From the IMG/VR virus record IMGVR_UViG_3300034073_003340, positions 186,001 to 250,000 of that record: 64,000 nucleotides of DNA. One strand, written 5' to 3'. The notes under the pieces were generated by a model. The model saw nothing but the letters and a program-made list of their open reading frames with translations, made no database searches and was not told the DNA's origin. Positions 1 to 64,000 of this stretch are shown here, one piece after another. A program made the position numbers and the translations under genes. Position 1 is the first letter of the stretch, and the number at the start of each line of letters is the position of its first letter.

Positions 1-1
1 A

Positions 2-103
2 TCTTGTCCGCCAGACGAGATTAATGCTGATTTTTACCTTCACGTTTATTTTAAGTCAGCAGAAGATGCCCTACTTTTCAAGCTTACATGGGGTGGACAA
101 TGA
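2..103 (+). CDS. FKLxW-family small protein (5' truncated by window)
   Basis: Reads ...HVYFKSAEDALLFKLTWGGQ*; TGA at 101-103 overlaps next ATG at 100. Confidence 0.8.
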   Translation, partial: SCPPDEINADFYLHVYFKSAEDALLFKLTWGGQ

Positions 104-456
104 AAGTTTGGCCAGGCTCTACAGTTGATACTCGACTAACAAAGGTCGAAGTGCCGTTACCGCATAGTCAGCTGGTTCTGAATAAACATATTCGCGAAAC
201 CGCCCCGGAGATTCAACATCTCCTATTCATGCCTGAAATGGACTTGTGGTTTCAAGACCATAATCTCAATAGGGCGCCTGATCCTGTTGATGTTTATAAG
301 AACTCTGGCTATGATTTCGCAACTGACCGACGGATCATAAACGTTCGGGGTCTTGGATCAGTAGGCGGTTGGGTCAAGGAAACCAATCAGATCAATTTTT
401 ACTTTCTGGACCCCAAGATGGCTGTTTTGTTCAAACTAGTGTGGTGCGGCCAATGA
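100..456 (+). CDS. FKLxW-family small protein
   Basis: Ends FYFLDPKMAVLFKLVWCGQ; start moved to ATG 100 (ATGA overlap). Confidence 0.85.
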   Translation: MKVWPGSTVDTRLTKVEVPLPHSQLVLNKHIRETAPEIQHLLFMPEMDLWFQDHNLNRAPDPVDVYKNSGYDFATDRRIINVRGLGSVGGWVKETNQINFYFLDPKMAVLFKLVWCGQ

Positions 457-677
457 CAAAGAAGGAATGGCCATATAGGGTAACCGCAGTGGTTCATGAG
501 CTCAAATTCAGAGAGCTGTTGACATGGCTTCATGATGCCGGCCATACTCTTCACGCTACGGTGAAATTTGGAAAACAACATCGTCTAACCATAGATAGTC
601 CTATGGTAAAACAGGAAGTTGCTTTCAAGGACGGAAATCAAGCAATGATATTCAAACTAGCGTGGGGTGGAAAATGA
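453..677 (+). CDS. FKLxW-family small protein
   Basis: MTKKEWPY...VAFKDGNQAMIFKLAWGGK; ATGA overlap at 453. Confidence 0.85.
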   Translation: MTKKEWPYRVTAVVHELKFRELLTWLHDAGHTLHATVKFGKQHRLTIDSPMVKQEVAFKDGNQAMIFKLAWGGK

Positions 678-934
678 CACCTCAACAAAAGGCAATGGCG
701 CAAATTCTTCAAGTCACCTTGTTTAAGTTGGCAGAAGAAACCCATCAAATATTAGATCGACTCCGTCAAAGATATCCTGATTCACGAGAAAGATTTGACC
801 TTTTGAGTCGGCAAGTAGAAACTGCCGTTGATAGGACTCTTGAAGATTATCATACCAACGGTAGAAATTTTTCAGTTCAAGAAATGGACAAGATCCATTC
901 TGATATTATTGAGATAAGACGTCTCCTTGGGTAA
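674..934 (+). CDS. Hypothetical helical protein (not a clear family member)
   Basis: MTPQQKAM...; ATGA-coupled to the upstream gene, GGGGTGG SD-like sequence. Confidence 0.7.
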   Translation: MTPQQKAMAQILQVTLFKLAEETHQILDRLRQRYPDSRERFDLLSRQVETAVDRTLEDYHTNGRNFSVQEMDKIHSDIIEIRRLLG

Positions 935-1220
935 AGAAACATATCTTGGTGTACAATGGACAACTGTTTTGATCCCTATTACCTCCATGGTTTGCGTAAC
1001 AAAATTGGCCTACGATGGATATGGCAAATATGATGTATTGAATTTGCCCGAAGACATGGAGAATTGGCTTTACAGCGAAACTGATGGCATACAGCACTCC
1101 AGAGTAGATAAGAGACACTGGTGGTGGGATATTGATGATATAGACCATGTTAAATTTTACTTTAGAGACGTCTCTACTGCTATCAAGTTCAAATTAACAT
1201 GGGGTGGCGTATGTCGCTGA
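927..1220 (+). CDS. FKLxW-family small protein
   Basis: Ends FYFRDVSTAIKFKLTWGGVCR; TTG start uncertain. Confidence 0.8.
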   Translation: MGKETYLGVQWTTVLIPITSMVCVTKLAYDGYGKYDVLNLPEDMENWLYSETDGIQHSRVDKRHWWWDIDDIDHVKFYFRDVSTAIKFKLTWGGVCR

Positions 1221-1540
1221 TACTCTGGGATAGTGATAATCCCCTTAAAGTTATCATCACACAGGCCATTGATTACAATCAATTAGTTTTGCGAGAACCT
1301 CGGTCGGACGCTGAAAAAGAAGAGAGGCGCAACAGAAGAAATAAACAAACGTCTTCAGAAAAGCTACGTGATCTATTTTGGGAGACTTTTCAGGCACATT
1401 GGCGGGCTTCTCCTTTTTATTCGTGGTTTGAAGAGTTCTGCCCGGGTTATAAAGTATTCAAGATGTCTGGAACCGATAGTGTGTCCATTGAGTTCGCAGA
1501 TCACAGACAGGCGGTCCTATTCAAATTGACATGGGGGTAG
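1211..1540 (+). CDS. FKLxW-family small protein
   Basis: Ends IEFADHRQAVLFKLTWG. Confidence 0.85.
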   Translation: MSLILWDSDNPLKVIITQAIDYNQLVLREPRSDAEKEERRNRRNKQTSSEKLRDLFWETFQAHWRASPFYSWFEEFCPGYKVFKMSGTDSVSIEFADHRQAVLFKLTWG

Positions 1541-1542
1541 GC

Positions 1543-1761
1543 GTGAGCGGCTGTATTCTACCTTTTGATAAAGTGGCCAGCTATGACTGGAATAGAGAAA
1601 TCAAAGTCCTTATAAACGAGGATATACGGATTTGGCTATCTGAACACCAGGGTTCATATGTTTGGTTGATCAACTCAGTATCACATATCGAAAGCTGGCA
1701 GGTATCCTTTGAATTCGTTAATCACTCTGACTTGGTGTTGTTCAAATTGACTTTTGGTTAA
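1543..1761 (+). CDS. FKLxW-family small protein
   Basis: Ends FEFVNHSDLVLFKLTFG; GTG start inferred. Confidence 0.8.
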   Translation: MSGCILPFDKVASYDWNREIKVLINEDIRIWLSEHQGSYVWLINSVSHIESWQVSFEFVNHSDLVLFKLTFG

Positions 1762-2217
1762 ATGTGGCTTCATAATAGTCACATGCGTATATGTAGAATC
1801 TACCAGGTAAAATTCAAGGGTAAAATGGCCAGTCTCAACTCGCCAGCGTCAGTTGAGTATTGGGTAGTTGATGATGATGGTAAACGATCTCAAGTTCGTA
1901 TACCCAATCATCCAAAGATCATAGAAGCTTTTGAATGGATGAATGAAAACGATTGTCTAAGACATCTCCAGAACGCCACACCTAGCTACCAGAACAACCA
2001 AATAGAAATAGAAGCCATTGAACATCATAACGCAATGTTGGAAGAGAACTCATATGCCCTTCCCAAACAATATTGTGTGAGTACCGGGTCATACAGAGTA
2101 TTCATACCAGGACTTAAACCAGTCCCTGAAAAGACCTTTGAAGTAACTTGGAGTTTTTGGTCCAAGGAACATGCGGTTATGTTCAAGCTGGCGTGTGGTG
2201 GCGATCTTGAGGATTGA
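1762..2217 (+). CDS. FKLxW-family protein (long variable insert)
   Basis: Ends WSFWSKEHAVMFKLACGGDLED. Confidence 0.8.
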   Translation: MWLHNSHMRICRIYQVKFKGKMASLNSPASVEYWVVDDDGKRSQVRIPNHPKIIEAFEWMNENDCLRHLQNATPSYQNNQIEIEAIEHHNAMLEENSYALPKQYCVSTGSYRVFIPGLKPVPEKTFEVTWSFWSKEHAVMFKLACGGDLED

Positions 2218-2617
2218 AGAGATCAATGGCATCTATGTTATTGTCAATAACATAGATGAAAATTTTTGGCAATCTCTCTTCATCAAGACCGGTGAGGTTG
2301 CTAGTGGCCGCCCTCGTCTCAAAGATTCACTAGCCCAATGGTGGGATCAGACGGCTCCAGGTGAATGGACAACTGCTTATCTGTCTAATCCCAGTAGACG
2401 GGTCATTGTGATAAGAGACCCCAGTCTCTTTATGCTTTTCAAGCTGGCTTTTTCTAATTCCGAAGAAATCAGTAACGAGGTCGTGATTTTAGATTCAGCA
2501 TGTTATTTTGCTCCCTATGTTTCACTTACTGCTTTACAAAATCCACATCCTGTGTTCAAATCAGATCATGACGATGAGGACGACCAAGCAGGACAATATA
2601 AGGGGTCACAGAGCTGA
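2207..2617 (+). CDS. FKLxW-family protein with C-terminal extension
   Basis: Internal IVIRDPSLFMLFKLAFS followed by about 55 extra aa; TTG start inferred. Confidence 0.75.
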   Translation: MRIEEINGIYVIVNNIDENFWQSLFIKTGEVASGRPRLKDSLAQWWDQTAPGEWTTAYLSNPSRRVIVIRDPSLFMLFKLAFSNSEEISNEVVILDSACYFAPYVSLTALQNPHPVFKSDHDDEDDQAGQYKGSQS

Positions 2618-2707
2618 TCTTGAAGACAGGGTAGTCACGCTATATGCTGACAACCTTGTGGTCCACAGTGACCCTCACAGGGCAGATTTTGAACCCGTAA
2701 GAGGCTT

Positions 2708-2959
2708 GTGATGGCCTGGGGTTTAGGAGGTGTCGGAGTATCAGTCTGTATAGATCGATACGACACGTTGATGGATAAAGTCATTGACATGGACGCCGAT
2801 GAATACGGTAGTCCGCGTATGGATCTCCAATACAATATCAAGATGTGGTTTAAGGATTCCACAATTCAGGATGAATGGTGGGTTGATGACCTAGGGAACG
2901 TTTGGTTTGAATTCGATCGTCGTGGTGAGGCAATGCTGTTTGTTTTGGAATGTTTGTAA
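2708..2959 (+). CDS. FKLxW-family small protein (diverged)
   Basis: Ends WFEFDRRGEAMLFVLECL. Confidence 0.75.
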   Translation: MMAWGLGGVGVSVCIDRYDTLMDKVIDMDADEYGSPRMDLQYNIKMWFKDSTIQDEWWVDDLGNVWFEFDRRGEAMLFVLECL

Positions 2960-3267
2960 TGGATCCAATTGCTGTTACATTTGAGCACCACTTGCTTGTT
3001 CCTTACGAAACATGGGATAGTTGCTTCAATGCGAGGCTTCGAGATGACTTTTCCAAATGGCTCTTTGACAATATTGGCTTTGGTATCTCTATACCGGTTA
3101 TTGGTTGGGACAATGACAGCAGACAAGTCAATTGGGCTTGGTATGATGACAGACGTAAAGGAATGGACGCTCGCAAATGGAAGCATCAGGGATTTAAGAT
3201 ATTGTTCCTAAACCCCAGGCATGCCACATTAGCGAAGCTTACCTGGGGTGGAAAAGAAGTTACTTGA
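2959..3267 (+). CDS. FKLxW-family small protein
   Basis: Ends LFLNPRHATLAKLTWGGKEVT; TAATG overlap at 2959. Confidence 0.8.
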   Translation: MDPIAVTFEHHLLVPYETWDSCFNARLRDDFSKWLFDNIGFGISIPVIGWDNDSRQVNWAWYDDRRKGMDARKWKHQGFKILFLNPRHATLAKLTWGGKEVT

Positions 3268-3703
3268 TAATTCCTGGCAGGTAACGCTTACCGGTTGGCG
3301 GTAATGTCAGCAATTGCTTACGGTTGCTGATACCAGACCTCAGACCGAAGCCAATGTGAACCCAACGACGACGTTCGTGGATCAGCTGGTCGAAGGTTAG
3401 ACCAGATTCAGCGATCGCAACACAAACATCATAGGGTGTTCCAAACGATGGACACACAAAGTCAACCGCAAAGCCAAACGAGTGAGCCGAAGTAGTAACA
3501 CCACCAACCGCTCTGTTAACCGCATCGCTTCTAAAAGCTGAATTAACTCGGATAGGCTTGTTACCAAGAATGGCGCGAATCTTTTCCATCTGCTGGGCAG
3601 TATGTGTTAGATTCTGAAGAGTTACACCGGTTGGGATATTTGGAAGACCAGTGGAGGTAGTAGTCATCTCCGCCAGGCTAAAGTTTGGGGTTAGTTGAGT
3701 CAT
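3260..3703 (-). CDS. Peptidase M15A-type Zn D-Ala-D-Ala peptidase, likely endolysin
   Basis: LTPNFSLAEM...NSAFRS..VNRAVGG...SAHSFGFAVDF...DQLIHE...WVHIG motifs; AGGAG SD. Confidence 0.9.
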   Translation of the reverse strand: MTQLTPNFSLAEMTTTSTGLPNIPTGVTLQNLTHTAQQMEKIRAILGNKPIRVNSAFRSDAVNRAVGGVTTSAHSFGFAVDFVCPSFGTPYDVCVAIAESGLTFDQLIHERRRWVHIGFGLRSGISNRKQLLTLPPTGKRYLPGIIK

Positions 3704-3728
3704 ACCGATCTCCTTTATGGATTCCCCA

Positions 3729-3734
3729 TATTTA
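3729..3734 (-). promoter_or_regulatory. TAAATA late-promoter-like box upstream of endolysin
   Basis: CTAAATATGGG about 25 nt before the ATG; same sequence precedes the 14954-17158 gene. Confidence 0.55.
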
Positions 3735-3750
3735 GCCTAATAAGTAGGGG

Positions 3751-3990
3751 GTGGACGATCAGTTATTCTCTGCCGTTAAAAATCCCAGACCATATCGGGT
3801 GGTTTTACCAAACGTTTCTAGCTCTTTGGATCATTATAGGGTCAGATGTTTTCTCCTCAACCTACAATGGGAGGAATTCACAGATTGGATGATTTCCCCC
3901 TACACCAACACCATCGCGGGGGAGTATGAAGTTTGGTTTACGGATATTGCGAAAGCCACATACTTCAAGTTATCGTTTAGCTTGAAATAA
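3751..3990 (+). CDS. FKLxW-family small protein
   Basis: Ends VWFTDIAKATYFKLSFSLK. Confidence 0.8.
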   Translation: MDDQLFSAVKNPRPYRVVLPNVSSSLDHYRVRCFLLNLQWEEFTDWMISPYTNTIAGEYEVWFTDIAKATYFKLSFSLK

Positions 3991-4003
3991 CAAGGTCGAG
4001 ATA

Positions 4004-4198
4004 ATGGAATATCCATATTATGTGGCGATATCGTCAGAGCACGATGGAAAAGAAGTCTTGGATTGGTTGACTGAAAACGGTATCAGGCACCAAGAGGATT
4101 ACAAAGCCCTTAGAATGCGCCACCGTGGAATCTATGCCCTGTATTTCAAAGACTCTAGAAAAGCTGTAATGACCAAGCTCAGATGGTCAGGCGTGTGA
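4004..4198 (+). CDS. FKLxW-family small protein
   Basis: Ends LYFKDSRKAVMTKLRWSGV. Confidence 0.8.
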   Translation: MEYPYYVAISSEHDGKEVLDWLTENGIRHQEDYKALRMRHRGIYALYFKDSRKAVMTKLRWSGV

Positions 4199-4200
4199 TT

Positions 4201-4479
4201 TTAATTACCACACCATGTTAGTTTGAAGAGGACAGCTATGCGCGGATCCTCTATTCCCACATGCCAGTGATTATCCTTGATCTCGTTCCACACCAATCGA
4301 TAAAAACCGACTCTAGCTGATAACCATTCATGGATATCATCTCTTACAAACCAGCCTCCTCCATAGTGAGGTCGTTCTGATTCCAGTGTTGTGAGCTGGG
4401 TATTAGAACCACTTACTGTAGTTACCCGTTGATGGACAGAACCAGTAGTATTATAGCGATCCAATTCAACCCAAATCAT
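4201..4479 (-). CDS. FKLxW-family small protein
   Basis: Ends VGIEDPRIAVLFKLTWCGN. Confidence 0.85.
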   Translation of the reverse strand: MIWVELDRYNTTGSVHQRVTTVSGSNTQLTTLESERPHYGGGWFVRDDIHEWLSARVGFYRLVWNEIKDNHWHVGIEDPRIAVLFKLTWCGN

Positions 4480-4787
4480 ACAACAAAAATCTCACCATCA
4501 AATCTTAAAGCAAACTTAGCAGCATCATGCTTTTCACGAAAGAAGAATGTAAAATGGTTTCTGACAACCCACCATGCCACGCTACCATTTTCTTCGTCAT
4601 GTAAGTCAGTAATATTGGCTTCCAACCAATCCCATATTTCCCATGACGGCATCGGACCACTATAATCGGGATCTAGATCAAGTTCTTCTTCATTGCGATT
4701 TTCTTCGTAGGGGAGACTAACCTCAACCCATCCTTGGCTACTAACCGCATTGAGTGGACCCATGGCCTGATTACCATGCTCTTTCAT
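4476..4787 (-). CDS. FKLxW-family small protein
   Basis: Ends FFFREKHDAAKFALRFDG...; start at ATGA overlap 4787. Confidence 0.8.
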   Translation of the reverse strand: MKEHGNQAMGPLNAVSSQGWVEVSLPYEENRNEEELDLDPDYSGPMPSWEIWDWLEANITDLHDEENGSVAWWVVRNHFTFFFREKHDAAKFALRFDGEIFVV

Positions 4788-5086
4788 TGCCCGCCCCACA
4801 GTATCTTAAAGTATACGGCATGTTTGGGATCTTTAAACCAAAAATAGATATTTCTTTGATCCTCGGGTTTCCGGTAGTGCGCTTCCAAGGCGTTGATAAA
4901 CCAACCCCAAGTTTCTATATTGAAATCTACGCCTTCGGGGAAGCTAAAAAGAAAACGATCATCAGGAGTTGGTCCAGCGACCTTGATCAATAGATCAAGA
5001 GTATCACTGCGCAGTTTGATCGTCGTGTTCCAATCAACTACTTTGCCTGAATCCACTTTGATGATCGCTATATTATCGGGGATCAT
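4784..5086 (-). CDS. FKLxW-family small protein
   Basis: Ends FWFKDPKHAVYFKILWGGQ. Confidence 0.85.
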   Translation of the reverse strand: MIPDNIAIIKVDSGKVVDWNTTIKLRSDTLDLLIKVAGPTPDDRFLFSFPEGVDFNIETWGWFINALEAHYRKPEDQRNIYFWFKDPKHAVYFKILWGGQ

Positions 5087-5439
5087 TTGATCCCCGTCCA
5101 AGTCAACTTGAACAGAACGGCCACATTGGGATCAAACATAATGATTTCATAGCCGGCATCCGGGGCGGAAACATGAGTATCCAACTCATACTCATATCCA
5201 TGTTCTTTCATCCAATCTTCAATTTCTTCGGTGAGAACACGCGACATGGATAGAGTTGCGGTTCCCATCCTTTTGAATGCGGTAAACGATGAGTTTGAGT
5301 TTTCTTCTACTTCTGAAGGGTTTTCTTCATTCCAAGAAATGCCACTTATGCCGTCAACCACAAGACTGGTAAAGGATTCAGCATTCAAGACCCAAGCTGG
5401 TCTTCCTTGGTATGTGGTAGAAATGACCTCGGTGCTCAT
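5083..5439 (-). CDS. FKLxW-family small protein
   Basis: Ends IMFDPNVAVLFKLTWTGIK. Confidence 0.85.
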   Translation of the reverse strand: MSTEVISTTYQGRPAWVLNAESFTSLVVDGISGISWNEENPSEVEENSNSSFTAFKRMGTATLSMSRVLTEEIEDWMKEHGYEYELDTHVSAPDAGYEIIMFDPNVAVLFKLTWTGIK

Positions 5440-5440
5440 A

Positions 5441-5812
5441 TCATAATCCCCATGCTAGTTTGAACAACATCGCACTGTTCTTATCCAAGAATCCCACATG
5501 CCAACCTGGCTCCATGGAACCATTGGCATAGCGAAACTCAAATTGATAGGCTCGTTCCAATCCAGCATTCACCAGCCATTCATGAACTTCGTCCTTGAGA
5601 CGAAAAAAGCCATCTCGACCTTCGCTGAAACAGGGACGACTCACCAGATCCTGAGTTCCAAATTCGCCATTGCGTCGTGGGCAGACAACTATGCGACAGG
5701 CATCAGACTCATAGAATTCACGAACCGTGTTGGCTCGCTGGTCGTTGATCAACACCCAGTGGAGATTGCGTCCACTGGGATCTATGACTCTAAAGGGTCG
5801 CCCGTCTTCCAT
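5441..5812 (-). CDS. FKLxW-family small protein
   Basis: Ends VGFLDKNSAMLFKLAWGL. Confidence 0.85.
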   Translation of the reverse strand: MEDGRPFRVIDPSGRNLHWVLINDQRANTVREFYESDACRIVVCPRRNGEFGTQDLVSRPCFSEGRDGFFRLKDEVHEWLVNAGLERAYQFEFRYANGSMEPGWHVGFLDKNSAMLFKLAWGL

Positions 5813-5831
5813 GACGCCAATATAGCACCTA

Positions 5832-6035
5832 CTATGTCCAAGTCAATGCGAACCTAATGGCTTCTTTGCGATCAAAGAAATACCAACAGGTGGTGTTACT
5901 GGATCCAAAGTAAGAATTGCTGAACTGCCGTGTGAGATATATCTCACACCATTCTATGATCTCATTATGATTTTCATAACCAGGGGTGCGGACTTTGTAA
6001 TGGAGTCCAGATGTATATAAAACAAACTTGCTCAT
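5832..6035 (-). CDS. FKLxW-family small protein
   Basis: Ends WYFFDRKEAIRFALTWT. Confidence 0.8.
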   Translation of the reverse strand: MSKFVLYTSGLHYKVRTPGYENHNEIIEWCEIYLTRQFSNSYFGSSNTTCWYFFDRKEAIRFALTWT

Positions 6036-6280
6036 AACCAAGTTAGTTTGAACAACATGGCATGATCAGGATTTTTGAAGAAAATGAAGACATGGTCAGA
6101 CAACATGGGATAATCATGGAACCAATCCCCCAGAGCTTCGTCGTTTACAAAGTGGCATTTATGACCAACGTTTCTATCTAGCCAATCCTTGATTTCCGGT
6201 CGCAAAGCAAACCAGTCAGGAAGATCGTATTCAACTTTACAACGATCCACTTTTAACTTGGTCCAACCCTGCCAGATCAT
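6032..6280 (-). CDS. FKLxW-family small protein
   Basis: Ends IFFKNPDHAMLFKLTWL. Confidence 0.85.
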   Translation of the reverse strand: MIWQGWTKLKVDRCKVEYDLPDWFALRPEIKDWLDRNVGHKCHFVNDEALGDWFHDYPMLSDHVFIFFKNPDHAMLFKLTWL

Positions 6281-6558
6281 AGAAACGCTAACTTGAAAAC
6301 TGCCGCTTGTGCCCTATCTGCTATTTCCAGTCTCCAATGTTTATAGGATATAAACGTCAATGTATAACCGGAATTTAGAATGTTATGAGCAAAATCAGTG
6401 AGAAAATAATGCTTGGCTAGGCGAACCTGGGGATACCAAGGATCCTGGGCATCTGATATCACTTGTCGATCCACCGGGGCCTGACCATGAGAATAACCCA
6501 ACCAGTTGGGACGACTCCCCGAGAAATCAATGTCGTGATAAAGATGAAAGATTGTCAT
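6277..6558 (-). CDS. FKLxW-family small protein
   Basis: Ends LEIADRAQAAVFKLAFL. Confidence 0.85.
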   Translation of the reverse strand: MTIFHLYHDIDFSGSRPNWLGYSHGQAPVDRQVISDAQDPWYPQVRLAKHYFLTDFAHNILNSGYTLTFISYKHWRLEIADRAQAAVFKLAFL

Positions 6559-6854
6559 TTGCCACCAAATGTCAACTTGAACAAAAGGGCATCATCAGAA
6601 GTCTTAAAGGATACAAAGTTGGTATTTGTCCACATATCAAAAGACTCAATACCATTATGCTCTTCAATCCATTCGGCATAACCCTCAGATAACTTTTCAG
6701 TTCTGATCTCGTTGTAAATCAAAACCGGCCAAGAATAACCAGAATCCTGATGATCCTTTAGGATCTCTTCACGGCGAGTTTGATGGAACTTTTTAACCAA
6801 CTCAATACCAAGAGCCAATGTCTCTGGGTTGGGTTTCCAATCAAAACTAGACAT
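6555..6854 (-). CDS. FKLxW-family small protein
   Basis: Ends VSFKTSDDALLFKLTFGGK. Confidence 0.85.
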   Translation of the reverse strand: MSSFDWKPNPETLALGIELVKKFHQTRREEILKDHQDSGYSWPVLIYNEIRTEKLSEGYAEWIEEHNGIESFDMWTNTNFVSFKTSDDALLFKLTFGGK

Positions 6855-7107
6855 TATACCACCTCAACTTAAAAAGCAACGTTTGGTCCATGGTCTTGAA
6901 TCTAAAGGAAATTATACTAGGATCCCGTCCCATGTCTCTGATAAACCAAGCACCCCAGGTTTCACCCTCGGCAATCAAGCCATAAGTGTTTTCACTCAAC
7001 ACGGGGTCAATGTTGGCCTCTAACCAATCCAACATTTCCTTTGGAAGGCGACCATCTTCCAAAAGAACACGCATGGTGAGATTGGGACTTGGCTGATAAT
7101 CTTTCAT
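6847..7107 (-). CDS. FKLxW-family small protein
   Basis: Ends FRFKTMDQTLLFKLRWYNV. Confidence 0.85.
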   Translation of the reverse strand: MKDYQPSPNLTMRVLLEDGRLPKEMLDWLEANIDPVLSENTYGLIAEGETWGAWFIRDMGRDPSIISFRFKTMDQTLLFKLRWYNV

Positions 7108-7108
7108 A

Positions 7109-7324
7109 TCAACCCCAGGTCAACTTGAATAAAGTCGCAATGCTATGGTCATGAAAACGAAAAACTACCCTGGTAGCAGTGAATGCCCAATCCCAATCGT
7201 CACCACAATGGCTGTTGAGCCATTTGACTATATTGGGATCTAGACAGTCACCACACCGCCAAGGAGATTCTCCATCATACACCTCAATCATGACGTTTTC
7301 ATATTTTACCGCAACGTCTATCAT
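7109..7324 (-). CDS. FKLxW-family small protein
   Basis: Ends FRFHDHSIATLFKLTWG. Confidence 0.85.
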   Translation of the reverse strand: MIDVAVKYENVMIEVYDGESPWRCGDCLDPNIVKWLNSHCGDDWDWAFTATRVVFRFHDHSIATLFKLTWG

Positions 7325-7755
7325 CCCCAAGTCAACTTTACCAAAGCTTGTTGGCTTTCAGGAACATACAGGGTCATGGGCTCAAGGTTATTACTGTAGA
7401 TAAATTTGAATTCATCAACAATAGGAAAATCCCGCTCCCCACACCACTGACGAAACTCTTCCGATCTAGAAAAATCCACCGAGATCTTCATTTCCACATA
7501 ACCACGCGACACCAAGTCCTCAATGGTTACAATCTCTTCATCATCAGATTCATCCCACTTGATCAAAGTGGCGTTGAACTTTAACTTGAACTGAAGAGCA
7601 TATCGCTTGTCCGTGAATACCACATTGTAGATGGTATTACCATCAGCATCACGACGGTTACAAGCCAGATAGTCACCATGGCCTATATAACGAACAAAAT
7701 GGTCTACCTCTGCGAGATCATTGGTCTCACTAGAGACATCAAAGATATAACTCAT
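7321..7755 (-). CDS. FKLxW-family protein with two tandem domains
   Basis: Internal VVFTDKRYALQFKLKFN plus terminal LYVPESQQALVKLTWG. Confidence 0.8.
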   Translation of the reverse strand: MSYIFDVSSETNDLAEVDHFVRYIGHGDYLACNRRDADGNTIYNVVFTDKRYALQFKLKFNATLIKWDESDDEEIVTIEDLVSRGYVEMKISVDFSRSEEFRQWCGERDFPIVDEFKFIYSNNLEPMTLYVPESQQALVKLTWG

Positions 7756-7758
7756 TGT

Positions 7759-8013
7759 CTATCCCCAAGCTAATTTAAAAAGAATGGCACAACTAGCATC
7801 CTCAATGTCTATTACCCAATAGGGATCACGATAGAAAAGTCTATAGTGACAACCAATACTCTCATGAGGTTGATCATTCAACCACCAAAAATCACGAACA
7901 ACCCTTGCGTGATCTGGATAACAAGGACGATCCGATCTAAACTCATAACCGTTGCCTAAAATGCCATTGGCCCGGCCATTACGCCCTGCATATATGAGAA
8001 CCTGATGGCTCAT
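7759..8013 (-). CDS. FKLxW-family small protein
   Basis: Ends IDIEDASCAILFKLAWG. Confidence 0.85.
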   Translation of the reverse strand: MSHQVLIYAGRNGRANGILGNGYEFRSDRPCYPDHARVVRDFWWLNDQPHESIGCHYRLFYRDPYWVIDIEDASCAILFKLAWG

Positions 8014-8267
8014 GCCCAAGTCAACTTAAACAACATGGCATCTTTGGGATCTGAAAACGCTATTAAGTTGTCAGCTGGTCCCTGGAGGCGTCCACTATAT
8101 CGGTAATTCCACTGCCACGCCTGATCTCCAGACCATCCCCCAGATCTAGATCCCGGACCCACATGCTCCAATAACCAGCAGTAGACTTCATCAACCAACA
8201 ACCACACACACTGGTATGGAGAAGAGTTTTCAATGATGAGATTCAAAGGCAACTCAACCAAAGTCAT
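8010..8267 (-). CDS. FKLxW-family small protein
   Basis: Ends IAFSDPKDAMLFKLTWA. Confidence 0.85.
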   Translation of the reverse strand: MTLVELPLNLIIENSSPYQCVWLLVDEVYCWLLEHVGPGSRSGGWSGDQAWQWNYRYSGRLQGPADNLIAFSDPKDAMLFKLTWA

Positions 8268-8551
8268 CCCCACCTCAATTTAAACAATATGGCAAGATGA
8301 CGGTCTTGCTCGTGAAAACAAACCATACGGCGAGGAAATCTAGGAAACCAATTTTCCGAAGAAGCCGCTGATCTACAATAACTCTTGATACACCACTGGC
8401 CAGGTTCCAGATCCCCACGCTCAGAACCCGCAGAAATATACTTTAACCCAAGAGAAGAACACCAATCCTTCCAACAACCCAACGCCGTCACATAAGGATT
8501 TCCATCACCCCATGTTTCTGCTTCAGGTTCGTTGATAGGAACATATATCAT
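8264..8551 (-). CDS. FKLxW-family small protein
   Basis: Ends FHEQDRHLAILFKLRWG; start uncertain (8551 ATG or 8578 TTG). Confidence 0.8.
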   Translation of the reverse strand: MIYVPINEPEAETWGDGNPYVTALGCWKDWCSSLGLKYISAGSERGDLEPGQWCIKSYCRSAASSENWFPRFPRRMVCFHEQDRHLAILFKLRWG

Positions 8552-8589
8552 AGCCGGGTATAGACATAACCAAACCAACTTGTCAATTG

Positions 8590-8841
8590 CTAGGCAAATG
8601 ACATCTTAAACAACATTGCGTCACTAAGATTGTCAAAATATGCCCGCATGGGCACTTGGTGGCTTTGGTGCTCGGCCTCTGATAAAAATGATCGCAGACG
8701 ATACTCACCATCTTTGGGATAAACCCTGATCATCCAATCCCAAATACGATAGTCGGAAATGTCCCAATTGAACTCAAGACAACAAGGACCATACGTCTTC
8801 AACTTGAAAAAACAAAAATAACGAGAGCTAACCAGTTTCAC
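8590..8841 (-). CDS. FKLxW-family small protein
   Basis: Ends AYFDNLSDAMLFKMSFA; GTGA overlap start at 8841. Confidence 0.8.
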   Translation of the reverse strand: MKLVSSRYFCFFKLKTYGPCCLEFNWDISDYRIWDWMIRVYPKDGEYRLRSFLSEAEHQSHQVPMRAYFDNLSDAMLFKMSFA

Positions 8842-9128
8842 TCCCCGCCCCATGCTAACTTGAACAGTATGGCGCAATTGACCTCACGGAACCCAATAAC
8901 AAATCTTCGATGAATCGGGCTATTACAAAATCCTGGACCCAAGACGTCTTGATTATAAAAATATGACCAACTGGGCGCATACAGGTCAAGCCATTCAACT
9001 AATAAGCTGCTGGGGAATATCTCAAAAGACCACATGCCACTGGATGGTAACTTGATCCAAAGACCTTCCAGTGGTGGACAAGAATAACTGATAAACCAAG
9101 AAGGCACCAAAGTGGACACTTCATACAT
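8838..9128 (-). CDS. FKLxW-family small protein
   Basis: MYEVS...IGFREVNCAILFKLAWGGE. Confidence 0.85.
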   Translation of the reverse strand: MYEVSTLVPSWFISYSCPPLEGLWIKLPSSGMWSFEIFPSSLLVEWLDLYAPSWSYFYNQDVLGPGFCNSPIHRRFVIGFREVNCAILFKLAWGGE

Positions 9129-9142
9129 AACAGAGAAACCAA

Positions 9143-9445
9143 CTAAAGTTGACACCAGGTCAACTTGAACAATACTGCGTCACTGGCCTCCTCAAAGGCA
9201 AACAAAACACCCGTGGGAATCTGAGAACTAAAATACCCAGTAGTTATAGGAGGCGCTACCTCATGATAATACACCCATGAGGGAGTATACTCCTTCATCC
9301 ATTCCACAAGGTGAGCTCGAGGATGAATCGCCTTGAACCAATGACCGCTGGCGGTGGTCCCCGATTGATATTCCAAGAGATCAGAACTACCCCCTCGTCG
9401 CCAAAAACTATCACCCAAAGGTATAGGAATAACAACCTCATACAT
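9143..9445 (-). CDS. FKLxW-family small protein
   Basis: MYEVV...FAFEEASDAVLFKLTWCQL. Confidence 0.85.
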   Translation of the reverse strand: MYEVVIPIPLGDSFWRRGGSSDLLEYQSGTTASGHWFKAIHPRAHLVEWMKEYTPSWVYYHEVAPPITTGYFSSQIPTGVLFAFEEASDAVLFKLTWCQL

Positions 9446-9466
9446 AGAACAAATACCCCTAGGGAA

Positions 9467-9775
9467 CTATTGACCACCCCACGTCAACTTGAACATAATG
9501 GCTAACCCCGGTGGACAATCTAAATGATACCAACGAACCCAAGAACTACGCTCATCATCCCAGGAAAACTCTTGAAACCACTGGCCGTTACCCACATGGT
9601 CGTTGAGCCATCTGATCCGCTCACTGGCAATCTCAAGATCATCAGATATGTCATCTTTGGACGAAGGATCATAACACACTATAGAGAACATTGATCCTCT
9701 ATAGTGGACAAAAGACCGATTGTCACTATAGAGAGATTGATCACAAAGATAACTCTGGTGAGGCACTATCATCAA
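9467..9775 (-). CDS. FKLxW-family small protein (first gene of leftward array)
   Basis: Ends LDCPPGLAIMFKLTWGGQ. Confidence 0.8.
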   Translation of the reverse strand: MMIVPHQSYLCDQSLYSDNRSFVHYRGSMFSIVCYDPSSKDDISDDLEIASERIRWLNDHVGNGQWFQEFSWDDERSSWVRWYHLDCPPGLAIMFKLTWGGQ

Positions 9776-10100
9776 GAATCACCAGAGTTGAGGTCAAGAA
9801 TTCTTATCTATATTCAGACAATTTTCCCCTTTTATCAACCATTTTTCTACAACTATAGAGACTGGAGATGCGCATTATTGCTGGCTCTTAGCAACAAAGA
9901 TTACTGATTTGGCAAAAAGAAAATCAAAAATAATTCTTTCAATAGGAAGACAGATTTAGGCGATTCTGACACTTTTTATACCTCTATGGTGACTCTACTG
10001 TAAAGGTATTTTGTTCACTATAGAGACTACTATGGGAGTCACTATGGGAGTCACTATGGAGTCACTATAGTGGACAACACTGGGTATCGCTTTACTATAA
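9677..10100. repeat. CACTAT(A/G)G iteron-like repeat cluster with AT-rich tract
   Basis: cactatagag at 9677, 9724 and 10017, inverted at 9697, aactatagag at 9851; tandem actatgggagtc x2 then actatggagtc at about 10029-10063; A-rich tract at about 9914-9945. Confidence 0.75.
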
Positions 10101-10301
10101 GGACTCAGAGTTTGTCAGTAGACCACTTTTAGATTTTGGTCAAAAATTTGGCCCGCGCGAAATCGCGCTTTCTAGGATTTTGGATCGTCTAGCTTTTTGA
10201 CCCCCCACTTGTCAGAAAAAGCGGTTTGACTTTTTGCTATCAGTCAAGTGAAAATTTCAATACCTACCATCCATTATCTTCTCAGTAGAAGTATTGACCC
10301 A

Positions 10302-10577
10302 TTAGTCTCTTGGTATTGTTTTCAGTTTATTCAGTATAGAGAGGAATTCCTCTCTATAGTATTCTCGTGAGTCCACCAAGTATTCATAGTATAGTTGGAG
10401 TTCATGTTCTTTGGGTCTATACCTATAATCTAGGGTCTTGTGACCATGTACAACGTCCCAGCAGTAATTGGCTACTTTGGATCTAGTCAGCTTTTCCTGG
10501 GATCTCCGATCCTGTAGTTTCCAATCTAAAGTATAGTTGTGTTCCAGGGGAAGTTCTAGTTGATGAGGATCTTTCAT
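10302..10577 (-). CDS. Hypothetical protein
   Basis: 91 aa ORF on the same strand as its neighbours. Confidence 0.65.
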   Translation of the reverse strand: MKDPHQLELPLEHNYTLDWKLQDRRSQEKLTRSKVANYCWDVVHGHKTLDYRYRPKEHELQLYYEYLVDSREYYREEFLSILNKLKTIPRD

Positions 10578-10631
10578 GCCACAGTCCTTTAGTCATGATT
10601 GAACCCCAGAGTTTGTTCTGGGGTTCAACTG

Positions 10632-11789
10632 TTAGTTGCGGAGGATTACTACCAAGTCGCCTGACCAAGAGGGAGGGTTATCGCCTACCACTGCCAAGTG
10701 ATCTCCATAAGCTATTACTCTATCGCCTGCCACTGGGATACTAATTGTGCCCAATAGATCACCAACCGCCCAAGTAATTGTTCCAATCACCTGACCGTTC
10801 TTCTCAATGTCGCGGGTTTGACTCACTGTGGCCGCTTGAGTTGCCTTTACCCTAGAGTTGCTTACGCTGATAGTAAAGGGTTGGAGGGCTGGGTTGAGGG
10901 CAATAGAGCTTGCGCTCGCGGGGCCTTGTCCCACATAGCCTACCGCGATACTTGAAGTGGAAGCTTTGGCGTCTAGTGCCCCTTGTAGACCCGTTACGTC
11001 CTGGATCGTGTGGGTGTGGATAGCCGGAGCCTTGCCATCAAGAGCGGTTTGGAGATTGGTTACCTGAGAGATCGCAATGGAGCCTGTGGCATCTAGTTTG
11101 AGATCCAAGGCCGCTTGTGTCGCAATGCTGATTGGTTTCTGGGCATCACTGGTATTATTGACGTTTGTGATATTGAGAAAACCTTTGACGTCCACATCTG
11201 TGAGTTCGCTGGCCTGACCTGCCCCTGGACTAGTTTTGCCCAAGATGCGGGGTCCTGCGCTCAACTGGATATCAGCAGCCACGTGACTGTGAGTGGCATT
11301 GGCTTTGAGGTCCAGAGCCGTCTGTGTGGCAGTGCTGATTGGCTTCTGGGTATCGCTAGTATTATCCACATTGCCAAGACCAACCGCTGCCTTGTTCAGT
11401 GTTTGGAAAGTTTTATCGCCTCTCCAATACTGTTGGGCCGTTCCTGCCACAATGGCATCTTCCTTGCCAGCCAGGGCCGCTACTGCCGCATTACTCAGGG
11501 GTTTCAGAGCGTCACTGGTATTATTGACGTTTTCCAGTTCCAAAAAGGTTTTGGCCTGAGTGGAGGTCAAGTTTTGAATAGGGGCATCAGTGGAGCCAGT
11601 GGATCTACCCAATAGACCTGCGCCGGGACTTGTTAGACCGCTGGTAGTAATATTACCTTGATCCACCTTGTTGTCTTGATTCAAGTAAAGTTCATCAAAG
11701 TTATTGTTTACTTTAATGAACGCATCGCGCAGGCCCTCGCCGTCACCAGCATTGGCCGCGCTACCAATATTGATAGTTTGCTTTGCCAT
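10632..11789 (-). CDS. Baseplate/tail-fibre protein with T4 gp9/gp10-like N-terminus and tail repeats
   Basis: MAKQTINIGSAANAGDGEGLRDAFIKVNNNFDELY; three NV(N/D)NTSD..KP.S.A..AL repeats; HTHTIQDVTGLQGALDAKA phage-tail repeats. Confidence 0.8.
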   Translation of the reverse strand: MAKQTINIGSAANAGDGEGLRDAFIKVNNNFDELYLNQDNKVDQGNITTSGLTSPGAGLLGRSTGSTDAPIQNLTSTQAKTFLELENVNNTSDALKPLSNAAVAALAGKEDAIVAGTAQQYWRGDKTFQTLNKAAVGLGNVDNTSDTQKPISTATQTALDLKANATHSHVAADIQLSAGPRILGKTSPGAGQASELTDVDVKGFLNITNVNNTSDAQKPISIATQAALDLKLDATGSIAISQVTNLQTALDGKAPAIHTHTIQDVTGLQGALDAKASTSSIAVGYVGQGPASASSIALNPALQPFTISVSNSRVKATQAATVSQTRDIEKNGQVIGTITWAVGDLLGTISIPVAGDRVIAYGDHLAVVGDNPPSWSGDLVVILRN

Positions 11790-11812
11790 TTTATTCTCCT
11801 CGCCCTGGGGCC

Positions 11813-14800
11813 TTAACTGATACTTCCGTCTGTTAGAGCAAGATTGCTCGAGACATTGATCTGGTTGTTATCTGCGGTGTTGGTTACTACACTGCTCTGG
11901 TTGTCATCTAAATCACCTGACAAGTCCCAAATGTTAGCTGCCACTTTGGTCAAAGTAACATTGGAAAATCTCGTGCGAGTAAAACGACTTGTTGGCGTAT
12001 TGATGATCACGCTGGGTCCTGGCACGATTTCTGTTTGACCGGAACCAATCTGAGTGATGTGAATCTGGACACCAATATTTAATTGAACCGTTGAGTTATT
12101 GGGAACCACTACTTGATTGGGTCCAGTAAAAGACCTACGAATATAGGATCCAGCATCACTGGTTTGGAGAGTATAGGAAGCCGTGGTAACTGGAGTTACT
12201 TTCATACCAGCAGCATCAACTTGCTTTTGACCTACCCAAGTTCTAGTTCTACTAAAGTAGCGGAACAAGTAAAAGGTCAGACCATTTGGCACAATATTGG
12301 GGGCCGTGCTGGAGATCCAAGTAATAGGTCCACCCTGCGTTACTTGAAAGTTGACTTGACGATTACCAACTGAATCTTGCTTTACAGCAATCAGGAGTTC
12401 ACTATAAAGTTCACCGCTAGTATTCAGCGGTCCAGGAGCATAGGAGGTTGGCTCTGGTGTCTTGATCGTCAGAGTAGCTGAGCCGGTCAAGTTTACCAAG
12501 AAAGTATTGCCTGATTTTGGATCAATGACACCGTCTGGTACAACTGAGTTGTCTTCAGTATAGCGGAGAAGAATACCACTGGCATTGTAGTGACCAACAA
12601 AGTTTCCTTCGTCTGGCTGGACATCATAGGCCAAACGTGGTCCACTGATAAAGTCCTGATCACTGCGTCTCTTTACACGAGTAAAGGACCATTCACAGTT
12701 TCCTTCTTTGTAGATTTTGCTGAACTCACCATTGTAGTAAAAGTTTACGTTGGTAAGTTCCAATCTATTTTCTGCTCCGCCAGTATTGGCATCCGCAATA
12801 CTGTAGAGACCCACAGTATAGTCTCGGATGGTATCAGGCTGTTGAACGGTGACCTGAACCCAGGGAGTTTTGAGGCTTTCACCTGCGTTATTGGGATCAT
12901 CAATTGGATTACCCTGTGGATCAAGTAATAGGGTCTCGACGTTGTTTCCTTCGTCGTCCTGATTATTCAATAGAGTAACACCGGGATCATCTTCAAACGC
13001 GTCATCTCCCGTAGTGGTTAGAAACTTGGGTCGTCCACCTTCCCAAAGGGGAAGAGATGGGTTATTGATATTCACGCTGTAGTTTTCTGGAATAATGGAT
13101 CCAACATTTTCCATTATCAAAACACCACCATTGTGTTCAATACCTTTGAGTAATGGGGCACCAGAAACCAAAGTAAAGCTTTCGGGACTCAACTGAAGAC
13201 CCGTCCAACCATTTTCAGGAAGACCGCAGTTTTGGAAAACAACACGATTTCCATCCGCAATAGTCGAGTTGTCAATTTTACCCTGAATAGTACAGTTGAA
13301 GAAATTGACATCACCGCCAAGCTGACCATTCAAAGACATAACGGTCAAATCACTCAGAGGACCAGGTCCTCTCAAAAAGGAACAGTCCTTGAAAGTCGCT
13401 TTGCCAACACCACCTACAATCGCAAAAGTAGGCTGAAATATTGAACTTGGTTGATCACTAGTATCAATGGTGATTTTGCTCATGAGCAGTGAATCAACAT
13501 TGAATAGTATTTGGACGTTTCCTTTGATTACTGAATTTGTGGAACCAAAGAAACCCTCAATGGCAAGATTTCTCTTGTTTTGAATATCAACATTTTCCTG
13601 ATATGTTCCACCCAGAAGCATTATGGTATAGGTGGTCAGCAAATCTCCATTGGGGATTTCACTCAACGCGCGATTTATGGTCAGGTAGGGAGAGTTCAGC
13701 GACCCGTTGCCCGTGGTATCATTGCCATTCTTACCAACAAAAATCGTGTTTTGGATCGTCTGAAAGAACTGCTGAACCGAAGACCATACTAGTGTATTAC
13801 TTGGACCCTGTGTTAGAAACTGGCCAGTGGTGCCAGCGGTGGACGGGAAAAGCAGTCCATTTAGGGTCAAAGAGGGCGATTGTAGGGCCACCGCTGGTGC
13901 TTGTAGAGCCAAGCTGGTTCCTGTGCCACCATCTAGTGTGATGCCCGTCTGTGAAACCCTGATAGAGCTGGAAGGAGCAATCGCATGGCTTTCAATGAAG
14001 ACACCATTATTACCAGAAGTGGTAATTGTAAAACCCTGAACGTCCAGATCTCCACCCAGTTGTGGAGTTTCATCAACCACAATTTCAATCAAATTGTTGC
14101 GCAACTGAGCAACTGTCAATCGCTTTGGTTGATTATCACCAGAGGACAAGAAGATGAACTGGTCAGTGTTGGTGACAATTGGCTCGGCGTCCAATTTGCC
14201 AATATCCAGATTGACAGTTGGCGCTTCACCTGTTCCAGTGACCGTTATACCAATTCCACCAGTTACTCCGCTGACACTTCCTGCACCAACGGGTTGCCAG
14301 GATAGATTGGATCCTTGTGCCACCAGGGCAAATGCTCCAGCGCCGCCAGGAGGTGAAAACGCAATTGACTGATTGTTGGAATCACCCACAATAATGGATC
14401 CCTGATTCAGGGTGTGACTCAAAAGACCATAAGGAATTATTTTGGTTCCAGTGGCAATCAATCGACCATTTTGATCAAAGGCAAAGGTTGGAAACACCAA
14501 GTTGCCAGAACCGGTACCAATATTGGTTCCTTGGATTGGAACAGTGATTCCACTCTGATGATCAATATACCAGTCAATAGAGTGTTGAATAGCTTCATGG
14601 GCAGTCAAGCGACCCTTGGCATCAAATGAAAGTCGGAAGTCACCAAGATCACTGTTATAGGTTACTGGGCCCTGGATTGTGTTTGATAGAGTGAAATTTA
14701 TTTCCAATGTTGGATCAGCAGCGCCAACGACTACCGCATTGTCAAATCTATCACTCTGACCCGCGGCATCTCCAACAAAACTCAAACGAGTATTTTGGAT

Positions 14801-14941
14801 TTTCGTCAGTTCATCACTGGCTTGGAACAGCGCCTGTTGAGTCGCATTGGTATTGTCCCTAAACCCCTGTGATGAATTATTGACACCAGGGGTTGGGAAC
14901 GTGACATTCAGGCTATTGGCTCTATTGCGAACGTCGCTCAT
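11813..14941 (-). CDS. Large tail fibre/tailspike-like structural protein
   Basis: N-terminal FPTPGVNNSSQGFRDN coiled segment; IFVGKNGNDTTGNGSLNSPYLTINRAL beta-helix entry motif; C-terminal YTLQTSDAG...IGVQIHITQIGSGQ...LTKVAANIWDLSGDL fibre domain. Confidence 0.75.
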   Translation of the reverse strand: MSDVRNRANSLNVTFPTPGVNNSSQGFRDNTNATQQALFQASDELTKIQNTRLSFVGDAAGQSDRFDNAVVVGAADPTLEINFTLSNTIQGPVTYNSDLGDFRLSFDAKGRLTAHEAIQHSIDWYIDHQSGITVPIQGTNIGTGSGNLVFPTFAFDQNGRLIATGTKIIPYGLLSHTLNQGSIIVGDSNNQSIAFSPPGGAGAFALVAQGSNLSWQPVGAGSVSGVTGGIGITVTGTGEAPTVNLDIGKLDAEPIVTNTDQFIFLSSGDNQPKRLTVAQLRNNLIEIVVDETPQLGGDLDVQGFTITTSGNNGVFIESHAIAPSSSIRVSQTGITLDGGTGTSLALQAPAVALQSPSLTLNGLLFPSTAGTTGQFLTQGPSNTLVWSSVQQFFQTIQNTIFVGKNGNDTTGNGSLNSPYLTINRALSEIPNGDLLTTYTIMLLGGTYQENVDIQNKRNLAIEGFFGSTNSVIKGNVQILFNVDSLLMSKITIDTSDQPSSIFQPTFAIVGGVGKATFKDCSFLRGPGPLSDLTVMSLNGQLGGDVNFFNCTIQGKIDNSTIADGNRVVFQNCGLPENGWTGLQLSPESFTLVSGAPLLKGIEHNGGVLIMENVGSIIPENYSVNINNPSLPLWEGGRPKFLTTTGDDAFEDDPGVTLLNNQDDEGNNVETLLLDPQGNPIDDPNNAGESLKTPWVQVTVQQPDTIRDYTVGLYSIADANTGGAENRLELTNVNFYYNGEFSKIYKEGNCEWSFTRVKRRSDQDFISGPRLAYDVQPDEGNFVGHYNASGILLRYTEDNSVVPDGVIDPKSGNTFLVNLTGSATLTIKTPEPTSYAPGPLNTSGELYSELLIAVKQDSVGNRQVNFQVTQGGPITWISSTAPNIVPNGLTFYLFRYFSRTRTWVGQKQVDAAGMKVTPVTTASYTLQTSDAGSYIRRSFTGPNQVVVPNNSTVQLNIGVQIHITQIGSGQTEIVPGPSVIINTPTSRFTRTRFSNVTLTKVAANIWDLSGDLDDNQSSVVTNTADNNQINVSSNLALTDGSIS

Positions 14942-14953
14942 GCGATCTCCCTT

Positions 14954-17158
14954 TTATTTGTCTCCCGGCGGAAACTTGTAGTATTTACTCTCAGACTGGA
15001 GACTGGTATCAAAAGTCGTAAAGGCAACTGTTGGTGTATCCAAGTTGTCAGGACCGTCAAAAGTTGTAATTTCTGGGAATCCAAATTCAGTTCCATCAAA
15101 AGTAGTTGAAGCAAAACCATCACTAATGAGGAGATACCTATCCACTTCAATAGTGGTTCCCTGAAGATCATCATTAATACCAGCGGTGTCTAGAGCTCTC
15201 ACAATAGCAGGACCGCTTCCTGCTCTCACATGAGCTAATTCAATAGCACATTGGTACCCCAGAATAGTGTCTGGACGTCCTCGCTCTTGTTCACTTATCA
15301 TCCAAAGAGGCAATCCTTCACGACCAGAAATGCCATAACCAGGAAGAGCTCCTGGTAATCTATCGTTGCGATTGATAAGGTCAGATCGCAGGTTCTTTAT
15401 ACTATTGGGATAGTAATTACTTGTGCCTTCCAAGAGGTTCCATTTGGGAATCGCAACAGGTGTCTGACCTGGATTATAACGATTTAGAGGCTCCTCTTGT
15501 CCAAGGGTGTTGAATCCACCTGCCCCTTCCATGGGGTCAAGTATTCCCAAATAAATCACATCGTAGAGATGTACTCCTTCAGGGCTACGTGCTCTGGCCG
15601 TTTGAACTTTACCAATTCTCAACTTAGTTGGATGATGATAGTCTTTGAGGCGATCAATTAGATCACCTGTCTGATAGTTGATACCGTTGGTTAGTAGAAT
15701 TCTATACTGGCGATTTTTTCCAAAATATTGGTCAATTTCTCTATAGAGTTGATCTCTTCCAAGCACAGTCAGTCGGTCTGATGCTAGGGCGCCAGCATTA
15801 TTGACATATCTTATGATTTTGATTTCAGTTCCAGCTGCTGGTATGGAACCAGGAGGAAATATAATAAAATCTTCACGCAACTCAGTAATTCTGGAAATTG
15901 TTCCTCTGTAAATTTGATTATTCAAAAATACATCCACGGCATCACCAAGTCGGCCTCTTGGAACAAGGAACTTTGAATCTGTTCCATTTCCAATATAGAC
16001 TCTCTGACTCACCGAGTAATCAGGTCTTGGCTCTGGTAGAGTTCCCCATACCCATTTGGCTATTTTTTGACGTGCCGGTCCAGGAACATTGAATTGGAGA
16101 CTGGTAACTGAATCAGCAGCAAAAATCGATCTAATGGTAATGGAAAAGCTTCGCTCGCTGGCAATTGCTGACGGACGAACTTCCCCTGTTTCATTATTGA
16201 CGAAAACCACTCTGGCCTCAACAATAAAATCAAAAGTTCTAGTAACCGTCACGTATGGGCATCGACCAATTATAAGACCGGACGATGGATCCAAGAGTAA
16301 GCCTTCTGGTAATGGACGACTACCAGGTGTAATGGTATAGTTGATGACTTGCGATTCAGTAGAATTGCCAGATGCTACTTGGTATTGCGGAACAGCCCTT
16401 ACTCCAAAGTGACTGGGATAGGTCTCAAATGTAGACCCCAAGGATCCCGCTGGAGTTTCCCAGCGAACCACATCGGATAGTCGGGCGTCCAGGACAATAT
16501 CTTGCCCAATTGTCAGCTTGTAGACCTTCTCTGACGTTCTAGGAGATCCCTCTCCGCGAGGATTACTTTGAAGGTCATCCGGGTCTCGAGCATAGACTCT
16601 AAAATAGTAATCACCTGGAACATTTCCAGTAATGGTCGGGGATCCAACAATTCTACCAAATTGGTCAACTTCAAGACCAATAGGCAAACCAGACTGGGAG
16701 CCTGCCGGTCCCTTGTAACCAACCGCCTTGAATTCAAGTGGATCTTGATCTGGGTTGACAATATCCAATTGGATTACAACATTGGATCCTCGATTTACTA
16801 ATCCCAAGTCTTGAATACCAGATGGTGAAGACCAGCTTTGTTCTTCATCGCTCAAATCAACAATAAACCTAAAACTTCTGTCGTAGGTTCTATTGGAAGA
16901 TCGGAGGAATACTCTAAAGACTACTGGATAGCTTTCTTGATCTTTTGGTAATGATCTAACGGTGCCCAGTATTCTCAGAGTTCCATTATTGTAGAATAGT
17001 CCAGGAGGCAATTGGCCGCCAATGAGTTCCAAACGATCCAAATCATTTCTGGCATCTGGAGAAATTTCAAGGCTAATAGAAGCCTGGTCACCACGGCGCC
17101 AAGGTTGTCCATTATTCAATAGATTTCCAGAAGGTGGCGAGAACCAAACAGCAACCAT
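14954..17158 (-). CDS. Virion structural protein with putative Ig-like (He_PIG-type) repeats
   Basis: Three W..P.GSLG...LPxGL...G.I.G...F.V repeats; large C-terminal domain; AGGAGG SD. Confidence 0.75.
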   Translation of the reverse strand: MVAVWFSPPSGNLLNNGQPWRRGDQASISLEISPDARNDLDRLELIGGQLPPGLFYNNGTLRILGTVRSLPKDQESYPVVFRVFLRSSNRTYDRSFRFIVDLSDEEQSWSSPSGIQDLGLVNRGSNVVIQLDIVNPDQDPLEFKAVGYKGPAGSQSGLPIGLEVDQFGRIVGSPTITGNVPGDYYFRVYARDPDDLQSNPRGEGSPRTSEKVYKLTIGQDIVLDARLSDVVRWETPAGSLGSTFETYPSHFGVRAVPQYQVASGNSTESQVINYTITPGSRPLPEGLLLDPSSGLIIGRCPYVTVTRTFDFIVEARVVFVNNETGEVRPSAIASERSFSITIRSIFAADSVTSLQFNVPGPARQKIAKWVWGTLPEPRPDYSVSQRVYIGNGTDSKFLVPRGRLGDAVDVFLNNQIYRGTISRITELREDFIIFPPGSIPAAGTEIKIIRYVNNAGALASDRLTVLGRDQLYREIDQYFGKNRQYRILLTNGINYQTGDLIDRLKDYHHPTKLRIGKVQTARARSPEGVHLYDVIYLGILDPMEGAGGFNTLGQEEPLNRYNPGQTPVAIPKWNLLEGTSNYYPNSIKNLRSDLINRNDRLPGALPGYGISGREGLPLWMISEQERGRPDTILGYQCAIELAHVRAGSGPAIVRALDTAGINDDLQGTTIEVDRYLLISDGFASTTFDGTEFGFPEITTFDGPDNLDTPTVAFTTFDTSLQSESKYYKFPPGDK
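14982..14987 (-). promoter_or_regulatory. TAAATA late-promoter-like box
   Basis: GTAAATAC about 40 nt upstream of the 14941 ATG. Confidence 0.45.
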
Positions 17159-17176
17159 GAAATTCCTCCTATCCCA

Positions 17177-17204
17177 TATTTAGCGGTTCCTGGGATGCTA
17201 AATA
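17177..17204. promoter_or_regulatory. Back-to-back divergent TAAATA late-promoter-like boxes
   Basis: TAAATA on minus at 17177-17182 and on plus at 17199-17204, each followed by an SD and a structural-gene ATG. Confidence 0.6.
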
Positions 17205-17227
17205 CAGGAGCCAACTTGGAGGATATT

Positions 17228-18463
17228 ATGGGAATTAGATTCAAAGGCCGTTTTATACCACAGGGGGCTCTCAAGTTTGCCAATGTCCCTCCTGCTGCTC
17301 CAGTATTCATTACTGATCCCAGCATTTCACCAACAACTGGTATCTCTGGTGAGACTTTGTTTACTGGAAATGATGGTGTATTCACCAATGGCGTTGTTAC
17401 CTCCAGACAATGGTTACTCAACAATATTGTGGTAGCCTCGGGAAATACAGTAACTCCTCTTCTTCCAGGAACATTAGTCTATAGAGTTACTGTTGTTGGC
17501 AACGGCGGCACCGTTGTAGCGAATTCAGCTGCGGTCACCGTAGATCCTGCTCCTCCTCCACTATTCACCGTGGACCCCAGCATCACTCCCAGTGCTGGTA
17601 TTGTGGGTGTAACCACCTATACTGGTAACGATGGTGAATTTACTGGCGGAACTATTACCGCAAGAGATTGGTATGTGGGGACTGAATTCGTGGGTTCCGG
17701 ACCAACCAATATACCTCAAATTACTGGTAATCTGACCTATAGGGTCACGGTGGTCGGGAACGGTGGAACCACTATAGCCAATTCTGCACCTGCTAGCGTT
17801 GAACTTCCAGATCCTCCGGTATTCATTAGAACTCCAAGCGTAACACCAACTTCAGGACTCATGAATGCCACATTTACCGCTGATCCTGGTGAATGGACTG
17901 GTGCTACTTCGGTGACAAGAGAGTGGTTGGTAAACAACAGAGTATTGATTGGGTCGAATGGTTTGACTGTTATCCCAATGAAGGTTGGGCAGTTGGTCTA
18001 TAGAGTGACTTTGTCTAACGCGGCTGGAACAATAGTGGCAACTTCCACTCCAGTAACCGTTAATGTCAATCCAGCCATTGCTCAGCCGCCAACCTGGATT
18101 ACTGGTTCCGGTTACTTTGGTAGCTTTGAAGAAGGTTCTGAGTTCTCTGAACTATTCAACGCAACTGATCCCAATGGTGGTCCTCTGGAATATAGTATTG
18201 TCAGCGGAACATTGCCTCCTGGACTTAGCTTGAATATTTCAACTGGTGAGTTATTTGGAACCATTGGAGCAGTTGAAGAAACCACAAACTTTACATTTAC
18301 CCTTAGGGTAATGGATGAAACCAATCTCACATCTGATCGCCAGTTTGAGATCCAGGTTCAGAACGTCAAGAGCGACGTCTTCTGGGATACCCCAGAAGGT
18401 TCACTTGGTGAACCTAGCGCAGGCTCACTATTCTCAACCAAACTAGCAGCTAGGTCGGTATAA
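17228..18463 (+). CDS. Ig-like repeat virion protein A
   Basis: Three P.F...PS.TP..G......G..T.....W...RVT...GT..A.S repeats, one complete He_PIG-like domain, then ends in a partial one; GGAGG SD before ATG 17228. Confidence 0.8.
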   Translation: MGIRFKGRFIPQGALKFANVPPAAPVFITDPSISPTTGISGETLFTGNDGVFTNGVVTSRQWLLNNIVVASGNTVTPLLPGTLVYRVTVVGNGGTVVANSAAVTVDPAPPPLFTVDPSITPSAGIVGVTTYTGNDGEFTGGTITARDWYVGTEFVGSGPTNIPQITGNLTYRVTVVGNGGTTIANSAPASVELPDPPVFIRTPSVTPTSGLMNATFTADPGEWTGATSVTREWLVNNRVLIGSNGLTVIPMKVGQLVYRVTLSNAAGTIVATSTPVTVNVNPAIAQPPTWITGSGYFGSFEEGSEFSELFNATDPNGGPLEYSIVSGTLPPGLSLNISTGELFGTIGAVEETTNFTFTLRVMDETNLTSDRQFEIQVQNVKSDVFWDTPEGSLGEPSAGSLFSTKLAARSV

Positions 18464-19587
18464 TGACAGAAATCAAATATGAAATCATTAGCGGATCTCT
18501 TCCAGTAAATGTCACGTTGAATGAAGACACTGGAGAGATTATTGGTGATATTGACTTCGCCAACGTTGGTCTAGGACCAGAATGGGTAAGCCCTCCTGCT
18601 GGTAAGCTTGGAGACTTCCTTGAAGGTGATTCCGTCAACATTACCTTCGACGCGAGATATGGGTCCAATGACGAACTTGCTCTAATGGGAGTCGTCAACA
18701 ATGGAACCTTTCTTCCAAGAGGTTTGGTCTTTGATCCTGATACTGGAGTCCTTTCTGGAATCTGTGCTGACCTTTTAGCTGAAGAAGCAATTGGTAATGT
18801 GGATCCCCCAATCTGGCAGACTAGATTTGGTACTCTGGCAATGTATGACGAAGGGGTAAATGCGAACGTTTCAGTAGCCGCTACGGCCCAGGCTGGAAAG
18901 AGCCTTGCTCGATATGCTATTGTGAGTGGCGGGCTTCCTTGGGGCCTTACGCTTGATTTTCAGACGGGAGCAATTACCGGTCTCACGGCTGACCTCAAGA
19001 GCCCAGGTGTAACAATTGAAGTGCCAAAACTTCCTGCCCCAGTATTCGTTCATCCCGCAGGTAATATTGCGACCTATAATGAGGGAGAAACTTTCTCTGG
19101 ATTATTTGTCAATGCTACCCCAGCGGTTGATCGTCAGATGGTCAAATATGTGATCACCAGAGGATTTTTGCCTCGAGGTGTCATCCTCAACACGGTATCC
19201 GGAGAGATTTCAGGAACCGCTGTTGAGATGTTAGGCATAGAGGAGCCACCATTCTTCTTTACTGAGCTTTATCCAACTTTCTCATCAGAAGTTCTGGTAG
19301 ACAGCGTGAGCCAAACATCATCTAATCTTGGTTCATATGCCCGAGGAACGACCGTGTCTGCTCAGTTTGCCGCAACCCCAACGGGTTCTAGAACTATTAT
19401 GACTTATAGTTTGGAATCTGGTGGTCTTCCATATGGTCTTACACTTTCTTCCACTGGACTGATCAGCGGAACAATAAGTAATCAAGCAACGAATAGTGCG
19501 CCATCTGGCACTTACAACTTTACCGTTAGGGTAACAGATAACCAGTATGGTTTTGCTACTCGATCTTTTAACATTACTGTTCTCTAA
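18463..19587 (+). CDS. He_PIG-like repeat virion protein B
   Basis: Five Y....G.LP.GL.L...TG.I.G repeats; TAATG-coupled to gene A. Confidence 0.85.
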   Translation: MTEIKYEIISGSLPVNVTLNEDTGEIIGDIDFANVGLGPEWVSPPAGKLGDFLEGDSVNITFDARYGSNDELALMGVVNNGTFLPRGLVFDPDTGVLSGICADLLAEEAIGNVDPPIWQTRFGTLAMYDEGVNANVSVAATAQAGKSLARYAIVSGGLPWGLTLDFQTGAITGLTADLKSPGVTIEVPKLPAPVFVHPAGNIATYNEGETFSGLFVNATPAVDRQMVKYVITRGFLPRGVILNTVSGEISGTAVEMLGIEEPPFFFTELYPTFSSEVLVDSVSQTSSNLGSYARGTTVSAQFAATPTGSRTIMTYSLESGGLPYGLTLSSTGLISGTISNQATNSAPSGTYNFTVRVTDNQYGFATRSFNITVL

Positions 19588-19596
19588 GGAGTAATC

Positions 19597-20892
19597 ATGG
19601 CAGTTTTTCCTTTTACTATTAGAGCTACTGACTCTGAAGGCTCCTTTGCTGACCGTCAGTTCTCTATCACTGTTCGCAATAGCCGAGTTGAGCGCTTTAT
19701 GGCGGTAACAGGTACTGACGCGTATACCAGCGCCGACGGTCAGTCCTGGGTTTTTAGAGCCGGTATGGGCGGTTCGTCATGCACCTATGGAAACAATATG
19801 TGGCTGATTGGTCCTGTCAGTATTGGTGGTCTACGTCGTTCAACAGACGGTGTGAACTATACATATATTGATCCGGCCTCCATGACCTTTACCCACCTGA
19901 ACGATCCAAGAACTGGAACCAATGCTGCTGGTAACCCAAGCATGTTTCCTAACAGAATCAGCAAGATTCGTTTCTACAATGGCAGATTCTGGTTTTGGCA
20001 GAGCCAGACCTCAAACACGAGCAATAATAGCAGACAATCTCTGAGAGTTTGGTATTCAGAAAACGGTATTGATTGGTTTGGTCGTACGCTTCTTCATAAC
20101 AACAATAGTGCGACTAACTTTGCCAATATTATGACCAACTCAGGTGAGTATATTACTGAAGATAACGGCACTCTGTTCATTGGTTGTGCTGTTGGTCTTG
20201 GTTCAAACACCGATAACCTCCTACATCCTGATTTTGGTACTGGCGGCCCTCCACTAGGTTTCCAATCAACTGACAACGGAAATACTTGGACTCCGGTTCG
20301 TCGTGCCGGTCTTGCTAACTCTGTGGTTTTGTCTGCTCCCAACGTTTCACTCACCAGAGTAAATGGCTTTTACCTTGCCTACGGTATGAATACTAACTTT
20401 GGTTTTGGTAATGGCTCTGCCACCTATGCGTATAGCACTGACGGCAGTAACTGGACACAGGGCGACTTCTCTGTTGGAACTGGTCAGACCAATTCGGCCA
20501 TAACAACCCTTTTGAACGGTACTCGTCCTAACGGTTTCATCTATGCCAATGGACTGATTTATGTCTCTATGGCCGCTACCGCTGGCACCTCTCCCGGTTA
20601 TCTGCCGATGCTGGTAAGTTCTGATGGTATTAGCTGGACTTTGAGAACAAATATTATTGATTTCGGTCGCACAACTGGAACTGGTGCTAACTCAGGCGAC
20701 TGGGGTAGAGGAGATATCATTTATCGTAATGGTATTTTCCTATTGGCTCACCAGGGCGGCGGCTCCGCCGACGTTATCGGGGCCAACGCACTCAGTGGCG
20801 GTCTTCGCTTCTCAACCAACGGTTCTACTTGGACTACGGTAAACCGCTTTGACAATACTGCTACTCTTTTCCTAGACGCAGCAATGATTTAA
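19597..20892 (+). CDS. Asp-box/BNR-type beta-propeller protein C (putative receptor-binding)
   Basis: Seven S.DG..W-type boxes (YTSADGQSW, STDGVNY, YSENGIDW, STDNGNTW, YSTDGSNW, VSSDGISW, FSTNGSTW); N-terminus is an Ig-type FTIRATD...DRQFSITV hairpin. Confidence 0.75.
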   Translation: MAVFPFTIRATDSEGSFADRQFSITVRNSRVERFMAVTGTDAYTSADGQSWVFRAGMGGSSCTYGNNMWLIGPVSIGGLRRSTDGVNYTYIDPASMTFTHLNDPRTGTNAAGNPSMFPNRISKIRFYNGRFWFWQSQTSNTSNNSRQSLRVWYSENGIDWFGRTLLHNNNSATNFANIMTNSGEYITEDNGTLFIGCAVGLGSNTDNLLHPDFGTGGPPLGFQSTDNGNTWTPVRRAGLANSVVLSAPNVSLTRVNGFYLAYGMNTNFGFGNGSATYAYSTDGSNWTQGDFSVGTGQTNSAITTLLNGTRPNGFIYANGLIYVSMAATAGTSPGYLPMLVSSDGISWTLRTNIIDFGRTTGTGANSGDWGRGDIIYRNGIFLLAHQGGGSADVIGANALSGGLRFSTNGSTWTTVNRFDNTATLFLDAAMI

Positions 20893-20897
20893 AGACA

Positions 20898-20928
20898 AAT
20901 GAGCCGGGGTCTATGACCCCGGCTCATT
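20898..20928. terminator. Bidirectional hairpin terminator between convergent genes
   Basis: aatgagccggggtc-tat-gaccccggctcatt, 14-bp perfect stem; tctctgaggg x2 follows. Confidence 0.8.
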
Positions 20929-20951
20929 GCTTCTCTGAGGGTCTCTGAGGG

Positions 20952-21605
20952 TCAATCTCCCTCTTTGGATGCCCGGGCAGCTTCTAGCTCGCTCACTAGC
21001 ACTACACGCTCCGATGACCCGATATTATCACTCCAGGTCATTTTGAACAAGATAGCATCCTTGGGATCAGCAAAATAGAAGGTTCCATTCGTCCAACGCT
21101 GGATCCTATATCTGTCATCATTGTTGATTTGAGGACCAAACTGATCCTCGCACCATTCCTGCATTTGTGTGATATGTGAAGTTGTGAAGCCAGTTCTTCC
21201 TCTGGTTCTTCTAACTGGAATCCTAAAAGCTATCCTATATTTTTTAAAGAACAACTGACTTCTGGTGATGACCTTTTCTCTTGCCATCTGCTCAGTATGT
21301 TGTTTGTCAATTGGCTTTTCGTATTCTTCAAAGTTCTCCTGTCCAATGGTTTCAGACAAGAGATCGAAGATAGCCGGATCTTTGAAGAATACTGTATAGT
21401 GGAGAACTATTGATTTAGATGAAAACCAATCATTGTTAGCGGTAGATTCAATTCCCCTCCACTGGTTTTCAAATTTGGTGTTTAGAATCCACTCGATAAC
21501 TTCCTGAGTTGGAACCTTCTTCTGTTTTTTATACTTTCTAAGCTTGATCACTAGACGGTGATCATATGTCTTAAAATAGATCTTACGAGTAACCAGTTCT
21601 TTCAC
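20952..21605 (-). CDS. Two-domain FKLxW-family protein
   Basis: Domain 1 VFFKDPAIFDLL; domain 2 WCEDQFG...FYFADPKDAILFKMTWS. Confidence 0.8.
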   Translation of the reverse strand: MKELVTRKIYFKTYDHRLVIKLRKYKKQKKVPTQEVIEWILNTKFENQWRGIESTANNDWFSSKSIVLHYTVFFKDPAIFDLLSETIGQENFEEYEKPIDKQHTEQMAREKVITRSQLFFKKYRIAFRIPVRRTRGRTGFTTSHITQMQEWCEDQFGPQINNDDRYRIQRWTNGTFYFADPKDAILFKMTWSDNIGSSERVVLVSELEAARASKEGD

Positions 21606-21614
21606 TATATCCTC

Positions 21615-21872
21615 CTACCAGCGAAGCTTGAAAAGCCGCGCGTCTCGATCGTCAAAGAGGACAACGTGAAATTGAATTCGAGAATATGGCCAATCCAATA
21701 CAGTTTCCGGCCAGTATTGATAACGATCAGGAGAGCAATTGGAGTCAATCCAATCCCCCACTTCTCTGTGATCTTCAAATTCTGAATAATCCAACCAGAA
21801 GTGATGATGGCCTCTCAATAGACCATTTTTATACTCGCTTTTTGGTTTTACGTATTTGATAATGCTTGTCAC
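21615..21872 (-). CDS. FKLxW-family small protein
   Basis: Ends VLFDDRDARLFKLRW. Confidence 0.85.
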   Translation of the reverse strand: MTSIIKYVKPKSEYKNGLLRGHHHFWLDYSEFEDHREVGDWIDSNCSPDRYQYWPETVLDWPYSRIQFHVVLFDDRDARLFKLRW

Positions 21873-21881
21873 ATCACCGTG

Positions 21882-22130
21882 TTAGTAGGTGATGGTTTGA
21901 TTTGTCACTATGTTTTCAAGCACAAAACGAATCGCATCAATTTTACGTTTGAACGAATACCGTAAGTGCTCACCACGTTCAAAATCGTTTTGGTAGACAA
22001 TGGAAACCTGCCTGGGTATCTGTTCACACCAGTCGTTCATCTCCAGCAATTCGTCCGCAGTCGCATCGTAAACATTGACCCAGTAGGGATACATTTCATC
22101 GTCTAACCATAGATAGTAAAAATCAGACAT
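21882..22130 (-). CDS. FKLxW-family small protein (diverged)
   Basis: EMNDWC...YSFKRKIDAIRFVLE. Confidence 0.7.
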   Translation of the reverse strand: MSDFYYLWLDDEMYPYWVNVYDATADELLEMNDWCEQIPRQVSIVYQNDFERGEHLRYSFKRKIDAIRFVLENIVTNQTITY

Positions 22131-22365
22131 AGGTTTTCAGTTTACAAAACACGGCTTCTTTTTTCAAAAGAAAATAGAATCTCTGATTCCAATAACCATT
22201 ACCGTCACTATACATCGCACCAGCATAGAATCGATCTTCACAAAAAATGCGACAGTGACGATCCACATTTATTAGTTCAATTTGAGTTCCCCGACAAACT
22301 AATACGTGCGGAAACGTATAGTCTTCTCTGTCCGATAAGTCCTGATAGGAACACAGTTTCATCAA
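22123..22365 (-). CDS. FKLxW-family small protein (diverged)
   Basis: FYFLLKKEAVFCKLK. Confidence 0.7.
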   Translation of the reverse strand: MMKLCSYQDLSDREDYTFPHVLVCRGTQIELINVDRHCRIFCEDRFYAGAMYSDGNGYWNQRFYFLLKKEAVFCKLKTYV

Positions 22366-22589
22366 TAGCTGAGCTTTATTATCATGGCATTATTTGGGTC
22401 GTTAAAACAGAACCCAATCTGACACCCTTCGCAAATATAGTTTTCTGACTTTATTATGCCAAATGAAATTTCTGATGGGGAAAATCTTTCAAGGATGTCT
22501 CTTTGAAGAGCTTGGATTTCTTCCAAAGACCCTTCAAAGAAAACCCAAATCTGATCGTTTAGGTTGACAGTGTTGGTATACGTTGCCAT
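22362..22589 (-). CDS. FKLxW-family small protein (diverged)
   Basis: FCFNDPNNAMIIKLSY. Confidence 0.7.
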   Translation of the reverse strand: MATYTNTVNLNDQIWVFFEGSLEEIQALQRDILERFSPSEISFGIIKSENYICEGCQIGFCFNDPNNAMIIKLSY

Positions 22590-22930
22590 CAGTCGCAGCC
22601 ACCACCTCCACCGCCGTCAGAACCGCTATCGCAGGAACTTCCAGAGTCGCTATGTGAGCTGCTGTAGCCACCCGAAAACCATGTGGTGTTGATCATCAGA
22701 TCATCAGACAAACTTGACGAACTCGAACGGCGTTTGCTGGTTCTATGTGAACTTCGTTCCTTTACCGATGCGACATCTTTGGCGAATGACCTGCGGTAAG
22801 CAGCTCTTTCTTCAGCTTCAGATCGATGTTTTGCTTGACGTTTTGTCTCTTGATCTTCCGAAAATCGGTGGATGCCGGCAATGACCATTACCACTATACC
22901 CATGCCAACTATAAACCAAAATGCTTCCAT
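22589..22930 (-). CDS. Membrane-anchored protein with Ser/Gly-rich acidic tail
   Basis: N-terminal TM segment; ends SSSHSDSGSSCDSGSDGGGGGGCD. Confidence 0.8.
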   Translation of the reverse strand: MEAFWFIVGMGIVVMVIAGIHRFSEDQETKRQAKHRSEAEERAAYRRSFAKDVASVKERSSHRTSKRRSSSSSLSDDLMINTTWFSGGYSSSHSDSGSSCDSGSDGGGGGGCD

Positions 22931-22977
22931 TATTCACTCCTTTGCCCTAAAGTAAATGAGTGAATTCTAGACGTCAA

Positions 22978-23232
22978 TTAATCGTCGAACTCACTAGGTT
23001 TAGCTTTTTGGAGCACGGGTTCTCCTGCCTTGAGGATCTTCCGTGCTTTTGTGAGTGAACAGTCCTCGCCGCACAAGGTACAGTTGGGTTCTGTGAAGTC
23101 AGCTTTACCACTGTCGATCTCTGCGACTTGATCCCTGAGACTCTCAAAGACCATTAGGGCATCGTCAGTGCCAGCTAGCGTATCAGAGCAGATGGGGCAT
23201 TGGCGCTTGAATCGTGTGTCTTTTACACTCAT
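22978..23232 (-). CDS. Small Zn-finger-like protein
   Basis: CPIC...CTLC pairs. Confidence 0.7.
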   Translation of the reverse strand: MSVKDTRFKRQCPICSDTLAGTDDALMVFESLRDQVAEIDSGKADFTEPNCTLCGEDCSLTKARKILKAGEPVLQKAKPSEFDD

Positions 23233-25016
23233 CAGACTTCCTTCCAACCCTGCCCTTCGAGGTGAGCCTTGACTTCGTCCCAAGTGCCTTCGCTGCTGTA
23301 GCTGAAGCCAGTCTCAGGATCCTCGCCCTTGCGCTTGAAGACATCGTGCGTGATGTCCTCAACATTCCACTCGCCGCCCCACGTAGCCATGAGCTCCTCA
23401 AGCATCGCACTGGGCAGGTCGATGTTGTTGATCAGCTTGCCGTCACGGTCCAGATAGCCCATGAGGATGCGGATACCAGTGAAATCTCGGCGCACGAATT
23501 GGAAACCCAGGCCAGTAATCTGCGCATCGCGCGGGCGGTAGCGGTCATACCAGTGAATATCCAAGGGAAGGTTACTCTTGTTGAGCTCGTAGGTTTCCCA
23601 TACCTCGCGACAGAAGTCAGCCCACTGATCACCACTGTCAGCCTTGATGCGCGCTTCGGCATTGCCCGGAGGTGGAGCCGGAGGGGCCACAGCAGCCGGT
23701 GGAGCCGGAAGCGGGGCAAAGCTGCCCGCACGAGCATTCACCGCCGCAGGACCCATCATAGGGGCTGGGTGACCTGGGTTATGAGGCGGAAAGGAAGGAA
23801 GTGGAGTGGGTTGCGGAACCGGCAGATCATACGGTGGAGGATACGATGCCTCGTCATTGATGATTTCCAGATTCTCTCCTTCATCCTCGTCGTCGATATC
23901 CAGCATTTCGCAAAGTTCTGCGTGGAGATCTTCATCCGTGTAGGTAAAGTAATCGGGCAGGACCGTAGTGCCGTCGTCGAAATATTCATACAGAAGCCAG
24001 ATTGCGTGGCTGCGTTCAAGCGTGACCCAGATGCCGGCCTGAAGCTCTCGCTTGATCTTTTTGTCATCTTCCCATGTGGGATCACACTGGTCGAGCCCCT
24101 TCAATCCAGCGGCTCGTTGCGTTATGAATGCGGCCTGAACCGCAGGTTGGAGATTGGCCAATTCGGGCCATTGGGTGGCCATCAGAGGCAAAGCTGCCTG
24201 CATACCGGGAGCATTGAAGATGCCGCTGGGCGGAAGTGCAGGGACGTTGATTGCGTTCATGTTGGGGATGGGACCCACGGGGGCAACTGGCAGCATTCCA
24301 GTAGGTGTGCCGGGCGGCATGGGCACACCGTTGCCAGGCATCGGAATACCCAGCATGGCGCCGATCTGGCTCATGAGATTGCCCACTGGAGGTGTGGAAG
24401 CCGCTGCGGCTGCGCTCAGGGCACCAGGAGCAGGCTTCGCAACGCCGGGAGGATTCCAACTGGAATCCAGGATCGGTGGAAGAGGTGGATTGACGGGAGG
24501 GGTCGGCGTCTGCGGCGCCGGTCCGTTGCTGGTGTCATTGAGGAAGTCGCTGAGTGACTGGTCGTGCTTGAAACCATATTTGGCCAGCGCGATGTGAACC
24601 TTCAGAACGTTGTCGTAGGGTGACACGAAATCGTTTTCTTGTGCTTCATCGGCGAGGTCGTCGGGCAGACAGTGGAAGAATTGTATGATCCACTGCTGAT
24701 GCTGGTCGAAGACATAACCAGTGCGGCGCCAGCGATCCTGTGGTTCGAACACATAGCTGATGCCAGTGGTAAGACCGTTCATCGTGTCACCGTGCTCGCA
24801 GATGCCATAGACCCATTGATCACGTTCATAGACGCCGCAGTCTTCGTCGTCACCGATTGTATAAACGGTTCGATTCAGCTTGCTGTTGAAGAACTCCCTG
24901 ACATTCTCGCCATTGAGGGCAAACTTCTGAACTCGCTTCCAGTCTTTTTCTGTGGTCGGGACATTGGAAGTGTTGAAGTAGTGAACGATGCGTTCCTTGA
25001 TTTCTGCGCTACTCAT
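23232..25016 (-). CDS. Large hypothetical protein with two Pro-rich linkers
   Basis: Long ORF with GC-rich codons; GGAGATCGAT RBS before ATG 25016. Confidence 0.85.
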   Translation of the reverse strand: MSSAEIKERIVHYFNTSNVPTTEKDWKRVQKFALNGENVREFFNSKLNRTVYTIGDDEDCGVYERDQWVYGICEHGDTMNGLTTGISYVFEPQDRWRRTGYVFDQHQQWIIQFFHCLPDDLADEAQENDFVSPYDNVLKVHIALAKYGFKHDQSLSDFLNDTSNGPAPQTPTPPVNPPLPPILDSSWNPPGVAKPAPGALSAAAAASTPPVGNLMSQIGAMLGIPMPGNGVPMPPGTPTGMLPVAPVGPIPNMNAINVPALPPSGIFNAPGMQAALPLMATQWPELANLQPAVQAAFITQRAAGLKGLDQCDPTWEDDKKIKRELQAGIWVTLERSHAIWLLYEYFDDGTTVLPDYFTYTDEDLHAELCEMLDIDDEDEGENLEIINDEASYPPPYDLPVPQPTPLPSFPPHNPGHPAPMMGPAAVNARAGSFAPLPAPPAAVAPPAPPPGNAEARIKADSGDQWADFCREVWETYELNKSNLPLDIHWYDRYRPRDAQITGLGFQFVRRDFTGIRILMGYLDRDGKLINNIDLPSAMLEELMATWGGEWNVEDITHDVFKRKGEDPETGFSYSSEGTWDEVKAHLEGQGWKEV

Positions 25017-25075
25017 ATCGATCTCCATGAGGATTTGAGTCTTGTGTAGCACCTTGTCCAAAAAGGACAAGGTAA

Positions 25076-25381
25076 TTATGGCAATATAGTGCGAGGAATG
25101 CCAGTCTTTGGATTCATCACTATGAGTATCTTTTTGCGATCCTCAAAAGCGTCGACCTCCACGACCCATGACTCATCATTTTCTTTGGTAACGATGCGAG
25201 CAGTCTTTGTTGGACCATCGATCTTGATCGCAAAGCTAGCCAGAGCAGTGAGTATCTCAAGCGTTCCATAGTCAGCATCGGGTATATGACGCTGTATGAG
25301 ACGCTCGAGGGCGTGGCGATAAGGCTCACGCTGTTTTGCTAAAGCTTTGCGCTGCGCGGGGCTGAGTCGATCTTCTCTCAT
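25076..25381 (-). CDS. Hypothetical protein
   Basis: 101 aa, coupled to neighbours. Confidence 0.7.
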   Translation of the reverse strand: MREDRLSPAQRKALAKQREPYRHALERLIQRHIPDADYGTLEILTALASFAIKIDGPTKTARIVTKENDESWVVEVDAFEDRKKILIVMNPKTGIPRTILP

Positions 25382-25566
25382 CAGTCATTTCGCTTTCGCA
25401 ATTCCAGATCGTTTACATCCAGATCAGCCGCCACACTATTGGTGATCCAGGACTTGAGATACTTGGCCTGAGCAGCATCTGTGCGAATATTCAAAGCTCT
25501 CATCTGTTTGATCACACGAAAGAGGGCAATTTCGTCTGGTGTGATCTTCTCTAGATTCTCCCTCAT
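25381..25566 (-). CDS. Hypothetical protein
   Basis: 61 aa, ATGA overlap. Confidence 0.65.
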   Translation of the reverse strand: MRENLEKITPDEIALFRVIKQMRALNIRTDAAQAKYLKSWITNSVAADLDVNDLELRKRND

Positions 25567-26354
25567 TTGCTATTCTTTGTCTTTTTGCGGAAGGACCATT
25601 TATCCATCCCGTGCTTTGCTAGTTTGATAGAATCGTCTTTGATTTCAATGATATCAGGACCATACGACGCAAGAGTTCCCCCTACCCATTGGCTGATTTC
25701 CTGAAAGGCTGAAACCGGATCAAAGGCTTTCTGAAAGTCCCAGTCTTTGAGATTATCAGAGTTCGCCACATACTCACTTTCTTGTTCCAGCCAGCCCGCA
25801 CGATCGCGATAAAATAGTCGGTTGAAAACAAATGATGTTTCTTTGAACGTCACACAGACGATCTTTTTCTCAAGGAGACACTGGAGAGCATCACCTTTGA
25901 GCTCAAAAGCAGCAAATTTATCTTCCAGTTTGGTATAGCCATGCTCACCATATTGAAAAGAAGAACTGGTGCGCCAACCCCGTTCCTTAAGAAAAGCGTC
26001 AAACTTTTCAGCGTTCCAAAAGCGATGTTCGGTTTTGACCTCATGGTCGCCGGTGCCTTCGATAATAGTCACAAAGACACCACTGTAAACTTTGCCACAA
26101 AAGATAACGATGGGCAAAGAGGCTTGAACTTTCAACCCAGGAGCCAAGTTGCCCTGAGACCATTGGGATCGCGTCTTCCAACTGTCTTCTTCATCAGTAT
26201 CAGGACGAATGACGAATGTTTGTGGAATAAATCGACCGATCCGGTCCATGTCGCCATTGGTGAGACGGAATTCCTTGCGAACGAACACGATCCCAGGGTC
26301 GATACCATAGGCGGCCGCGCTATCATAGTAATCTTTGCCGCCAATAATCCTCAT
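25563..26354 (-). CDS. Conserved-type phage hypothetical protein
   Basis: MRIIGGKDYYDS...KLAKHGMDKWSFRK; GAGG SD. Confidence 0.8.
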   Translation of the reverse strand: MRIIGGKDYYDSAAAYGIDPGIVFVRKEFRLTNGDMDRIGRFIPQTFVIRPDTDEEDSWKTRSQWSQGNLAPGLKVQASLPIVIFCGKVYSGVFVTIIEGTGDHEVKTEHRFWNAEKFDAFLKERGWRTSSSFQYGEHGYTKLEDKFAAFELKGDALQCLLEKKIVCVTFKETSFVFNRLFYRDRAGWLEQESEYVANSDNLKDWDFQKAFDPVSAFQEISQWVGGTLASYGPDIIEIKDDSIKLAKHGMDKWSFRKKTKNSK

Positions 26355-26500
26355 GGTATTTCCTCTATGTCAATATATACCGGCTGAGCAACGTATCCGT
26401 TCTTAATATCTTCCGCAGTCAAAGGAGTGGTGGTGAATTGTTTTGAGTTCGGATTCATCTTATTCCAGAACCACCACCCTATTGCCCTAAGATTGCCCAT

Positions 26501-26812
26501 TTATTGAATGTCCGCTAGCATTTGCTCCACCAGACTTTTGGCTTTTTCCAGTTGATGTTTGCGGTTATCAGAACCCATTTGACCGATCTTCGCATCAGGA
26601 TTCACAAAAGCCCCAATCACCATGTTGTTAGCGACCTTGCCCATTTCAGCTGGCAAATCAAATGCCAGCAGCAGACTTGAAATGGCCTCCATCTGTTGAC
26701 TACACATATCAACCAATTCCGATCTCGGGATCACAACGGCTGAATCGTTGGTTTCGAGGAATTCGTCATTTACCTGAGATTCATCAAGTAAAATCAAAAC
26801 AGGGTTCGTCAT
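26501..26812 (-). CDS. Hypothetical protein
   Basis: 103 aa, coupled to upstream gene. Confidence 0.7.
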   Translation of the reverse strand: MTNPVLILLDESQVNDEFLETNDSAVVIPRSELVDMCSQQMEAISSLLLAFDLPAEMGKVANNMVIGAFVNPDAKIGQMGSDNRKHQLEKAKSLVEQMLADIQ

Positions 26813-27351
26813 TACAAATCCTTCACCAGATCCAAATATGTTTGTTCATCTACGCCTAAGGCTTTTAACCAAGAGTTAAAGTAAAAGTCAAGCTCTGCTG
26901 AACGAGGATGAGATCCTTTGTGATAAATCAGAAAGTCTTTTCGATTTTGAACTTTGTCAGCTATCAACATCTGATTCACTGGATCCAGAGGGCTGGTGGC
27001 TATTGGTCGATCCAATAGCAAAGTCCTATAGTCGTTGTGTGGCCCACCCTGCCACGACTCAATGACAATATCAGATAGGCTGCGGTTGGCCATATTGCGA
27101 TATTCCAAAGCATAGAGGACCACTAATTGATTGAGATCAGCGCATTGGAAAAAATTTGCCTTTAAATCAGCGTCCGCTTGAAAGATTGGATGGACTGCGT
27201 AAGCTTCCATTGTTACCTCGTCGGCACCAATCCTGCGCAGGATCTTAATACCTTGATTGATGTGGTCAATCAAGGAAACGCCAGAGCGCTTGGTTCGTCG
27301 GTCACCATAATGACGAACGATCGCTTGATACCCAGGTGTTTTCTCGATCAT
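26812..27351 (-). CDS. Degenerate HD-domain (SpoT/Mesh1 hydrolase-like) protein
   Basis: R..RSG...IDH...G..IL..IG.D..T..AY..HP...MLIADKVQN; HD replaced by HP. Confidence 0.5.
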   Translation of the reverse strand: MIEKTPGYQAIVRHYGDRRTKRSGVSLIDHINQGIKILRRIGADEVTMEAYAVHPIFQADADLKANFFQCADLNQLVVLYALEYRNMANRSLSDIVIESWQGGPHNDYRTLLLDRPIATSPLDPVNQMLIADKVQNRKDFLIYHKGSHPRSAELDFYFNSWLKALGVDEQTYLDLVKDL

Positions 27352-27665
27352 GGTTTGGGTCCCGTGACTGCCTGAGAAAGGTCAGGTGTAAGCTTGATAG
27401 GTATGATCTTGATGTCATCGTAAGGGATAGGGCTGATCGTCCTATCACTGTGTTGGTCGTCCACTATCTCGATCTCGTTGACGAGAGGATATTTTGCTGC
27501 CTCTTTGATCCAATTTTTGATCACCTTGGCAGCATTTTTCTCACTAGCATAAAGAGCCGGATCATGATGGATGTCTTGAAAATAACGATGGCCACCTGAT
27601 GTGCAGGGATAGTGAAGACCCGTCTCAGGATCCCTATAATAAATGGCGAACTGGGTCATTGTCAT
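27348..27665 (-). CDS. Hypothetical protein
   Basis: 105 aa, overlapping starts and stops with neighbours. Confidence 0.7.
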   Translation of the reverse strand: MTMTQFAIYYRDPETGLHYPCTSGGHRYFQDIHHDPALYASEKNAAKVIKNWIKEAAKYPLVNEIEIVDDQHSDRTISPIPYDDIKIIPIKLTPDLSQAVTGPKP

Positions 27666-28915
27666 CGTAAAGCCTCCTGAATTCTCAAAAATACCTCTTC
27701 ATTGCCCAAAAGGGTCAAGCAGTCCACAATAGGCGGGCTTGTCTTACTCCCTGTGAGGGCCATTCGCAGAGGGGCTACCACTTTGCCCAACTTGAGGTTG
27801 AGGTTCTCTGCGACCCCATTTAGGACTTCCATGATGTGATCATGGTCCCACTCAACGTGCTTGATGGCATTGTTTACCAACGACAGAACCATCTTCTCGT
27901 TATCGTTCAGAGGTTCTGAGAGGATAATGGGACTTTTAGCCCAGAGAAACATTGTTCCCTCGATCAAAGCATTCATATCAGAAGAACGTTCTTTTAGAGC
28001 GTCAACGGCCCCCAGGAGTTTATCTTGGGGCGGTGTTGGAATGCCGCGCCCTTGAAGACCCGGAAGAATCTTTTCAGCCAAATACTGTGAAGACGACTTC
28101 CTGATATAGTGACCGTTGAGATTCATCAACTTTTTCTTATCAAGCCTCGCGGGATTTCGACCAACGTCCTTGATGTCAAACCACTCAACGGCCTGCTCCA
28201 TGGAGAAAATTTCGTCGTTGCCGTGACCCCAACCCAATCGAGCAAGATAATTGAGCATGGCTTCGGACAGAATACCCATTTCCTGGTAGTCTGTTACCGC
28301 TGCGGCACCGGTGCGCTTTGAGAGCTTTTTGCCATTCTCATCCAGGATCAGGGGAATGTGGCCATAAGCTGGAATAGGCCAACCCATGGCCCGGTAGATG
28401 CTCATCTGCCGAAAGGCATTGTTGAGGTGATCATCGCCGCGAATCACATGAGTGACGCCCATATCGTGATCGTCGACCACCACAGCTAGCATATAGGTTG
28501 GCGTGCCGTCCTTGCGGAGAATCACAAAGTCGTCGATATCCTGGGGCCATGTGACTTCGCCCTGAACCAGATCGTTTATCGTCTGTGCGCCCTTGGTCCC
28601 GCGAATCCTGACTGCCCCATCATCATAATAGGCCAGCATGTCGTCCACGAGTTGCTTGGCCACTTCAACATGGCGAGCAGCGCGCTCACTCTGCAGGACG
28701 ATCTCCCCGTCATGATCCAGCCCCAGCCACTTCATACCATCGTAGATGGCCTGGACAGCCTCGGGAGTGTTGCGCTCCTTGTCGGTATCCTCGATGCGGA
28801 GGAGGAACTGACCTCCTGTATGGCGCGCATAGAGCCAGTTAAAGAGAGCAGTGCGGGCACCACCGATATGGAGGTAGCCCGTAGGCGATGGAGCAAATCG
28901 TGTTACAATAGTCAT
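27662..28915 (-). CDS. gltX: Glutamyl-tRNA synthetase
   Basis: TRFAPSPTGYLHIGGARTALFNWL, LRIEDTD, PTYMLAVVVDDHDMGVTHVIRGDDHLNN, KLSKR, C-terminal anticodon-binding domain. Confidence 0.95.
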   Translation of the reverse strand: MTIVTRFAPSPTGYLHIGGARTALFNWLYARHTGGQFLLRIEDTDKERNTPEAVQAIYDGMKWLGLDHDGEIVLQSERAARHVEVAKQLVDDMLAYYDDGAVRIRGTKGAQTINDLVQGEVTWPQDIDDFVILRKDGTPTYMLAVVVDDHDMGVTHVIRGDDHLNNAFRQMSIYRAMGWPIPAYGHIPLILDENGKKLSKRTGAAAVTDYQEMGILSEAMLNYLARLGWGHGNDEIFSMEQAVEWFDIKDVGRNPARLDKKKLMNLNGHYIRKSSSQYLAEKILPGLQGRGIPTPPQDKLLGAVDALKERSSDMNALIEGTMFLWAKSPIILSEPLNDNEKMVLSLVNNAIKHVEWDHDHIMEVLNGVAENLNLKLGKVVAPLRMALTGSKTSPPIVDCLTLLGNEEVFLRIQEALR

Positions 28916-28967
28916 AGGGCCACTCTGCATTCAAAGTGGGTCCTTGTCTACCGCTTTGTGGATCGCG

Positions 28968-29198
28968 TTACAGCGAGTTCACATTATCCCCAATGAACTC
29001 GTCACTGTCCTCGAGATCACCCTCGGGTGTGAGAAACCAGCTGGCCAGAACCAGACCACTGCTGTCATATTCAATAACATAGATGTCACCAGCCGCGGTT
29101 GGGATCTCGTTGAGGAGATCCTTGGCTTCCCGATGCGCAAGCTCTTTGCTATTGGCCTGTTCAATCACCCCACTGTTGGGGATAAAAGCAGCAAACAT
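28968..29198 (-). CDS. Hypothetical protein
   Basis: Downstream of cassette promoter at 29253. Confidence 0.65.
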   Translation of the reverse strand: MFAAFIPNSGVIEQANSKELAHREAKDLLNEIPTAAGDIYVIEYDSSGLVLASWFLTPEGDLEDSDEFIGDNVNSL

Positions 29199-29247
29199 CG
29201 TAATCTCCGATCCTTGTTCCAACTCATTAGAGTTAGCATAGATAGGT

Positions 29248-29280
29248 GGGTCGTCAACCAGTTTCCTAGTTGACGACCCA
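29248..29280 (-). promoter_or_regulatory. Inverted repeat covering the -35 of a cassette promoter
   Basis: tgggtcgtcaac...gttgacgaccca. Confidence 0.75.
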
Positions 29281-29293
29281 GCAAACTGCCTTT

Positions 29294-29617
29294 TTAGCTG
29301 TTGCTAACGCGCACCGCTGCCACACCCTCCAGCGAGGGCGACAGCGCCAGCCAGCCGCGCTTTGCGTCCACCAGGCCGACCTTCTGACCAGCGACCAGGT
29401 TCAGACCGTCGAAACCGCGCAGGCTGAACTTGACCGACGAAACATCCTTGCGCGTCAGCTTGAGCAGCTTTTCGCCCTTGGGGAGAGCCTTGCCGCAGAC
29501 CCGATCGGTGGGCTTGATCATCAGCACGCCGTCTTCCATCTTGACGCGAACCTTGGGAGCGTCCTTGACGAAAACCTGGGTGGCGGCTGCGTTGAAGTTC
29601 AGGGTAAAACGTGCCAT
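29294..29617 (-). CDS. AbrB/MraZ-like paralog 1 (putative DNA-binding)
   Basis: KVRVK...IKPTDR...LPKGEKLL...KRGWLAL, shared with 39719 and 56865. Confidence 0.75.
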   Translation of the reverse strand: MARFTLNFNAAATQVFVKDAPKVRVKMEDGVLMIKPTDRVCGKALPKGEKLLKLTRKDVSSVKFSLRGFDGLNLVAGQKVGLVDAKRGWLALSPSLEGVAAVRVSNS

Positions 29618-29724
29618 GTTTCGATCTCCTCGTTTCCAGCAGCGCCGATCGCTGCGTCCATGTTCTCGTTCTATACTCTGGTGAGGAGAAGTCAACCAGT
29701 TTTTCACCAGTTTTCAAAATCTGG

Positions 29725-30000
29725 TTAAAGGGAGCGAGCTTCCTGGAATGTCATCTCATCCACTAGGATGATATCAGCGTCTGTTTCAATCCAGGCCCGA
29801 TCGCCGCACTGAAGCTGTGATCCGTTATATACCATTTTACTTGGCCCTTGGATCTCAACTTCTCGGGCATAACGGACTTTGCCATTTACCTTTATGGTGT
29901 AGACAGGTCTGTTGCCGCCATCTTTGGCGTTCATCGCAATATGCTGCCGGTTTACATGAATGATCTTAGGCACTTGGAATCGCCTTTGGACGACCGTCAT
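29725..30000 (-). CDS. Conserved-type phage hypothetical protein
   Basis: KIIHVNRQHI..N...PV.T.K...YAREVEIQGPS..VY...L.CG.RAWIET; start uncertain. Confidence 0.75.
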   Translation of the reverse strand: MTVVQRRFQVPKIIHVNRQHIAMNAKDGGNRPVYTIKVNGKVRYAREVEIQGPSKMVYNGSQLQCGDRAWIETDADIILVDEMTFQEARSL

Positions 30001-30373
30001 CGCCAATATGAACGAACACATACATGGCTTCGCAGACTTTGGTCTCAACCCCTGTACAGCCCGCGAGCGCATAGGTACACACCATGACGCTCATGCTAGT
30101 GGTACCCTCACGCTTGATATCAGCGTAAATGACCACTTCGTCACCAACCTTCACAGGTGCGAGGAACTTGAAGCCCTCCACCGCAACCGTTACAGTTCTG
30201 CCACCTGCTCGTCGCTTTGTAACTGCGCCTGCTGCCAAGTCCATTTGACTCATGAGCCAGCCGCCGAAAATATCACCATCTGGGTTGGTGTCGTTGGGCA
30301 TGGCAGTAAGGATGCGGACGGGCTTGCGGCCCTCATTGATTGATGCTGTCATATGACCATGTAGAGGTATCAT
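29966..30373 (-). CDS. yciA: Acyl-CoA thioesterase (hotdog fold, YciA-like)
   Basis: AMPNDTNPDGDIFGGWLMSQMDLAAG...VTVAV..FKFLAPVKVGD...GTTSM. Confidence 0.9.
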   Translation of the reverse strand: MIPLHGHMTASINEGRKPVRILTAMPNDTNPDGDIFGGWLMSQMDLAAGAVTKRRAGGRTVTVAVEGFKFLAPVKVGDEVVIYADIKREGTTSMSVMVCTYALAGCTGVETKVCEAMYVFVHIGDDGRPKAIPSA

Positions 30374-30398
30374 CTTTTCAAAGTCAATAAATAGTCAT

Positions 30399-30707
30399 AT
30401 GACAAAACCAACTGATCCTCGAACCATTCTCCGTGAATCCATCGACCGCATCGACGAGCTTATGGGTTTCAAACACCCCAAGGCTTTTGGTCAAAAAACC
30501 GAACCTAGTGATCAAGAGATTGAAAACAAGGGTCAGCAACGTCTCAAGGCAGTGGCAGATCGTGCCAATACGGAAAAGAAGTCCTATGGATTTCTCAGAT
30601 CTCTTAAGAGTAGAGTGTTTGGCAAAAAGACTCCAGAATACCAGCGCGAGCCACGTTCTCCCGAGGAACGACTAAAGGCTATAGCTGCCCGCGCCAAGCA
30701 GTCTTAA
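30399..30707 (+). CDS. Hypothetical basic protein, probably late
   Basis: One of only two plus-strand genes called in this region; TAAATA at 30388-30393. Confidence 0.7.
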   Translation: MTKPTDPRTILRESIDRIDELMGFKHPKAFGQKTEPSDQEIENKGQQRLKAVADRANTEKKSYGFLRSLKSRVFGKKTPEYQREPRSPEERLKAIAARAKQS

Positions 30708-31528
30708 TCAGAGTCACTGTCATCTTCCTGATCCACGTCTCGCTTTGTCTGAGTCTCTAGAATAATATTCGCAAAAACAACACTAGCTTCTTTTCCGCCA
30801 TGTTGGGGACCAACACCCTCACTTGGGACGATTTTCTTACGAAGTTCCCCTGCGGCAATGCTCAGAACGCTGAGACGACGCTTTGCCGCAAGAACGCTAT
30901 CAAAGTCTTTGCCTTCTTTAATGCGCTCCTGGCACAAAGTGGAATAGCCAGCCATCATTCCATCACTTGATCGAGTCAACCTAGCATCGGCCAAAAGCAA
31001 AGCGAGCTCTATCGAAGCCTCGCGGCTGACTAATGCTTCCTCCTTGATCTTGGCGATGGCGTTGACTAGTTTATTGAGATAGTTCACATCGTCCTGGCCT
31101 TTGAGATCGAGCATCTCATTGATTGAAGAGACCTTGATACTTTTCCCATTCAGGAAAACATAGGGAAACTCTGGTTCTAGTTCACCCAAGCGATCAAAGA
31201 TTTCTCCGTGAATCCAGAAGCGCGAATAGTTGTCGCCCATATTGCGGTTTGGAATTTGCTCTAGCATGTCGAGGCTGAAGTCATCGTTCTGTTCTAACAA
31301 CAGACCAGTCTGCTCATTGAAGATCGTGAGTATCTCAGGATCGTCCTCAACGCTAAGATAGCCATAGTCGTTGTAGGTGCCCTTGAGGAGGGTTGAGTGG
31401 GGCACAAACAGGTCGAATGGCCCGTGGCCATTCTCATAGGTCGGACCCCTGAGGACCATGACGTAGGCGGTTTCACCCTCTCTGATCTCCAGACCAGAGA
31501 ACCCGCACGATTCACTCCAACTGCCCAT
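30704..31528 (-). CDS. Hypothetical protein
   Basis: 274 aa, GAGG SD. Confidence 0.8.
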   Translation of the reverse strand: MGSWSESCGFSGLEIREGETAYVMVLRGPTYENGHGPFDLFVPHSTLLKGTYNDYGYLSVEDDPEILTIFNEQTGLLLEQNDDFSLDMLEQIPNRNMGDNYSRFWIHGEIFDRLGELEPEFPYVFLNGKSIKVSSINEMLDLKGQDDVNYLNKLVNAIAKIKEEALVSREASIELALLLADARLTRSSDGMMAGYSTLCQERIKEGKDFDSVLAAKRRLSVLSIAAGELRKKIVPSEGVGPQHGGKEASVVFANIILETQTKRDVDQEDDSDSD

Positions 31529-31605
31529 TTGATGCCTCTAGCTGATACGACTGATATCGTAAAGCAGCACCTTAGCACCAAGGTCTTGTGAAGCAAATAT
31601 TCTTG

Positions 31606-31758
31606 TTAAAAGTTGTTGGCTTTGAATTCTTTTACCCAGCCACGGTCCCACGCCTTGTAGTCGTCAGAGCCTTTGGGGAACGGATTATCTTCACGCTCCT
31701 TGCTGTTGTGGTAGTCGGTCCGTCCCAACTTGACACGAGGATTTGGAGCCTTACGCAT
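31606..31758 (-). CDS. RMF-like small protein (50 aa, not in ORF track)
   Basis: MRKAPNPRVKLGRTDYHNSKEREDNPFPKGSDDYKAWDRGWVKEFKANNF; GGTGG SD. Confidence 0.65.
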   Translation of the reverse strand: MRKAPNPRVKLGRTDYHNSKEREDNPFPKGSDDYKAWDRGWVKEFKANNF

Positions 31759-31933
31759 TATCCACCATTTACCAATGCCCTACTATAGATATCAAACGCC
31801 TGACCCAATATGATCATCCCTGAACCGGTCAGCATCATGATTACAGGCGCTCGTATTCCTCTTCGCCAAAAATAGTGGGCAAATGGAAACATCGCAAATG
31901 CCCACAGGAGAAATACGAGATTAAGCAGCGTTA

Positions 31934-32329
31934 TCAAGCAGTTGCTCCAGCAGCAAGACGACCCATATTCTTGATATTGTCGCCCAGCTTTGCCATCATC
32001 AGCTGATTTTTGAAGCTTTTCACGAAGTTGGGATAGACCGCTTCAATGGACGGATATTCACCGTCGCTGGTCTGGTTGACAGCGATCTGGCGATATCCCT
32101 TATCCCGAATTTTCTTCGAGGTCAAGGCCTGCAGGTCGTGAGCGCCCCACCGTCCGGGATTGTATTTGAAGGTCAGCTTCTTGCGCGTTTCTGCGCTTTC
32201 GGGCCGCCGACCCCAGAAATTGTAGAGCTTGCCTTCGACCTCGACCCAGCCCCAAATCTTGTCTGAGCCCTTTTTGCCAGCATCCGGGTCATTACACCAC
32301 AGAAATGCCTTGATAGTGAAATCAACCAT
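31934..32329 (-). CDS. WGR-like domain protein
   Basis: SDKIWG...FWGRR...KK..KGY pattern; AGGAGATCGAAT RBS. Confidence 0.6.
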   Translation of the reverse strand: MVDFTIKAFLWCNDPDAGKKGSDKIWGWVEVEGKLYNFWGRRPESAETRKKLTFKYNPGRWGAHDLQALTSKKIRDKGYRQIAVNQTSDGEYPSIEAVYPNFVKSFKNQLMMAKLGDNIKNMGRLAAGATA

Positions 32330-32380
32330 GATTCGATCTCCTCTTTTGATGCCACAATATAGCACAAAAGAGGAAACTGT

Positions 32381-32689
32381 CTAGCCCTTTTTGGAACCAA
32401 GTTGTTCCCGGGCCCTTTGGATAGCAGTGCGGAGGTCGAGGCCTTCCTCTTCCCTGAGCTTGCGAATAAGCGCAACCTCGCGGTTGATTGCCTCACGATC
32501 GATGGGACGAAAGGGGACATATTCCGCGCCGCGTTCTTCGGCCCAAAGCTTGGCCGAACGTTCGGCATCAGCGAGATTGTTGAAGCTGTCCCAAAAGGCT
32601 TCGCGATCCATGGATTCGCCCTGACCCCAAATCATAGTGGGGAGGAAGAGACCATAAGAGGTTTCCTGAACTTGGACAATCTTGCGCAT
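32381..32689 (-). CDS. Hypothetical early protein
   Basis: Follows cassette promoter 32744. Confidence 0.75.
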   Translation of the reverse strand: MRKIVQVQETSYGLFLPTMIWGQGESMDREAFWDSFNNLADAERSAKLWAEERGAEYVPFRPIDREAINREVALIRKLREEEGLDLRTAIQRAREQLGSKKG

Positions 32690-32753
32690 ATCAATCTCCA
32701 CGTCTGCTTCCGATAAACCAGATTTAGCAGAACTGGTGAATATGTCAACCAGA

Positions 32754-33032
32754 TTATCCCCACCGTAGTTTGAAATAGATAGCCTCTTTGGTAAATCGCT
32801 TTGGTATTGTGAGTATTGCTTGACGCGATTCCAAGAGATTTCTCAAAAATTCCTTCAAGTCAGCTAATGACCAAGAAGTCTCGGGAAGGTGTGAACACCA
32901 CTCGACCATGTCAAAGCAGTCAGTTTCCTCGAGATTTTCCCTACTCAGAAGCTCAAGCATTTCCTCTATATCCGGATCAGGGTCGTGCTCTGATAGTTTG
33001 AGTAGCCGACGAAGTTCTTCCAATACTAACAT
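32754..33032 (-). CDS. FKLxW-family small protein (isolated copy)
   Basis: Ends RFTKEAIYFKLRWG. Confidence 0.75.
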   Translation of the reverse strand: MLVLEELRRLLKLSEHDPDPDIEEMLELLSRENLEETDCFDMVEWCSHLPETSWSLADLKEFLRNLLESRQAILTIPKRFTKEAIYFKLRWG

Positions 33033-33035
33033 TGG

Positions 33036-33293
33036 TTATCGGTTCATCAAATAGTTTTGCCAGCTCTTTATCTCTTCTGGAGTCCAAACTCGGGTTCTCA
33101 ATGCCTTGAGTCTGCCAGCTTCAATGGCTTCAAGCAAGGGAACCAGTTCCTTCCATGTGGATTCGTCTCGACCTAACCAACTAGCCGCTGCTCGACATTG
33201 TTGTTCCAAAGAATGTGGTTCGATTCTTTCTATAATCTCATGAGCAGTAACTTGATCTCGTCGAAGATTAGCCTCTTCATTGTTGTCAGTCAT
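33036..33293 (-). CDS. Hypothetical protein
   Basis: 85 aa, ATGA-coupled. Confidence 0.7.
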   Translation of the reverse strand: MTDNNEEANLRRDQVTAHEIIERIEPHSLEQQCRAAASWLGRDESTWKELVPLLEAIEAGRLKALRTRVWTPEEIKSWQNYLMNR

Positions 33294-33814
33294 GCGCTGC
33301 GAGCCTTATGGTATTCCAGAGCCTTTTCAGGAGTGCTAAGGCCCTTGATATCGCCTTCACCCACATAAGCAAGATGCGATCTGCCATCTGGAAACCAAAA
33401 GTCAATACCATAGACCATTGGACTGTTTCCCATCAATCCCGCGCCGCCCGAGACATGCCTGATTGTTCCGTGACCAGTTTCTCCCATGCCAAGATTGAAT
33501 ACAACAAAATCTCCAGGCTCATAGATTGCCGGTTTGGCTTTACTGATTTTCTTAATCAGTTCGAGTAGTATCTCGTCAGAGATATAACCGATCTCAAGTG
33601 AGTAGCGGTCCAGATATTCCCTAGCCACTGCTAGTTGTTCATTTTTCACCAGATTTGTCCTTGAAGACGTCGCCGTAGAGAGGATGTTCCCACCATTCTC
33701 CTGGATGATACCACTGCTCGCGCCGCTTGGATTCATCCAAGAGCCGCTGAATACGAGGGCTACGTTGGATAACACCACAGTTGAAAATGCTGAAAAATCC
33801 CTGCCAGAACGCAT
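33290..33814 (-). CDS. Hypothetical protein
   Basis: 174 aa, operon packing. Confidence 0.7.
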   Translation of the reverse strand: MRSGRDFSAFSTVVLSNVALVFSGSWMNPSGASSGIIQENGGNILSTATSSRTNLVKNEQLAVAREYLDRYSLEIGYISDEILLELIKKISKAKPAIYEPGDFVVFNLGMGETGHGTIRHVSGGAGLMGNSPMVYGIDFWFPDGRSHLAYVGEGDIKGLSTPEKALEYHKARSA

Positions 33815-34087
33815 TCATAGCAAAGACTCAACTTCAATAGCGGCTAGCTTTTGTGAAACCTCTTCGGCTGTGACTTGATTTTCATAGTCAAGTCCCAGTT
33901 GCTTCAAGCCATACTGATGAAGACGAGAAACAGCATCATCTCTGGATGTTAGTTGACCAGTTCTCTCAACAATAAGAATACGCCAACGATTGAAGCCCAT
34001 ATTGGCTTTGGTCTTGTGGTAGCCGGGTGTCTCGCTGCTATGCCAGATATTCACGTTATTCGCTCCAATCGTCAGAGACTTAATCAA
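33815..34087 (-). CDS. Hypothetical protein
   Basis: 90 aa, operon packing. Confidence 0.65.
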   Translation of the reverse strand: MIKSLTIGANNVNIWHSSETPGYHKTKANMGFNRWRILIVERTGQLTSRDDAVSRLHQYGLKQLGLDYENQVTAEEVSQKLAAIEVESLL

Positions 34088-34319
34088 AGAAGCCGCGCTT
34101 GCCTTTTATATACTGATCAAAGGCATCAGTTTTGCCGAAGATCTTTTCCATCTTACTGGGCTCATCTAACTGATTTTTAAGAGCTTCCAGATCGCGCCTG
34201 TCCTGCTCTGCCTGTTCAAGCAGCCTGTGAACTTCTTTCAGCCACGATCGCTTAACCGTTATTTTGGTGTCAGGATCCCCAAAAGTCACCGACTTCAAAG
34301 TCTTCATATCAATTGCCAC
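34080..34319 (-). CDS. Hypothetical protein
   Basis: 79 aa, operon packing. Confidence 0.7.
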   Translation of the reverse strand: MAIDMKTLKSVTFGDPDTKITVKRSWLKEVHRLLEQAEQDRRDLEALKNQLDEPSKMEKIFGKTDAFDQYIKGKRGFFD

Positions 34320-34605
34320 GGAGCGTCTCCAACTCGTCCAACAGCGCAGGGAGGGCGTTAGCTGCCCCTACGAGCAGATTCATATAAGCTACAGCAAGTG
34401 GCAGCTTTGGACAATCGTTTCCACCCTCAGAGGGGCTCTCTATCCCATTATGAACAAGCATCTCTGCGATGCCACCCATATGACTTTCATCAACAATATA
34501 TCGACAATTACATGGGTGATCGGGATCACCCATATGTCCGCCATGCAGGCTAACAGTTCCCCCGACGTCATCAATCAACTTACGGAGGGCTTGAATATCA
34601 GTCAC
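34309..34605 (-). CDS. Hypothetical protein
   Basis: 98 aa; ends AANALPALLDELETLR. Confidence 0.7.
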   Translation of the reverse strand: MTDIQALRKLIDDVGGTVSLHGGHMGDPDHPCNCRYIVDESHMGGIAEMLVHNGIESPSEGGNDCPKLPLAVAYMNLLVGAANALPALLDELETLRGN

Positions 34606-34608
34606 CGC

Positions 34609-34797
34609 TTACCTTTCAATAATAAAGACATCATCGTCAGGTCTTTGAGACTGGATAACATCTTTCCAGTTTTCTGCCTGCCGGAGAGCAACATCTCTCC
34701 CAAATTCAGGGATAATTCTGAACGGGCGACTTTCAATCATCAGTCGTGATCCAGCGCCATTTTTGGGCATTCTCACAACATAGAAGCCAGGCTCCAT
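34609..34797 (-). CDS. Hypothetical protein
   Basis: Start moved to MEPGFY after GAGGA SD. Confidence 0.6.
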   Translation of the reverse strand: MEPGFYVVRMPKNGAGSRLMIESRPFRIIPEFGRDVALRQAENWKDVIQSQRPDDDVFIIER

Positions 34798-34804
34798 TGT
34801 CCTC

Positions 34805-35131
34805 TTAGTTGATCGAACGGTCACCATCAACACTTGCTCCATAGCGACGGGCCCACTTCTCGCATTTGCGGAGTAGGACCTCACATATTTCCTCGTTGGA
34901 AGTCTCTGGGCTGTGAACGAAGATGGCATCGAGGGCACAAGCGATGATGTCGATGCTTTCGCCCACAACTCCATCGGAGCCCTCTGGGGAGCCTTGTTCG
35001 CACTTGCCGACCTCCTCGTAGAGTTCGGCGAGTTCGCTTTCTGTATGGCGAGCCACATCTCTCAGGGTGCGACCGTTGCGGATCGCCCCTGAGAAATGCC
35101 TCACGATATCGATGGGATCATTTTTGTTCAT
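34805..35131 (-). CDS. MazG-like nucleotide pyrophosphohydrolase
   Basis: RTLRDVARHTESELAELYEEV...VVGESIDIIACALD...KCEKW (ExxE...ExxD pattern). Confidence 0.65.
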   Translation of the reverse strand: MNKNDPIDIVRHFSGAIRNGRTLRDVARHTESELAELYEEVGKCEQGSPEGSDGVVGESIDIIACALDAIFVHSPETSNEEICEVLLRKCEKWARRYGASVDGDRSIN

Positions 35132-35196
35132 GCTGTAAAGTAACATGAACAGGAAAAGAGTCAATGTCAAAAGCGACCGCTAAGGTCTTTGACCTT

Positions 35197-35484
35197 TTAG
35201 GAGGCGCGCGATGCGATCCGCTGAACCGTGCTGTGGCTGAGCCCCAGGATCTGACCAAGGGTGCGATAGTCTTTCGACATATTGCTGGCGACCGTCTGTT
35301 TGAGAATGGGCAGGCTACCACAAACCCCAAGCTTGGACTGTCGGGAAACCCCCTTCAGAGGGTGACCACCGTTGGCGCTCGTCAGTCGATTATATACGGT
35401 CTTCTGCGTGAGACCATGGCGCGCTGCCAGTTCCTTGATGGAAACACCGCTGCGATATTCTGCGAGGGCGATCTTGGCATTCAT
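35197..35484 (-). CDS. Tandem HTH DNA-binding protein
   Basis: SIKELAARHGLTQKTVYNRL and YRTLGQILGLSHSTVQRI. Confidence 0.75.
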   Translation of the reverse strand: MNAKIALAEYRSGVSIKELAARHGLTQKTVYNRLTSANGGHPLKGVSRQSKLGVCGSLPILKQTVASNMSKDYRTLGQILGLSHSTVQRIASRAS

Positions 35485-35554
35485 TTGCTAAACTCCTTGT
35501 TGTTGCCTGTAAATTGGTTTTAGCAATTACAGGTCACGAGTCAACACCAAAGAA

Positions 35555-35737
35555 TCATTTTCTGATGTAGACAGTAGTGTAGACGCATTTGGCATTGACA
35601 CCCTGGAGTTCACGGGCCACCACCATACAATCCTTTTTGCTGTTAAACATATGATTGCTCACCCCAGCCCCTGTGCCCCACACGGCGCCCACGCCAAATA
35701 CTCCTGGCATAACGAGTAGCCAAACCTTCAAAGCCAT
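35555..35737 (-). CDS. Small membrane/secreted protein
   Basis: Hydrophobic N-terminus, CxxVA...C motif. Confidence 0.55.
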   Translation of the reverse strand: MALKVWLLVMPGVFGVGAVWGTGAGVSNHMFNSKKDCMVVARELQGVNAKCVYTTVYIRK

Positions 35738-35741
35738 TTCG

Positions 35742-36047
35742 TCAGTCCATCCAGAGGTAGCCGTTGGGAACCTGGATAGCATCATCAGGGTCAGGACGGT
35801 CTTCATCATTGTCCATATGCTGATCGTATTCGTCCTCTTGGATCACACGGAAGCCTGGCAGATCCGAGTCATAATCCTCAGGGCTAAAGTAGGCGTCCCA
35901 GATACCCTGAAAATGTCCGTTTTCATAGACATCGAGGGCAATTTCAGCGCGCAAAGCCGAATAGTCACCATATCCCTCGGTTGCCAGGCTCTTGATAATT
36001 TCGTCTGCGAAACCTAGGGTTTCCTCGGAAGCTTCCTCGATTTCCAT
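35742..36047 (-). CDS. Acidic hypothetical protein
   Basis: AAGGAG SD; 101 aa. Confidence 0.7.
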   Translation of the reverse strand: MEIEEASEETLGFADEIIKSLATEGYGDYSALRAEIALDVYENGHFQGIWDAYFSPEDYDSDLPGFRVIQEDEYDQHMDNDEDRPDPDDAIQVPNGYLWMD

Positions 36048-36164
36048 TTTATTGCTCCTTGACGGCAGGGTTTGGTTTTTCGGTAGCAGGTCAATGCAGA
36101 TCGAGCAACCTTTAAATGTAGTCCAAAGTTTTCGGGTCGTATTTGGAGTTCCCAGTTCCAGCTC

Positions 36165-36359
36165 TCATATTTGTTCATCCTTGATGATGATCACTCCATA
36201 TCGTTTAAGTTGGCGATGGCAATCTACTTTTAGATCAAAGTCGAGAATTCCACCCATTGCTCCTGCTAGGAGCCTTTGAACAGATCCATAACGATCAGCT
36301 TCCTTATTATATACCGGAAATAGCGTATCGTCGATCTCAACAGTTACGCGGCGCTTCAC
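36165..36359 (-). CDS. Hypothetical protein
   Basis: GTGA-coupled, 64 aa. Confidence 0.6.
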   Translation of the reverse strand: MKRRVTVEIDDTLFPVYNKEADRYGSVQRLLAGAMGGILDFDLKVDCHRQLKRYGVIIIKDEQI

Positions 36360-36826
36360 AGGCGATACTCCGCTTTGTCGGCGAAATCAGGATCCAGGGT
36401 AAGCAGCGGATGACCCAGCGACTCCGTGAAAGAGTCCTTGAAACGTTCGTGATCGCGGTTGATCAGGTCGGCGCAGGTGCCACAATAATACGCCCTTGTT
36501 GAATGGTTATACCAGTATGCTCCGGGCATCTGGCATGCCGTGCGGTTACACCGCTGACCCTTTTCACCTTTGTGGGGATGATCTGGCTTGGTGACATTGA
36601 GATTGTCCAGATAAGCTTTGCTCATCCTGACACCGTTGGGATCAATATAGCTACCATCGGGCTGATATCCCGTCTGCGGAGCCGACGGACGACTTGGCGA
36701 AACCGGCGTCTGATAGGAGCCCTGACTGAGCATTTTCATATGAGCTGCGGCCTCACGCTTTGCTGCTGATTCAGCCCGCATCTGCTTGAAGCTCTTATTG
36801 CGGAAACTCCTGGATGGCTTGCTCAT
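36356..36826 (-). CDS. Zn-finger phage protein
   Basis: KGEKGQRCNRTACQ...WYNHSTRAYYCGTCA; AAGGAGATCGT RBS. Confidence 0.75.
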   Translation of the reverse strand: MSKPSRSFRNKSFKQMRAESAAKREAAAHMKMLSQGSYQTPVSPSRPSAPQTGYQPDGSYIDPNGVRMSKAYLDNLNVTKPDHPHKGEKGQRCNRTACQMPGAYWYNHSTRAYYCGTCADLINRDHERFKDSFTESLGHPLLTLDPDFADKAEYRL

Positions 36827-36898
36827 ACGATCTCCTTTGTGGTTTGAATAACCATAACACCACTTTTAACAAGATCAACCTATTATTGATATTGAGAT

Positions 36899-37240
36899 GT
36901 GGTGGATTTAAGATGTGCGAAAGGAATGAATATGACTGAACTAAAGTCCAACGATCACGCATTCATCAAAATCTCCAAAGAGCTTCACTGTCTGAGAAAT
37001 GATCACAAGGCTCTGACCATGTTACAGTATGCCAAAGTAGGAGCGGGTCAGCATAACCCAGACGCGGTCCACAGTGAAGAATGGAAATGTCTCAATAGAC
37101 TTGTCAATATTTTGACAAGTGAAAATAAAATGCGAGAAACTCTGATTTCGATAAGAGAACGAATCAAAAGCCTCGAAGAATTATCGGATGCCTACCTCAG
37201 GGGAGATGATATAGTGGCAACCCGATTAATGAAGGAATGA
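36899..37240 (+). CDS. Hypothetical protein
   Basis: 113 aa, divergent from 36826, convergent with 37241. Confidence 0.55.
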   Translation: MVDLRCAKGMNMTELKSNDHAFIKISKELHCLRNDHKALTMLQYAKVGAGQHNPDAVHSEEWKCLNRLVNILTSENKMRETLISIRERIKSLEELSDAYLRGDDIVATRLMKE

Positions 37241-37546
37241 TCAATAGTCGGCAAGATGCGCGAACTTTCCGCGCGGATTGACAATGTTATTGTATCGGTC
37301 CTTACACCGATAGGACTTTTTCTTGCCTTTGATCACCGGAGGACAGAACTTCTGCTGGTAGGTCTTTTTCACGATCTTGCGGGCGCAGCAGGCACATTCG
37401 ATAGTGGCCCCGATTTCGGCCCGGCTGTTGTCATGGAAGCGGTCACGCATCTTGCGCCACTCGCGATCGCGACGTTCAAGATCAAATTCCCGCAATTCAG
37501 AGGAAAAATCGTAGGAGTCGTCCAGATGCTCCGCCATTTCACCCAT
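37241..37546 (-). CDS. Zn-finger-like phage protein
   Basis: CACC...QQKFC...CKDRYNN. Confidence 0.7.
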   Translation of the reverse strand: MGEMAEHLDDSYDFSSELREFDLERRDREWRKMRDRFHDNSRAEIGATIECACCARKIVKKTYQQKFCPPVIKGKKKSYRCKDRYNNIVNPRGKFAHLADY

Positions 37547-37742
37547 TGGTGATCTCCCTTGCCATCTGAGCCGCGGCCAGCTTGCGTTGAGCCTCGCGGA
37601 TCATGACCTCAGATGCGCCCATGGCCTTCATGGTTTCGATAACCTTGGCAGCGGCCTCGAGTCGATCTTCACCTTGCTGGATACCAGAAAGTTCTCCAGC
37701 AAAGCTATTTGCTTGTGATCGGGATACTTTACGCGTCACCAT
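37539..37742 (-). CDS. Hypothetical protein
   Basis: Follows cassette promoter 37790. Confidence 0.7.
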   Translation of the reverse strand: MVTRKVSRSQANSFAGELSGIQQGEDRLEAAAKVIETMKAMGASEVMIREAQRKLAAAQMAREITNG

Positions 37743-37798
37743 AGACTCCTCATTTCCTGTTCACCAGTTCTAACAGAAACTAGAAAGAAGTCAACCGA

Positions 37799-38194
37799 TC
37801 AAAGGCCCTCGATTTCAATTGATGTAACGCGGTTACTGAACTTGTTCCGCAGCACCCCGCCAATGCGATCCCAGAAAGACGGTTCACCATCCTCAGACTC
37901 AAACCACTTTTGCTTGGGAAAGATGAGAATATTGCGAAAGCGCAGGCTATCCATCTGACTCAAAAAACAAGTCAGAGCAGTCGGGCTTAGATCTTCCATA
38001 CCGGCCACAATCGTCGGCCCTTTGTCATCGAAAACTGTGGGATTCTGAGTGTCGAGAACCCGATGAGCAACACCAAGGGTGTCGAGCATCTTGCTGATGT
38101 CTTCAGGGGTCGCATTATCGATAGCAATCTTCATTGCGTGACCGCTACAGGGCTGGCTGATCTTTGAAAGGATCGCTGGCGTAATCTGGGTCAT
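37799..38194 (-). CDS. Hypothetical protein
   Basis: Follows cassette promoter 38243. Confidence 0.75.
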   Translation of the reverse strand: MTQITPAILSKISQPCSGHAMKIAIDNATPEDISKMLDTLGVAHRVLDTQNPTVFDDKGPTIVAGMEDLSPTALTCFLSQMDSLRFRNILIFPKQKWFESEDGEPSFWDRIGGVLRNKFSNRVTSIEIEGL

Positions 38195-38252
38195 GTTGAT
38201 CTCCTATTTGGCTAAACTGGTGATAACATGGAAGTTCTAATCGTCAACCAGT

Positions 38253-38603
38253 TTAGCTAAATTCACCCGAATAGAAGTGGAAGCCCTCGTCAATCCACTC
38301 GTTGCCGGTCTTGGCCCGCGCCGTCTTGGGCTCAATGGCCTTTGGTCCCCAGGGCTTAGTGGTTTGCTCCACAGTGGCCCAGAACTCCTCGGGAGTGAAA
38401 GGGGTGTTGTATTCGTCGACGATCAGCATGTTGGGCGTCATCATCGAAATGACATTCCGCCAGATATCCACGGTCTTGAAGTTCTCACCCTGGAACATAA
38501 AAGTCCAGCCACCTGCCCACTTGCCAATGTGAATATCTTCAGAAACTCGCTGACCGGTCTGGGGGTTCACCGATGTTTCGCGAATATAGAAGTTCGTTCC
38601 CAT
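38253..38603 (-). CDS. Conserved-type phage hypothetical protein
   Basis: MGTNFY...HIGK..GGWTFMFQ...DEY...FW...GEFS. Confidence 0.8.
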   Translation of the reverse strand: MGTNFYIRETSVNPQTGQRVSEDIHIGKWAGGWTFMFQGENFKTVDIWRNVISMMTPNMLIVDEYNTPFTPEEFWATVEQTTKPWGPKAIEPKTARAKTGNEWIDEGFHFYSGEFS

Positions 38604-38861
38604 GTGAGTCTCCTTGATATCAACCTATATTCAGGGTTTAACATCTGAATAGGAATAGTCAACCAGTTTCAGGGAGAAATGTTCCGTAAATTATAAAAGC
38701 TACTATGGTTCACAACTAAATGAACAACGCTGATATACAGGTTACCAGACGCTACCCGCCAGCGGGTAGACCCTGATAACATGAATAGCAGAGATATTCA
38801 ATTAAGAAGTGACACATAGGCGCGCTGACTCATCCTTTCAGGAGAGCAGCGAATCTGAAAT

Positions 38862-39428
38862 TTATTCAGAGGGCAACGTGCGCCCCACGTAGGACAGAGG
38901 CAACAAAAGATGCTCTGTGGGATCCAGTAGCGAATGCGGTCGCTCGTCCGTCCAATCAACCGCCTCTTTGGTGCCATGCTTGTGAAGTTCCAAATGTAGC
39001 ATCGACATTGGGCGCCCTTTGTCTTCAATCAGCACTGGGATAACATGCCCGATTATTTCACCGGCTTTGATTCTATCACCGGGCCAATAGTGATAGTTGG
39101 GTTTGATTTCACCATACACCACAACACCACTTTCACCCTCAAGCAATAGTGCCCAGGTGTCCCGCCACCAGGGACTAGGCGGGGTCGCATGGGCACCCGT
39201 AAAAGGAACAAGTGCCACGACTACACTGAATTCAACGGCCGCCACAGGCGTCCCCTCAGGGCAATACAGGTCAACTCCTTCGTGGTAGTGATGTTTGCGT
39301 TTGAAGCCAAACGACCCTGGGTGATCGGGTCCCACAGGAACGCCAGTGTTACCTGGCTCAAATGATAGAAAATCCTCACTACCCTGGCTAGGGTGGAGGA
39401 CCATTGTTGGAAGAGGATTGTGCCACAT
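38862..39428 (-). CDS. M23-family peptidase
   Basis: GSFG..R....HEGVDLYCPEGTPVAAV...GEIIG.V...MLHLE. Confidence 0.8.
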   Translation of the reverse strand: MWHNPLPTMVLHPSQGSEDFLSFEPGNTGVPVGPDHPGSFGFKRKHHYHEGVDLYCPEGTPVAAVEFSVVVALVPFTGAHATPPSPWWRDTWALLLEGESGVVVYGEIKPNYHYWPGDRIKAGEIIGHVIPVLIEDKGRPMSMLHLELHKHGTKEAVDWTDERPHSLLDPTEHLLLPLSYVGRTLPSE

Positions 39429-39464
39429 GCCTTCCTCTACTTTGGTCGTGATTTAAAGTCAAGA

Positions 39465-39492
39465 CAATGGGCACTTTTGAAAGTGCCCATTG
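39465..39492. terminator. Hairpin terminator
   Basis: caatgggcacttt..aaagtgcccattg. Confidence 0.75.
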
Positions 39493-39717
39493 GGTTAGAG
39501 TGCTGTTTTTCTCTAAATGCTTCCGATCTATCAACAAATCTTACGCTACGGCCAGTTCATGATTAAGAATCCTGTTTGTGTTATCCAACTATCCAATATA
39601 TCAAGCATCTCATTTTAGGATCTGCGCTACGGCCAGTTCATGATTAAAAACCTCTGTTTAACCTTTTTACAAATGCCTACACCCTGGAGACTAGCAGGTT
39701 ACACCAGGGTGTCAACC
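39465..39717 (-). ncRNA. Promoter-to-terminator short transcript with two MNWP minigenes (putative sRNA/minigene unit)
   Basis: TTGACA-N16-TAGTCT promoter; 23-nt direct repeat at 39544 and 39625; no long sense ORF; terminator. Confidence 0.5.
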
Positions 39718-39718
39718 A

Positions 39719-40093
39719 TTATTTGGACGAGATGCTGCCACCGCTTTGCTTGCCTTCGGCAGCGGTGCGGTTGGTGTTGTAGAATGCCAGTTCTTCAGCA
39801 GTGGCATTGCGCAAAGCGATCCAGCCATGCTTGCCGGTTTCCGTGAGGAACTGGATGTTGGTGCCGATGCCAGCTGCGTCAGCAACTTCCGACGGGATGG
39901 TAAAGCGCAAAGCGCGGACAGCCTGCTTCTTCAGGCGCAGGTCAGCGAGCAGCTCACCCTTGGGGAGGCCCACTGCCGACTTGCGATCGGTGGGACGAAC
40001 CTGCAGGGTTCCGTCCAGAACCCGGATACGGACCTTGGTCGCGGTGCCCATGAGAGCCGATGCGTTCTTGTTGAGGTTTACGGTCTTGCCCAT
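39719..40093 (-). CDS. AbrB/MraZ-like paralog 2
   Basis: KVRIR...VRPTDR...LPKGELL...RFTIPSEVADAAGI...KHGWIAL. Confidence 0.8.
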   Translation of the reverse strand: MGKTVNLNKNASALMGTATKVRIRVLDGTLQVRPTDRKSAVGLPKGELLADLRLKKQAVRALRFTIPSEVADAAGIGTNIQFLTETGKHGWIALRNATAEELAFYNTNRTAAEGKQSGGSISSK

Positions 40094-40157
40094 TTTCGAT
40101 CTCCTTGTTTGCTTCCGATAAACCAGTTCTAGCAGAACTGGTGAATATGTCAACCAG
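40094..40157 (-). promoter_or_regulatory. Prototype cassette promoter, leader and RBS
   Basis: ctggTTGACAtattcaccagttctgcTAGAACtggtttatcggaagcaaacaAGGAGatcgaaa-ATG; 44 nt identical at 41044-41087. Confidence 0.85.
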
Positions 40158-40167
40158 AATCTCGCCG

Positions 40168-40527
40168 TTATTTCAACTTCAGGGTGAAATTCCGACTGTG
40201 CTGTTTGGTTTTCTTGACATCCAGCTTATCGACCGGAAGTTCATAGTAGTAAGCCACCCAGTGGGCCGACCGGACGACCTCGCGGGTCACTTCCACCTCA
40301 CCCTTGCGCTTGCCGCGCGTGATGGTGCGCTTGGTGACCTTGGCTTTGCGATTGTGCTTTTCCAGGCTGTAGAGGCGCGCCAGTCCGTCCTTGGTGCCGC
40401 TGCCAATGAGAAAGCGACCGTTATTGCGGAAGCTGTTGAAACTGAAGCCGCCCTCGATCTTGTGGATCACGTCCATCTTGCTCTTGCCCGTGATCTTCAC
40501 CGGCTTGATCTTGATCACAATCGCCAT
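40168..40527 (-). CDS. Highly basic hypothetical early protein
   Basis: Lys/Arg-rich, GC-rich codons; cassette promoter 40583. Confidence 0.8.
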   Translation of the reverse strand: MAIVIKIKPVKITGKSKMDVIHKIEGGFSFNSFRNNGRFLIGSGTKDGLARLYSLEKHNRKAKVTKRTITRGKRKGEVEVTREVVRSAHWVAYYYELPVDKLDVKKTKQHSRNFTLKLK

Positions 40528-40583
40528 TTCCGATCTCCTTGTTTGCTGTCTATGTCCTGGTTTTAACAGAAACTGGTTAGGTG

Positions 40584-41036
40584 TCAACCAGTTTTCTTCT
40601 TTCCGTTGATCACCAGCTGCGCGGGACCCTCATAGCCGAAAAGAAATGCCGGAACCTTGCTGCCGCGCGGCGCATCATACTGGTCACCAAATTCAAAGGT
40701 CTTGTCGCCGACTTTTCCCGTCATCGAATACCAGGTGTTGGCATAATAGTTGAAGCCCACGCCGCTTTCCGCAATGAGCTTTGCGTAAACTTCCGAAAAT
40801 TCACCTTCATAGTGATGAGAGGTGGTGCCGCTGCGAGCCCGATCGGCTTTCAGCGTAACCGGCATGATGGAGCCGGTATAACGACCCTTTGTAATTTCGA
40901 CGAAGATCGGCTTTCCAGCAGCCAGCGTTTCGTTGATGTGATCGAAGATCTCCTTGTAGGCATCCCAAAAGGAACCAAAGGTAGTGTAACGACCATCCAG
41001 CTTGGGAAGTTCCAACCTCTTTACTATCTGTGCCAT
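40584..41036 (-). CDS. Hypothetical early protein (paralogous to N-terminus of 42592)
   Basis: IFVEITKGRYTGSI...FLFGYEGP; stop codon lies in the next -35 box. Confidence 0.75.
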   Translation of the reverse strand: MAQIVKRLELPKLDGRYTTFGSFWDAYKEIFDHINETLAAGKPIFVEITKGRYTGSIMPVTLKADRARSGTTSHHYEGEFSEVYAKLIAESGVGFNYYANTWYSMTGKVGDKTFEFGDQYDAPRGSKVPAFLFGYEGPAQLVINGKKKTG

Positions 41037-41120
41037 TTCCGACCTCCTTGTTTGCTTCCGATAAACCAGTTCTAGCAGAACTGGTGAGATAGTCAACCAC
41101 TATCTCACCAGTTCGCTGGA

Positions 41121-41558
41121 TTAAGCGACCTTTTCCGCGCGAGCAGCCTGAATTACTTCAAAGCGCACAAACTCGTCCTTGGTATCCTCAGGACCCAGTT
41201 CGTCCTTGATATAGCCACCGAACGTGCCGACCAGGCTGTCGACGATTTCCCGACAATCACCCCAGTGGCCCAGCGAGATGTAGGTCATGTCATCGGTGGT
41301 AACGTGTTCATAATCACACTTACAGGAGCCATCGACATGAACCGACATGAGGCGGCGTGTTGCCTTCTTGTTGCGCTCCCAGGGACGCATCGCCAGCAGT
41401 TCAGGAGTATAGTTTTCAGTGAACGAGATCTGGTAGAAGCTGTCGATGCTGGTGAAGAGGATTGCGAAGTTGTCGCCACCATATTTCTTCTTGATCAGCT
41501 TGACGAGATCGATGGGGTTGATGTTGACGCCGATCAGACCAACGTAAGAAACGCTCAT
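41121..41558 (-). CDS. Hypothetical early protein
   Basis: Cassette promoter 41614 and RBS. Confidence 0.8.
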   Translation of the reverse strand: MSVSYVGLIGVNINPIDLVKLIKKKYGGDNFAILFTSIDSFYQISFTENYTPELLAMRPWERNKKATRRLMSVHVDGSCKCDYEHVTTDDMTYISLGHWGDCREIVDSLVGTFGGYIKDELGPEDTKDEFVRFEVIQAARAEKVA

Positions 41559-41624
41559 ATTCGATCTCCTGTGTTGCTTGCTATAAACTGGTGATAGCAT
41601 CTCACCAGTTTATGTCAACCAGTT

Positions 41625-41912
41625 TTAGGAGAATTCACATTCAGGAAGATCTGCGGGGTCCATACCATCTTCAACATCGACCTGTCGACACCAGCGTTCC
41701 CAGCCGGATAGGTTGAAATTGATGGTATAGCCACCCCAGGGTTCTGAACTAATCTTGACCCAGCCCTTGTCCTCGGCATCGAGCCAACCTTTGCCCACAG
41801 GACCCTCGAGAGACTTGATCTCATGCTTGGGAGTGTTGCCCAGCTTACGAATCAATGCCTTTGTGCTGGGCTTGAGCAGGGCAAACTCGGGGGCCTCGAC
41901 GGCCTTAGTCAT
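41625..41912 (-). CDS. Hypothetical protein
   Basis: About 95 aa; start uncertain. Confidence 0.65.
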   Translation of the reverse strand: MTKAVEAPEFALLKPSTKALIRKLGNTPKHEIKSLEGPVGKGWLDAEDKGWVKISSEPWGGYTINFNLSGWERWCRQVDVEDGMDPADLPECEFS

Positions 41913-42075
41913 CGAGGTCGATCCGCTTGTTTTCTGCTCGGCGCTTGCGAGCACTGTTGGCGCGGTAGCTCTTGTCCTTGCGGTAATCGCCCAGATCCAT
42001 ACCGCCCTTTTTCTTGCTGCGGCCCAGCTTCTCGAGAATCTCGATAAACCATGAGGTTCGAATTTTACCTGCCAT
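41905..42075 (-). CDS. Small basic protein
   Basis: AAGGAG SD before MAGKIR. Confidence 0.6.
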   Translation of the reverse strand: MAGKIRTSWFIEILEKLGRSKKKGGMDLGDYRKDKSYRANSARKRRAENKRIDLDD

Positions 42076-42085
42076 TTCTATCTCC

Positions 42086-42274
42086 TTAGCCTCGAGGCAT
42101 TCTTCGATCACCCTGGAGACAGGCAATACGATGACGCAGACTGTTGCGCTCCGTCTCGTCTGTTTCGGTTTCCAGTTCAGCCTGGAGCCGATCAATATTG
42201 GCCTGAATGCGGACCCGATCAGCCTCGGAGGCCGGCTTCTGTGTGTAATAGCACTTCAACTGAATATCGCGCAT
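42086..42274 (-). CDS. Small coiled-coil protein
   Basis: Cassette promoter 42317. Confidence 0.65.
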   Translation of the reverse strand: MRDIQLKCYYTQKPASEADRVRIQANIDRLQAELETETDETERNSLRHRIACLQGDRRMPRG

Positions 42275-42317
42275 TTCAATCTCCTTGTTAAGAACCCTAC
42301 ACTCTGGTGAACAGATG

Positions 42318-42515
42318 TCAACCAGTTTTGGGACGGAGTTTTGCGGACAGCTTGTTAGCTAGCCGAATCAGAGCAATCGAACGATCCTTGGGCGTATCGG
42401 GATCGTCAGCGAGATACCAGATCGCATCGATCTGCTCTTCTGCCGTCCTGGCTTTGATAGCGGCCAGTGGCACAATCGCGAGAGCCGGAATGTTCAGAAT
42501 AAACGGCTTTGCCAT
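42318..42515 (-). CDS. Hypothetical early protein
   Basis: Cassette promoter 42573; ends KTG* in the next -35. Confidence 0.7.
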   Translation of the reverse strand: MAKPFILNIPALAIVPLAAIKARTAEEQIDAIWYLADDPDTPKDRSIALIRLANKLSAKLRPKTG

Positions 42516-42591
42516 CTTTTGATCTCCTCGATTGCCTACCTACTCACCAGTTCTATACTCTGGTGAGTAGGAGTCAACCAGTTTTTGGAGA

Positions 42592-43404
42592 TTAATTGCT
42601 CAGTTTGAAAAGCATCAGTCGATCACCCAGATCCTTGCTATACTTGAGCAGACAGGTTACATTCTCGCCATTTTTGACCTGTCTGCGGACCATCTCTGTA
42701 GAGATGCGACCTGATCCGCCTCCTATGAATGCGGTATAGGCTAGCGATCCCTGTTCGGTAACTTTGATAAGTTTGCCGATCAGCAGTGTATTGGCCCCGC
42801 CATAAAGAAACAGATCGCCCAACTGTATCTCATCACCCAACTGATCGAAAACCTTGTGTTGGGCAGGATCTCGCATTGCTGCCAGTTCTTCTGGTGTTCG
42901 TTCTGTTCGGGAATAGCAATAGACGGTAGGACCCTGATAATCAAACAAAAACTCCAGGCTCATATGCTCGTCATAACTCAATGAAACCGATTTGCGACCA
43001 TCAAATTTTGCCTGGTATCTCGCATTCCAGGCAATGTTGGTAGTGAAGTCATAAGGAATTTGAAAATTCAGCTTCTTGCCTGTTGGCCGATCATTTACAA
43101 GCTTTGCTGTGACAAATTTGTTGATCGGCCAACAGGCAAGATAACCAGGATCCTGCCAGGCTGAAGTATTGGAGATTTTCCACTGGTTGACATCTACTCT
43201 TACGATAGAACCGGCTCGGCATCCGTCGTGAATTTTCGCAAAAATTTCTCCTCGATTTTTGAGGAGTTCAAGCAATTGCTTGAACTCAAGTTCACGATCT
43301 CGGATGAAATCTCGATATTGGCTAATCTCTTTGACTGTTTGATTTTTGCCAACTGATATGCTGGCCAGCATACCCTGAAACAGATCTCGGATCATCAAGC
43401 TCAT
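42592..43404 (-). CDS. Two-domain hypothetical protein
   Basis: IFAKIHDGCRAGSI...FLFDYQGP; VFDQLGDEIQLGD second domain; ends MLFKLSN. Confidence 0.8.
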   Translation of the reverse strand: MSLMIRDLFQGMLASISVGKNQTVKEISQYRDFIRDRELEFKQLLELLKNRGEIFAKIHDGCRAGSIVRVDVNQWKISNTSAWQDPGYLACWPINKFVTAKLVNDRPTGKKLNFQIPYDFTTNIAWNARYQAKFDGRKSVSLSYDEHMSLEFLFDYQGPTVYCYSRTERTPEELAAMRDPAQHKVFDQLGDEIQLGDLFLYGGANTLLIGKLIKVTEQGSLAYTAFIGGGSGRISTEMVRRQVKNGENVTCLLKYSKDLGDRLMLFKLSN

Positions 43405-43467
43405 ATTCGATCTCCACAAAACAGAAGGCCACACCTATAGCAGATGTGGCCTTCCGTCAATTGACTT

Positions 43468-44151
43468 TTAATACCAGCTATCGTCATCCGACTTTTCGCC
43501 ACCCTCATACCAGAGGTTTTCCCGGATATATTCCAGGCATTCCATCAGGGTGCCGCGCTTTTCCAGACCGCTGCTAACAAAACGGGTTTCAAAAACCACA
43601 GCCGAACCGTCGTCGAGGACGCCCAGGTTGTAGCTGCCATGTTCCGACAGGTTGTGCTCGAAAATGTCAAACAGCTTGAGTGTCTGAACGTTGATCTTTT
43701 CCTCCTTGTGGGAAAAGCTGCCGATCATGAAATCACTGGGGGACATCTGCGTGGCGTCCCAGTTGCCGGTCTTCATGTCGGGAAGGACCTCGAGGATCAG
43801 CTTTTCAAGCTGCTCAAGCTTGGCAGTGTCCCAGGTATAGTTGAGAGCCAGCTTGAGGGTCCGCTGACGCGTTCCGCTCCAGTAGCCGCCTCCAAACTGA
43901 AGACCAGTTCCCTTCCACTTGCCCTTCCAGGTCATGTCGGTGAGGAACTCGTATCCTTCCCGAAACTCAACATGGGTGCCGGGCAGGAAAGTTTCCAGCG
44001 CTCGTGCGACAGTCATGGGCTGCTGCGCGGCTTCGGCCTCCAGCATCTTGACCAGTTGATTGTGAAGGCGATTGACCTTGGCCTGCTGCTTCTCGAGCGC
44101 GGCGATTTCGATCTTGAGAATTTCCTCAACCTGTTCGCGGGTCTTGGTCAT
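43468..44151 (-). CDS. Hypothetical early protein
   Basis: 227 aa, cassette promoter 44206. Confidence 0.85.
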   Translation of the reverse strand: MTKTREQVEEILKIEIAALEKQQAKVNRLHNQLVKMLEAEAAQQPMTVARALETFLPGTHVEFREGYEFLTDMTWKGKWKGTGLQFGGGYWSGTRQRTLKLALNYTWDTAKLEQLEKLILEVLPDMKTGNWDATQMSPSDFMIGSFSHKEEKINVQTLKLFDIFEHNLSEHGSYNLGVLDDGSAVVFETRFVSSGLEKRGTLMECLEYIRENLWYEGGEKSDDDSWY

Positions 44152-44217
44152 TTGTAAATCTCCTTTTGTCTGCCTATAACCCGTGATAGCAGAAACTGGT
44201 GAGGAGTCAACCAGTTT

Positions 44218-44589
44218 CTAGATACCAGAGAAGTTTTCAGCCTGCTCGATGTTGACGACCACCTCTTCCAGCCATTGCTCGATGGTCGTTGGTTCGATCT
44301 CATCAAACGACTCACCAAAGGGTCCATAAACCGACGCACCAGCCTTGAGCGACCAAAGAGACTGATCGTCATCTTTGATGAAGAGGTAAATGGTGTGACC
44401 CTCTTCATAGTCCACCCAAGCGGTTTCACCGATCAACGTCCAACCAATTAGAGCCTCTGCTCCATAATCCTCTTCGAGACGCTCAATTGCCTGCTGACGC
44501 CAGAAAGGTGACATAAAGCCACCTACCTGTCTAGCGTCATCCCACTGCTCTCGCAGGATCTGTTCAGCTTCCTGTGGAGTGAACATCAA
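44218..44589 (-). CDS. Hypothetical protein
   Basis: 123 aa, acidic. Confidence 0.75.
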   Translation of the reverse strand: MMFTPQEAEQILREQWDDARQVGGFMSPFWRQQAIERLEEDYGAEALIGWTLIGETAWVDYEEGHTIYLFIKDDDQSLWSLKAGASVYGPFGESFDEIEPTTIEQWLEEVVVNIEQAENFSGI

Positions 44590-44936
44590 GCCACCACCGT
44601 GTCGAGCCAGCGTAGGGTGCGAAAATACTGCTCACACCATTCCTTCTGCGCAACCTTGAGCTCCTCGGTGACCATCACGAGAATCTTGTATTCCTGGAGA
44701 GCTTTGACCCAGGTACGCGGGATACGCTTGCCCCGAGTATAGCGATCCTGGATCTTCCGGATCAAGTCGCGTCCTGCCGTCGCCTGAGCACGAAATTCCT
44801 GGCTGTCTTTGCCGTTGTCGACCACAAGCCGATCGCCTTCGATCTTGTAATGCGGATAAGCGGAGACCATGAAAAAGGGCATACCTGCCTGATTCAGCAT
44901 ATAACCCACATACTGACCTTCAAACTTTTCCATCAT
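44586..44936 (-). CDS. Hypothetical early protein
   Basis: Cassette promoter 44990. Confidence 0.75.
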   Translation of the reverse strand: MMEKFEGQYVGYMLNQAGMPFFMVSAYPHYKIEGDRLVVDNGKDSQEFRAQATAGRDLIRKIQDRYTRGKRIPRTWVKALQEYKILVMVTEELKVAQKEWCEQYFRTLRWLDTVVA

Positions 44937-45002
44937 CTGTCTCCTTTGTTTGCTTCCTACTCACCTGTTCTAGCAAAACAGGTGAGGAAGTCAACCAGAA
45001 TT

Positions 45003-45344
45003 TCAGGAAATTTTCTTGGCCAACCAGGGAGAAATGCGACGGCCAGTCTTGCCAACTGGCAGGATACCACCCCATTCAATTTTGCCAAACGAATCGATGG
45101 TGCGGGGATCGCTACCATACCACATACCACGCAGACCCACTCGGCTTTTCTGTCGACTCACAGTCTGCATGGGGCAGGACTTGTGATCGATTTCACTGAT
45201 AATGACCAGCATACCAGTTCGACCAGTTCGACCAGGCCTAAAAAGGCGTCCAATACGTGCGACGCCATGGATAGCAAGCTTTTGAGCCCTTGCGGCCTGC
45301 TGACGTTCAGCTCGCTTTGCTGACTTTTCCAAATCAATTTTCAT
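45003..45344 (-). CDS. Basic hypothetical protein
   Basis: Cassette promoter 45390. Confidence 0.7.
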   Translation of the reverse strand: MKIDLEKSAKRAERQQAARAQKLAIHGVARIGRLFRPGRTGRTGMLVIISEIDHKSCPMQTVSRQKSRVGLRGMWYGSDPRTIDSFGKIEWGGILPVGKTGRRISPWLAKKIS

Positions 45345-45398
45345 ACGATTCTCCTTTCTATATCTGGTGATAACAGAAATCAGGAGAGTGTCAACCTT

Positions 45399-45863
45399 TT
45401 ACCAAAACCGACGTTTGTCGTAAAAACGAACAGGGTCAGATATTTTGATACTTTCTCGAGTCTCTCCATTTTTGAGCTCTTCAAAGCATTCACAAACATA
45501 GGTAGCTGGTCGTGGATCAGGCAAAATCGGATGCTTTACCTTGGTCATGCCGTTTTGCCGATACTCAGAGCGATGGCTATTGTTATACCGATCTCGCCAA
45601 GTCCCGTCAGGCATCTCATACATAAGAGCAGCACAAAGATATCGACCTCTGGCGTCTGTTCCCACACAATTAAAGCAGGTTTCACATAGCGATCGTCGTA
45701 CAGGCCCTCGATAGACCGGCTGGTACTGATTACAACTAGCGCACCAAAGAAATTCTTCTCTGGGAAAGTGGTTACTCACAGGGCTATTACAGACTTTACA
45801 ACAAGCCTTTGGCGACTCACTTGTGTCGTTTCGCGAGGGCGCAGGAAGGTTACTTGATACCAT
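45399..45863 (-). CDS. Cys-rich (Zn-binding) protein
   Basis: Multiple CxxC pairs. Confidence 0.65.
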   Translation of the reverse strand: MVSSNLPAPSRNDTSESPKACCKVCNSPVSNHFPREEFLWCASCNQYQPVYRGPVRRSLCETCFNCVGTDARGRYLCAALMYEMPDGTWRDRYNNSHRSEYRQNGMTKVKHPILPDPRPATYVCECFEELKNGETRESIKISDPVRFYDKRRFW

Positions 45864-45916
45864 GTTATTAGCCCTCTGCTGTCACCTTCGCCGACGCCTG
45901 AGTCTACCCCCGATCA

Positions 45917-46195
45917 TCAGTCGTTGAATACCATGACCTGTGGACCACCCAGTGCCCGACCAAAATTGTCGACCTGACGGAACATCCAAGCCTGAATTTC
46001 GCCGGGCTCATTGCGATCTTCTGCCCGCTTGACATCAAAAAGGCAATACTGCCGAGTCTCGCGCTTGCCAACGATCTTGAACGTTTCATAGCGGAGCAGG
46101 CGATCGAAATCGATCTTTGCCGACAGACAGGAAGCCTCGGTGCTGAGAACCTGAGTTACCTTGTTCCAGGTAAAGTCGTCGATTGAAACCTGCAT
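45917..46195 (-). CDS. Hypothetical early protein
   Basis: Variant cassette promoter 46247. Confidence 0.7.
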   Translation of the reverse strand: MQVSIDDFTWNKVTQVLSTEASCLSAKIDFDRLLRYETFKIVGKRETRQYCLFDVKRAEDRNEPGEIQAWMFRQVDNFGRALGGPQVMVFND

Positions 46196-46247
46196 GATAA
46201 CTCCTGTTTCTGCCTATACACCAGCTCTAACAGAAACAGGTGATATG

Positions 46248-46619
46248 TCAACTAGTTTTAGGAGAATTCAGGTGATTGAGGATATCCTCAATGCTGACTT
46301 TGCCAATAGATCTTGGCGTGATAACAGTCGGCTGATCAGCTGATTTTTCAATCCAAGCTTCGCGACCATCGGCAGTCTCGAGGTTATCTCCAAGATCGCG
46401 ACAGTTTTTCTCGGCCTCAACTTGCCATTCTGCCACTTGTTCCAGGGTAAAAGAGTCCATATAACGCTGCGATGACTCCGAGACTCCAGGACAGTTGATC
46501 TTGCCGTCTTTGACCTGGATCCTGAACATTACCCCTTCGAGTCGACGATCGCCAAATGAATAACCATCGAGCAAAGCTTCTTCAACCGGACCGTCTTCGG
46601 TCATGATATTGATCGTCAT
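46248..46619 (-). CDS. Hypothetical protein
   Basis: Ends KTS* in the next -35. Confidence 0.75.
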   Translation of the reverse strand: MTINIMTEDGPVEEALLDGYSFGDRRLEGVMFRIQVKDGKINCPGVSESSQRYMDSFTLEQVAEWQVEAEKNCRDLGDNLETADGREAWIEKSADQPTVITPRSIGKVSIEDILNHLNSPKTS

Positions 46620-47119
46620 CCTACAACTCCAAAACTGATAGAGCGTTTTCTACTAAGAGCATGTATGCCTGATGCGGTCAAGCAATAATTGGCTCCAGTG
46701 AACTTCATATAACCCCGATCAGCTAGGCTTTTACAGATAAAACGTTCAGGGTCATTGGACGGAATAAAGGAGTTCTGTGTGGCTGATTTCTTCTTTAGAA
46801 GGCCAAGGGTGAGTTCACAAATCTCTTGTTCCAGCTTGGTAAGAGGTAATCTCCTAGACTTCCTTTTCGAGGAGGTCTTTGGACGGTCGTCGATGACCTT
46901 GAATATTTTACTACCAGCTTGTTGATTTTGTGATCTGCACCACTCGATCATTTGGGTTTTGGTATGACAACCATGCCCAATTATTGGCGACCATTTGCCG
47001 TTAATGAGACGCCCGATGCTTGGACTCAAGGTCTGCGATGAGGTCGAGTCCTTCGAGCAGCCAAACGAGGGTGAGCTCTTCATCTCCCCGATGGGCATAC
47101 TGGTGCTCATAAAATACAT
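46616..47119 (-). CDS. Hypothetical protein, possibly winged-helix C-terminus
   Basis: CKSLADRGYM...YCLTASGI; true start probably downstream. Confidence 0.55.
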   Translation of the reverse strand: MYFMSTSMPIGEMKSSPSFGCSKDSTSSQTLSPSIGRLINGKWSPIIGHGCHTKTQMIEWCRSQNQQAGSKIFKVIDDRPKTSSKRKSRRLPLTKLEQEICELTLGLLKKKSATQNSFIPSNDPERFICKSLADRGYMKFTGANYCLTASGIHALSRKRSISFGVVG

Positions 47120-47339
47120 CCTCGATCGGATAGAACGAAAGGTTTTCGTTCAAGAAGTTTCTCACGGCGACCGGTAGCTGATCGAACGCATCCATGTCAA
47201 CCTTGCGACCATCCTGCCAGAGGAAATCTGTGCCGGTCTGAAGAGCGGGCGCATCAATGCTCATCATTTTGATCATCGAAACGTGAATTCCCCGATCTGT
47301 TGCTTGAGCTGCTGGATACCCTGGGTGGTCAACTTCCAC
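47001..47339 (-). CDS. Hypothetical protein
   Basis: Start probably about 47276. Confidence 0.6.
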   Translation of the reverse strand: MEVDHPGYPAAQATDRGIHVSMIKMMSIDAPALQTGTDFLWQDGRKVDMDAFDQLPVAVRNFLNENLSFYPIEDVFYEHQYAHRGDEELTLVWLLEGLDLIADLESKHRASH

Positions 47340-47509
47340 CCATTGCCGACGGTTTCCGCGTGACCCTTTTCCTGTAAGGAGAGAATCAAAGGACGATCTC
47401 GGAGAAAACGGCGCTCCCAGTAGTTTTTGGGAGCCGTGAAACGGCTCCCACTCAACCCGATGATGCGGCGAGCCAGCTTGACCTCAGGCCCAGTCATCGT
47501 CCGGTTCAT
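47273..47509 (-). CDS. Hypothetical protein, winged-helix-like
   Basis: SLQEKGHAE...WKLTTQGI. Confidence 0.6.
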   Translation of the reverse strand: MNRTMTGPEVKLARRIIGLSGSRFTAPKNYWERRFLRDRPLILSLQEKGHAETVGNGWKLTTQGIQQLKQQIGEFTFR

Positions 47510-47694
47510 GCGCGGTCTCCGCGCAGGTCACTGGCGTTGATTCCACTGCCATAGCGGACACGCATCGCCCAGTTGCCGACCTGCTTGAAGAAGCTGATGT
47601 TGTGATTGAGGGCATGGCGCAGCTTGCGACGATCCAAAGATCGTGCTCGACGCTTGCTGCCAGAACGCTTGTTTGCCAAAGATGTTCTCCTCAT
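47506..47694 (-). CDS. Small basic protein
   Basis: Variant cassette promoter 47732. Confidence 0.55.
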   Translation of the reverse strand: MRRTSLANKRSGSKRRARSLDRRKLRHALNHNISFFKQVGNWAMRVRYGSGINASDLRGDRA

Positions 47695-47742
47695 CTGCCT
47701 ATATTCTGGTGATAACATGGATAACCAGAATGTCAATCAGAT

Positions 47743-47925
47743 TCAAACAAACAAGGCAAACCCTGCTAGAATCACGCTGACGATGAGAAGTCCCAGAGAA
47801 ACACGACCCCAGAAGGTTTCCTCGGCATACCCTGAAAAGGGCATATGGCCACTGGCATAGTCAGCTGCTATATATCCACCGATCAAAGCAATGAGTGCTA
47901 GTGCGGCGAAAACTCCGGAGCTCAC
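47743..47925 (-). CDS. Small two-TM membrane protein
   Basis: Two hydrophobic segments. Confidence 0.65.
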   Translation of the reverse strand: MSSGVFAALALIALIGGYIAADYASGHMPFSGYAEETFWGRVSLGLLIVSVILAGFALFV

Positions 47926-48434
47926 TGGGTCTCTCCCAGGGTCTGATCGATCTTAGCTAGTCGGTTCTTCAGGGACTCATAATCAGCCCTTGTGGGCCGC
48001 CACTGGGTATCCGCGAGCTTACGACTGGCCAGATACGCACCGTCAGCGGCGAGAATCTGAGCATCAACTGTTTTGTGCTTGGTGATTAGCTTGACGATCA
48101 GTTCACGCAATTGCGCAATGGTGCGCAACTTGATGGCTTTGCCCAGCCAGGCTTTGGCCTTGGTCTCAGCGGCTTCCCAGTCGGCAATTTCAGCGTCCAG
48201 CTGCTCATCAAAAGGCAGTTGGGTCGGGAAACCGTCAACTGTCTTGCTGACGTAGAATGGTTCAGTGTGGTGCCGGGTTGCGATAACCTTGACCGCGCCC
48301 TTTGATGCTCGATCAAGCTGCTCAGCCACCTCGCTGTTGGCCGACCTCACATAGTGATTCAAATGACCCAGCCAGGAAATGTCTGAGGGGTTGAACGCGT
48401 CATGTGAGATACTCACTATGGTATGATACCCCAT
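47922..48434 (-). CDS. Hypothetical protein
   Basis: Start moved to MGYHTIVS. Confidence 0.7.
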   Translation of the reverse strand: MGYHTIVSISHDAFNPSDISWLGHLNHYVRSANSEVAEQLDRASKGAVKVIATRHHTEPFYVSKTVDGFPTQLPFDEQLDAEIADWEAAETKAKAWLGKAIKLRTIAQLRELIVKLITKHKTVDAQILAADGAYLASRKLADTQWRPTRADYESLKNRLAKIDQTLGETQ

Positions 48435-48590
48435 GGAATCAAAATCCTCCATCCATAAAGCTGTCAACAAGATCAGCTTCCAGTATAAAGTACAGGGTGT
48501 CTGTATCGATGCCAAACTTCTCGCAGGTCTTGGCTTCTGCTTCATCATCGTCGCAGAGTGAGAGATAAAACTTGACGATTTCTTCTTCCA

Positions 48591-48827
48591 TTAGAAGTCC
48601 TCCAAGTCCGAGGGTTTCAGGACGATTTCCAGGGCCTGGTGACCTACCATACTATCCCTGAATTCGACGATGAGATTTTCCTTGTCATCGTCCATGTAGA
48701 TTGAGCAGGGATAGCGACTCCAGCCGACCCTTGCCTTGAGATCCAAAGTGGCCCAGGCAGCGTCACCGGCCTTCTTTTCGAGGGCCGCATACTGGTCGAT
48801 CAGATCACTTACTGCCGAGATATCCAT
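48591..48827 (-). CDS. Hypothetical early protein
   Basis: Cassette promoter 48877. Confidence 0.7.
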   Translation of the reverse strand: MDISAVSDLIDQYAALEKKAGDAAWATLDLKARVGWSRYPCSIYMDDDKENLIVEFRDSMVGHQALEIVLKPSDLEDF

Positions 48828-48893
48828 GAAGTTCTCTCCTTGCTTACTCACCAACTTTAGCACGAGCTAGCTGAATGTCAACCAAATTGACAA

Positions 48894-49397
48894 TCAGTCA
48901 TACCACTCCATGCGACGCTTGTGTGACTTCTCGAGGCTGAAATCATGATTGCGATTGGCGAATGTTGCGAGGTCGAGTCGATGCGTCTTGCTGCCGAACT
49001 GGGGCTTGATGGTCACGGTCTTGTCCGTGATGCGCTCGATGGCCCCCAGGTAGTCGAAGTTGAAGGAGTCGTAGATCGCAGTATCACCCTCGGTGAACTT
49101 GATATCAACGTCCTTGTAATTGCCATACCGACCGGTCAGGTGGATAGTGGTCTTGCCCTCGTCGTTCTTACCTATGCGGTAGAACATGCCGGTAGGCTCA
49201 CCGCCGTAGGTGTGACCGCGCTGGACCCGAGTCTTGCTCAAAATGGGCAGAGGGGCTTCATAACCCACAAAGTCCTTGATCAGCGCGAGGGCGTTGTCGA
49301 ACTGGTTGGAGTCAGGGTGGAGACGGATGCCGCCGTCCATATTGAACTCGATCTTCTCGAGAACCTGGATTGCTTGTTCGATCGTGAGAATCTGCAT
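48894..49397 (-). CDS. Conserved-type phage hypothetical protein
   Basis: GDTAIYDSFN..Y.G.I..IT.KTV.I...RLDL..F..RN; promoter 49449. Confidence 0.8.
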   Translation of the reverse strand: MQILTIEQAIQVLEKIEFNMDGGIRLHPDSNQFDNALALIKDFVGYEAPLPILSKTRVQRGHTYGGEPTGMFYRIGKNDEGKTTIHLTGRYGNYKDVDIKFTEGDTAIYDSFNFDYLGAIERITDKTVTIKPQFGSKTHRLDLATFANRNHDFSLEKSHKRRMEWYD

Positions 49398-49449
49398 AAC
49401 GTCTCCTGTTTCTGCCTATACACCAGTTCTAGCAGAAACTGGAGAAGTG

Positions 49450-49623
49450 TCAACCAGATTTTTGACGCCAGGCGAGTTCTCGACCAAATGCCAAACCCGC
49501 GTATGCGCTGGCAACAATGATTCCAAGACCACCGGGAATAATACCTATGTAGACCATCAAGGTAATGATGGCGACGCCGATCAACGCCAACTTATAACTG
49601 AAAATAACGTGATCTATGGCCAT
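49450..49623 (-). CDS. Small two-TM membrane protein (57 aa, not in ORF track)
   Basis: MAIDHVIFSYKLALIGVAIITLMVYIGIIPGGLGIIVASAYAGLAFGRELAWRQKSG*; stop in the next -35. Confidence 0.6.
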   Translation of the reverse strand: MAIDHVIFSYKLALIGVAIITLMVYIGIIPGGLGIIVASAYAGLAFGRELAWRQKSG

Positions 49624-49630
49624 CGCACCA

Positions 49631-49936
49631 TCACTCCATGTCGTCTTCGTATTTCTTTAGCATTTCGGTATACCGGTCAACAGTTGATTGATCGCCGTCT
49701 TTCTGAGCTCTGGCAAGAGAGCCCTTGATCTTATCAACCATGGCCGGATAGGAAAAAACCGTTATAACCGATCCATGTTCCTTGGCATGGAAACGACCCT
49801 TGCCATAGGTGACATCAAAGGATTTCTGGACCATATCAACCGTAAGGGCCCCTCCTCCTCCAGTTATCGTGTGATTGGTATGGTCGGAGTTACCGATGCC
49901 GGCGAGCCAGTTGTCTTCGCGTTTCCAGAGTCCCAT
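49631..49936 (-). CDS. Hypothetical protein
   Basis: 101 aa. Confidence 0.7.
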   Translation of the reverse strand: MGLWKREDNWLAGIGNSDHTNHTITGGGGALTVDMVQKSFDVTYGKGRFHAKEHGSVITVFSYPAMVDKIKGSLARAQKDGDQSTVDRYTEMLKKYEDDME

Positions 49937-49946
49937 ATGAACCTCC

Positions 49947-50384
49947 TTAGCGACGCTTGCCGCCGAGGAAGCTCTTCAGCTCGCTCATGAATACTGCGGG
50001 CGCAGCCGAAGGGTCCTTTTCGAGGGCTTCCTTGACCTTGCGTCCAAAATGGTCTGCCTCGGCCTGGATCCCATCCAGATACATCTTGCGCTCGAATGCC
50101 TTGGTTTCCTCGCTCATTGCTTCAGCGGGAATGGGCTTGTTGCCGACCGTCACATAGCGAGTGCGCTTGCCGTGCGGGACGATCTTCAGGAAACCAAAAT
50201 ACGCTGCCGCTTCGATCCGGCGGACCGCGTTGGGATTGCCAGTGCCGCTGGTGCCCCAGATTGCCGTGGTGGCTTCGGTCATGGTGATCTGGGTCTTGCC
50301 GCGAATAGCCATGTAGTTTTCAACACTAGCAGCGATTTCAGCTGCCTTCTGTGCTGCTTCCGACATTTCGTTCCAGTTTGCCAT
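49947..50384 (-). CDS. Winged-helix-like DNA-binding protein
   Basis: ITMTEATTAIWG...AVRRIEAAAYFGFLKIV..GKRTRYV; promoter 50441. Confidence 0.6.
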   Translation of the reverse strand: MANWNEMSEAAQKAAEIAASVENYMAIRGKTQITMTEATTAIWGTSGTGNPNAVRRIEAAAYFGFLKIVPHGKRTRYVTVGNKPIPAEAMSEETKAFERKMYLDGIQAEADHFGRKVKEALEKDPSAAPAVFMSELKSFLGGKRR

Positions 50385-50441
50385 GTTTCGATCTCCTGTC
50401 TGTGTGCCTATGTTCTGGTTCTACACTCTGGTGAGGAGAAG

Positions 50442-50891
50442 TCAACCAGAAATCTGCGTAATGAGGTCCTCGAGCGAGATACGCTCGACCATTACCGCAT
50501 GTTCTTTGTGGTAGAGAACCTGTGCTTCGCCCTTGCGGACTTTGTGGTGAGGGACTTTGTAGATGACCAGCGACATGCTGTCCTTGTGATGCTTTGCGAG
50601 TTTATTCATTTTCGCAATGCCTTCAGCGGGAAACCACTTCTCTAGCTGTTCCAGAGATTCAAAAGCGCAAAGCCAGTTGCGACGATCGCCGCTGGGCCAC
50701 TTCCGCATTTCCTTGACGGTGAGATGAAAGCCACCCCAAAAATGTTGAAGCTTGGGATCATACTCAGGGCTAGGATGGTATTCTTTCAGAACAGCCTGGT
50801 CTTCAGCCAATGCTTGACGCGAGCATTTGGTTCCAAATCCGCGAGAATAGCAACCCTCACCTTCTTCGTTCTCTAGCCGGTATATGAGCAT
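50442..50891 (-). CDS. Conserved-type phage hypothetical protein
   Basis: IYRLE...G.G.Y...HPSP..D...AFESLEQLEKWF. Confidence 0.75.
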   Translation of the reverse strand: MLIYRLENEEGEGCYSRGFGTKCSRQALAEDQAVLKEYHPSPEYDPKLQHFWGGFHLTVKEMRKWPSGDRRNWLCAFESLEQLEKWFPAEGIAKMNKLAKHHKDSMSLVIYKVPHHKVRKGEAQVLYHKEHAVMVERISLEDLITQISG

Positions 50892-50955
50892 GACTGTCTC
50901 CCTGGTTACCAATTCTGCTACTTTGTAGCAGAATTGGTAGAGGAATCAACCAGTT

Positions 50956-51240
50956 TTATGACCGGTGGATCATCTTGGTGAGAGCAATTGCCTCATCCAG
51001 GGTCTTGACCGAGCCAGGTTCCCAGCCCTCGATGTTACCACTGGTAAGGACCAGCTGGTCCTTACCAGTGAAGTTGATGCGAACGACAGGAGCAGTCCAC
51101 TCATAAATTTCGACCTGGCGAGCATCACCGGCCTGCTCGAAAAATGAGCGAATCATAAACCTCAGAGCAGCCGGAACAGTCTTGAACAACCGGTCGGAAG
51201 GATTGCCGTAAGGGCTAGTCGGGATAGCGATAATCAACAT
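50956..51240 (-). CDS. Hypothetical early protein
   Basis: Cassette promoter 51296. Confidence 0.7.
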   Translation of the reverse strand: MLIIAIPTSPYGNPSDRLFKTVPAALRFMIRSFFEQAGDARQVEIYEWTAPVVRINFTGKDQLVLTSGNIEGWEPGSVKTLDEAIALTKMIHRS

Positions 51241-51308
51241 GGGTTCGATCTCCTGTGTCTGCCTACTCACCTGTTTTAACAGAAACAGGTGAGTAGTCAA
51301 CCAGAAAA

Positions 51309-51647
51309 TCAGTTTACCGTGCTGAAAGCTGCCCGCTGGCTACCGAGTTCATTTTCCATGAAACGGATGATATGACGGGTCGCCGTTTCAAACTGGTGCT
51401 GATTGGCATATGGGCCCATCACAACAGTGATATCAAAGCGATCTTTCTGAACGTCGTTCCGCTCGACCGAACTGCCCTGGACCTTGTCACCAAAGCGTTC
51501 ACGTGTTAGTTCTTCAATCGCTTGCCGAACTTGCTCTTCAGAGCCTTCGGGGATATTCCCCACCATCATCATGATCTGGTCTTCGTGACCTGAAAGAAAG
51601 AACACCGGGGCATTTTTGTCTTTCATTTCCAGATAGCCGCGATTCAT
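51309..51647 (-). CDS. Hypothetical early protein
   Basis: Cassette promoter 51698. Confidence 0.75.
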   Translation of the reverse strand: MNRGYLEMKDKNAPVFFLSGHEDQIMMMVGNIPEGSEEQVRQAIEELTRERFGDKVQGSSVERNDVQKDRFDITVVMGPYANQHQFETATRHIIRFMENELGSQRAAFSTVN

Positions 51648-51714
51648 ATAACCTCCTTTTGTTGTTGTTTTTCGAATCTACAATAATTGGTGAATATGTC
51701 AACCAGTTTATTGA

Positions 51715-52110
51715 TTACACCACTTCGCAACGACCAGAAAGTTCAAGGCCGCGTATCGCGTCTGCCGGAATCAAACCCTGCTCAGCTGCCGCTTCGAGAA
51801 TGATGCGATCCATGATCGGCTCGATCACCCGATGAATGCCATCCCAGTTGGTCGTGAGAAAACGACCGCGGCCCGTTCGAAAAGCGCCAACGCTGATGTT
51901 GAAGATTCTGCGAATCAGAGGACCACGGTTACCACCGCCGTTGTTGAAGATGTCGTAGTAGGCGTTGGATGCCTGGCGGAACTTCTCGAGCTTGCGATTG
52001 CGCCCACGCGGTGATTCAACCGCGCCTTCAAACGGGATCATGAGCTGAAGTTGATCAGAAAGACCCTGGTGAGCGCCGGTGTTACCCCAATAAGTCTTCA
52101 TCTTTTCCAT
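51715..52110 (-). CDS. Conserved-type phage hypothetical protein
   Basis: TYW...G..Q...D.L...IP..G...R...N.YYD.FNNG; promoter 52164. Confidence 0.8.
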   Translation of the reverse strand: MEKMKTYWGNTGAHQGLSDQLQLMIPFEGAVESPRGRNRKLEKFRQASNAYYDIFNNGGGNRGPLIRRIFNISVGAFRTGRGRFLTTNWDGIHRVIEPIMDRIILEAAAEQGLIPADAIRGLELSGRCEVV

Positions 52111-52174
52111 GTTCGATCCCCTTTGTCTGCTTATTCACCAGTTCTAGCAGAACTGGTGAATTCGTCAACCATTT

Positions 52175-52510
52175 TTACCAGAGATGCCGGTCTGAACCGG
52201 CTGATATTGATTTAGCGTTCCATGCCATTCTACGACCTGATTCAGCAATATATTGGGTTTCAAACCCCTCTCCGGGAGAGGTTCCACCGGCCTCTATGTA
52301 ATTAAGGTGAAACGAGCCCAGGCTTTGACAGGCAACCGAGGTATCATATTTGAGAGAATGGTCTCGAACATCAAGTAGACAGGAGGTAGCTGCGGATTCA
52401 AAGGCGCGAGCAGCGTCTTTCAGTTCTATTGAATCTTGAATCGTGATAGCAAAGTAACCACCGGCGATTGAGCATACCAACATTCCTAAAACAATTGTAA
52501 GTTTTCTCAT
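52175..52510 (-). CDS. Membrane-anchored periplasmic protein
   Basis: N-terminal hydrophobic segment; promoter 52568. Confidence 0.7.
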   Translation of the reverse strand: MRKLTIVLGMLVCSIAGGYFAITIQDSIELKDAARAFESAATSCLLDVRDHSLKYDTSVACQSLGSFHLNYIEAGGTSPGEGFETQYIAESGRRMAWNAKSISAGSDRHLW

Positions 52511-52579
52511 TTTTGGTCTCCTGGCGGTATCTGCTTATTCACCAGTTCTAGCAGAAATAGGAGACCTGTCAACCAGCTT

Positions 52580-52801
52580 TTAATCCCGACGACGATCAAT
52601 CACACCGTCAACCATCTTGGTAGCATAATGGACAGGACGCTCGTAGATACCCTGCTCGTCCCTGTAGACGCTGATGAACCTACCCTGGCTAGCCAGAGAC
52701 ACCGTCTCACCATAGCTGATGTTGACGCCCAGGGGCCAATGGGCAACAAGGTCCTCGGCTTCCAAGGCATCGTTAAGTGTAGGAAAGCGGTTGTTCTTCA
52801 T
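52580..52801 (-). CDS. Conserved-type phage hypothetical protein
   Basis: MKNNRFPTLNDALEAE...ISVYRDE.G.YERPVHY. Confidence 0.75.
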   Translation of the reverse strand: MKNNRFPTLNDALEAEDLVAHWPLGVNISYGETVSLASQGRFISVYRDEQGIYERPVHYATKMVDGVIDRRRD

Positions 52802-52802
52802 G

Positions 52803-52973
52803 TCAGTATCCCGTGTTGACGCCAGCGCGAAAGCCCGCCTGATAGGCACGTTCTAGAGCCTCCTTAACGTCCCAGACGCTGAGCTCCTTGAAGTCTAGAC
52901 TGTCGCTGTTGCGTGTCTCGAGAGTCTCCAGATCCAAAACGTCCTGGGCGATTTCATTGAGTTCCTCGTCCAT
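52803..52973 (-). CDS. DUF6900-like small protein (56 aa, not in ORF track)
   Basis: LETLETRNSDSLDF..LSVW.VKEALERAYQAG. Confidence 0.75.
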   Translation of the reverse strand: MDEELNEIAQDVLDLETLETRNSDSLDFKELSVWDVKEALERAYQAGFRAGVNTGY

Positions 52974-53203
52974 TAGTAGGGCACCTTGTCACAATTTGCG
53001 AGGGGAGCGCAAAAGGGTTCTCCGTCGTCGCCGAGACCATAAACGATTCCGTCCACTACGGCTTCGACCACCACCGTCTCGACCAGACCTCGAGCATATT
53101 CCATGAGGATCATGTCGCCCTCGTTGATGTCGGAAGGGTTGACTGCCGGGGCAACAGATCCAAAACCCAGCTTTGCCAAAATACGCTCCACAAAGTTCTT
53201 CAT
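52973..53203 (-). CDS. Hypothetical early protein
   Basis: Cassette promoter 53256. Confidence 0.7.
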   Translation of the reverse strand: MKNFVERILAKLGFGSVAPAVNPSDINEGDMILMEYARGLVETVVVEAVVDGIVYGLGDDGEPFCAPLANCDKVPY

Positions 53204-53266
53204 CTGCTATCTCCTCGTCTGCCTATAAACTGGTGATAGCACCATAGACCAAAGAGTCAACCAGTT

Positions 53267-54382
53267 TTACACCAGTTCGAAAACTTCTCCGGTTTCCAGG
53301 TCTTCACACATGATGATGAACTTGTCGACGATTTCCTCGGCAACCTTGGTCACGGCAGCTTCAACAATTGCGTCCACCTCGTCATCGCTTACAAAAGCGC
53401 CATGGACCCTGCGAACCGTTGAACCATTGCTGACCAGCATATCACCCCAGCCCAGCAGGTTCTGCGCACCGCCCTGACCCAGTGCCGTGCGGCTGTCGAT
53501 CTCGCTGCTGACGCGGAAGCAAATACGCGCAGGGAAGTTGGACTTGATAACACCGGTTACAACGTCCACAGAGGGCCGCTGAGTAGCCATAACAACATGG
53601 ATGCCCGCTGCCCGAGCCTTTTGCGCAAGGCGCTGTACGAGCCCTTCCAGTGTTTTTCCACCAGTCTGCATGAGATCAGCAAACTCGTCAATGAAGACCA
53701 CAATATAGGGCAATTCGTTTCCGGCTTCCTTGTAGGCCTTGATATTGCGAACGCGGGCGTCAGCGAGCAGTCGGTAACGCCGCTCCATTTCCTCAACCAT
53801 ATCCTCGAGGGCACGGATGGATTCACGCGGGTCGGTGATAACCGGCTGGACCAAATGAGGAATGCCATTGTAGATGGACAGTTCCAACATCTTTGGGTCG
53901 ATCATGAGGAACTTACATTCATCAGCTGACAAAGCTGCCATGAGGCTGATGATCATCGCGTTGATACCAACGCTTTTGCCTGAGCCAGTTGTGCCACTGA
54001 CCAATACGTGGGGCATGGTTGCGAGGTCGGTGACGACCACTTCACCCATAACGTCCAGCCCGAGAGCAATGGGCAAAGCCGCAGTGGTGGTCTTGAACTC
54101 CTCGCTGGTCAGAACCTCGTTGAGGAGTATGGTCTTGCGCTGCTCATTGGGAATTTCAACAGCCAGTGTGGGGCTACCAGGCATCACGTTGATCTGGATG
54201 CTCGCAACACCAAGCAGGCGCGCCACGTCCTCGTTGAGCTTCATGATCTGCGAAGCACGAGTTCCAGCGGGAATTTCGATTTCGTAAACGCTGACCAGAG
54301 GTCCTTGCTTGGAACCAATAACACGAACACGATGTCCGAATTCGTCCAGGGCGCGTTCCAGTGCGGTAGCAAAGTTACTCAA
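53267..54382 (-). CDS. ftsK: FtsK/SpoIIIE motor domain only (no TM, no gamma)
   Basis: PHVLVSGTTGSGKS, MIDPKMLELSIY, IDEFADLM, AQKARAAGIH..ATQRPSVDV.TG.IK.N, GAQNLLG.GDML; TTG start. Confidence 0.9.
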   Translation of the reverse strand: MSNFATALERALDEFGHRVRVIGSKQGPLVSVYEIEIPAGTRASQIMKLNEDVARLLGVASIQINVMPGSPTLAVEIPNEQRKTILLNEVLTSEEFKTTTAALPIALGLDVMGEVVVTDLATMPHVLVSGTTGSGKSVGINAMIISLMAALSADECKFLMIDPKMLELSIYNGIPHLVQPVITDPRESIRALEDMVEEMERRYRLLADARVRNIKAYKEAGNELPYIVVFIDEFADLMQTGGKTLEGLVQRLAQKARAAGIHVVMATQRPSVDVVTGVIKSNFPARICFRVSSEIDSRTALGQGGAQNLLGWGDMLVSNGSTVRRVHGAFVSDDEVDAIVEAAVTKVAEEIVDKFIIMCEDLETGEVFELV

Positions 54383-54440
54383 AACCGATCTCCTCTTGAT
54401 GTCTCATCATAGCAGGACAGGTGTGACTGTCAACCAGTTT

Positions 54441-54731
54441 TTAATCGTCCCAATGAGCAACGCCCAAGATCAGACCGCGATAACAGGCAAAACCCTTGAC
54501 TGGCTTGCCACGCAAGATTGCGGTGTATTTGTAAATTTCAGATTTGCGACACTGGAGAGGGGCTTGATTGATGAAAGCCTTGCCGATTGAGATGCTGCGG
54601 TAGCCCTTGTCCTTGAGCGTGTCCTCGACCTTTGATTTTCCATATATGTAATCAACTACGCCGGCCTGTGCCGGGGTTGAAAGAATGCTCATAGCCAGGG
54701 TAAAAGCCAACACCATCTTCCGCATTTTCAA
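54441..54731 (-). CDS. Secreted small protein (Sec signal peptide)
   Basis: MRKMVLAFTLAMSILSTPAQA-; promoter 54772. Confidence 0.7.
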   Translation of the reverse strand: MKMRKMVLAFTLAMSILSTPAQAGVVDYIYGKSKVEDTLKDKGYRSISIGKAFINQAPLQCRKSEIYKYTAILRGKPVKGFACYRGLILGVAHWDD

Positions 54732-54801
54732 CTCCTCTTGTTATCACCACAATAACAATTCTGGTGAACCCGTCAACCAGAATTGTTATAAGGAAGCTTC
54801 C

Positions 54802-55101
54802 TTAGTTCTTAACAAGAATTCGAGCGGCAGCTTTGGAAGTAGCGGAGAGGAAGGTGTAGTCCTCGTGGTTTGCGAGATACTTGAGAGCACCCTCATACGC
54901 CTCTTTGAGCGTTGGGCGCGAGCGACGATCGGTGTCCTCACGGAAATAGCGGCTCATCGCCAACATCATCAACTCTGCGCTTTGGGCTTGCGGATGGTTA
55001 GTGCGAGCAGGCTTATAGCGTCCGCCCTCGGGCGCTATGATATCTTCGGTCACGATCCAGCCGGTCTTCATTCGCGTGTTGTGGGAATAAATGAGCAGCA
55101 T
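54802..55101 (-). CDS. Hypothetical early protein
   Basis: Cassette promoter 55156. Confidence 0.7.
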   Translation of the reverse strand: MLLIYSHNTRMKTGWIVTEDIIAPEGGRYKPARTNHPQAQSAELMMLAMSRYFREDTDRRSRPTLKEAYEGALKYLANHEDYTFLSATSKAAARILVKN

Positions 55102-55164
55102 GACTCGATCTCCTTTGTTGCCTACATCACCGGTTGTATAGAAATCTGGTGATGTGTCAACCAG

Positions 55165-55488
55165 TCAATGAGAAATATACTCAGTCTCTGGATCACCTTC
55201 AATGCGACGTCGACCTGTCTTGGGATGGCGATGCCAATGCTTTGGTTCGCCCTCGAAGCCCCGCTGTCGCCACTCTTCTAGGGCATGTTCCACTAGCAGC
55301 ATATTGCCAACCATACGGTCGTCATAGCACCAGCGGTCGTCATAACCCCAGAAGTTGTCCATGGAACCAGTGATCATTGTCCAGTGAAACATGAGGCGAT
55401 AGAAGGCGACATATTCGTCGCCTCCCCGAATAAGCTCAACGTGCTTATAATCGCGCTTCAACTGCGCTAGATATTCTTCGCGGGTCAT
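55165..55488 (-). CDS. Hypothetical phage protein
   Basis: GYDDRWCY...GEP..WHRHPKTGRRR. Confidence 0.75.
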   Translation of the reverse strand: MTREEYLAQLKRDYKHVELIRGGDEYVAFYRLMFHWTMITGSMDNFWGYDDRWCYDDRMVGNMLLVEHALEEWRQRGFEGEPKHWHRHPKTGRRRIEGDPETEYISH

Positions 55489-55526
55489 GCTCGCTTGTCT
55501 ATACCCTAAACAAGCGAGCGTCTACC

Positions 55527-56099
55527 TCAACCCTTGTGTTCCTTGATATAACGCTGGGCAGTCGACAGCCCAACGCCAGTGATCTTCGCAATACGCGGAA
55601 TCGAGAATGACCCCTGGCGATAGAGGTCAATTACGTTCTGCCGCTTTTCACGCGAACGAATCTGGGCCGCGCTCAGGGTCTTTTTGGCGGGACTGACTAC
55701 TGCCTTTGACGCCGAGGACACGGTGCTCAGGCTATTGATATCTGCCTGTGTTACTGCTCCAGTATCGAGAAGATGCTTGATGAGTTTGGCGCCAACTGAC
55801 AGGCCGGCTGTTGGTGCGATCTTGACAAGCTTCGCAGCCTTGGTGCTCTTTTTGGTCTTACTGGACTTTCCATTGGGATTGAATGGCAGACCAGCAGGAG
55901 TTTTGCCTTTGGCCCGGGCATCTTCCCAGATCTTTTTGAAGTTGGTCTGACGTCCACGCTTTGGCACATTGTATTTTTCGAGGATATCATACAACAGCTT
56001 TGAATACAGACCAGGAAAATCAGCGTAGATCTGTTTCAGGGTATCGCCCCTCTTGTATGCTTCTACGATATTCAGTTCGTCTTGCTCGGACAGGGTCAT
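55527..56099 (-). CDS. Multi-HTH protein with Lys/Ala-rich linker
   Basis: N- and C-terminal HTH (SIPRIAKITGVGLSTAQRYI). Confidence 0.75.
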   Translation of the reverse strand: MTLSEQDELNIVEAYKRGDTLKQIYADFPGLYSKLLYDILEKYNVPKRGRQTNFKKIWEDARAKGKTPAGLPFNPNGKSSKTKKSTKAAKLVKIAPTAGLSVGAKLIKHLLDTGAVTQADINSLSTVSSASKAVVSPAKKTLSAAQIRSREKRQNVIDLYRQGSFSIPRIAKITGVGLSTAQRYIKEHKG

Positions 56100-56160
56100 A
56101 AGATGCTCCGTTAGGCGCCAGCAGCGCAACAAAGTGGGATTAAAAATCCCAATGCGCCTT

Positions 56161-56649
56161 TTACGACCCAGGATACTCGGCTGTCAACAGATTTATGGAA
56201 CCAACGGCCTTGATGAGCTTCTCAAGGATCTCATCCGTTTTGGGATGGGGCTTGCCCTGTTTGTCATTATAAATTTTGTTGTCGCCTATTGGGTGAAGCT
56301 TTCGAAAAGCGTTGCTCAGCCGTTGGCCCTGCTCGTCGTCTTCAATAAAAGCGAGAACCTTTACAGGTCCCCAGCGGTTTTCCTTGAGATAACGAATATC
56401 ATCCCTGAACTCATAACCCTCAGGGGCCGGTTCAAATGCGCTCGCACAATATCGATCACGCGAGTAGATAGTATCGTCGAATACCGCCTTTTGGCGACGG
56501 GTGGGCGCTCGGGCCTCGCGGGTAATCTTGCCCCACCAGTTCCTTGTCTCACCACGTTCTGCAATATCGAGGATCCAGACGTTGATGCCTTCGTTAACGG
56601 GCTCGCAATATGCGACACCTCTGAAATCCTTGAATACTGCCCAGCGCAC
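56161..56649 (-). CDS. Hypothetical protein
   Basis: 162 aa. Confidence 0.7.
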   Translation of the reverse strand: MRWAVFKDFRGVAYCEPVNEGINVWILDIAERGETRNWWGKITREARAPTRRQKAVFDDTIYSRDRYCASAFEPAPEGYEFRDDIRYLKENRWGPVKVLAFIEDDEQGQRLSNAFRKLHPIGDNKIYNDKQGKPHPKTDEILEKLIKAVGSINLLTAEYPGS

Positions 56650-56650
56650 T

Positions 56651-56812
56651 TTAGTTCTCGATCCGGTGGTTGACCACGTTGTTGAACAGGGCCTTCTTTG
56701 CCGAGATTACACCCGCGCGCTTGATGGAATCCATTGCCGTCTCCGAGTCGATCTCGAACTCGTGATCCTTACGGTGACGGCCGTTCTTGGTAGTGATGAT
56801 CAGCTTTGCCAC
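56651..56812 (-). CDS. Small hypothetical protein
   Basis: GTG start after GGGAG; 53 aa. Confidence 0.55.
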   Translation of the reverse strand: MAKLIITTKNGRHRKDHEFEIDSETAMDSIKRAGVISAKKALFNNVVNHRIEN

Positions 56813-56864
56813 TACTCGTCTCCCATTAGGGGAGGGGAGGAGACTAACCCCTCCCCCGCCACCA

Positions 56865-57185
56865 TTACTTCGAGATCGAAGCTGCCTTTTCTGCGGCGTC
56901 GGCCGCGACGGCCAGGTTGAACCAGCCATACTTGGCGGGGACCAGCTTGACCGCGGTGCCGGCTTCGGGCAGGTGCTCGGCGATTTCGCTGGGCAGACCC
57001 AGGCGACGACCGGCGCCCTTGACACCGAGGTCGCGGAGAAGTTCGGTCTTGGGCATGTTCACGGTCGAGGTGCGGTCGGTGAAGCGGACCTGGACCTGTT
57101 CGTCACGAACGCGAACGCGGGCCTTGGTTGCGGCGCCGATCACATTGGCACTCACGCTGGCAATGAAATTCACAGTCTTATACAC
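56865..57185 (-). CDS. AbrB/MraZ-like paralog 3
   Basis: KARVR...VRFTDR...MPKTELL...RLGLPSEIAEHL...KYGWFNL; promoter 57260; GC hairpin at about 56829-56857. Confidence 0.8.
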   Translation of the reverse strand: MYKTVNFIASVSANVIGAATKARVRVRDEQVQVRFTDRTSTVNMPKTELLRDLGVKGAGRRLGLPSEIAEHLPEAGTAVKLVPAKYGWFNLAVAADAAEKAASISK

Positions 57186-57296
57186 GTTTCGATCTCCTTG
57201 TTATTTCAGGGGCACCATTGCCCCGTCCATGCTCTGGGTTTATACTCTGGTTTTATGATGTCAACCAGAAAAATACTCTGATTTAAATTTTTGAAC

Positions 57297-57322
57297 ATGG
57301 GGGAGGCGAACCTCCCCCATGA
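57297..57322. terminator. Hairpin terminator
   Basis: catgggggagg-cgaa-cctcccccatg. Confidence 0.7.
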
Positions 57323-57670
57323 TCAGATATATTCTCCAAAAATCTCACGATCGTTACGACGATCAGGGATCATCATCTTTGATAGAGCGTGGATATACCC
57401 AAACCTTGCTGCTTCACGCCAGGCATCCATGGGGTTGATATCCACATCAAAACGCTTTGCTACCGCGTTTTGATCCTCTTCGTCGTTGTCATCAAGACCA
57501 ATGCCATTATAGACAACGAACTCCTCGGGAGATTCTGGATTGGGGACCGCACTAACAGTGACCAGAACTTCGTCACCGCAGTGGATCTGTAGAAAATAAT
57601 CTTCATCAAACGTATGGGCTTCAACGGCATAAAACTGCCGTGCCCTTTCGTTCGCATCAATATCTGACAT
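57323..57670 (-). CDS. Acidic hypothetical protein
   Basis: AGGAG SD; variant promoter 57726. Confidence 0.75.
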   Translation of the reverse strand: MSDIDANERARQFYAVEAHTFDEDYFLQIHCGDEVLVTVSAVPNPESPEEFVVYNGIGLDDNDEEDQNAVAKRFDVDINPMDAWREAARFGYIHALSKMMIPDRRNDREIFGEYI

Positions 57671-57755
57671 CGGGGTCTCCTGGTTGTCGCTATGACACCA
57701 GCACTAAATGTCTGCTACCCTCAACGTCAATAAGTTTAGATGAAATCTTCTGCTG

Positions 57756-57974
57756 TTAGGCTGTAAACTTTTGAGCGATCATTTGCTCAATCGTTGAAAT
57801 TTTGGCCTCGAGTATATCCAGCATGGGTTGACCGTATTTTTCCATACGGTCAGGTGGATAGTTCTCAATCATTCGCAGATAATTGATGCGCTCGGTCTGT
57901 AGACCTTGAAGCAAGAGGCGGCTCATCTTTTCGTTGAGCCGCTCTCTTCCCTCCCATGCTTTATGGAGATTCAT
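57756..57974 (-). CDS. Hypothetical protein
   Basis: TAATG-coupled. Confidence 0.7.
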   Translation of the reverse strand: MNLHKAWEGRERLNEKMSRLLLQGLQTERINYLRMIENYPPDRMEKYGQPMLDILEAKISTIEQMIAQKFTA

Positions 57975-58324
57975 TAACGCAACTCAGGGTCCGCGTCACG
58001 AGCAGCGGCCTCGGCCCAGTCAATGTAATAGTCGAAGACGCGTTCGACCAGATGCGCCGCTGCTTCCGTCGGAGTCTGCTTGACTTCGCCAAAGCCCAGG
58101 ATCGACATCACGAATTCCTCGGTCAGCGTGATCTTCATCTGCTTCCATTCTTCAGCAGACTGACCAAAGGTCGGGAAGATCATCTGGGCGTTTTCGTTGG
58201 CGCCCTGTGCTGCCGTCATGACGAGATAGCTGGCGATCGACCCCAGGCCACGAAATTCGTTGCCCGAGCAAAGAGCAGAAATCACATAATCAGCAGCATA
58301 GATCTTGGTTTCTTCAAGCTTCAT
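57974..58324 (-). CDS. Hypothetical early protein
   Basis: Cassette promoter 58381. Confidence 0.75.
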   Translation of the reverse strand: MKLEETKIYAADYVISALCSGNEFRGLGSIASYLVMTAAQGANENAQMIFPTFGQSAEEWKQMKITLTEEFVMSILGFGEVKQTPTEAAAHLVERVFDYYIDWAEAAARDADPELR

Positions 58325-58399
58325 TTTCGATCTCCTTGTTTGTGTGCCTATGCTCTGGTGATAGCACCACACCAGAGTTTGTCAACCAGTTTTAGGAGA

Positions 58400-59422
58400 T
58401 TATTTGGTGGATGCGGTATAAAGATATACCTCATTTTTTCCGCTATCCGCTGATGCTGTATAATATGAATATTTTTCATTTTTGTATTTTTTGTTTTTGG
58501 CTTCTTTGTGAACGAGGGACTCCAATTCCTCGATTACCTCATTGAGAGATATAGCCTTTTGATGCTCTTTGGGTGGCAGCAAGCTATTGCCAACCACGTC
58601 ATTTTCTTTGATCTTTTCAAGATGATGCTGGACTGCGCTCTGGTAATTGAGAGGAGGACTCCACCAGTCCGGGGCAGGAGTAGGTTCAGCCAACATGCCA
58701 TGGGGGTTCAACCAAAAGGCTGACAAGCTGTCAGTAAGCCAGTAGAGATCGTTTTGCGCTCGCTGTTGTTCCTCGGTCCAGTTGCGCGCCACGACTGTTG
58801 GACCCTGCTCGATCAGCTGACGAGCAACTCGCTGCTCGCTTGTGGCAATCAGATTCAGGGTATTGTCGAGCAGCTTTTGGTCAGCGGCTAAGTTCTCGAG
58901 GAACAATTGCTCGCGATAAGCTTTGACTTCGGTATTGTTTTTCAGAAGCCAGCCGATCTTTTTACAAGTGGTAATCAAGCCATCCCGAGACAGATCAATG
59001 TCAAGATAGTAGGCAACATCCTTCTTTATCTCAACTGACGGCTTATTACAATGCCGCAAGGTGTCCCAGAGGGCAAGACCATCTTTGGAGAGATAGAACT
59101 CCCCACCTGGCTTCGACTGAAACACCAGACCTTTCTTTATGAGGTCTAAAACGATGTCAACAGACAATATATCCATTTTTCTGGTATCAATCCATTGCCT
59201 CGTAAAAGATCCCTCTTGAAAAGATACCTCTTTGACATTGAGTATAAGATTGATCTGATCCTCAGATATACCGCGCTTTGCGAGAACCTTTTTGGCTTTC
59301 GCAAGGGTCAATCCTCGAATCAAATCATGAAGACTGACATTACGGCTGGTCAGGTCACGCTTCACCGCATCAGCCATACCGAATACCATGCCGTTCTCCT
59401 GAATATGTTTAAGAATCTTCAT
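58400..59422 (-). CDS. Hypothetical protein
   Basis: About 340 aa; variant promoter 59451. Confidence 0.75.
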   Translation of the reverse strand: MKILKHIQENGMVFGMADAVKRDLTSRNVSLHDLIRGLTLAKAKKVLAKRGISEDQINLILNVKEVSFQEGSFTRQWIDTRKMDILSVDIVLDLIKKGLVFQSKPGGEFYLSKDGLALWDTLRHCNKPSVEIKKDVAYYLDIDLSRDGLITTCKKIGWLLKNNTEVKAYREQLFLENLAADQKLLDNTLNLIATSEQRVARQLIEQGPTVVARNWTEEQQRAQNDLYWLTDSLSAFWLNPHGMLAEPTPAPDWWSPPLNYQSAVQHHLEKIKENDVVGNSLLPPKEHQKAISLNEVIEELESLVHKEAKNKKYKNEKYSYYTASADSGKNEVYLYTASTK

Positions 59423-59451
59423 ATCCAGTCCTATACTACTCTGGTTTGTTG

Positions 59452-60114
59452 TCAATCAAAGAACACAAGTTCGAGACGAGGAACCAAGTCCTCATGACCA
59501 ATGGCTTTGATCAGCTGAATTACCTTGGCTTCAACCCCCTCATACTTTCTATGGAGAACACTTACAATACGTTCACCGATAACAGGTGCTTCAGTTAACC
59601 TAACGATTGAATCCTCAGGAAATTCGCAGACGCCTGCTCGACACAATGACCATGCCGCACTTAACAGGGCACAGGTGTGTTCCTCATGATCCTCATAGAC
59701 GTTCTTAAGCCCGATCTTCTTACCATTTGGGCTAAGATAACTCAATACTCGTTTGTTTTGGCGGCTGAATTGATCCCACACTAGGTCTTCTTGCGGGAGA
59801 CTGTGGATAATAGTCTCCGCGACCGGCGCCAGCTTGCCTTCAAATACCACATGATCGGGGGCCAGTCCCCGCCTCAAAATACAGCGAATGAATTCCGTGA
59901 CGTCCAGAGTATTATGCTCGATGTGGAGATCGTCGATCAATATCGCCGCTACCACTAGACTCTCGGGGTTGGATTCACGATCCAGATAGTTCTTCATGAC
60001 CGTGAGGCTGACATCCTGCTCGTCCCCAAACATGGAGTCAGCATAGATATGCGCGAACTCAACGAACATATGAGGCGTCGGAAGATCCGGCCTATCAGGA
60101 AGATGTGAACCCAT
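59452..60114 (-). CDS. Hypothetical protein, possible HUP/Rossmann nucleotidyltransferase-like
   Basis: VEFAHIY...ILIDD...CALLSAAW.L.R.G...SVL..KY. Confidence 0.5.
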   Translation of the reverse strand: MGSHLPDRPDLPTPHMFVEFAHIYADSMFGDEQDVSLTVMKNYLDRESNPESLVVAAILIDDLHIEHNTLDVTEFIRCILRRGLAPDHVVFEGKLAPVAETIIHSLPQEDLVWDQFSRQNKRVLSYLSPNGKKIGLKNVYEDHEEHTCALLSAAWSLCRAGVCEFPEDSIVRLTEAPVIGERIVSVLHRKYEGVEAKVIQLIKAIGHEDLVPRLELVFFD

Positions 60115-60144
60115 GTGCGTTTTCTAACACAAAACCAGAGTTCG

Positions 60145-60444
60145 TCAATTGATATTAGGTAATTTGACCTGATCCATTTCATCAACCCAGGTCAGTTTAA
60201 ACAGAACCGCATCTTGTTTTTCTTTGATCAAGAAAACCTGAAAATTTCCATTGCTCTGGCAAGATGTTGACCATTTTCCTTTGATCATTTCCATACACCA
60301 GTCCTCGACATCCGTTCGGGTAAAGTAATGTCTTACATATCTATCGGTCTTCGGGCATCGCTGTAAAACGCTCATTATCCCATTAAACCTGAATTGATAC
60401 CAGAAAAGCTGGTTGCTTTGTCTAGACACGGGAAGATTCGTCAT
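60145..60444 (-). CDS. FKLxW-family small protein
   Basis: DVEDWC..MIKGKW...FLIKEKQDAVLFKLTW. Confidence 0.8.
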   Translation of the reverse strand: MTNLPVSRQSNQLFWYQFRFNGIMSVLQRCPKTDRYVRHYFTRTDVEDWCMEMIKGKWSTSCQSNGNFQVFLIKEKQDAVLFKLTWVDEMDQVKLPNIN

Positions 60445-60695
60445 GTTTTAAAATGATCTCGCCAAGCTAGTTTGAAAAGCATAGCATCACTATCATCTTT
60501 GATGTAAAAGGTGATGCTATGATATTCAGCGACAAAAGTCCATTCGCCTGATATCATATCTATACACCAGCGCCCCGCTTTGGCATCTTCTGGACGTTTG
60601 ACGGAGAAAGTATGCCAGCCCAGATGATTGGCCGGGTTTGTTTGACTGCCCATCAGCAATTGGCCAATGGCCCCAATCGGGTTAGGCTGACTCAT
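60441..60695 (-). CDS. FKLxW-family small protein
   Basis: RWC.DMISGEW...FYIKDDSDAMLFKLAW. Confidence 0.85.
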   Translation of the reverse strand: MSQPNPIGAIGQLLMGSQTNPANHLGWHTFSVKRPEDAKAGRWCIDMISGEWTFVAEYHSITFYIKDDSDAMLFKLAWRDHFKT

Positions 60696-61096
60696 AGGGT
60701 CCCATATTCCCATGCCTCGATGGCGGGCAGCGGCGAACCCCGGCGAGCAAACTCGGCCTTGAGATCAGCTTCAGCCTTGCGAATGGCCTGCTCGGCCTCC
60801 CATTCATCAGCATCCTTGGCTTCCTTGACATCGTAGTAGTGGCTCCAGGAAGTATACTGAATACCATCCTTCTCCGAACGATAAGCAAGGGCAGCGTCCT
60901 CTTCTGCCTGGTGACGCTCGAACTCCTGTTCATAGGTGTCGAAGAAGTGGAGCATCATCTCCACTGAGTGACCGCGGGGGCGAATGCCGTGGATGCCCTT
61001 ATAGAGGTCGCTGTAGGATTCCTGGAAGGCCGGAGTCGCCATGTCGGCGAGGGTGAGGGTGCGAACGTTGCCGTTGTCGTTGAAAGTGAGACCCAT
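60692..61096 (-). CDS. Hypothetical early protein
   Basis: YSDLYK..HGIRPRG motif; promoter 61152. Confidence 0.75.
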   Translation of the reverse strand: MGLTFNDNGNVRTLTLADMATPAFQESYSDLYKGIHGIRPRGHSVEMMLHFFDTYEQEFERHQAEEDAALAYRSEKDGIQYTSWSHYYDVKEAKDADEWEAEQAIRKAEADLKAEFARRGSPLPAIEAWEYGTL

Positions 61097-61182
61097 CTGC
61101 GTAACTCCTCGTTGCTGCCTATGTCCTGGTTCTAGCAAAAATAGGTGAAGAGTCAACCACAATCTAACCAGAGTTGTGAATT

Positions 61183-62922
61183 TTATCCACTTGCTGATTC
61201 CAGTAGTCGATCAACGTGCCATTGGCAAAAATCTTCCATAGTGCAGGTTTTGCTGAATCCTAGAGTGAGCGCAAAATCCCGAAAATCATAATCACAGTCC
61301 CATATGGTTATGTTGAGACCCTTGAAGAATCTTACGTTTGCCTGCCATACAATCCTACTAAATTCCATTTCCACATCAGCGGGAATCTTTGCCCTCGCCC
61401 TCAGATTAACATAAGGCAACGCATAGGGAACGCGAGCACCGGTATTGTAACTGGTGACTACACTGAGCCCGCCAAACAGTGATCCCACGATAAAATCACG
61501 TAGATCAACCACATCATAATACTCAGTTCCAGCATAGTTGGAAAAATCCGACAAGATTACCGTGTCGATGACCTTGACATCTTTTGGTAGAATCGCGATA
61601 GCACTGGCAATGGTTCCACCAGTCACACAGTCATCTTCTACCATTACATATTCACCAGCAGGAATGCTACTGGCCTGGTCTTTTAAGCTTGGCATTCCGC
61701 CGCGATTTGACCTGTAGAGAGGCTTATCCTGAGTATCGCTCAACGCAAAATATCGCGTTGAGTCAATTCGGTAAGATCCTTCAAAGAACGGATCAAGACT
61801 GATAGTGGGTCGATCTCCTACTACCTCTTCAGCCTTTTTGATTTGGTCTGTTACCGAAACAAAGTGAACCTTATTTTTCTGGCCAGTTTTTTTAAACAAC
61901 TGAGCAATGCCAAGTCTGATAGCACTTTGAAGTTGAATGCGACGCTTTTCCAACTCTTCAAGCGAAGGGAAATGAGATGTAAAAACACTGCCAAGATCCT
62001 TCCAAAGATCAATGGCTAGATTTTCTTCATTGCGAATCAAGTAAGGAAGATCACCTGTATCCAACTTGTCCCAAGACTTTAGATATTCACTTACCCTAGG
62101 ATCCAAATGGTCATGATTACCCTCGCGAGCCAACTTGCTGGAAATATTACTGCGCGGCACACAAATGTGGTTAGAGGGCAGCGCCTTAGCGAACCCCTGG
62201 TTGTCTGAGCCAAAAACGTATACGACTTTGATTCCATCCGATATGTGTTTTTGGATCGATTCAGTCAGCCTTGCTACCACATCAGTAAAATTGATTTCAG
62301 CTGGCATATAGCGTGAGGCCCAAGGATCACAGGATAACCAGCTGCTATCCTGCGTGGCGAGTTCTACCATAGCACAACGGTGAACCGCAGGGATGGCCGC
62401 GGTTCCGTTATACTTTTGGCCCACATAACTATCATGACCTGGTGAGAAGAACCCTGCGATTACCTGTGATTTGCCATCCTGTTCTATGAGCTCACGGGCT
62501 GCTTCCATCATGGCAATATGACCGTTATGGATTGGTGCCATGCCACCAGTGGTCACTAGGACCACTCGTCTCTTTCCGCTACTGGTTTTGTAATTTTCGA
62601 TCAGCTTGTGGAAAGAAGTGGTCAAAAACATTGGATCATAGGCTTTATGATCCTTGGCTAACTTTTCCAGGCCGTCATCAAAAAAGCCAGCATCATAGAG
62701 AACTTGAGTGTTCTGATATTGGCTGTAGAGATAGTGATAACAAGGGTCACTTAGCGCCTTCCAAGCATATCGCTGGTCAGGGGTCATCGCTCCTTTTTCT
62801 TGAAGCGTATAACCATACTCAGCAGCTTCTGAGGGTAGAATGGCCGGATCGACCCCGAGAATCTCATATAGATTCTCAAGAGGTCGATACATTGTTATAC
62901 CACAGGCGTAAGTATCTGTCAT
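61183..62922 (-). CDS. NMNAT/NadD-like nucleotidyltransferase fused to type-I PRTase domain
   Basis: TGGMAPIHNGH, GFFSPGHDSYV..K, HRCAMVELA...W...DPW, VFGSDN; C-terminal VMVEDDCVTGGT PRPP-binding motif. Confidence 0.75.
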   Translation of the reverse strand: MTDTYACGITMYRPLENLYEILGVDPAILPSEAAEYGYTLQEKGAMTPDQRYAWKALSDPCYHYLYSQYQNTQVLYDAGFFDDGLEKLAKDHKAYDPMFLTTSFHKLIENYKTSSGKRRVVLVTTGGMAPIHNGHIAMMEAARELIEQDGKSQVIAGFFSPGHDSYVGQKYNGTAAIPAVHRCAMVELATQDSSWLSCDPWASRYMPAEINFTDVVARLTESIQKHISDGIKVVYVFGSDNQGFAKALPSNHICVPRSNISSKLAREGNHDHLDPRVSEYLKSWDKLDTGDLPYLIRNEENLAIDLWKDLGSVFTSHFPSLEELEKRRIQLQSAIRLGIAQLFKKTGQKNKVHFVSVTDQIKKAEEVVGDRPTISLDPFFEGSYRIDSTRYFALSDTQDKPLYRSNRGGMPSLKDQASSIPAGEYVMVEDDCVTGGTIASAIAILPKDVKVIDTVILSDFSNYAGTEYYDVVDLRDFIVGSLFGGLSVVTSYNTGARVPYALPYVNLRARAKIPADVEMEFSRIVWQANVRFFKGLNITIWDCDYDFRDFALTLGFSKTCTMEDFCQWHVDRLLESASG

Positions 62923-62961
62923 GTAGCCTATCTGCTACCAAACTGGTGACCTGTCAACCAC

Positions 62962-63360
62962 TCAGTAGCCAAAAAGACCAGCCCCACCCAGACAGTCGAT
63001 TTCTTCCTTGATCGGCTTTTGGCCCACGGCTTCAAGAACTTTGTTTTGGTTGTAGATGAGCATAGCTTTTTCGCTGAGTTCCTGGGCCTTGATATCCAGG
63101 TCGTGAGCTTCTTTAGCGGTCAGCTTTCGATCAGCCAAAGCCTTGGCGAGATCCATCTTCAAAGCGTTACAGTCGCCCCTTGAATAGCCACTGTCGATTA
63201 TTTCGCTGGCTTGGTCATATTCATAGCGGCCCACTTCCTGATCAGGGCGAACCAACCAGTCTGGCAACATATGCCAAACGCCAGCGACCCCAGCACCCAC
63301 ACAAATCAGCATAATCGAGATGCCAAAAATATCTCGACCACCCTGAGAAATTTTAGCCAT
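62962..63360 (-). CDS. Membrane-anchored hypothetical protein
   Basis: N-terminal TM segment. Confidence 0.7.
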   Translation of the reverse strand: MAKISQGGRDIFGISIMLICVGAGVAGVWHMLPDWLVRPDQEVGRYEYDQASEIIDSGYSRGDCNALKMDLAKALADRKLTAKEAHDLDIKAQELSEKAMLIYNQNKVLEAVGQKPIKEEIDCLGGAGLFGY

Positions 63361-63754
63361 TGATTATATCCCATTCACTTGCGATGTATGCGTAGTAGGA
63401 ATTTTCCTCGATACGCATGAAGTTGCTGGTCACGCTGGTCGAGCGTTCCACATAGGCGTTGCCCCGGATAGCCTGGCGCATGATGCTCTCACAGATGAAC
63501 TTGACCACTGCCTCTTCATCCTGAGGCTGGGCCGGGCTCAGCATAACCGCGTCGCGAGCAGATTCCCAAACGGAAATCGATACCAGGTAATGATTGGCGA
63601 CCTGTGCGCGGGCTGCGGTGCGCATTGCGCTCTCTGCCCACGAAAACGCATGAACGGCGTTGGTTTCCAGATCGTTCTTGAACTTCGCCAGTTCGACATC
63701 ATTGGCAGTAACCGCATTGGTGAAGAACCGCTTGATTTCTGCGAGGGTAATCAT
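63353..63754 (-). CDS. Hypothetical early protein
   Basis: Cassette promoter 63810. Confidence 0.75.
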   Translation of the reverse strand: MITLAEIKRFFTNAVTANDVELAKFKNDLETNAVHAFSWAESAMRTAARAQVANHYLVSISVWESARDAVMLSPAQPQDEEAVVKFICESIMRQAIRGNAYVERSTSVTSNFMRIEENSYYAYIASEWDIING

Positions 63755-63827
63755 TTCCGATCTCCTTTGTGACTTGCTATTCACCAGTTCTAACAGAAAC
63801 AGGGTAGATGTCAACCATATTCATGGA

Positions 63828-63852
63828 AAGAGCGGGGAAAACCCCCGCTCTT
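63828..63852. terminator. Hairpin terminator after hsp20
   Basis: aagagcgggg...ccccgctctt flanked by a T run. Confidence 0.75.
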
Positions 63853-63854
63853 TT

Positions 63855-63998
63855 TTAGCCGATGGCAATCTGCCTTGGCTTTGCTTCTTCGGGCATTTCC
63901 CGAATTAGGTCAATTAGGAGCAAACCGTGCTCAAGCTTTGCTTCTTTGACATGGACATAATCACCTAGTTTCCATTCTCTAGCAAAGTCCCTGAACGC
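63855..63998 (-). CDS. ibpA: Small heat-shock protein Hsp20/IbpA (3' part only)
   Basis: AFRDFAREWKLGDYVHVKEAKLEHGLLLIDLIREMPEEAKPRQIAIG*. Confidence 0.85.
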   Translation of the reverse strand, partial: AFRDFAREWKLGDYVHVKEAKLEHGLLLIDLIREMPEEAKPRQIAIG

Positions 63999-64000
63999 GA

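What the first reader, a model, noticed from the sequence alone, without database searches (positions are those of the whole stretch)
29294..57185. Three AbrB/MraZ-like paralogs, each in its own cassette: candidate readers of the repeat
Seen: ORFs 29294-29617, 39719-40093 and 56865-57185 share TVN...K(V/A)R(V/I)R...V(R/K)PTDR...LPK.ELL..L...(R/K).GW(L/I/F).L. The second half (RFTIPSEVADAAGI; RLGLPSEIAEHL) resembles the AbrB/MazE strand-IP-helix motif, and the first half ends in a similar L.V.P strand. Established: MraZ has two AbrB repeats and binds direct repeats. Inference: internally duplicated swapped-hairpin DNA-binding proteins that could bind the CTGGTG/CACCAG boxes (autoregulated early shut-off) or coat DNA.
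Basis: inference. Interest (0 to 1): 0.65.

Follow-up and report, generated by a model that had tools for sequence, protein, structure and literature searches.

The report
Megaphage family of MraZ-like barrel proteins
Three small basic genes in this 436-kb phage genome belong to an unannotated five-copy family. It is confidently predicted to adopt the single-chain double AbrB (MraZ-like) DNA-binding barrel, but nothing yet shows that it reads the promoter repeat next to it.

Summary
Three minus-strand ORFs (window 29294-29617, 39719-40093, 56865-57185) are paralogs with 30-48% identity and within-genome E-values of 2e-14 and 3e-10. Two more copies lie just outside the window.

The family has no Pfam, PHROGs, NCBIfam, PADLOC or PDB sequence match. 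An exhaustive profile search found only about 95 clusters of 100-130 aa proteins. Every genomic context examined (related megaphage records, Sinorhizobium phage Phosso, two metagenome contigs dense in small unannotated ORFs) looks phage-like.

AlphaFold2 gives a confident model (pLDDT 93.7, pTM 0.85) with two strand-helix-hairpin units in one chain.
- All five MraZ entries score Z 7.0-7.3, while the next hit scores 2.9.
- B3, SpoVT, AbrB, Sso7c4 and MazE fill the following ranks.
- ESM Atlas hits are SymE, MraZ and MazE/AbrB clusters at TM 0.55-0.62.

So the fold guess is supported, but by prediction only. Membership of MraZ or AbrB by sequence fails.

Four of the five paralogs have pI about 10. 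The paralogs form orthogroups conserved across related phages. Each sits behind its own promoter, but so do about 50 neighbouring genes.

The idea that they read the CTGGTG/CACCAG boxes is untested and weakened:
- The box arms co-vary like hairpins.
- The boxes occur in both orientations.
- The boxes are missing upstream of family members in other phages.

The parts
29294..29617 (-). Paralog 1 CDS (P0001, 107 aa, pI 10.3), stop codon included
   Evidence: an ortholog in related phage G001 groups with it
39719..40093 (-). Paralog 2 CDS (P0002, 124 aa, pI 10.4). This is the protein that was modelled.
56865..57185 (-). Paralog 3 CDS (P0003, 106 aa, GTG start, pI 10.0)
   Evidence: orthologs in G001 and G003
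29668..29699 (-). Promoter-like element of paralog 1: CTGGTTGAC (extended -35), 16-nt spacer containing CACCAG, then TAGAAC
40126..40157 (-). Promoter-like element of paralog 2. It carries a 9-bp perfect inverted repeat (ACCAGTTCT / AGAACTGGT) around the -10.
57237..57268 (-). Promoter-like element of paralog 3: CTGGTTGAC, spacer, TAAACC
29618..29630 (-). Conserved ribosome-binding leader AGGAGATCGAAAC of paralog 1
40094..40105 (-). Conserved ribosome-binding leader AGGAGATCGAAA of paralog 2
57186..57198 (-). Conserved ribosome-binding leader AGGAGATCGAAAC of paralog 3
29247..29280 (-). 15-bp stem-loop after paralog 1, overlapping the -35 of the next promoter (-31.7 kcal/mol for the folded 72-nt flank, z -6.6)
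39678..39711 (-). Stem-loop after paralog 2, spanning the next gene's promoter. It is not significant against shuffles (z -1.3).
56833..56857 (-). 10-bp G+C-rich stem-loop after paralog 3, with no U tract (z -1.3 against shuffles)

Best explanation
The three ORFs are members of a five-paralog, sequence-orphan family found so far in phage or phage-like contexts: very large phage records, including the cultured 469-kb Sinorhizobium phage Phosso, and metagenome contigs. Each protein is predicted to be a single-chain, pseudo-dimeric swapped-hairpin beta-barrel. This is the architecture of MraZ, with two AbrB-like units in one polypeptide. The C-terminal half is a complete AbrB-like unit. The N-terminal half is a strand-helix-hairpin unit, and a conserved C-terminal strand packs back on the barrel. 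The proteins are strongly basic. They carry a nearly invariant set of basic residues on the first hairpin (K20, R22, R24, R33, R37 in P0002 numbering), plus K88 and an invariant Trp91. Each gene is an independent unit with a strong sigma-70-like promoter and a strong ribosome-binding site, inside a promoter-dense block of small genes that looks like an early, host-takeover region. I infer that they are abundantly made nucleic-acid (most likely DNA) binding proteins, acting as phage transcription regulators or architectural proteins. Because the paralogs are old and retained as separate orthogroups, I also infer that each has its own target or partner. Shown: paralogy, distribution, gene organisation, predicted fold. 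Inferred: DNA binding, early timing, regulatory role. Unknown: the target sequence.
For: Paralogy and copy number. Family of about 95 clusters, all 100-130 aa with no annotation. Fold model: pLDDT 87.4 then 93.7, same topology both times. MraZ matches at Z 7.0-7.3 for five entries against 2.9 for the next hit. The top nine of 48,161 representatives are all AbrB/MraZ/B3-type barrels. Foldseek gives MraZ probability 0.87. ESM Atlas gives SymE, MraZ, MazE and AbrB clusters at TM 0.55-0.62 and rmsd 2.7-3.5 A. pI is about 10 in four of five paralogs and in all close homologs. Basic residues are conserved: R22 97%, R37 99%, K/R at positions 20, 24, 33 and 88 in 75-86%. Orthogroups are conserved across four phage genomes. 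Each gene has its own promoter and RBS. MraZ binds repeated GTG(T/G) boxes through a cradle of Lys/Arg residues (PMC12957436). AbrB-domain transcription factors are already noted in jumbo phages (PMC7824862).
Against: The fold is predicted, not solved, and Z of about 7 is within the range the tool calls middling. No sequence-level link exists to MraZ or AbrB. The DXXXR motif of MraZ/AbrB is absent, and the best-conserved basic residues sit on the hairpin rather than on the strands that form the MraZ cradle. The DNA-binding surface, if there is one, may therefore differ. One paralog (P0022) is acidic, with pI 5.4. There are no expression data, so 'early' is inferred from promoter type alone. 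The -10 hexamers end in C, which is atypical for sigma-70.
Confidence: 0.55

Rival explanations
1. The paralogs bind the CTGGTG/CACCAG boxes of the roughly 50 cassette promoters, their own included, and shut off early transcription as MraZ-like readers of repeated boxes.
For: The MraZ-like fold matters because MraZ reads short G/T-rich boxes. Boxes and paralogs co-occur in the four related megaphages: 41, 26 and 31 CTGGTTGAC sites on one strand, with 5, 1 and 4 paralogs. In five promoters a second CTGGT lies 11 bp upstream of the -35 box, one helical turn away. The paralogs sit behind such promoters themselves.
Against: The co-occurrence is within one clade and is not independent. The arms flanking the -10 co-vary to keep complementarity. 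The mean perfect inverted repeat is 4.9 bp, against 3.69 +/- 0.20 in chimeric controls. Some arm pairs have quite different sequences but stay complementary, which is what a hairpin does, not a fixed operator. CTGGT (10 promoters) and ACCAG (9 promoters) occupy the same position in opposite orientation. Only the CTGG abutting TTGAC is near-universal. Family members in Phosso and in L020 have promoters lacking CACCAG/CTGGTG boxes.
Confidence: 0.12
2. The proteins are non-specific architectural or nucleoid-condensing proteins. They coat or compact host or phage DNA, as described for the AbrB-fold proteins Sso7c4 ('histone-like protein', 5itj) and, from my own knowledge, SymE.
For: The best ESM Atlas shape match is a SymE_toxin cluster (TM 0.62). 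Sso7c4 superposes on residues 45-97 at rmsd 2.0 A. The proteins have pI about 10. Strong promoters and RBS suggest abundance. A basic stripe K-x-R-x-R lies on one strand.
Against: Five diverged paralogs kept as separate orthogroups fit distinct specificities better than bulk coating. One paralog is acidic. The SymE nucleoid-condensation report could not be retrieved from the paper library, so that point rests on memory.
Confidence: 0.18
3. The proteins are antitoxin-like decoys. They would be phage copies of MazE/VapB-type AbrB antitoxins that neutralise host toxins from abortive-infection systems.
For: MazE and VapB are among the structural matches. There is a faint NCBIfam MazE hit on P0022 (E 0.03). 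The region looks like a host-takeover block.
Against: No toxin gene is adjacent, and each gene is monocistronic. There are no PADLOC hits. The barrel is single-chain, and the C-terminus is a short conserved strand packed on the barrel rather than a long disordered toxin-binding tail.
Confidence: 0.06
4. The proteins are RNA-binding translational repressors, analogous in logic to T4 RegA. They would recognise the highly conserved leader (...TAGGCAGAC...AGGAGATCGAAA-ATG) shared by the cassette mRNAs.
For: The leader/RBS is conserved in about 50 genes and also upstream of Phosso gp106. The leaders of paralogs 1 and 3 share a 6-bp hairpin kept by different sequences.
Against: No AbrB/MraZ-type barrel in the match lists is an established RNA-binding translational repressor. 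There is no direct evidence.
Confidence: 0.05

Closest known systems
MraZ (PF02381; PDB 1n0e/1n0f, 9qlg, 9r4j, 9sz7)
   Same: Both have a single polypeptide with two AbrB-like units forming one swapped-hairpin barrel. MraZ is the best structural match, at Z 7.0-7.3 with 87-96 residues aligned. Both are small and basic.
   Different: No sequence similarity (hhalign probability 0.09%; the Pfam model finds nothing in the genome). There is no DXXXR motif. The flanking helices that build the MraZ octamer interface are lacking, since the model has only three short helices. The gene is not at the head of a dcw cluster. There are five paralogs per genome, and the family is phage-borne.
AbrB / SpoVT / MazE / VapB N-domains (PF04014, AbrB clan) and Sso7c4
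   Same: Residues about 45-100 superpose on a whole AbrB-type monomer: SpoVT Z 3.7 (rmsd 2.6 A over 48), AbrB-N Z 3.3, Sso7c4 Z 3.1 (rmsd 2.0 A over 47), MazE Z 3.0. The P0002 subgroup keeps an R-x-x-I-P-x-E strand-helix motif.
   Different: Those proteins need a homodimer to make the barrel, whereas here one chain supplies both halves. There is no Pfam match and no toxin partner.
B3 / BfiI-C DNA-binding pseudobarrels (FUS3 6j9b, RAV1 1wid, VRN1, ARF1, BfiI)
   Same: Both are monomeric single-chain barrels of the same metafold. Z is 4.0-2.6 over 79-96 residues at rmsd 3.8-4.5 A.
   Different: B3/BfiI domains belong to plants and restriction enzymes. There is no sequence relation, and their helices and loops differ.
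SymE toxin family (PF08845) and a viral MazE+MraZ double-domain cluster in the ESM Atlas
   Same: These are shape matches, at TM 0.62 and 0.57. The viral cluster shows that tandem AbrB proteins already occur in tailed phages.
   Different: Those clusters are recognisable by Pfam, and this family is not. The matches are model-to-model only.
Uncharacterised proteins of Sinorhizobium phage phiM12 (S5MVW6) and Rhizobium phage RHph_Y68 (BFVD)
   Same: These are the best viral structural matches, at TM 0.63 and 0.58 with probability 1.0. They are also from phages of rhizobia.
   Different: They are longer (162-170 aa), have no detected sequence similarity, and their function is unknown.

Membership tests
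MraZ (PF02381) | Two tandem MraZ/AbrB repeats recognisable by the family profile | tested here: not met
   Pfam gives no hit at E<=10 for the three paralogs and no MraZ hit among 100 family members. PF02381 finds nothing in the whole phage genome, although it matches in 12 of 14 control genomes. hhalign of A3 against an MraZ alignment gives probability 0.09%. That MraZ alignment was of low diversity, so this last test is weak.
MraZ (PF02381) | Single-chain double swapped-hairpin barrel | tested here: met
   This is a predicted model only. Z is 7.0-7.3 to five MraZ entries, and the next family scores 2.9. MraZ ranks first of 48,161 representatives. An ESM Atlas MraZ cluster matches at TM 0.55, rmsd 2.7 A over 85 residues.
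MraZ (PF02381) | DXXXR motif in each repeat, supplying the DNA-contacting Lys/Arg (K13, R15, R86 in M. genitalium; PMC12957436) | tested here: not met
   There is no D-x-x-x-R before either first strand. Only a basic residue at the Arg-equivalent position of the second unit (R63) is kept, in 56% of members. K/R at position 3 is kept in 36%.
MraZ (PF02381) | First gene of the dcw (mraZ-rsmH-ftsL) cluster | tested here: not met
   The neighbours are small phage ORFs, a thioesterase, an M23 peptidase and a class I aminoacyl-tRNA synthetase. Compare E. coli mraZ-rsmH-ftsL.
MraZ (PF02381) | Ring oligomer (octamer or dodecamer) and cooperative binding to repeated boxes | not tested
   No oligomer prediction was run, and binding needs an experiment.
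AbrB/MazE/SpoVT domain (PF04014, AbrB clan) | Profile match to the SpoVT-AbrB domain | tested here: not met
   Searches found none. The only trace is a sub-threshold NCBIfam MazE hit on P0022 (E 0.03, 14.5 bits against a cut-off of 130).
AbrB/MazE/SpoVT domain (PF04014, AbrB clan) | Strand-strand-helix-hairpin unit that interlocks with a second unit into a swapped-hairpin barrel | tested here: met
   The secondary structure is E48-51, E62-67, H68-73, E80-86, E92-96, preceded by E2-7, H9-15, E20-26, E29-35. SpoVT, AbrB-N, Sso7c4, MazE, VapB, C56 and C68 all align to residues about 41-102. This rests on a predicted model only.
AbrB-type antitoxin (MazE/VapB/PemI) | Operon with a downstream toxin gene, and a C-terminal toxin-binding tail | tested here: not met
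   Each gene has its own promoter and a 3' stem-loop, and the next gene has its own promoter. The neighbours have no toxin domains. There are no PADLOC hits.
B3 / BfiI-C pseudobarrel | Seven-stranded open barrel with two helices, recognisable by sequence profiles | tested here: inconclusive
   Structural Z is 4.0-2.6, which shows the same metafold. There is no Pfam B3 hit.

The most novel reading that the evidence does not exclude
The four to five conserved paralogs, including one acidic member always encoded next to a basic one, assemble MraZ-like arrays on the phased CTGGT boxes at the -35 edge of about 50 cassette promoters. This would time the shut-off of a megaphage's early programme. It would be a phage-wide promoter-reading system built from a previously unrecognised single-chain AbrB barrel.
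Probability: 0.1. Interest if true: 0.7.

Novelty: new variant of a known kind. Interest (0 to 1): 0.42.

Why it matters
Very large phages carry hundreds of small genes with no annotation. Here one recurrent, multi-copy family can be assigned with good confidence to the AbrB/MraZ swapped-hairpin class, even though every sequence-based library misses it. That gives a concrete, testable role (nucleic-acid binding regulator or architectural protein) to five genes per genome. A cultured relative, Sinorhizobium phage Phosso, encodes two members (annotated CDS 105 and 106, both 'hypothetical protein'), so the prediction can be tested at the bench. It also adds a second natural example, beside MraZ, of the AbrB barrel fused into one chain. 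The halves have diverged beyond recognition, which is of interest for the evolution of cradle-loop barrels.

Tried and rejected
1. Family libraries gave no usable hit: Pfam, PHROGs, NCBIfam and PADLOC.

2. Profile searches of PDB sequences gave only spurious weak hits: a de novo TIM barrel, ribosomal S4e and bactofilin.

3. A weak match to the GW/SH3b repeats of a staphylococcal amidase (4epc) suggested an SH3-like fold around the K-x-G-W motif. I rejected it because no SH3 or GW domain appears in any structure search.

4. Internal duplication at sequence level was not found: hhalign of the N half against the C half gives probability 0.2%.

5. Sequence homology to MraZ was not found: hhalign probability 0.09%. 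The MraZ alignment I could build was enterobacterial only, with 92% mean column identity, so this test is weak.

6. The search for related loci with the 100-sequence alignment failed because no stretch was conserved enough. The 22-sequence alignment worked.

7. megablast of the region against GenBank phages found no match.

8. Expression evidence is lacking. No RNA run holds the region.

9. The generic sigma-70 scanner sees only 24 sites against 17 +/- 4 in shuffles. It requires T at the last -10 position, and these promoters end in C, so promoter counts rest on the motif itself.

10. A toxin-antitoxin reading was rejected on gene organisation.

12. No alternative genetic code was needed.

Full report
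WHERE THE WINDOW LIES. The window is bases 186,001-250,000 of a 435,856-bp IMG/VR virus record with direct terminal repeats, rated 100% complete. DNA near-identical to the region occurs in subsurface and soil metagenomes, and partial matches occur in a wastewater metagenome. No RNA run holds it. From about 21 kb to the end, the window is a long run of small minus-strand ORFs. A few genes in it are recognisable: a class I aminoacyl-tRNA synthetase (Glu/Gln type), a hotdog thioesterase, an M23 peptidase and an FtsK-like ATPase.

THE OBSERVATION. The three ORFs are present exactly as described and share the quoted motif. They are true paralogs. In a search of the whole genome, P0002 finds P0003 at E 2.1e-14 and P0001 at 3.2e-10. 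A profile of the three separates five ORFs (E 2e-51 to 4e-12) from everything else (next E 0.22). The two additional copies, P0021 and P0022, lie 27-30 kb beyond the window's end, 2 kb apart. Four paralogs have pI about 10, and P0022 has pI 5.4.

THE CASSETTES. Each paralog is preceded by a promoter-like element:
- an A-rich stretch, then (C)TGGTTGAC;
- a 16-nt spacer, then TG-n-TA(g/a)AAC;
- a conserved ATAGGCAGA-like stretch;
- an AGGAGATCGAAA leader directly before the start codon.

Each paralog is followed by a stem-loop. For paralogs 1 and 2, the next gene's promoter follows at once.

CTGGTTGAC occurs 43 times on the minus strand against 1.7 expected. TGGTTGAC sites number 69 on that strand, and most fall between genome positions 215 and 277 kb. 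So 'own cassette' is correct, but it describes about 50 genes, not these three in particular. The generic sigma-70 scanner largely misses these sites because their -10 ends in C.

FAMILY AND DISTRIBUTION.
- No library names the protein.
- The word-based search found 17 homologs (50-85% identity), several of them on contigs of 372-958 kb.
- The exhaustive profile search of 1.84 billion representatives found 95 clusters at E<=1e-3. Nearly all are 97-140 aa, and none has a meaningful Pfam family.
- Three IMG/VR records related to this phage carry 5, 1 and 4 copies (277 kb; 119 kb, 26% complete; 462 kb with terminal repeats). They have 41, 26 and 31 CTGGTTGAC sites on the same strand.
- A more distant 77-kb contig has three copies within 10 kb. 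Another contig has two adjacent copies.
- The cultured Sinorhizobium phage Phosso (469,473 bp, host S. meliloti) has two adjacent members, annotated as hypothetical proteins (E 1.7e-33 and 5.3e-22). They sit behind TGGTTGAC-type promoters, one of them CTGGTTGAC. The second also has the GGAGATCGAAAA leader.

A maximum-likelihood tree places the paralogs of different phages in shared, well-supported groups. The groups of paralogs 1, 3 and 5 have 98-99% support. Paralog 4 groups with its counterparts only within a broader, well-supported clade shared with paralog 5. The duplications are therefore old, and each copy has been kept.

FOLD. AlphaFold2 with 22 sequences gave pLDDT 87.4 and pTM 0.80. 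With 100 sequences it gave 93.7 and 0.85, with the same topology:
- strand 2-7, helix 9-15, hairpin 20-26/29-35;
- strand 48-51, strand 62-67, helix 68-73, hairpin 80-86/92-96;
- helix 99-110 and a terminal strand 118-123.

Several structure searches agree on the fold class:
- Foldseek against the PDB puts MraZ first among meaningful rows (probability 0.87, E 0.05).
- The Foldseek-independent search of 48,161 representatives ranks MraZ first (Z 7.0).
- The second-look alignment gives Z 7.0-7.3 for all five MraZ entries. The best is rmsd 4.3 A over 87 residues, and the next row scores Z 2.9.
- The ESM Atlas returns SymE_toxin, MraZ, a viral MazE+MraZ cluster and an AbrB/MazE/SpoVT cluster, at TM 0.55-0.62 and rmsd 2.7-3.5 A.
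- BFVD returns uncharacterised proteins of rhizobial phages phiM12 and RHph_Y68 (TM 0.63, 0.58).

Individually these scores are moderate. Their unanimity, and the 4-unit gap after MraZ, make a single-chain double AbrB barrel the clear best reading.

The link is structural only:
- The halves show no sequence similarity to each other.
- The family shows none to MraZ.
- The Pfam MraZ and MazE models find nothing in the genome.

CONSERVED RESIDUES. Across 100 members, W91 is invariant. R37 (99%), R22 (97%), P34 (92%), G90 (89%) and T35 (88%) are nearly so. K/R is kept at positions 20, 24, 33 and 88 in 75-86% of members. The K-x-R-x-R pattern on one strand and the RPT-x-R turn would put a basic stripe on the first hairpin; this is inference from the pattern. 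The DXXXR motif of MraZ/AbrB, which supplies the DNA-contacting Lys13, Arg15 and Arg86 in M. genitalium MraZ (PMC12957436), is not present. Only the Arg-equivalent of the second unit (R63) is moderately conserved, at 56%.

DO THEY READ THE REPEAT? Nothing here tests binding. Three points favour the idea:
- the fold class;
- the co-occurrence of family and promoter type in all relatives examined;
- a second CTGGT one helical turn upstream of the -35 box in five promoters.

Three points count against a fixed-sequence reader of CTGGTG/CACCAG:
- The arms flanking the -10 are self-complementary in a promoter-specific way. Twelve of 49 promoters have perfect repeats of 6 bp or more, up to 14 bp. The mean is 4.9 bp, against 3.69 +/- 0.20 when left and right arms of different promoters are combined. 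Arms of different sequence remain complementary.
- CTGGT and ACCAG occupy the same downstream position in opposite orientation, in 10 and 9 promoters respectively.
- The promoters of family members in Phosso and in contig L020 lack these boxes.

The arms therefore behave like a hairpin, in DNA or in read-through RNA, rather than like an operator. Only the CTGG abutting TTGAC is near-universal. It could equally be part of what the polymerase itself recognises.

VERDICT. The fold inference is supported by prediction, and the functional link to the repeat is unproven and somewhat disfavoured. The most likely function is nucleic-acid binding, as a regulator or an architectural protein, by abundantly expressed and probably early proteins. 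The paralogs have probably diverged in target. AbrB-domain regulators are already noted in jumbo phages (PMC7824862). The kind is therefore known. What is new is a sequence-orphan, single-chain, multi-paralog variant, together with a cultured phage in which it can be tested.

Noticed in passing
window 29260-63817 minus strand (genome 215-277 kb and on to about 299 kb): There are about 50 copies of one promoter/leader cassette: an A-rich stretch, (C)TGGTTGAC, a 16-nt spacer, TG-n-TA(g/a)AAC, ATAGGCAGA-like, then AGGAGATCGAAA-ATG. CTGGTTGAC occurs 43 times on the minus strand against 1.7 expected. The same cassette type occurs in three related IMG/VR megaphages and, more sparsely, in cultured Sinorhizobium phage Phosso.
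   Followed up: partly
e.g. window 52171, 51303, 44997, 42580, 41621, 41099, 40156 (minus-strand promoter anchors): Inverted repeats of 9-14 bp flank or include the -10 hexamer. The arms differ between promoters but stay complementary (for example CACCAGTT/AACTGGTG and CACCTGTTT/AAACAGGTG), and they exceed chimeric controls. This looks like a selected hairpin (terminator, processing site or cruciform) overlapping each promoter.
   Followed up: partly
window promoters generally, e.g. 40126-40131: The -10-like hexamers mostly end in C (TAGAAC, TAAAAC, TATCAC) instead of the T that sigma-70 normally requires. The generic scanner therefore misses them. Which polymerase or sigma reads them is open.
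   Followed up: no
window 29618-29665 and 57186-57235, minus strand: The 5' leaders of paralogs 1 and 3 are longer than the usual cassette leader. They share CATGGACG followed by a 6-bp hairpin made of different sequences (GCAGCG/CGCTGC versus GGGGCA/TGCCCC). Paralog 2 has the standard short leader.
   Followed up: partly
genome 277310-277657 and 279469-279759 (outside the window; loci L005, L004): These are two further paralogs 2 kb apart, one acidic (P0022, pI 5.4) and one basic (P0021, pI 10.1). Counterparts of both types lie 1-4 kb apart in G001, G003 and contig L020, and the Phosso pair includes a P0022-like member. A heteromer is conceivable but was not tested.
   Followed up: partly
window 40168-40527, minus strand: A 119-aa lysine/arginine-rich ORF lies immediately upstream of paralog 2. 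It has its own cassette promoter and no Pfam match (PHROGs scan failed on a coordinate error and was not repeated). It may be another nucleic-acid-binding protein.
   Followed up: no
window 27662-28930, 29966-30373, 38862-39428, 53267-54382 (all minus strand): Four genes in the block are recognisable: a class I Glu/Gln-type aminoacyl-tRNA synthetase, a 4HBT hotdog thioesterase, an M23 peptidase and an FtsK/SpoIIIE-type ATPase.
   Followed up: no
window 11813-20892: This is a cluster of large proteins with He_PIG Ig-like domains (734, 422 and 374 aa), plus a 1042-aa protein with a weak pectinesterase-like stretch. They are probably tail-fibre or host-recognition proteins, encoded on both strands.
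   Followed up: no
locus L025 (Sinorhizobium phage Phosso, PV764938.1 47205-47546 and 47908-48279): This cultured 469-kb phage of S. meliloti encodes two adjacent family members, annotated 'hypothetical protein'. It shares the TGGTTGAC promoter type and the GGAGATCGAAAA leader. This hints at a rhizobial or alphaproteobacterial host for the window's phage and offers an experimental system.
   Followed up: partly

Follow-up and report, generated by a model that had tools for sequence, protein, structure and literature searches.

Minigenes, in which a Shine-Dalgarno (SD) sequence is followed by a start codon, one to a few sense codons and a stop codon, have mostly been known as a laboratory curiosity. 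The bar minigenes of phage lambda lie within larger lambda transcripts, their toxicity is seen mainly in hosts defective in peptidyl-tRNA hydrolase (Pth), and their role for lambda itself is unknown. Published work on minigenes shows that inhibition and peptidyl-tRNA accumulation grow as the ORF shortens (PMC2490762). Very short ORFs are also known in other settings: in the EHEC LEE1 leader, translation of a two-codon minigene is needed for optimal expression of the next gene, and its position matters (PMC3262186), and retapamulin ribosome profiling in E. coli has revealed start-stop minimal ORFs (yecJ, hslR), for which regulatory ribosome occupancy was proposed (bioRxiv 10.1101/520783). Leader-peptide attenuators such as trpL and pheL likewise consist of a promoter, a short ORF and an intrinsic terminator ahead of a gene.

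Here we describe a small predicted promoter-to-terminator unit of a giant environmental phage, whose only coding content is a four-codon ORF, present in two copies. Related giant phages keep an ORF of two or four codons in the same unit, suggesting that it is probably a real, translated minigene RNA and not a chance pattern.

Structure of the unit in the window

The analysed window is a stretch of 64,000 nucleotides (bases 186,001-250,000) of a 435,856-bp virus record, which has direct terminal repeats and a G+C content of 46%, and which comes from subsurface, soil and wastewater metagenomes. The genes around the unit lie on the minus strand, as does the unit itself (39715-39452). The first-pass annotation had described a cassette promoter and a terminator enclosing about 210 nt without a long sense ORF, and two identical minigenes (MNWP) within direct repeats, and our analysis confirmed that each of these elements is present where it had been placed. 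One label requires correction, because the TTGACA that had been assigned to a canonical -10 is a canonical -35 (39715-39710), which is followed by a 16-nt spacer ending in TG-C, with an extended-10 TG at 39696-39695, and by TAGTCT (39693-39688), a weak -10 that is helped by the extended-10 TG. The predicted transcription start lies near 39681-39679, just before the conserved TAGGCA. A 9-bp inverted repeat (39679-39687 / 39704-39712) brackets the -10 element, and other cassettes and the homologous units have equivalent palindromes, whose arms differ in sequence but stay complementary.

The promoter is one of about 25-30 near-identical cassettes on this strand between genome positions 218 and 277 kb, with the pattern ctGGTTGACA, 14 nt, TGyTA.., a palindrome around the -10, then ATAGGCAg, a short leader ..ACAGGAGATCGAA, and ATG. 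Almost every small gene in this region has its own copy, which looks like an early-gene region read by the host polymerase. A search of IMG/VR with the promoter-cassette pattern returned only two unrelated hits.

The minigene ATG AAC TGG CCG TAG occurs at 39641-39627 (copy A) and at 39560-39546 (copy B). Copy A (39627-39655) has the SD AGAGG (39655-39651) and copy B (39546-39573) has the SD AGGA (39573-39570) within AACAGGAUUC, in both cases with a 9-nt AU-rich spacer before the ATG. Copy A has the best SD-to-anti-SD score of any start codon in the transcript. The direct repeats (39625-39650 and 39544-39569) are 26 nt long with 25/26 identity (23 nt exact) and a start-to-start spacing of 81 nt, and looser similarity extends to about 40 nt and to a UUGAUA.AU.GGA-type motif after each copy. 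Downstream of the minigenes lie the central purine-rich motifs UUGAUAGAUCGGA (39534-39522) and UUUAGAG (39517-39511), and UAGAG can pair locally with CUCUA of a conserved C/U-rich 3' box, ACUCUAACCCAAUGG (39487-39501); a local hairpin appears in the minimum-free-energy fold. The box lies immediately 5' of the terminator and runs into its stem. The intrinsic-terminator-like hairpin has a perfect 13-bp stem (39492-39480 / 39477-39465) with a 2-4 nt loop, and is followed by the U-rich tail UCUUGACUUU, which extends to 39452. The predicted transcript of about 215 nt has no conserved long ORF; the longest ORF in the unit is an antisense ORF of 33 codons that is not conserved in the relatives. The whole transcript was not predicted to fold more stably than shuffled sequences (z = -0.8), and both initiation regions were predicted to be fairly open (unpaired probability about 0.55).

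The unit sits between two genes. The upstream gene (39719-40093, minus strand), whose stop codon lies 3 nt from the -35, encodes a protein of 124 amino acids (p124) with a predicted tandem AbrB/MraZ-like fold, based on an AlphaFold2 model (pLDDT 85) with weak Foldseek matches to MraZ and AbrB/MazE/SpoVT. The downstream gene (38862-39428, minus strand) encodes a Peptidase_M23 protein of 188 amino acids (PF01551, E = 4.9e-7), which is 72-87% identical in relatives. Only 36 nt separate the terminator from its ATG and a promoter scan found no promoter there, so that it is probably transcribed by read-through.

The 15-mer minigene sequence is found twice, against 0.10 occurrences expected when up to two mismatches are allowed (1 of 100 shuffles reached two), and it is found nowhere else in the genome. 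However, a single SD-led mini-ORF is not unusual, since a scan of the intergenic DNA of this genome found 43 comparable ORFs of 2-8 codons. The significance of the pattern therefore comes from the duplication and from conservation in relatives, and one phage alone would not be convincing. No Rfam family matched at gathering score in the whole window, and a permissive scan of the region gave a single chance hit (E = 1.6). A nucleotide search of phage GenBank records returned no match, and a search of IMG/VR with the exact minigene 18-mer returned one hit, a chance match in a high-GC coding region.

Homologous units in related giant phages

A back-translated search of IMG/VR with p124 found nothing, whereas a large protein search found 17 homologues in metagenomes, some of them on contigs of 370-480 kb. 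By fetching the contigs of the p124 homologues, by scanning IMG/VR and JGI metagenomes with an alignment of the well-conserved M23 protein, by scanning for the conserved 3' box, and by searching with a covariance model built from nine units, we recovered the homologous unit in 12 further distinct sequences from uncultured phages (L006, L011, L014, L015, L017, L018, L042, L131, L252, L253, L266 and L268; L numbers designate sequences of relatives). The homologous units carry the same promoter. The unit is absent from some close relatives (L008, L010, L012, L019 and L264). Among more distant giant phages, the covariance model gave nothing or only chance hits in coding DNA in eleven further IMG/VR records (G001, G002 and G005-G013), XacN1, LR745208 and LR756501, and three further IMG/VR records, two of them short fragments (G014 and G016) and a third (G017), were also negative. 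The nearest cultured relatives by M23 are jumbo phages of Xanthomonas, Stenotrophomonas and Pseudomonas, which lack the unit. DNA contigs from four sequencing runs showed no copy-number variants of the repeat, and one related strain lacks the unit.

When the units were anchored on the start codon, every unit had a purine-rich SD, an ATG or GTG start and an early in-frame stop. In most relatives the SD is AAGGAGGU, close to a perfect complement of a generic 16S 3' end, and it lies 5-9 nt before the start; the SDs of the window are modest in comparison. The ORFs are MNWP with TAG (the window, twice, and L006), MNWP with TGA (L017), MTWP with TGA (L015), MQAR with TAA (L011 and L014, which differ by a synonymous GCC/GCT), MTAR with TAA (L131), MTVS with TAA (L018), MTVF with TAA (L042), MRKI with TAA (L252), MRKL with TAA (L253), and MK, with one sense codon after the start, with TAA (L266 and L268). 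All three stop codons thus occur and never a sense codon, the first position of the start holds only A or G, the nine inner nucleotides are almost completely diverged between classes, and no unit has an ORF longer than four codons. For these sequences, the chance that a start is followed by exactly four codons is about 0.05, yet at least four ORF classes with almost no shared inner nucleotides keep it. In 11 of the 13 units this start has the best anti-SD complementarity of all starts in the transcript, and in L015 and L017 it ranks second; the scoring covered 11 units, and L266 and L268 were read from the sequence without scoring. The distance from the -35 to the start is 74-83 nt where a single promoter is evident. 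L015 and L017 also have an enlarged unit, with a further promoter and a 10-codon ORF upstream.

Conservation of the start and stop in related phages had been named in advance as a point on which the minigene proposal could fail, and the 12 related sequences carrying the unit came out in its favour, each keeping an SD, a start and an early stop. Maintenance of the start, the stop and the short length through near-saturating change of the interior is what a translated ORF under purifying selection looks like, and a non-coding motif would not show this pattern. Note that the homologues are 13 sequences from one clade that share ancestry and are not fully independent samples, so that the argument is one from maintenance and not from independent origin. 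The architecture is kept across lineages whose M23 proteins are only 57-87% identical.

Outside the ORF, the block ACUCYAACCCAAYGG, which runs into the terminator stem, is the most conserved sequence in the homologues, and the stem itself covaries across 13 homologues, with 4 of 7 scored pairs changed on both sides. Motifs of the type UGAUAGA, UAGAGA or UAGAAAC recur between the ORF and the box in most homologues, although this was read by eye and no statistical test was applied, and alignments outside the anchored blocks are poor. In L011, L014, L018, L131, L252 and L253 the 3' end of the SD, the spacer and the start codon form 9-10 of 11 possible pairs with the box, and L266 and L268 keep 7-8 pairs, with a compensatory U:A to C:G change; the nucleotide after the start switches between A:U and C:G. 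This helix is absent in the window, L006, L015 and L017, and weak in L042, and is a feature of a large part of the family but not of this phage. In L131 and in L266/L268 the A of ATG replaces a G that would pair in the helix, which argues for a start-codon constraint over a pairing constraint.

Among these sequences, only the window has two copies. The closest relative (L006/L007; neighbouring proteins 85-86% identical) has one minigene with a 19-nt core identical to that of the window, a promoter that differs by a single base (TTGACG for TTGACA), and otherwise clearly diverged flanks. In the window, copy A sits 74 nt from the -35, the usual distance in the family, and copy B sits 44 nt from the 3' box, likewise at the usual distance (44-94 nt in the relatives). 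The window therefore carries an 81-nt internal tandem duplication of the SD-ORF-motif module (39544-39650), and only the functional core stays identical between the copies.

Interpretation of the unit and alternative explanations

We interpret the unit as a self-contained small-RNA gene of a clade of roughly 430-500-kb uncultured phages, with an early-type sigma-70 promoter and an intrinsic terminator, both of which, like the transcription start, are predictions, and with a genuinely translated minigene as its conserved functional core. What the comparison establishes is that selection keeps the ribosome-binding site, the start, an early in-frame stop and the very short length, and that it does not keep the peptide or any particular codon. 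What translation achieves is, by contrast, our inference: the RNA would act through ribosome engagement, with ribosomes loading on the SD, making a two- or four-residue product, terminating, and being able to re-initiate. By analogy with lambda bar and synthetic minigenes, this would tie up initiating ribosomes and yield short peptidyl-tRNAs that burden Pth and tRNA pools, and the published effect of ORF length (PMC2490762) fits the observed ceiling of four codons. Such a burden would help an early takeover of host translation by a phage that encodes 59 tRNAs (including Asn-GUU, Trp-CCA and Pro-CGG) and a bS21 homologue, but no Pth or RF-1-domain protein; this gene content is compatible with a strategy of taxing host translation while supplying its own components, but does not demonstrate it. 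We hold the ribosome-engagement reading with moderate confidence. No RNA run was listed for this DNA, there is no transcript, ribosome-occupancy or toxicity evidence, and in six relatives the SD 3' end and the start codon lie in the 9-10-bp helix (7-8 pairs in two more), which would hinder, not favour, initiation and also offers a non-coding reason for part of the purine-rich 'SD...GUG' sequence. In the relatives with this helix, ribosome binding would additionally switch the structure of the RNA. A more far-reaching possibility, which we regard as tentative, is a new class of phage small RNA whose activity is gated by, or consists of, translation of a two- or four-codon ORF, either as a dedicated translation sink that giant phages deploy early together with their own tRNAs and bS21 to take over host protein synthesis, or as a ribosome-operated switch in which ribosome loading on the minigene frees the anti-SD-like C/U-rich box to act on other RNAs.

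The interpretation given in the first-pass annotation was thus supported only in part. A dedicated promoter-to-terminator unit is supported, and the general idea of a lambda-bar-like, ribosome-engaging minigene remains the best reading. A Trp- or Pro-specific tRNA sink is not supported, because the sense codons, including the last one (CCG, CGT, TCG, TTC, ATT, CTG or AAG), differ between lineages, and any sink would be general. A decoy or antisense to the cassette motif is not supported either, because the AACTGG in the repeat is in the same sense as the motif and is absent from most homologues, so that it is probably coincidental, and because no complementary target above chance was found in the phage genome (10 twelve-mers, against our estimate of about 11 expected by chance). 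A signalling tetrapeptide is also not supported, and two identical minigenes are peculiar to this phage and not a trait of the family.

Among the alternatives, a cis-acting leader or attenuator of the M23 gene is doubtful but cannot be excluded. In this view the unit is the 5' leader of the M23 mRNA, the hairpin limits early expression of a cell-wall hydrolase, and translation of the tiny upstream ORF modulates read-through or downstream translation, comparable to LEE1. In the window, L006, L011, L015, L017, L018, L042, L266 and L268 the M23 start lies only 13-40 nt after the hairpin, too close for an ordinary separate promoter plus leader. On the other hand, the same unit is followed by other genes in L014, L131, L252 and L253, the next gene in L252 and L253 has a clear cassette promoter of its own, and L008, L010, L012, L019 and L264 have the M23 gene without the unit, so that there is no fixed association with a downstream operon. 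In addition, no conserved antiterminator alternative to the hairpin was found, the minigene stop lies 44-125 nt upstream of the box and hairpin, too far for a terminating ribosome to touch it, and predicted pairing between the RNA and the M23 translation start was no better than in shuffled controls. A non-translated regulatory RNA, either a base-pairing sRNA or a protein sponge, appears less likely still. The C/U-rich box would then be an anti-SD-like seed with the purine-rich 'SD...GUG' as its intramolecular partner, and the early stop would only abort accidental translation, as was proposed for start-stop sites in E. coli, with the suggestion that a stop right after an inadvertent start limits harm (bioRxiv 10.1101/520783). 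The helix with its compensatory changes and the conservation of the box fit this view, and several GGA motifs in the window RNA resemble CsrA/RsmA sites, although this is a reading by inspection without a test. However, SD, start and stop are all kept where the helix is absent or weak, ATG replaces GTG at the cost of a base pair, losing the start or SD would be the easy route if translation were unwanted but no lineage has done so, and the window duplicated the whole SD-ORF module. As for a trans-acting sRNA, a conserved box is present and the phage genome offers no target above chance, but the host is unknown and host targets were not examined, so that the comparison does not settle the matter either way.

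The remaining alternatives are very unlikely. The tetrapeptide itself could be the product, for example a lysis-released, phage-specific signal taken up by oligopeptide permeases and varying between phages as specificity types, as with arbitrium peptides; the length of four residues is kept in 11 of the 13 units while the sequence diversifies, and conservative pairs exist (MRKI/MRKL, MTVS/MTVF and MNWP/MTWP). However, L266 and L268 encode only Met-Lys, codon changes are mostly non-synonymous and radical between classes, there is no signal sequence and no candidate receptor that co-varies, no export route is known for a cytoplasmic formyl-tetrapeptide, and the neighbouring p124 looks like an AbrB/MraZ-type DNA binder, not the TPR receptor of an arbitrium-type system. 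A decaying remnant of an ordinary gene cassette, or a chance pattern without function, might be suggested by the resemblance of the minigene leaders to the canonical cassette 5'UTR (..AACAGGA..), by a gene of roughly 150 amino acids that L008, L011, L012, L015 and L017 have between p124 and this slot and that the window lacks, and by the frequency of chance mini-ORFs, but the unit coexists with the 150-amino-acid gene in L011, L015, L017, L018 and L131 and is not its remnant. Repeat RNAs of the ToxI or CRISPR kind are not supported: in place of a tandem array of about 34-40-nt repeats, there are two copies 81 nt apart in this phage and a single copy in the relatives, the downstream gene is Peptidase_M23 and not a ToxN-like endoribonuclease, only the direct and inverted repeats described above were found, no hairpin typical of CRISPR repeats was seen on reading the repeat, and the conserved features are start and stop codons. 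A tRNA-like fragment was also considered and dropped.

Comparison with bar minigenes and other very short ORFs

The unit shares with leader-peptide attenuators the order of promoter, short ORF and intrinsic terminator ahead of a gene, but it has no conserved regulatory codons and no mutually exclusive antiterminator structure, its ORF is far shorter and too far from the hairpin, and it also stands in front of unrelated genes. The LEE1 minigene is likewise a translated tiny ORF in a roughly 170-nt untranslated region upstream of a gene, of which only the translation matters and not the product (PMC3262186). However, in LEE1 the position relative to the next start codon is critical and no terminator intervenes, whereas here a strong hairpin terminator separates the minigene from the next gene, which differs between lineages. 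The start-stop ORFs of E. coli also have an SD-led start followed almost at once by a stop, with a proposed role that does not involve a product (bioRxiv 10.1101/520783), but they lie inside protein-coding genes and have no sense codon after the start, while the present ORFs have one or three and lie in a dedicated non-coding transcript.

The closest resemblance is to the lambda bar and synthetic minigenes, which are likewise strong ribosome-binding sites followed by an ORF with no plausible protein product, and bar is also carried by a phage. Growth inhibition and peptidyl-tRNA accumulation were not assayed here. The minigene described here differs from bar in having its own promoter and terminator, a conserved 3' box and, in most relatives, a long-range helix, and in being kept as an ORF (start, stop and length) while its codons drift, which is evolutionary evidence that translating a near-empty ORF is itself useful to a virus. 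It adds an RNA component to the translation-related genes (tRNAs, bS21) of huge phages and shows that ORFs far below annotation thresholds can be picked out by comparative analysis. The 290-bp unit can be cloned and tested directly, which makes the old question of what minigenes are for approachable. In contrast to the bar sites within larger lambda transcripts, the present unit is best regarded as a dedicated minigene RNA conserved across a diverse clade of giant phages and duplicated in this genome.

Translation-related genes outside the window

Outside the window, ARAGORN predicted two tRNAs with the anticodon CUA (genome positions 99130-99204 and 293258-293333, minus strand) among 59 tRNAs, and these two look like amber suppressors. 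TAG is the rarest stop codon in this genome (84 of 687 crude gene calls), and it is the stop codon of both minigenes here, although a crude check showed no sign of genome-wide recoding of TAG. The phage also encodes a homologue of ribosomal protein bS21 (genome positions 358984-359121, minus strand; PF01165, E 4.6e-10), whereas neither Pth nor an RF-1 domain was found.

The M23 gene and the surroundings of the RNA unit in relatives

The first 27 nt of the M23 gene (ATGTGGCACAAYCCTCTYCCAACNATG; window positions 39402-39428, minus strand) are nearly invariant at the nucleotide level between the window and the same place in the related phage sequences L008, L010, L011, L015 and L017. Gene callers disagree on the start of this gene, between the first ATG and the ATG at codon 9. 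The pyrimidine-rich stretch resembles the 3' box of the RNA unit, and it may be an RNA-level signal. In several relatives, the gene right after M23 carries the Acb1 family (PF23474, anti-CBASS), as in L011 (4849-5331), L012 (4177-4647) and L264 (5108-5590), whereas the window has a 116-aa gene with no Pfam match in that position (38253-38603).

The relatives L015 and L017 have an enlarged RNA unit (3396-3608 in both sequences), in which a full cassette promoter and a 10-codon ORF (MWRVRETRAG) lie about 210 nt upstream of the minigene, at the position occupied in the window by copy A, one of its two minigene copies. The window also holds an FtsK/SpoIIIE-like ATPase and large tail-fibre-like proteins according to PHROG matches (53267-54382 and 10632-17158, minus strand), which were not examined further in this study.

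The family of promoter cassettes and a possible regulator

On the minus strand, we recognized a family of about 25-30 promoter cassettes, whose -35 elements lie in the window at 32748, 40153, 40587, 41618, 42321, 45394, 46251, 47736, 48881, 49453, 51702, 52572, 54433, 55160, 57264, 58385, 62957 and 63814, and which continue on to genome position 277 kb. The cassettes follow the pattern ctGGTTGACA, 14 nt and TGyTA.., followed by ATAGGCAg and then by ..ACAGGAGATCGAA-ATG, and a palindrome brackets the -10 element. The arms of the palindrome differ between the cassettes (CACCAG/CTGGTG in either orientation, ACACCCTGG/CCAGGGTGT, and others) but stay complementary, which points to a nucleic-acid hairpin or a flexible operator and not to one fixed protein site.

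The 124-aa protein encoded upstream of the RNA unit (39719-40093, minus strand) may be the regulator of the promoter cassettes. The protein is highly conserved, its gene stays one or two genes upstream of the RNA unit in most relatives, and a possible paralogue lies outside the window near genome position 262,300. The predicted structure of the protein is a confident model, although its matches to known structures are weak; these matches are to the tandem swapped-hairpin fold of MraZ and AbrB/MazE/SpoVT.

What the first reader, a model, noticed from the sequence alone, without database searches (positions are those of the whole stretch)
39679..58380. Covarying hairpins place the -10 element in or next to a loop: structure conserved, sequence not
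Seen: stems flank the -10 with different sequences. ACCAGTTCT/AGAACTGGT (13 bp at 52133-52161); CCTACTCACCAG (42539-42571); the compensatory variant CACCTGTT/AACAGGTG (44960-44986, 51263-51296); an inverted-orientation stem (41583-41613); and unrelated stems GAAGGCCACA (43424-43454), ACACCCTGG (39679-39712) and ACCAATTCTGCTAC (50908-50938). At 41078-41114 and 29248-29280 an alternative stem covers the -35 instead. Only the right arm would be in the promoter's own transcript. Inference: the hairpin acts in DNA (cruciform or ssDNA on injection that pre-melts or gates the -10, a supercoiling switch, an N4-like hairpin promoter or an attC-like recombination substrate), or in read-through RNA from the upstream cassette (processing or termination).
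Basis: partly seen in the sequence, partly recalled or inferred. Interest (0 to 1): 0.8.

Follow-up and report, generated by a model that had tools for sequence, protein, structure and literature searches.

The report
Promoter-with-hairpin gene cassettes in megaphage
The hairpins are real and their arms co-vary. They are the promoter-plus-stem-loop cassettes (PeSLs) already described in T4-like phages, found here in a 436-kb T4-like megaphage, and the half of the hairpin that lies inside the promoter is probably present only in RNA reading through from the upstream gene.

Summary
Observation confirmed.

They sit in about 34 near-identical intergenic cassettes on the minus strand of the window, and at least 60 genome-wide. 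Each cassette runs: A-rich tract with the upstream stop codon, CTGG, TTGACA, 13 nt, TGnTA(nnnC/T), conserved leader, GGAGATCGAA, ATG.

Arm-swap tests show that the promoter spacer pairs with its own downstream sequence better than with that of other cassettes. This holds in the genome (z -7 to -9) and in four related 417-480 kb phages (z -2.8 to -6.2).

The feature is not uniform:
- Only 85 of 196 cassettes have a stem of at least 8 pairs.
- Loop size and register vary.
- 49 of those 85 stems pair the spacer with the Shine-Dalgarno region rather than with the -10 flank.

The phage encodes a T4-type capsid protein. Genuine PeSLs of phage phi1 show the same -10-in-loop geometry and the same swap signal. 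Related genomes differ by cassette-bounded indels and order swaps.

Verdict: a new member of a known kind (PeSL). The stems most likely act in read-through RNA, by attenuation or by masking the ribosome site. A DNA-level role is not excluded. N4-like, attC-like and single-operator readings are not supported.

The parts
29200..63820 (-). Array of about 34 single-gene cassettes, all on the minus strand. Each has an A-rich tract with the upstream stop codon, CTGG, a -35 TTGACA, a 13-nt spacer, TGnTA(nnnC), a conserved leader (aATAGGCAGAcAAA), the SD GGAGATCGAA and ATG. The genes are mostly ORFans of 57-371 aa.
   Evidence: consensus and coordinates of each cassette; Pfam: mostly no family
52133..52161 (-). 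Class A hairpin. Left arm in the spacer, loop TGCTA holding -12T/-11A, right arm made of the 3' part of the -10 plus the discriminator. 13 bp.
   Evidence: -17.4 kcal/mol, z -7.9
42539..42571 (-). Class A hairpin, 12 bp, 9-nt loop holding the -10.
   Evidence: z -7.1; no other cassette's arm pairs as well
44960..44986 (-). Class A hairpin with the CACCTGTT/AACAGGTG arm variant.
   Evidence: z -6.1
51263..51296 (-). Class A hairpin, 14 bp, same arm variant. The left arm starts inside the -35 hexamer.
   Evidence: z -8.7
41583..41613 (-). Class A hairpin with arms in swapped orientation (AAACTGGTGA / TCACCAGTTT), 12 bp, 7-nt loop.
   Evidence: z -6.4
43424..43454 (-). GC-rich hairpin over the -10 of cassette 43402-43460, followed by TGTTTTG. 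It is the only cassette stem that resembles an intrinsic terminator.
   Evidence: -29 kcal/mol duplex
39679..39712 (-). Class A hairpin with unrelated arms (ACACCCTGG / CCAGGGTGT), 16-nt loop.
   Evidence: z -3.5
50908..50938 (-). 14-bp hairpin. Its left arm includes TGCTAC (extended -10 plus the first bases of the -10); loop AAA.
41078..41114 (-). 16-bp hairpin with the -35 in its loop. Its right arm is also the left arm of the -10 hairpin at 41065-41085, so the two are mutually exclusive.
29248..29280 (-). 14-bp hairpin whose right arm contains the -35 hexamer.
   Evidence: z -8.5
44191..44219 (-). 10-bp hairpin between the upstream AGAAACTGGT and the spacer ACCAGTTTCT, with the -35 in the loop.
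54752..54789 (-). 14-bp hairpin between upstream sequence and the spacer, with the -35 in the loop.
49399..49448 (-). Class B pairing. The spacer (49432-49448) is complementary to the leader plus SD (49399-49415), 15 of 17 positions.
46203..46240 (-). Class B pairing: spacer CCTGTTTCTG with leader/SD CAGAAACAGG.
52515..52566 (-). Class B pairing: spacer GGTCTCCT with SD AGGAGACC.
40100..41044 (.). 943-bp segment (two gene cassettes) between two cassettes that share 44 identical bases. A contig from a sister sample skips it.
   Evidence: run X4: joint 40100->41044, 44 letters fit both sides; depth 0 in two bins inside the segment, 40182-40375 and 40764-40957; the two cassette sequences

Best explanation
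These are PeSL-type composite cassettes ('promoter-early stem-loop'), in a 436-kb T4-like megaphage.

Each small early gene carries its own host-type promoter: -35 TTGACA, a 16-nt spacer ending in TGn, and a -10 TAnnn(C/T). The upstream gene ends 14 nt or less before the -35, or inside it, in 22 of the 28 window cassettes where its stop could be placed, so the cassette is essentially the whole intergenic space.

The 13 free bases of the spacer are the only unconstrained sequence upstream of the transcription start. They are complementary to another part of the same cassette: the bases just after the -10, the leader and Shine-Dalgarno region, or the bases just before the -35.

The inferred start lies about 12 nt after the TA of the -10. 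A transcript from the cassette's own promoter therefore lacks the 5' arm. Only RNA reading through from upstream cassettes can fold.

Most likely function: the hairpin acts on that read-through RNA. It would attenuate or pause transcription, and in the Shine-Dalgarno class it would mask the ribosome site. Each gene would then be expressed mainly from its own promoter whatever lies upstream. The repeated cassettes also serve as crossover points that delete, insert and reorder single genes.

Shown here: the anatomy, the covariation, the kinship with PeSLs, and the cassette-bounded rearrangements. Inferred: the transcription start, the existence of read-through, and that the RNA form rather than the DNA form is the active one.
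For: Anatomy and copy number.

Covariation. The spacer pairs with its own downstream sequence better than with that of other cassettes in five genomes: G000 z -7.1 (44 cassettes) and -9.1 (60 cassettes), G001 -6.2, G003 -5.3, G004 -5.4, G002 -2.8 and -3.5. The signal is stronger when the right segment runs to the ATG than when only 20 nt are taken, except in one of the two G002 stretches.

Arm sequences are lineage-specific, and hairpin type differs even upstream of orthologous genes.

49 of 85 strong stems overlap the SD. Predicted probability that the SD is unpaired:
- 0.63 in own-promoter transcripts;
- 0.32 in read-through transcripts;
- 0.42 with the upstream part shuffled (p 1e-6).

Loops reach about 35 nt. 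That is compatible with RNA folding and hard to reconcile with cruciforms.

Published PeSLs have the same parts and the same variable stem positions ('between the -35 and -10, or overlapping either box'). One stem-loop lowered downstream lacZ as much as the rrnB T1 terminator (PMC2839356). Stem sequences are lineage-specific there too (PMC4122927).

Genuine PeSLs of phage phi1 analysed here show the same -10-in-loop geometry and a positive swap test (z -3.4).

The phage encodes a T4-type Gp23 capsid protein.

Cassette-bounded indel and order swaps between G001 and G003, and a 943-bp cassette deletion variant in a sister sample.

Precedent for a promoter sitting inside the 5' arm of an SD-masking hairpin: T4 genes e, soc, 49 and I-TevI (PMC3014915).
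Against: No transcript data exist. The two 'RNA' runs look like DNA and barely cover the region.

The stems are not canonical intrinsic terminators. There is no U-tract except at 43424-43454, and terminator-like sites are not enriched (24 vs 18.7 +/- 4.8).

There is no G-U over A-C excess among stem mismatches (42 vs 39 overall; 4 vs 5 for internal mismatches). Long-term selection on a sense-strand RNA helix should produce such an excess. Sense RNA is only marginally more stable than antisense (-13.9 vs -13.3, p 0.026).

More than half of the cassettes have no convincing stem.

Most of the predicted SD masking is generic. Any upstream sequence of this composition lowers accessibility, and shuffling the spacer alone changes it only from 0.32 to 0.36.

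The upstream stop codon is so close to the 5' arm that a terminating ribosome would cover it. The stem might therefore couple translation rather than insulate it.
Confidence: 0.6

Rival explanations
1. DNA-level structure. The long perfect palindromes extrude as cruciforms in negatively supercoiled DNA and switch the embedded promoter with superhelical density. They would either occlude it or present -12T/-11A unpaired in the loop.
For: About a dozen stems in this genome are perfect, 12-16 bp long, with loops of 3-7 nt centred on the -10 or the -35. Mismatches show no RNA-type wobble bias, and many stems have no mismatch at all. Promoter control by cruciform extrusion in a synthetic palindromic promoter is known from the literature; this is from my own knowledge and was not checked here.
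Against: More than half of the strong stems have their right arm in the leader or SD with loops of 15-35 nt. These are poor cruciform formers, yet they carry the strongest covariation signal ('toATG'). The symmetry axis shifts relative to the -10, and many cassettes have no stem, so no precise geometry is maintained. It is also unclear whether DNA of a T4-like phage is held under the required torsional stress early in infection.
Confidence: 0.13
2. Protein operator. The repeated ACCAG/CTGGT motif lies before the -35, in the spacer and after the -10. It would be bound by a phage or host regulator that shuts the early promoters off or turns them on. The 'hairpin' would be only the inverted arrangement of half-sites.
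For: CTGG precedes TTGACA in most cassettes, and CTGGT follows the -10 whether or not it is paired. Several cassettes carry ACCAG twice in direct orientation and have no stem (40587, 50445, 61156). Each related genome keeps its own spacer motif even in cassettes without a complementary partner.
Against: Many stems lack the motif altogether: GAAGGCCACA, ACACCCTGG, TATAGGACTGG, ACCAATTCTGCTAC, GTGCGATTTCTCT and all the anti-SD stems. Arm sequence, orientation, spacing and register all vary, which a single dimeric binder would not tolerate. The swap test shows cassette-specific complementarity beyond any shared motif.
Confidence: 0.08
3. Recombination element or mutational by-product. The inverted repeats are made and kept perfect by template switching at quasi-palindromes, or they are favoured because structure-prone repeats stimulate the crossovers that shuffle cassettes. 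They would have no direct role in gene expression.
For: Stems are often perfect, and hairpin type or presence differs even upstream of orthologous genes. Mismatches show no wobble bias. Cassettes are demonstrable breakpoints of indels and order swaps. [quoted passage not shown]
Against: Homologous recombination needs only the roughly 60-100 bp of shared cassette sequence, not a hairpin. Cassette-specific arms reduce that shared homology rather than increase it. The 5' arm consistently sits upstream of the inferred start and the 3' arm downstream of it, and SD-complementary spacers are frequent; both point to an expression-related constraint. The PeSL stem-loop had a measured effect on downstream expression (PMC2839356).
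Confidence: 0.17

Closest known systems
PeSLs (promoter-early stem-loops) of T4-like phages RB49/phi1, PST/T4 and nt-1/KVP40 (Arbiol et al. 2010, PMC2839356; Comeau et al. 2014, PMC4122927)
   Same: - Intergenic cassette made of an upstream stop codon in an A-rich tract, a sigma-70-type -35 and -10, a stem-loop, an SD and a start codon.
- Dozens of copies upstream of small ORFans on one strand.
- Stem position varies: inside the spacer, over the -10, over the -35, upstream or downstream.
- Stem sequence is lineage-specific.
- Cassettes mark indels, replacements and gene displacements between relatives.
- The host phage has a T4-type capsid gene.
- In phi1 I found the same -10-in-loop stems and a positive arm-swap test.
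   Different: - The genome is 2.5 times larger and comes from an uncultured environmental clade (417-480 kb).
- The promoter relies on an extended -10 (TGn), with C rather than T at the last -10 position in two of the five genomes.
- Stems are mixed-sequence rather than G-run/C-run.
- A large subclass pairs the spacer with the Shine-Dalgarno region. I did not see this in the 43 phi1 promoter cassettes examined from two 50-kb stretches of that genome, and the PeSL papers do not describe it.
- Terminator activity and mini-circles are untested here.
Translational masking of read-through transcripts in T4 genes e, soc, 49 and I-TevI (reviewed in PMC3014915)
   Same: The promoter lies within the DNA that encodes the 5' strand of a helix sequestering the SD or AUG. 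Long transcripts are therefore masked, and transcripts from the local promoter are open. The class B cassettes here have this geometry (49 of 196).
   Different: In T4 the internal promoter is a late promoter and the masked RNAs are early or middle transcripts, so the device gives temporal control. Here the upstream and local promoters are of the same class, so any effect would be insulation or coupling, not timing. Nothing has been measured here.
N4 virion-RNA-polymerase hairpin promoters, and integron attC sites
   Same: Function depends on an intrastrand DNA hairpin whose structure is conserved more than its sequence.
   Different: N4 promoters have a short stem of fixed length with a 3-nt loop at a fixed distance from the start, and they are read by a dedicated phage polymerase (from my own knowledge). 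attC sites are imperfect repeats with conserved extrahelical bases; they flank promoterless cassettes next to an integrase (from my own knowledge). Here the promoter is sigma-70 type, the geometry is not fixed, the stems are perfect, and every cassette has its own promoter.

Membership tests
PeSL cassette | Sigma-70-type early promoter (-35 and -10 at proper spacing) | tested here: met
   TTGACA, 13 nt, TGnTA(nnn). 34 cassettes in the window and at least 60 in the genome; relatives have TAnnnT.
PeSL cassette | A/T-rich tract upstream of the -35 holding the stop codon of the upstream gene | tested here: met
   Consensus aAaaCTGG before TTGACA. The stop codon was placed in 28 of the 34 cassettes; it lies from 4 nt inside the -35 to 14 nt upstream in 22 of them and 24-40 nt upstream in 3.
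PeSL cassette | Stem-loop within or overlapping the promoter, at variable positions | tested here: met
   Stems lie over the -10, over the -35, and between spacer and leader. The same geometry is seen in phi1. The stem is present in under half of the cassettes.
PeSL cassette | Shine-Dalgarno sequence and start codon at the 3' end | tested here: met
   GGAGATCGAA then ATG in nearly all cassettes.
PeSL cassette | Many copies clustered in a region of small, mostly orphan genes | tested here: met
   Of 98 minus-strand regex matches, 67 lie in the 20-kb bins spanning genome 220-340 kb, against 24 on the plus strand genome-wide. 6 of 10 proteins tested have no Pfam family.
PeSL cassette | Host genome is a T4-like phage | tested here: met
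   Gp23 major capsid family PF07068, E 2e-81, above the cut-off.
PeSL cassette | Cassettes bound indels, replacements and displacements between related genomes | tested here: met
   In G001 vs G003, an extra promoter-plus-ORF unit is flanked by cassette copies, with homology resuming at the -35, and there are three swaps of adjacent genes. A contig from a sister sample has a 943-bp deletion with 44 shared bases at the joint (caveat: de Bruijn contig).
PeSL cassette | Stem-loop attenuates or terminates upstream transcription | not testable with these tools
   No RNA data. The stems lack U-tracts, and terminator-like sites are not enriched.
PeSL cassette | Excised cassette mini-circles | not testable with these tools
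   'Goes back' joints have sides of only 32 letters in repeated sequence and cannot be interpreted.
T4 gene e-type masked translation start | SD or AUG paired in the long transcript, with the 5' strand upstream of the local promoter's start | tested here: inconclusive
   Predicted for 49 of 196 cassettes. Mean SD accessibility is 0.63 (own transcript) vs 0.32 (read-through), but 0.42 with shuffled upstream sequence. The transcription start is inferred, not mapped.
T4 gene e-type masked translation start | Local and upstream promoters belong to different temporal classes | tested here: not met
   Upstream and local promoters share one consensus.
Intrinsic terminator | GC-rich stem followed by a U-run | tested here: not met
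   None of the cassette stems is called by the scan. Only 43424-43454 has a T-rich tail. Canonical terminators are common elsewhere in the genome.
N4-type hairpin promoter | Hairpin of fixed stem and loop size at a fixed distance from the start | tested here: not met
   Stems 8-16 bp, loops 3-35 nt; three different pairing registers, worked out by hand from the cassette sequences. I did not search for a virion RNA polymerase.
Integron attC site | Imperfect inverted repeat with conserved extrahelical bases, flanking promoterless cassettes | tested here: not met
   Stems are perfect with no conserved bulges, and every cassette carries its own promoter and SD. I did not search for an integrase.

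The most novel reading that the evidence does not exclude
The promoter spacer works as a programmable 'anti-leader'. By pairing with its own leader or Shine-Dalgarno region only in read-through RNA, it makes dozens of tandem, co-oriented, terminator-less gene cassettes context-independent, or couples them to upstream translation. Under that reading this is what allows single genes to be shuffled freely in T4-like phages. It would be a general design principle of PeSL arrays that has not been described.
Probability: 0.25. Interest if true: 0.6.

Novelty: new member of a known kind. Interest (0 to 1): 0.4.

Why it matters
It extends the PeSL cassette architecture, so far described only in cultured T4-like phages of 165-250 kb, to an environmental clade of 417-480 kb T4-like megaphages.

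It adds the first quantitative evidence that the stems are kept by compensatory change rather than by a shared palindromic consensus. The arm-swap test is positive in every genome and genome segment tested: the five megaphages, one of them in two separately tested stretches, plus phi1.

The spacer-to-Shine-Dalgarno subclass links two ideas that had been separate: PeSL 'terminators' and the T4 gene e-type masking of read-through transcripts. If confirmed, it would explain how long arrays of same-strand promoters without terminators avoid position-dependent over-expression.

For annotation, the cassette consensus is a reliable marker of early-gene boundaries in these giant phage genomes.

Tried and rejected
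- **Transcript evidence.** The two runs labelled RNA are probably DNA and give only 4-5 short pieces, so no starts or ends could be mapped.
- **Wobble asymmetry, to tell RNA from DNA.** G-U 42 vs A-C 39 overall, 4 vs 5 for well-flanked internal mismatches. Sense vs antisense folding energy differs only marginally. Inconclusive.
- **Conservation of a given hairpin upstream of orthologous genes.** Hairpin class and sequence, and even its presence, differ between orthologous cassettes. Column-wise covariation statistics of the R-scape kind do not suit this element, so I used arm-swap permutation instead.
- **Close relatives, for fine mapping of crossovers.** No blastn match in the phage collection and no close protein match in viral contigs.
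- **Association of genome-specific genes with promoter-bearing ORFs in G001 vs G003.** No enrichment with my crude ORF calls: 43% vs 51% unique.
- **Known RNA families and tRNAs in the window.** None.
- **RegB-type SD-cleaving nuclease.** Not found, and the control search was uninformative.
- **First attempt with contiguous Watson-Crick stems only**. It underestimated the stems and allowed 2-nt loops, so I replaced it with energy-based tests.
- **Canonical terminator reading.** Rejected.

Full report
**What is there**

The window is bases 186,001-250,000 of a 435,856-bp virus record with direct terminal repeats. From about 29 kb to its right end, all genes lie on the minus strand. They are short, and only about 60-90 nt separates most of them.

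Read on the minus strand, each gap is one copy of a repeated cassette:
- an A-rich tract that holds the upstream stop codon;
- CTGG, then TTGACA;
- 13 variable bases;
- TGn, then TA plus four bases (mostly GAAC, TCAC or AAAC);
- a conserved leader (aATAGGCAGAcAAA);
- GGAGATCGAA, then ATG.

Supporting counts:
- The nonamer covering the -35 occurs 53 times in the window, against 15 +/- 3.5 expected.
- CTGGTTGACW occurs 38 times on the minus strand and 3 times on the plus strand of the genome.
- A looser pattern gives 98 minus-strand sites, 67 of them in the 20-kb bins spanning genome 220-340 kb.

This is a sigma-70-type promoter with a consensus -35 and an extended -10. In two of the five related genomes the last -10 position is mostly C (30 of 44 and 28 of 33 cassettes). 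In one relative it is mostly T (28 of 31), and in the other two T is the commonest base, at about half.

I could place the upstream stop codon in 28 of the 34 window cassettes. In 22 of them it lies from 4 nt inside the -35 hexamer to 14 nt upstream of it; in 3 it lies 24-40 nt upstream. In six cassettes it is the TGA inside the hexamer itself. So there is no room for a separate terminator.

**Check of the observation**

They are perfect helices of 9-16 bp, with folding energies 3.5 to 9.4 sd below shuffles.

In eight of them the 5' arm lies in the spacer and the 3' arm begins in the second half of the -10, so the TGnTA sits in the loop. In the other two (41078-41114 and 29248-29280) the -35 is in the loop or in the 3' arm.

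Genome-wide there are 129 perfect inverted repeats with a stem of at least 10 bp, against 11 in a block-shuffled genome. About 18 lie in cassettes, which occupy 2% of the sequence. Most of the rest look by eye like classical A-run/GC-stem/T-run terminators, outside the array.

**Is it covariation or a shared palindrome?**

I paired the spacer of each cassette with its own downstream sequence, and then with the downstream sequence of every other cassette.

| Test | Cassettes | Self (kcal/mol) | Swapped (kcal/mol) | Result |
|---|---|---|---|---|
| Folding | 59 | -8.88 | -6.87 +/- 0.33 | 0 of 5000 permutations as low |
| Duplex energy up to the start codon | 60 | -12.22 | -9.24 +/- 0.33 | z -9.1 |

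Cassettes that share arms cross-pair with each other, so the test is conservative.

A pattern scan of viral contigs found four related records of 417-480 kb with the same promoter type, 42-57 copies each. I fetched their promoter-rich stretches. Each genome has its own preferred spacer words:
- G004: TTCCTATTC and TTCCTGAAT;
- G001 and G003: TCACCTATTC and TCTCCTGTTC;
- G002: CTGGTG before the TA.

The swap test is positive in every one: z -6.2, -5.3, -5.4, -2.8 and -3.5. A weaker signal links the spacer to the 24 nt upstream of the -35. It is significant in two genomes only.

**The feature is heterogeneous**

- Of 196 cassettes in the five genomes, 85 have an ungapped stem with at least 8 Watson-Crick pairs.
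- In the other 49 the 3' arm overlaps the Shine-Dalgarno sequence, so the spacer is an anti-SD. Examples: GATCTCCTGTT with AACAGGAGATC, TCTCCTATTCTGT with ACTGAATAGGAGA, ATCTCCGTGTGCT with AACACACGGAGAT.
- In the window, cassettes 49395-49453, 46193-46251 and 52508-52572 are of this second kind.
- With TTGACA numbered 1-6, the paired positions sum to 42, 43 or 44 in three cassettes that I worked out by hand from the sequences, so the symmetry axis moves. Loops range from 3 to about 35 nt.
- Upstream of orthologous genes, the stem class, its sequence and even its presence differ between genomes.

So what is maintained is 'some pairing between the spacer and the rest of the cassette', not a defined structure.

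That the -10 or the -35 lies in a loop follows simply from the hexamers being fixed. Arms can only use the free positions beside them.

**What it is**

The architecture matches the PeSLs ('promoter-early stem-loops') of T4-like phages. [quoted passage not shown] They are repeated in the hyperplastic regions upstream of ORFans. One stem-loop reduced downstream lacZ as strongly as rrnB T1, and the cassettes mediate indels and mini-circles (PMC2839356). Stem sequences are lineage-specific (PMC4122927).

I tested three membership points directly.

1. The megaphage encodes a T4-type major capsid protein (PF07068, E 2e-81).
2. I took the genuine PeSL genome phi1 (EF437941) and ran the same pipeline. 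Many of its 43 promoters have the 5' arm at the end of the spacer and the 3' arm right after the -10. Examples are GGGAGTAG-TAAGAT-ACTCCC, GGGGGTAT-TAATAT-ACCCCC and GCGGTTAATC-TATAAT-AACCGC. The swap test is positive (z -3.4).
3. Related genomes differ at cassette boundaries.
   - Between two adjacent orthologues, G001 has an extra promoter-plus-ORF unit flanked by cassette copies, and homology resumes at the -35.
   - Three pairs of adjacent genes are in swapped order.
   - A contig from a sister sample joins 40100 to 41044 across 44 bases shared by two cassettes. That sample has no depth in two bins inside the skipped two-gene segment, 40182-40375 and 40764-40957. Being a de Bruijn contig, it is supportive rather than conclusive.

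**How it most likely works**

A sigma-70 start should lie about 7 nt after the -10 hexamer. A cassette's own transcript would then begin near the conserved aATAGG and lack the 5' arm. This is inferred, not mapped.

With no terminators between genes, polymerases from upstream cassettes must read across, and only their RNA can form the stems.

For the SD class this is the geometry of T4 genes e, soc, 49 and I-TevI. There the promoter lies in the DNA encoding the 5' strand of an SD-masking helix (PMC3014915).

Predicted probability that the SD is unpaired:

| RNA modelled | P(SD unpaired) |
|---|---|
| Own-promoter transcript | 0.63 |
| Read-through transcript | 0.32 |
| Read-through, upstream part shuffled | 0.42 |
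| Read-through, upstream part taken from another cassette | 0.36 |
| Read-through, spacer alone shuffled | 0.36 |

The specific masking effect is therefore real but modest on average, and concentrated in a subset of cassettes.

For the -10-flanking class the published PeSL result suggests attenuation. However, the stems here lack U-tracts, and terminator-like sites are not enriched (24 vs 18.7 +/- 4.8).

A caveat on direction: the upstream stop codon is so close that a terminating ribosome would cover the 5' arm. The stems could therefore couple downstream translation to upstream translation rather than insulate it.

**RNA or DNA?**

The long-loop stems and the stronger signal 'to the ATG' favour RNA.

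Against RNA, stem mismatches show no G-U excess over A-C (42 vs 39 overall; 4 vs 5 when well flanked), many stems are flawless, and sense RNA is only slightly more stable than antisense (p 0.026).

A cruciform role for the dozen long short-loop palindromes, and a mutational or recombinational origin, therefore stay open.

A single-operator reading is weak. The ACCAG/CTGGT word is indeed over-represented, including in direct orientation where no stem forms. But many stems lack it, and its orientation, spacing and sequence all vary.

N4-like and attC-like readings fail on geometry, promoter type and cassette content.

**Verdict**

The element is a PeSL-type cassette, so it is a new member of a known kind. 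It sits in a previously unexamined clade of very large T4-like phages.

The one feature I could not find in the PeSL papers, or in the phi1 cassettes I examined, is the anti-SD spacer subclass.

The mechanism remains inferred for lack of transcript data.

Noticed in passing
window 39544-39569 and 39625-39650 (with 39465-39492): Two copies of a 26-nt direct repeat, 81 nt apart, lie in a roughly 280-nt non-coding stretch downstream of the cassette at 39715. On the minus strand each holds a 4-codon mini-ORF (ATG AAC TGG CCG TAG). A canonical 13-bp terminator hairpin follows. This could be a leader-peptide or small-RNA locus.
   Followed up: partly
window, six cassettes (e.g. -35 at 50440-50445, 49448-49453, 46246-46251, 42316-42321, 41613-41618, 40582-40587): The stop codon of the upstream gene is the TGA inside the -35 hexamer TTGACA, so the coding sequence and the next promoter overlap.
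   Followed up: partly
whole genome G000 and relatives G001-G004: A clade of 417-480 kb phages, three with direct terminal repeats. G000 carries a T4-type Gp23 capsid gene (genome 40187-41155). This is far larger than cultured T4-like phages. Source samples are subsurface, soil, wastewater and freshwater metagenomes.
   Followed up: partly
window cassettes; loci L127-L152: The last -10 position is C in most cassettes of G000 and G002 (TAGAAC, TATCAC, TAACTC) but T in G004 (TAGATT, TAAATT). All keep TGn upstream. In G000 and G002 the -10 is followed by a conserved TGGT whether or not it is paired.
   Followed up: partly
window cassettes and L127-L152: The bases between the SD and the start codon (GGAGATCGAAa ATG) are conserved across all five genomes, well beyond what ribosome binding needs. 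No RegB-like nuclease was found in G000.
   Followed up: partly
window 53267-54382, 27662-28930, 61183-62922 (all minus strand): Among the ORFans of the early array are an FtsK/SpoIIIE-family ATPase, a class I Glu/Gln tRNA-synthetase-like protein and a cytidylyltransferase-domain protein.
   Followed up: no
L141-L146 (G001) vs L135-L140 (G003): Adjacent single-gene cassettes appear in swapped order in three places between two otherwise collinear genomes. By my ORF numbering these are 110/111 vs 123/122, 113/114 vs 126/125 and 155/156 vs 166/165.
   Followed up: yes
window 39988-40181, 44062-44255 and others (runs X3, X4): Contig depth spikes 10-60 fold exactly at promoter cassettes, and several 'goes back' or 'skips' joints have sides of 20-32 letters. 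This is most likely repeat collapse in short-read assembly. It cannot be read as mini-circles.
   Followed up: no
genome G000 outside the array (e.g. 283163-283188, 295163-295190, 87774-87798): Canonical bidirectional terminators (A-run, GC stem, T-run) are frequent elsewhere in the genome but nearly absent from the early cassette array.
   Followed up: no
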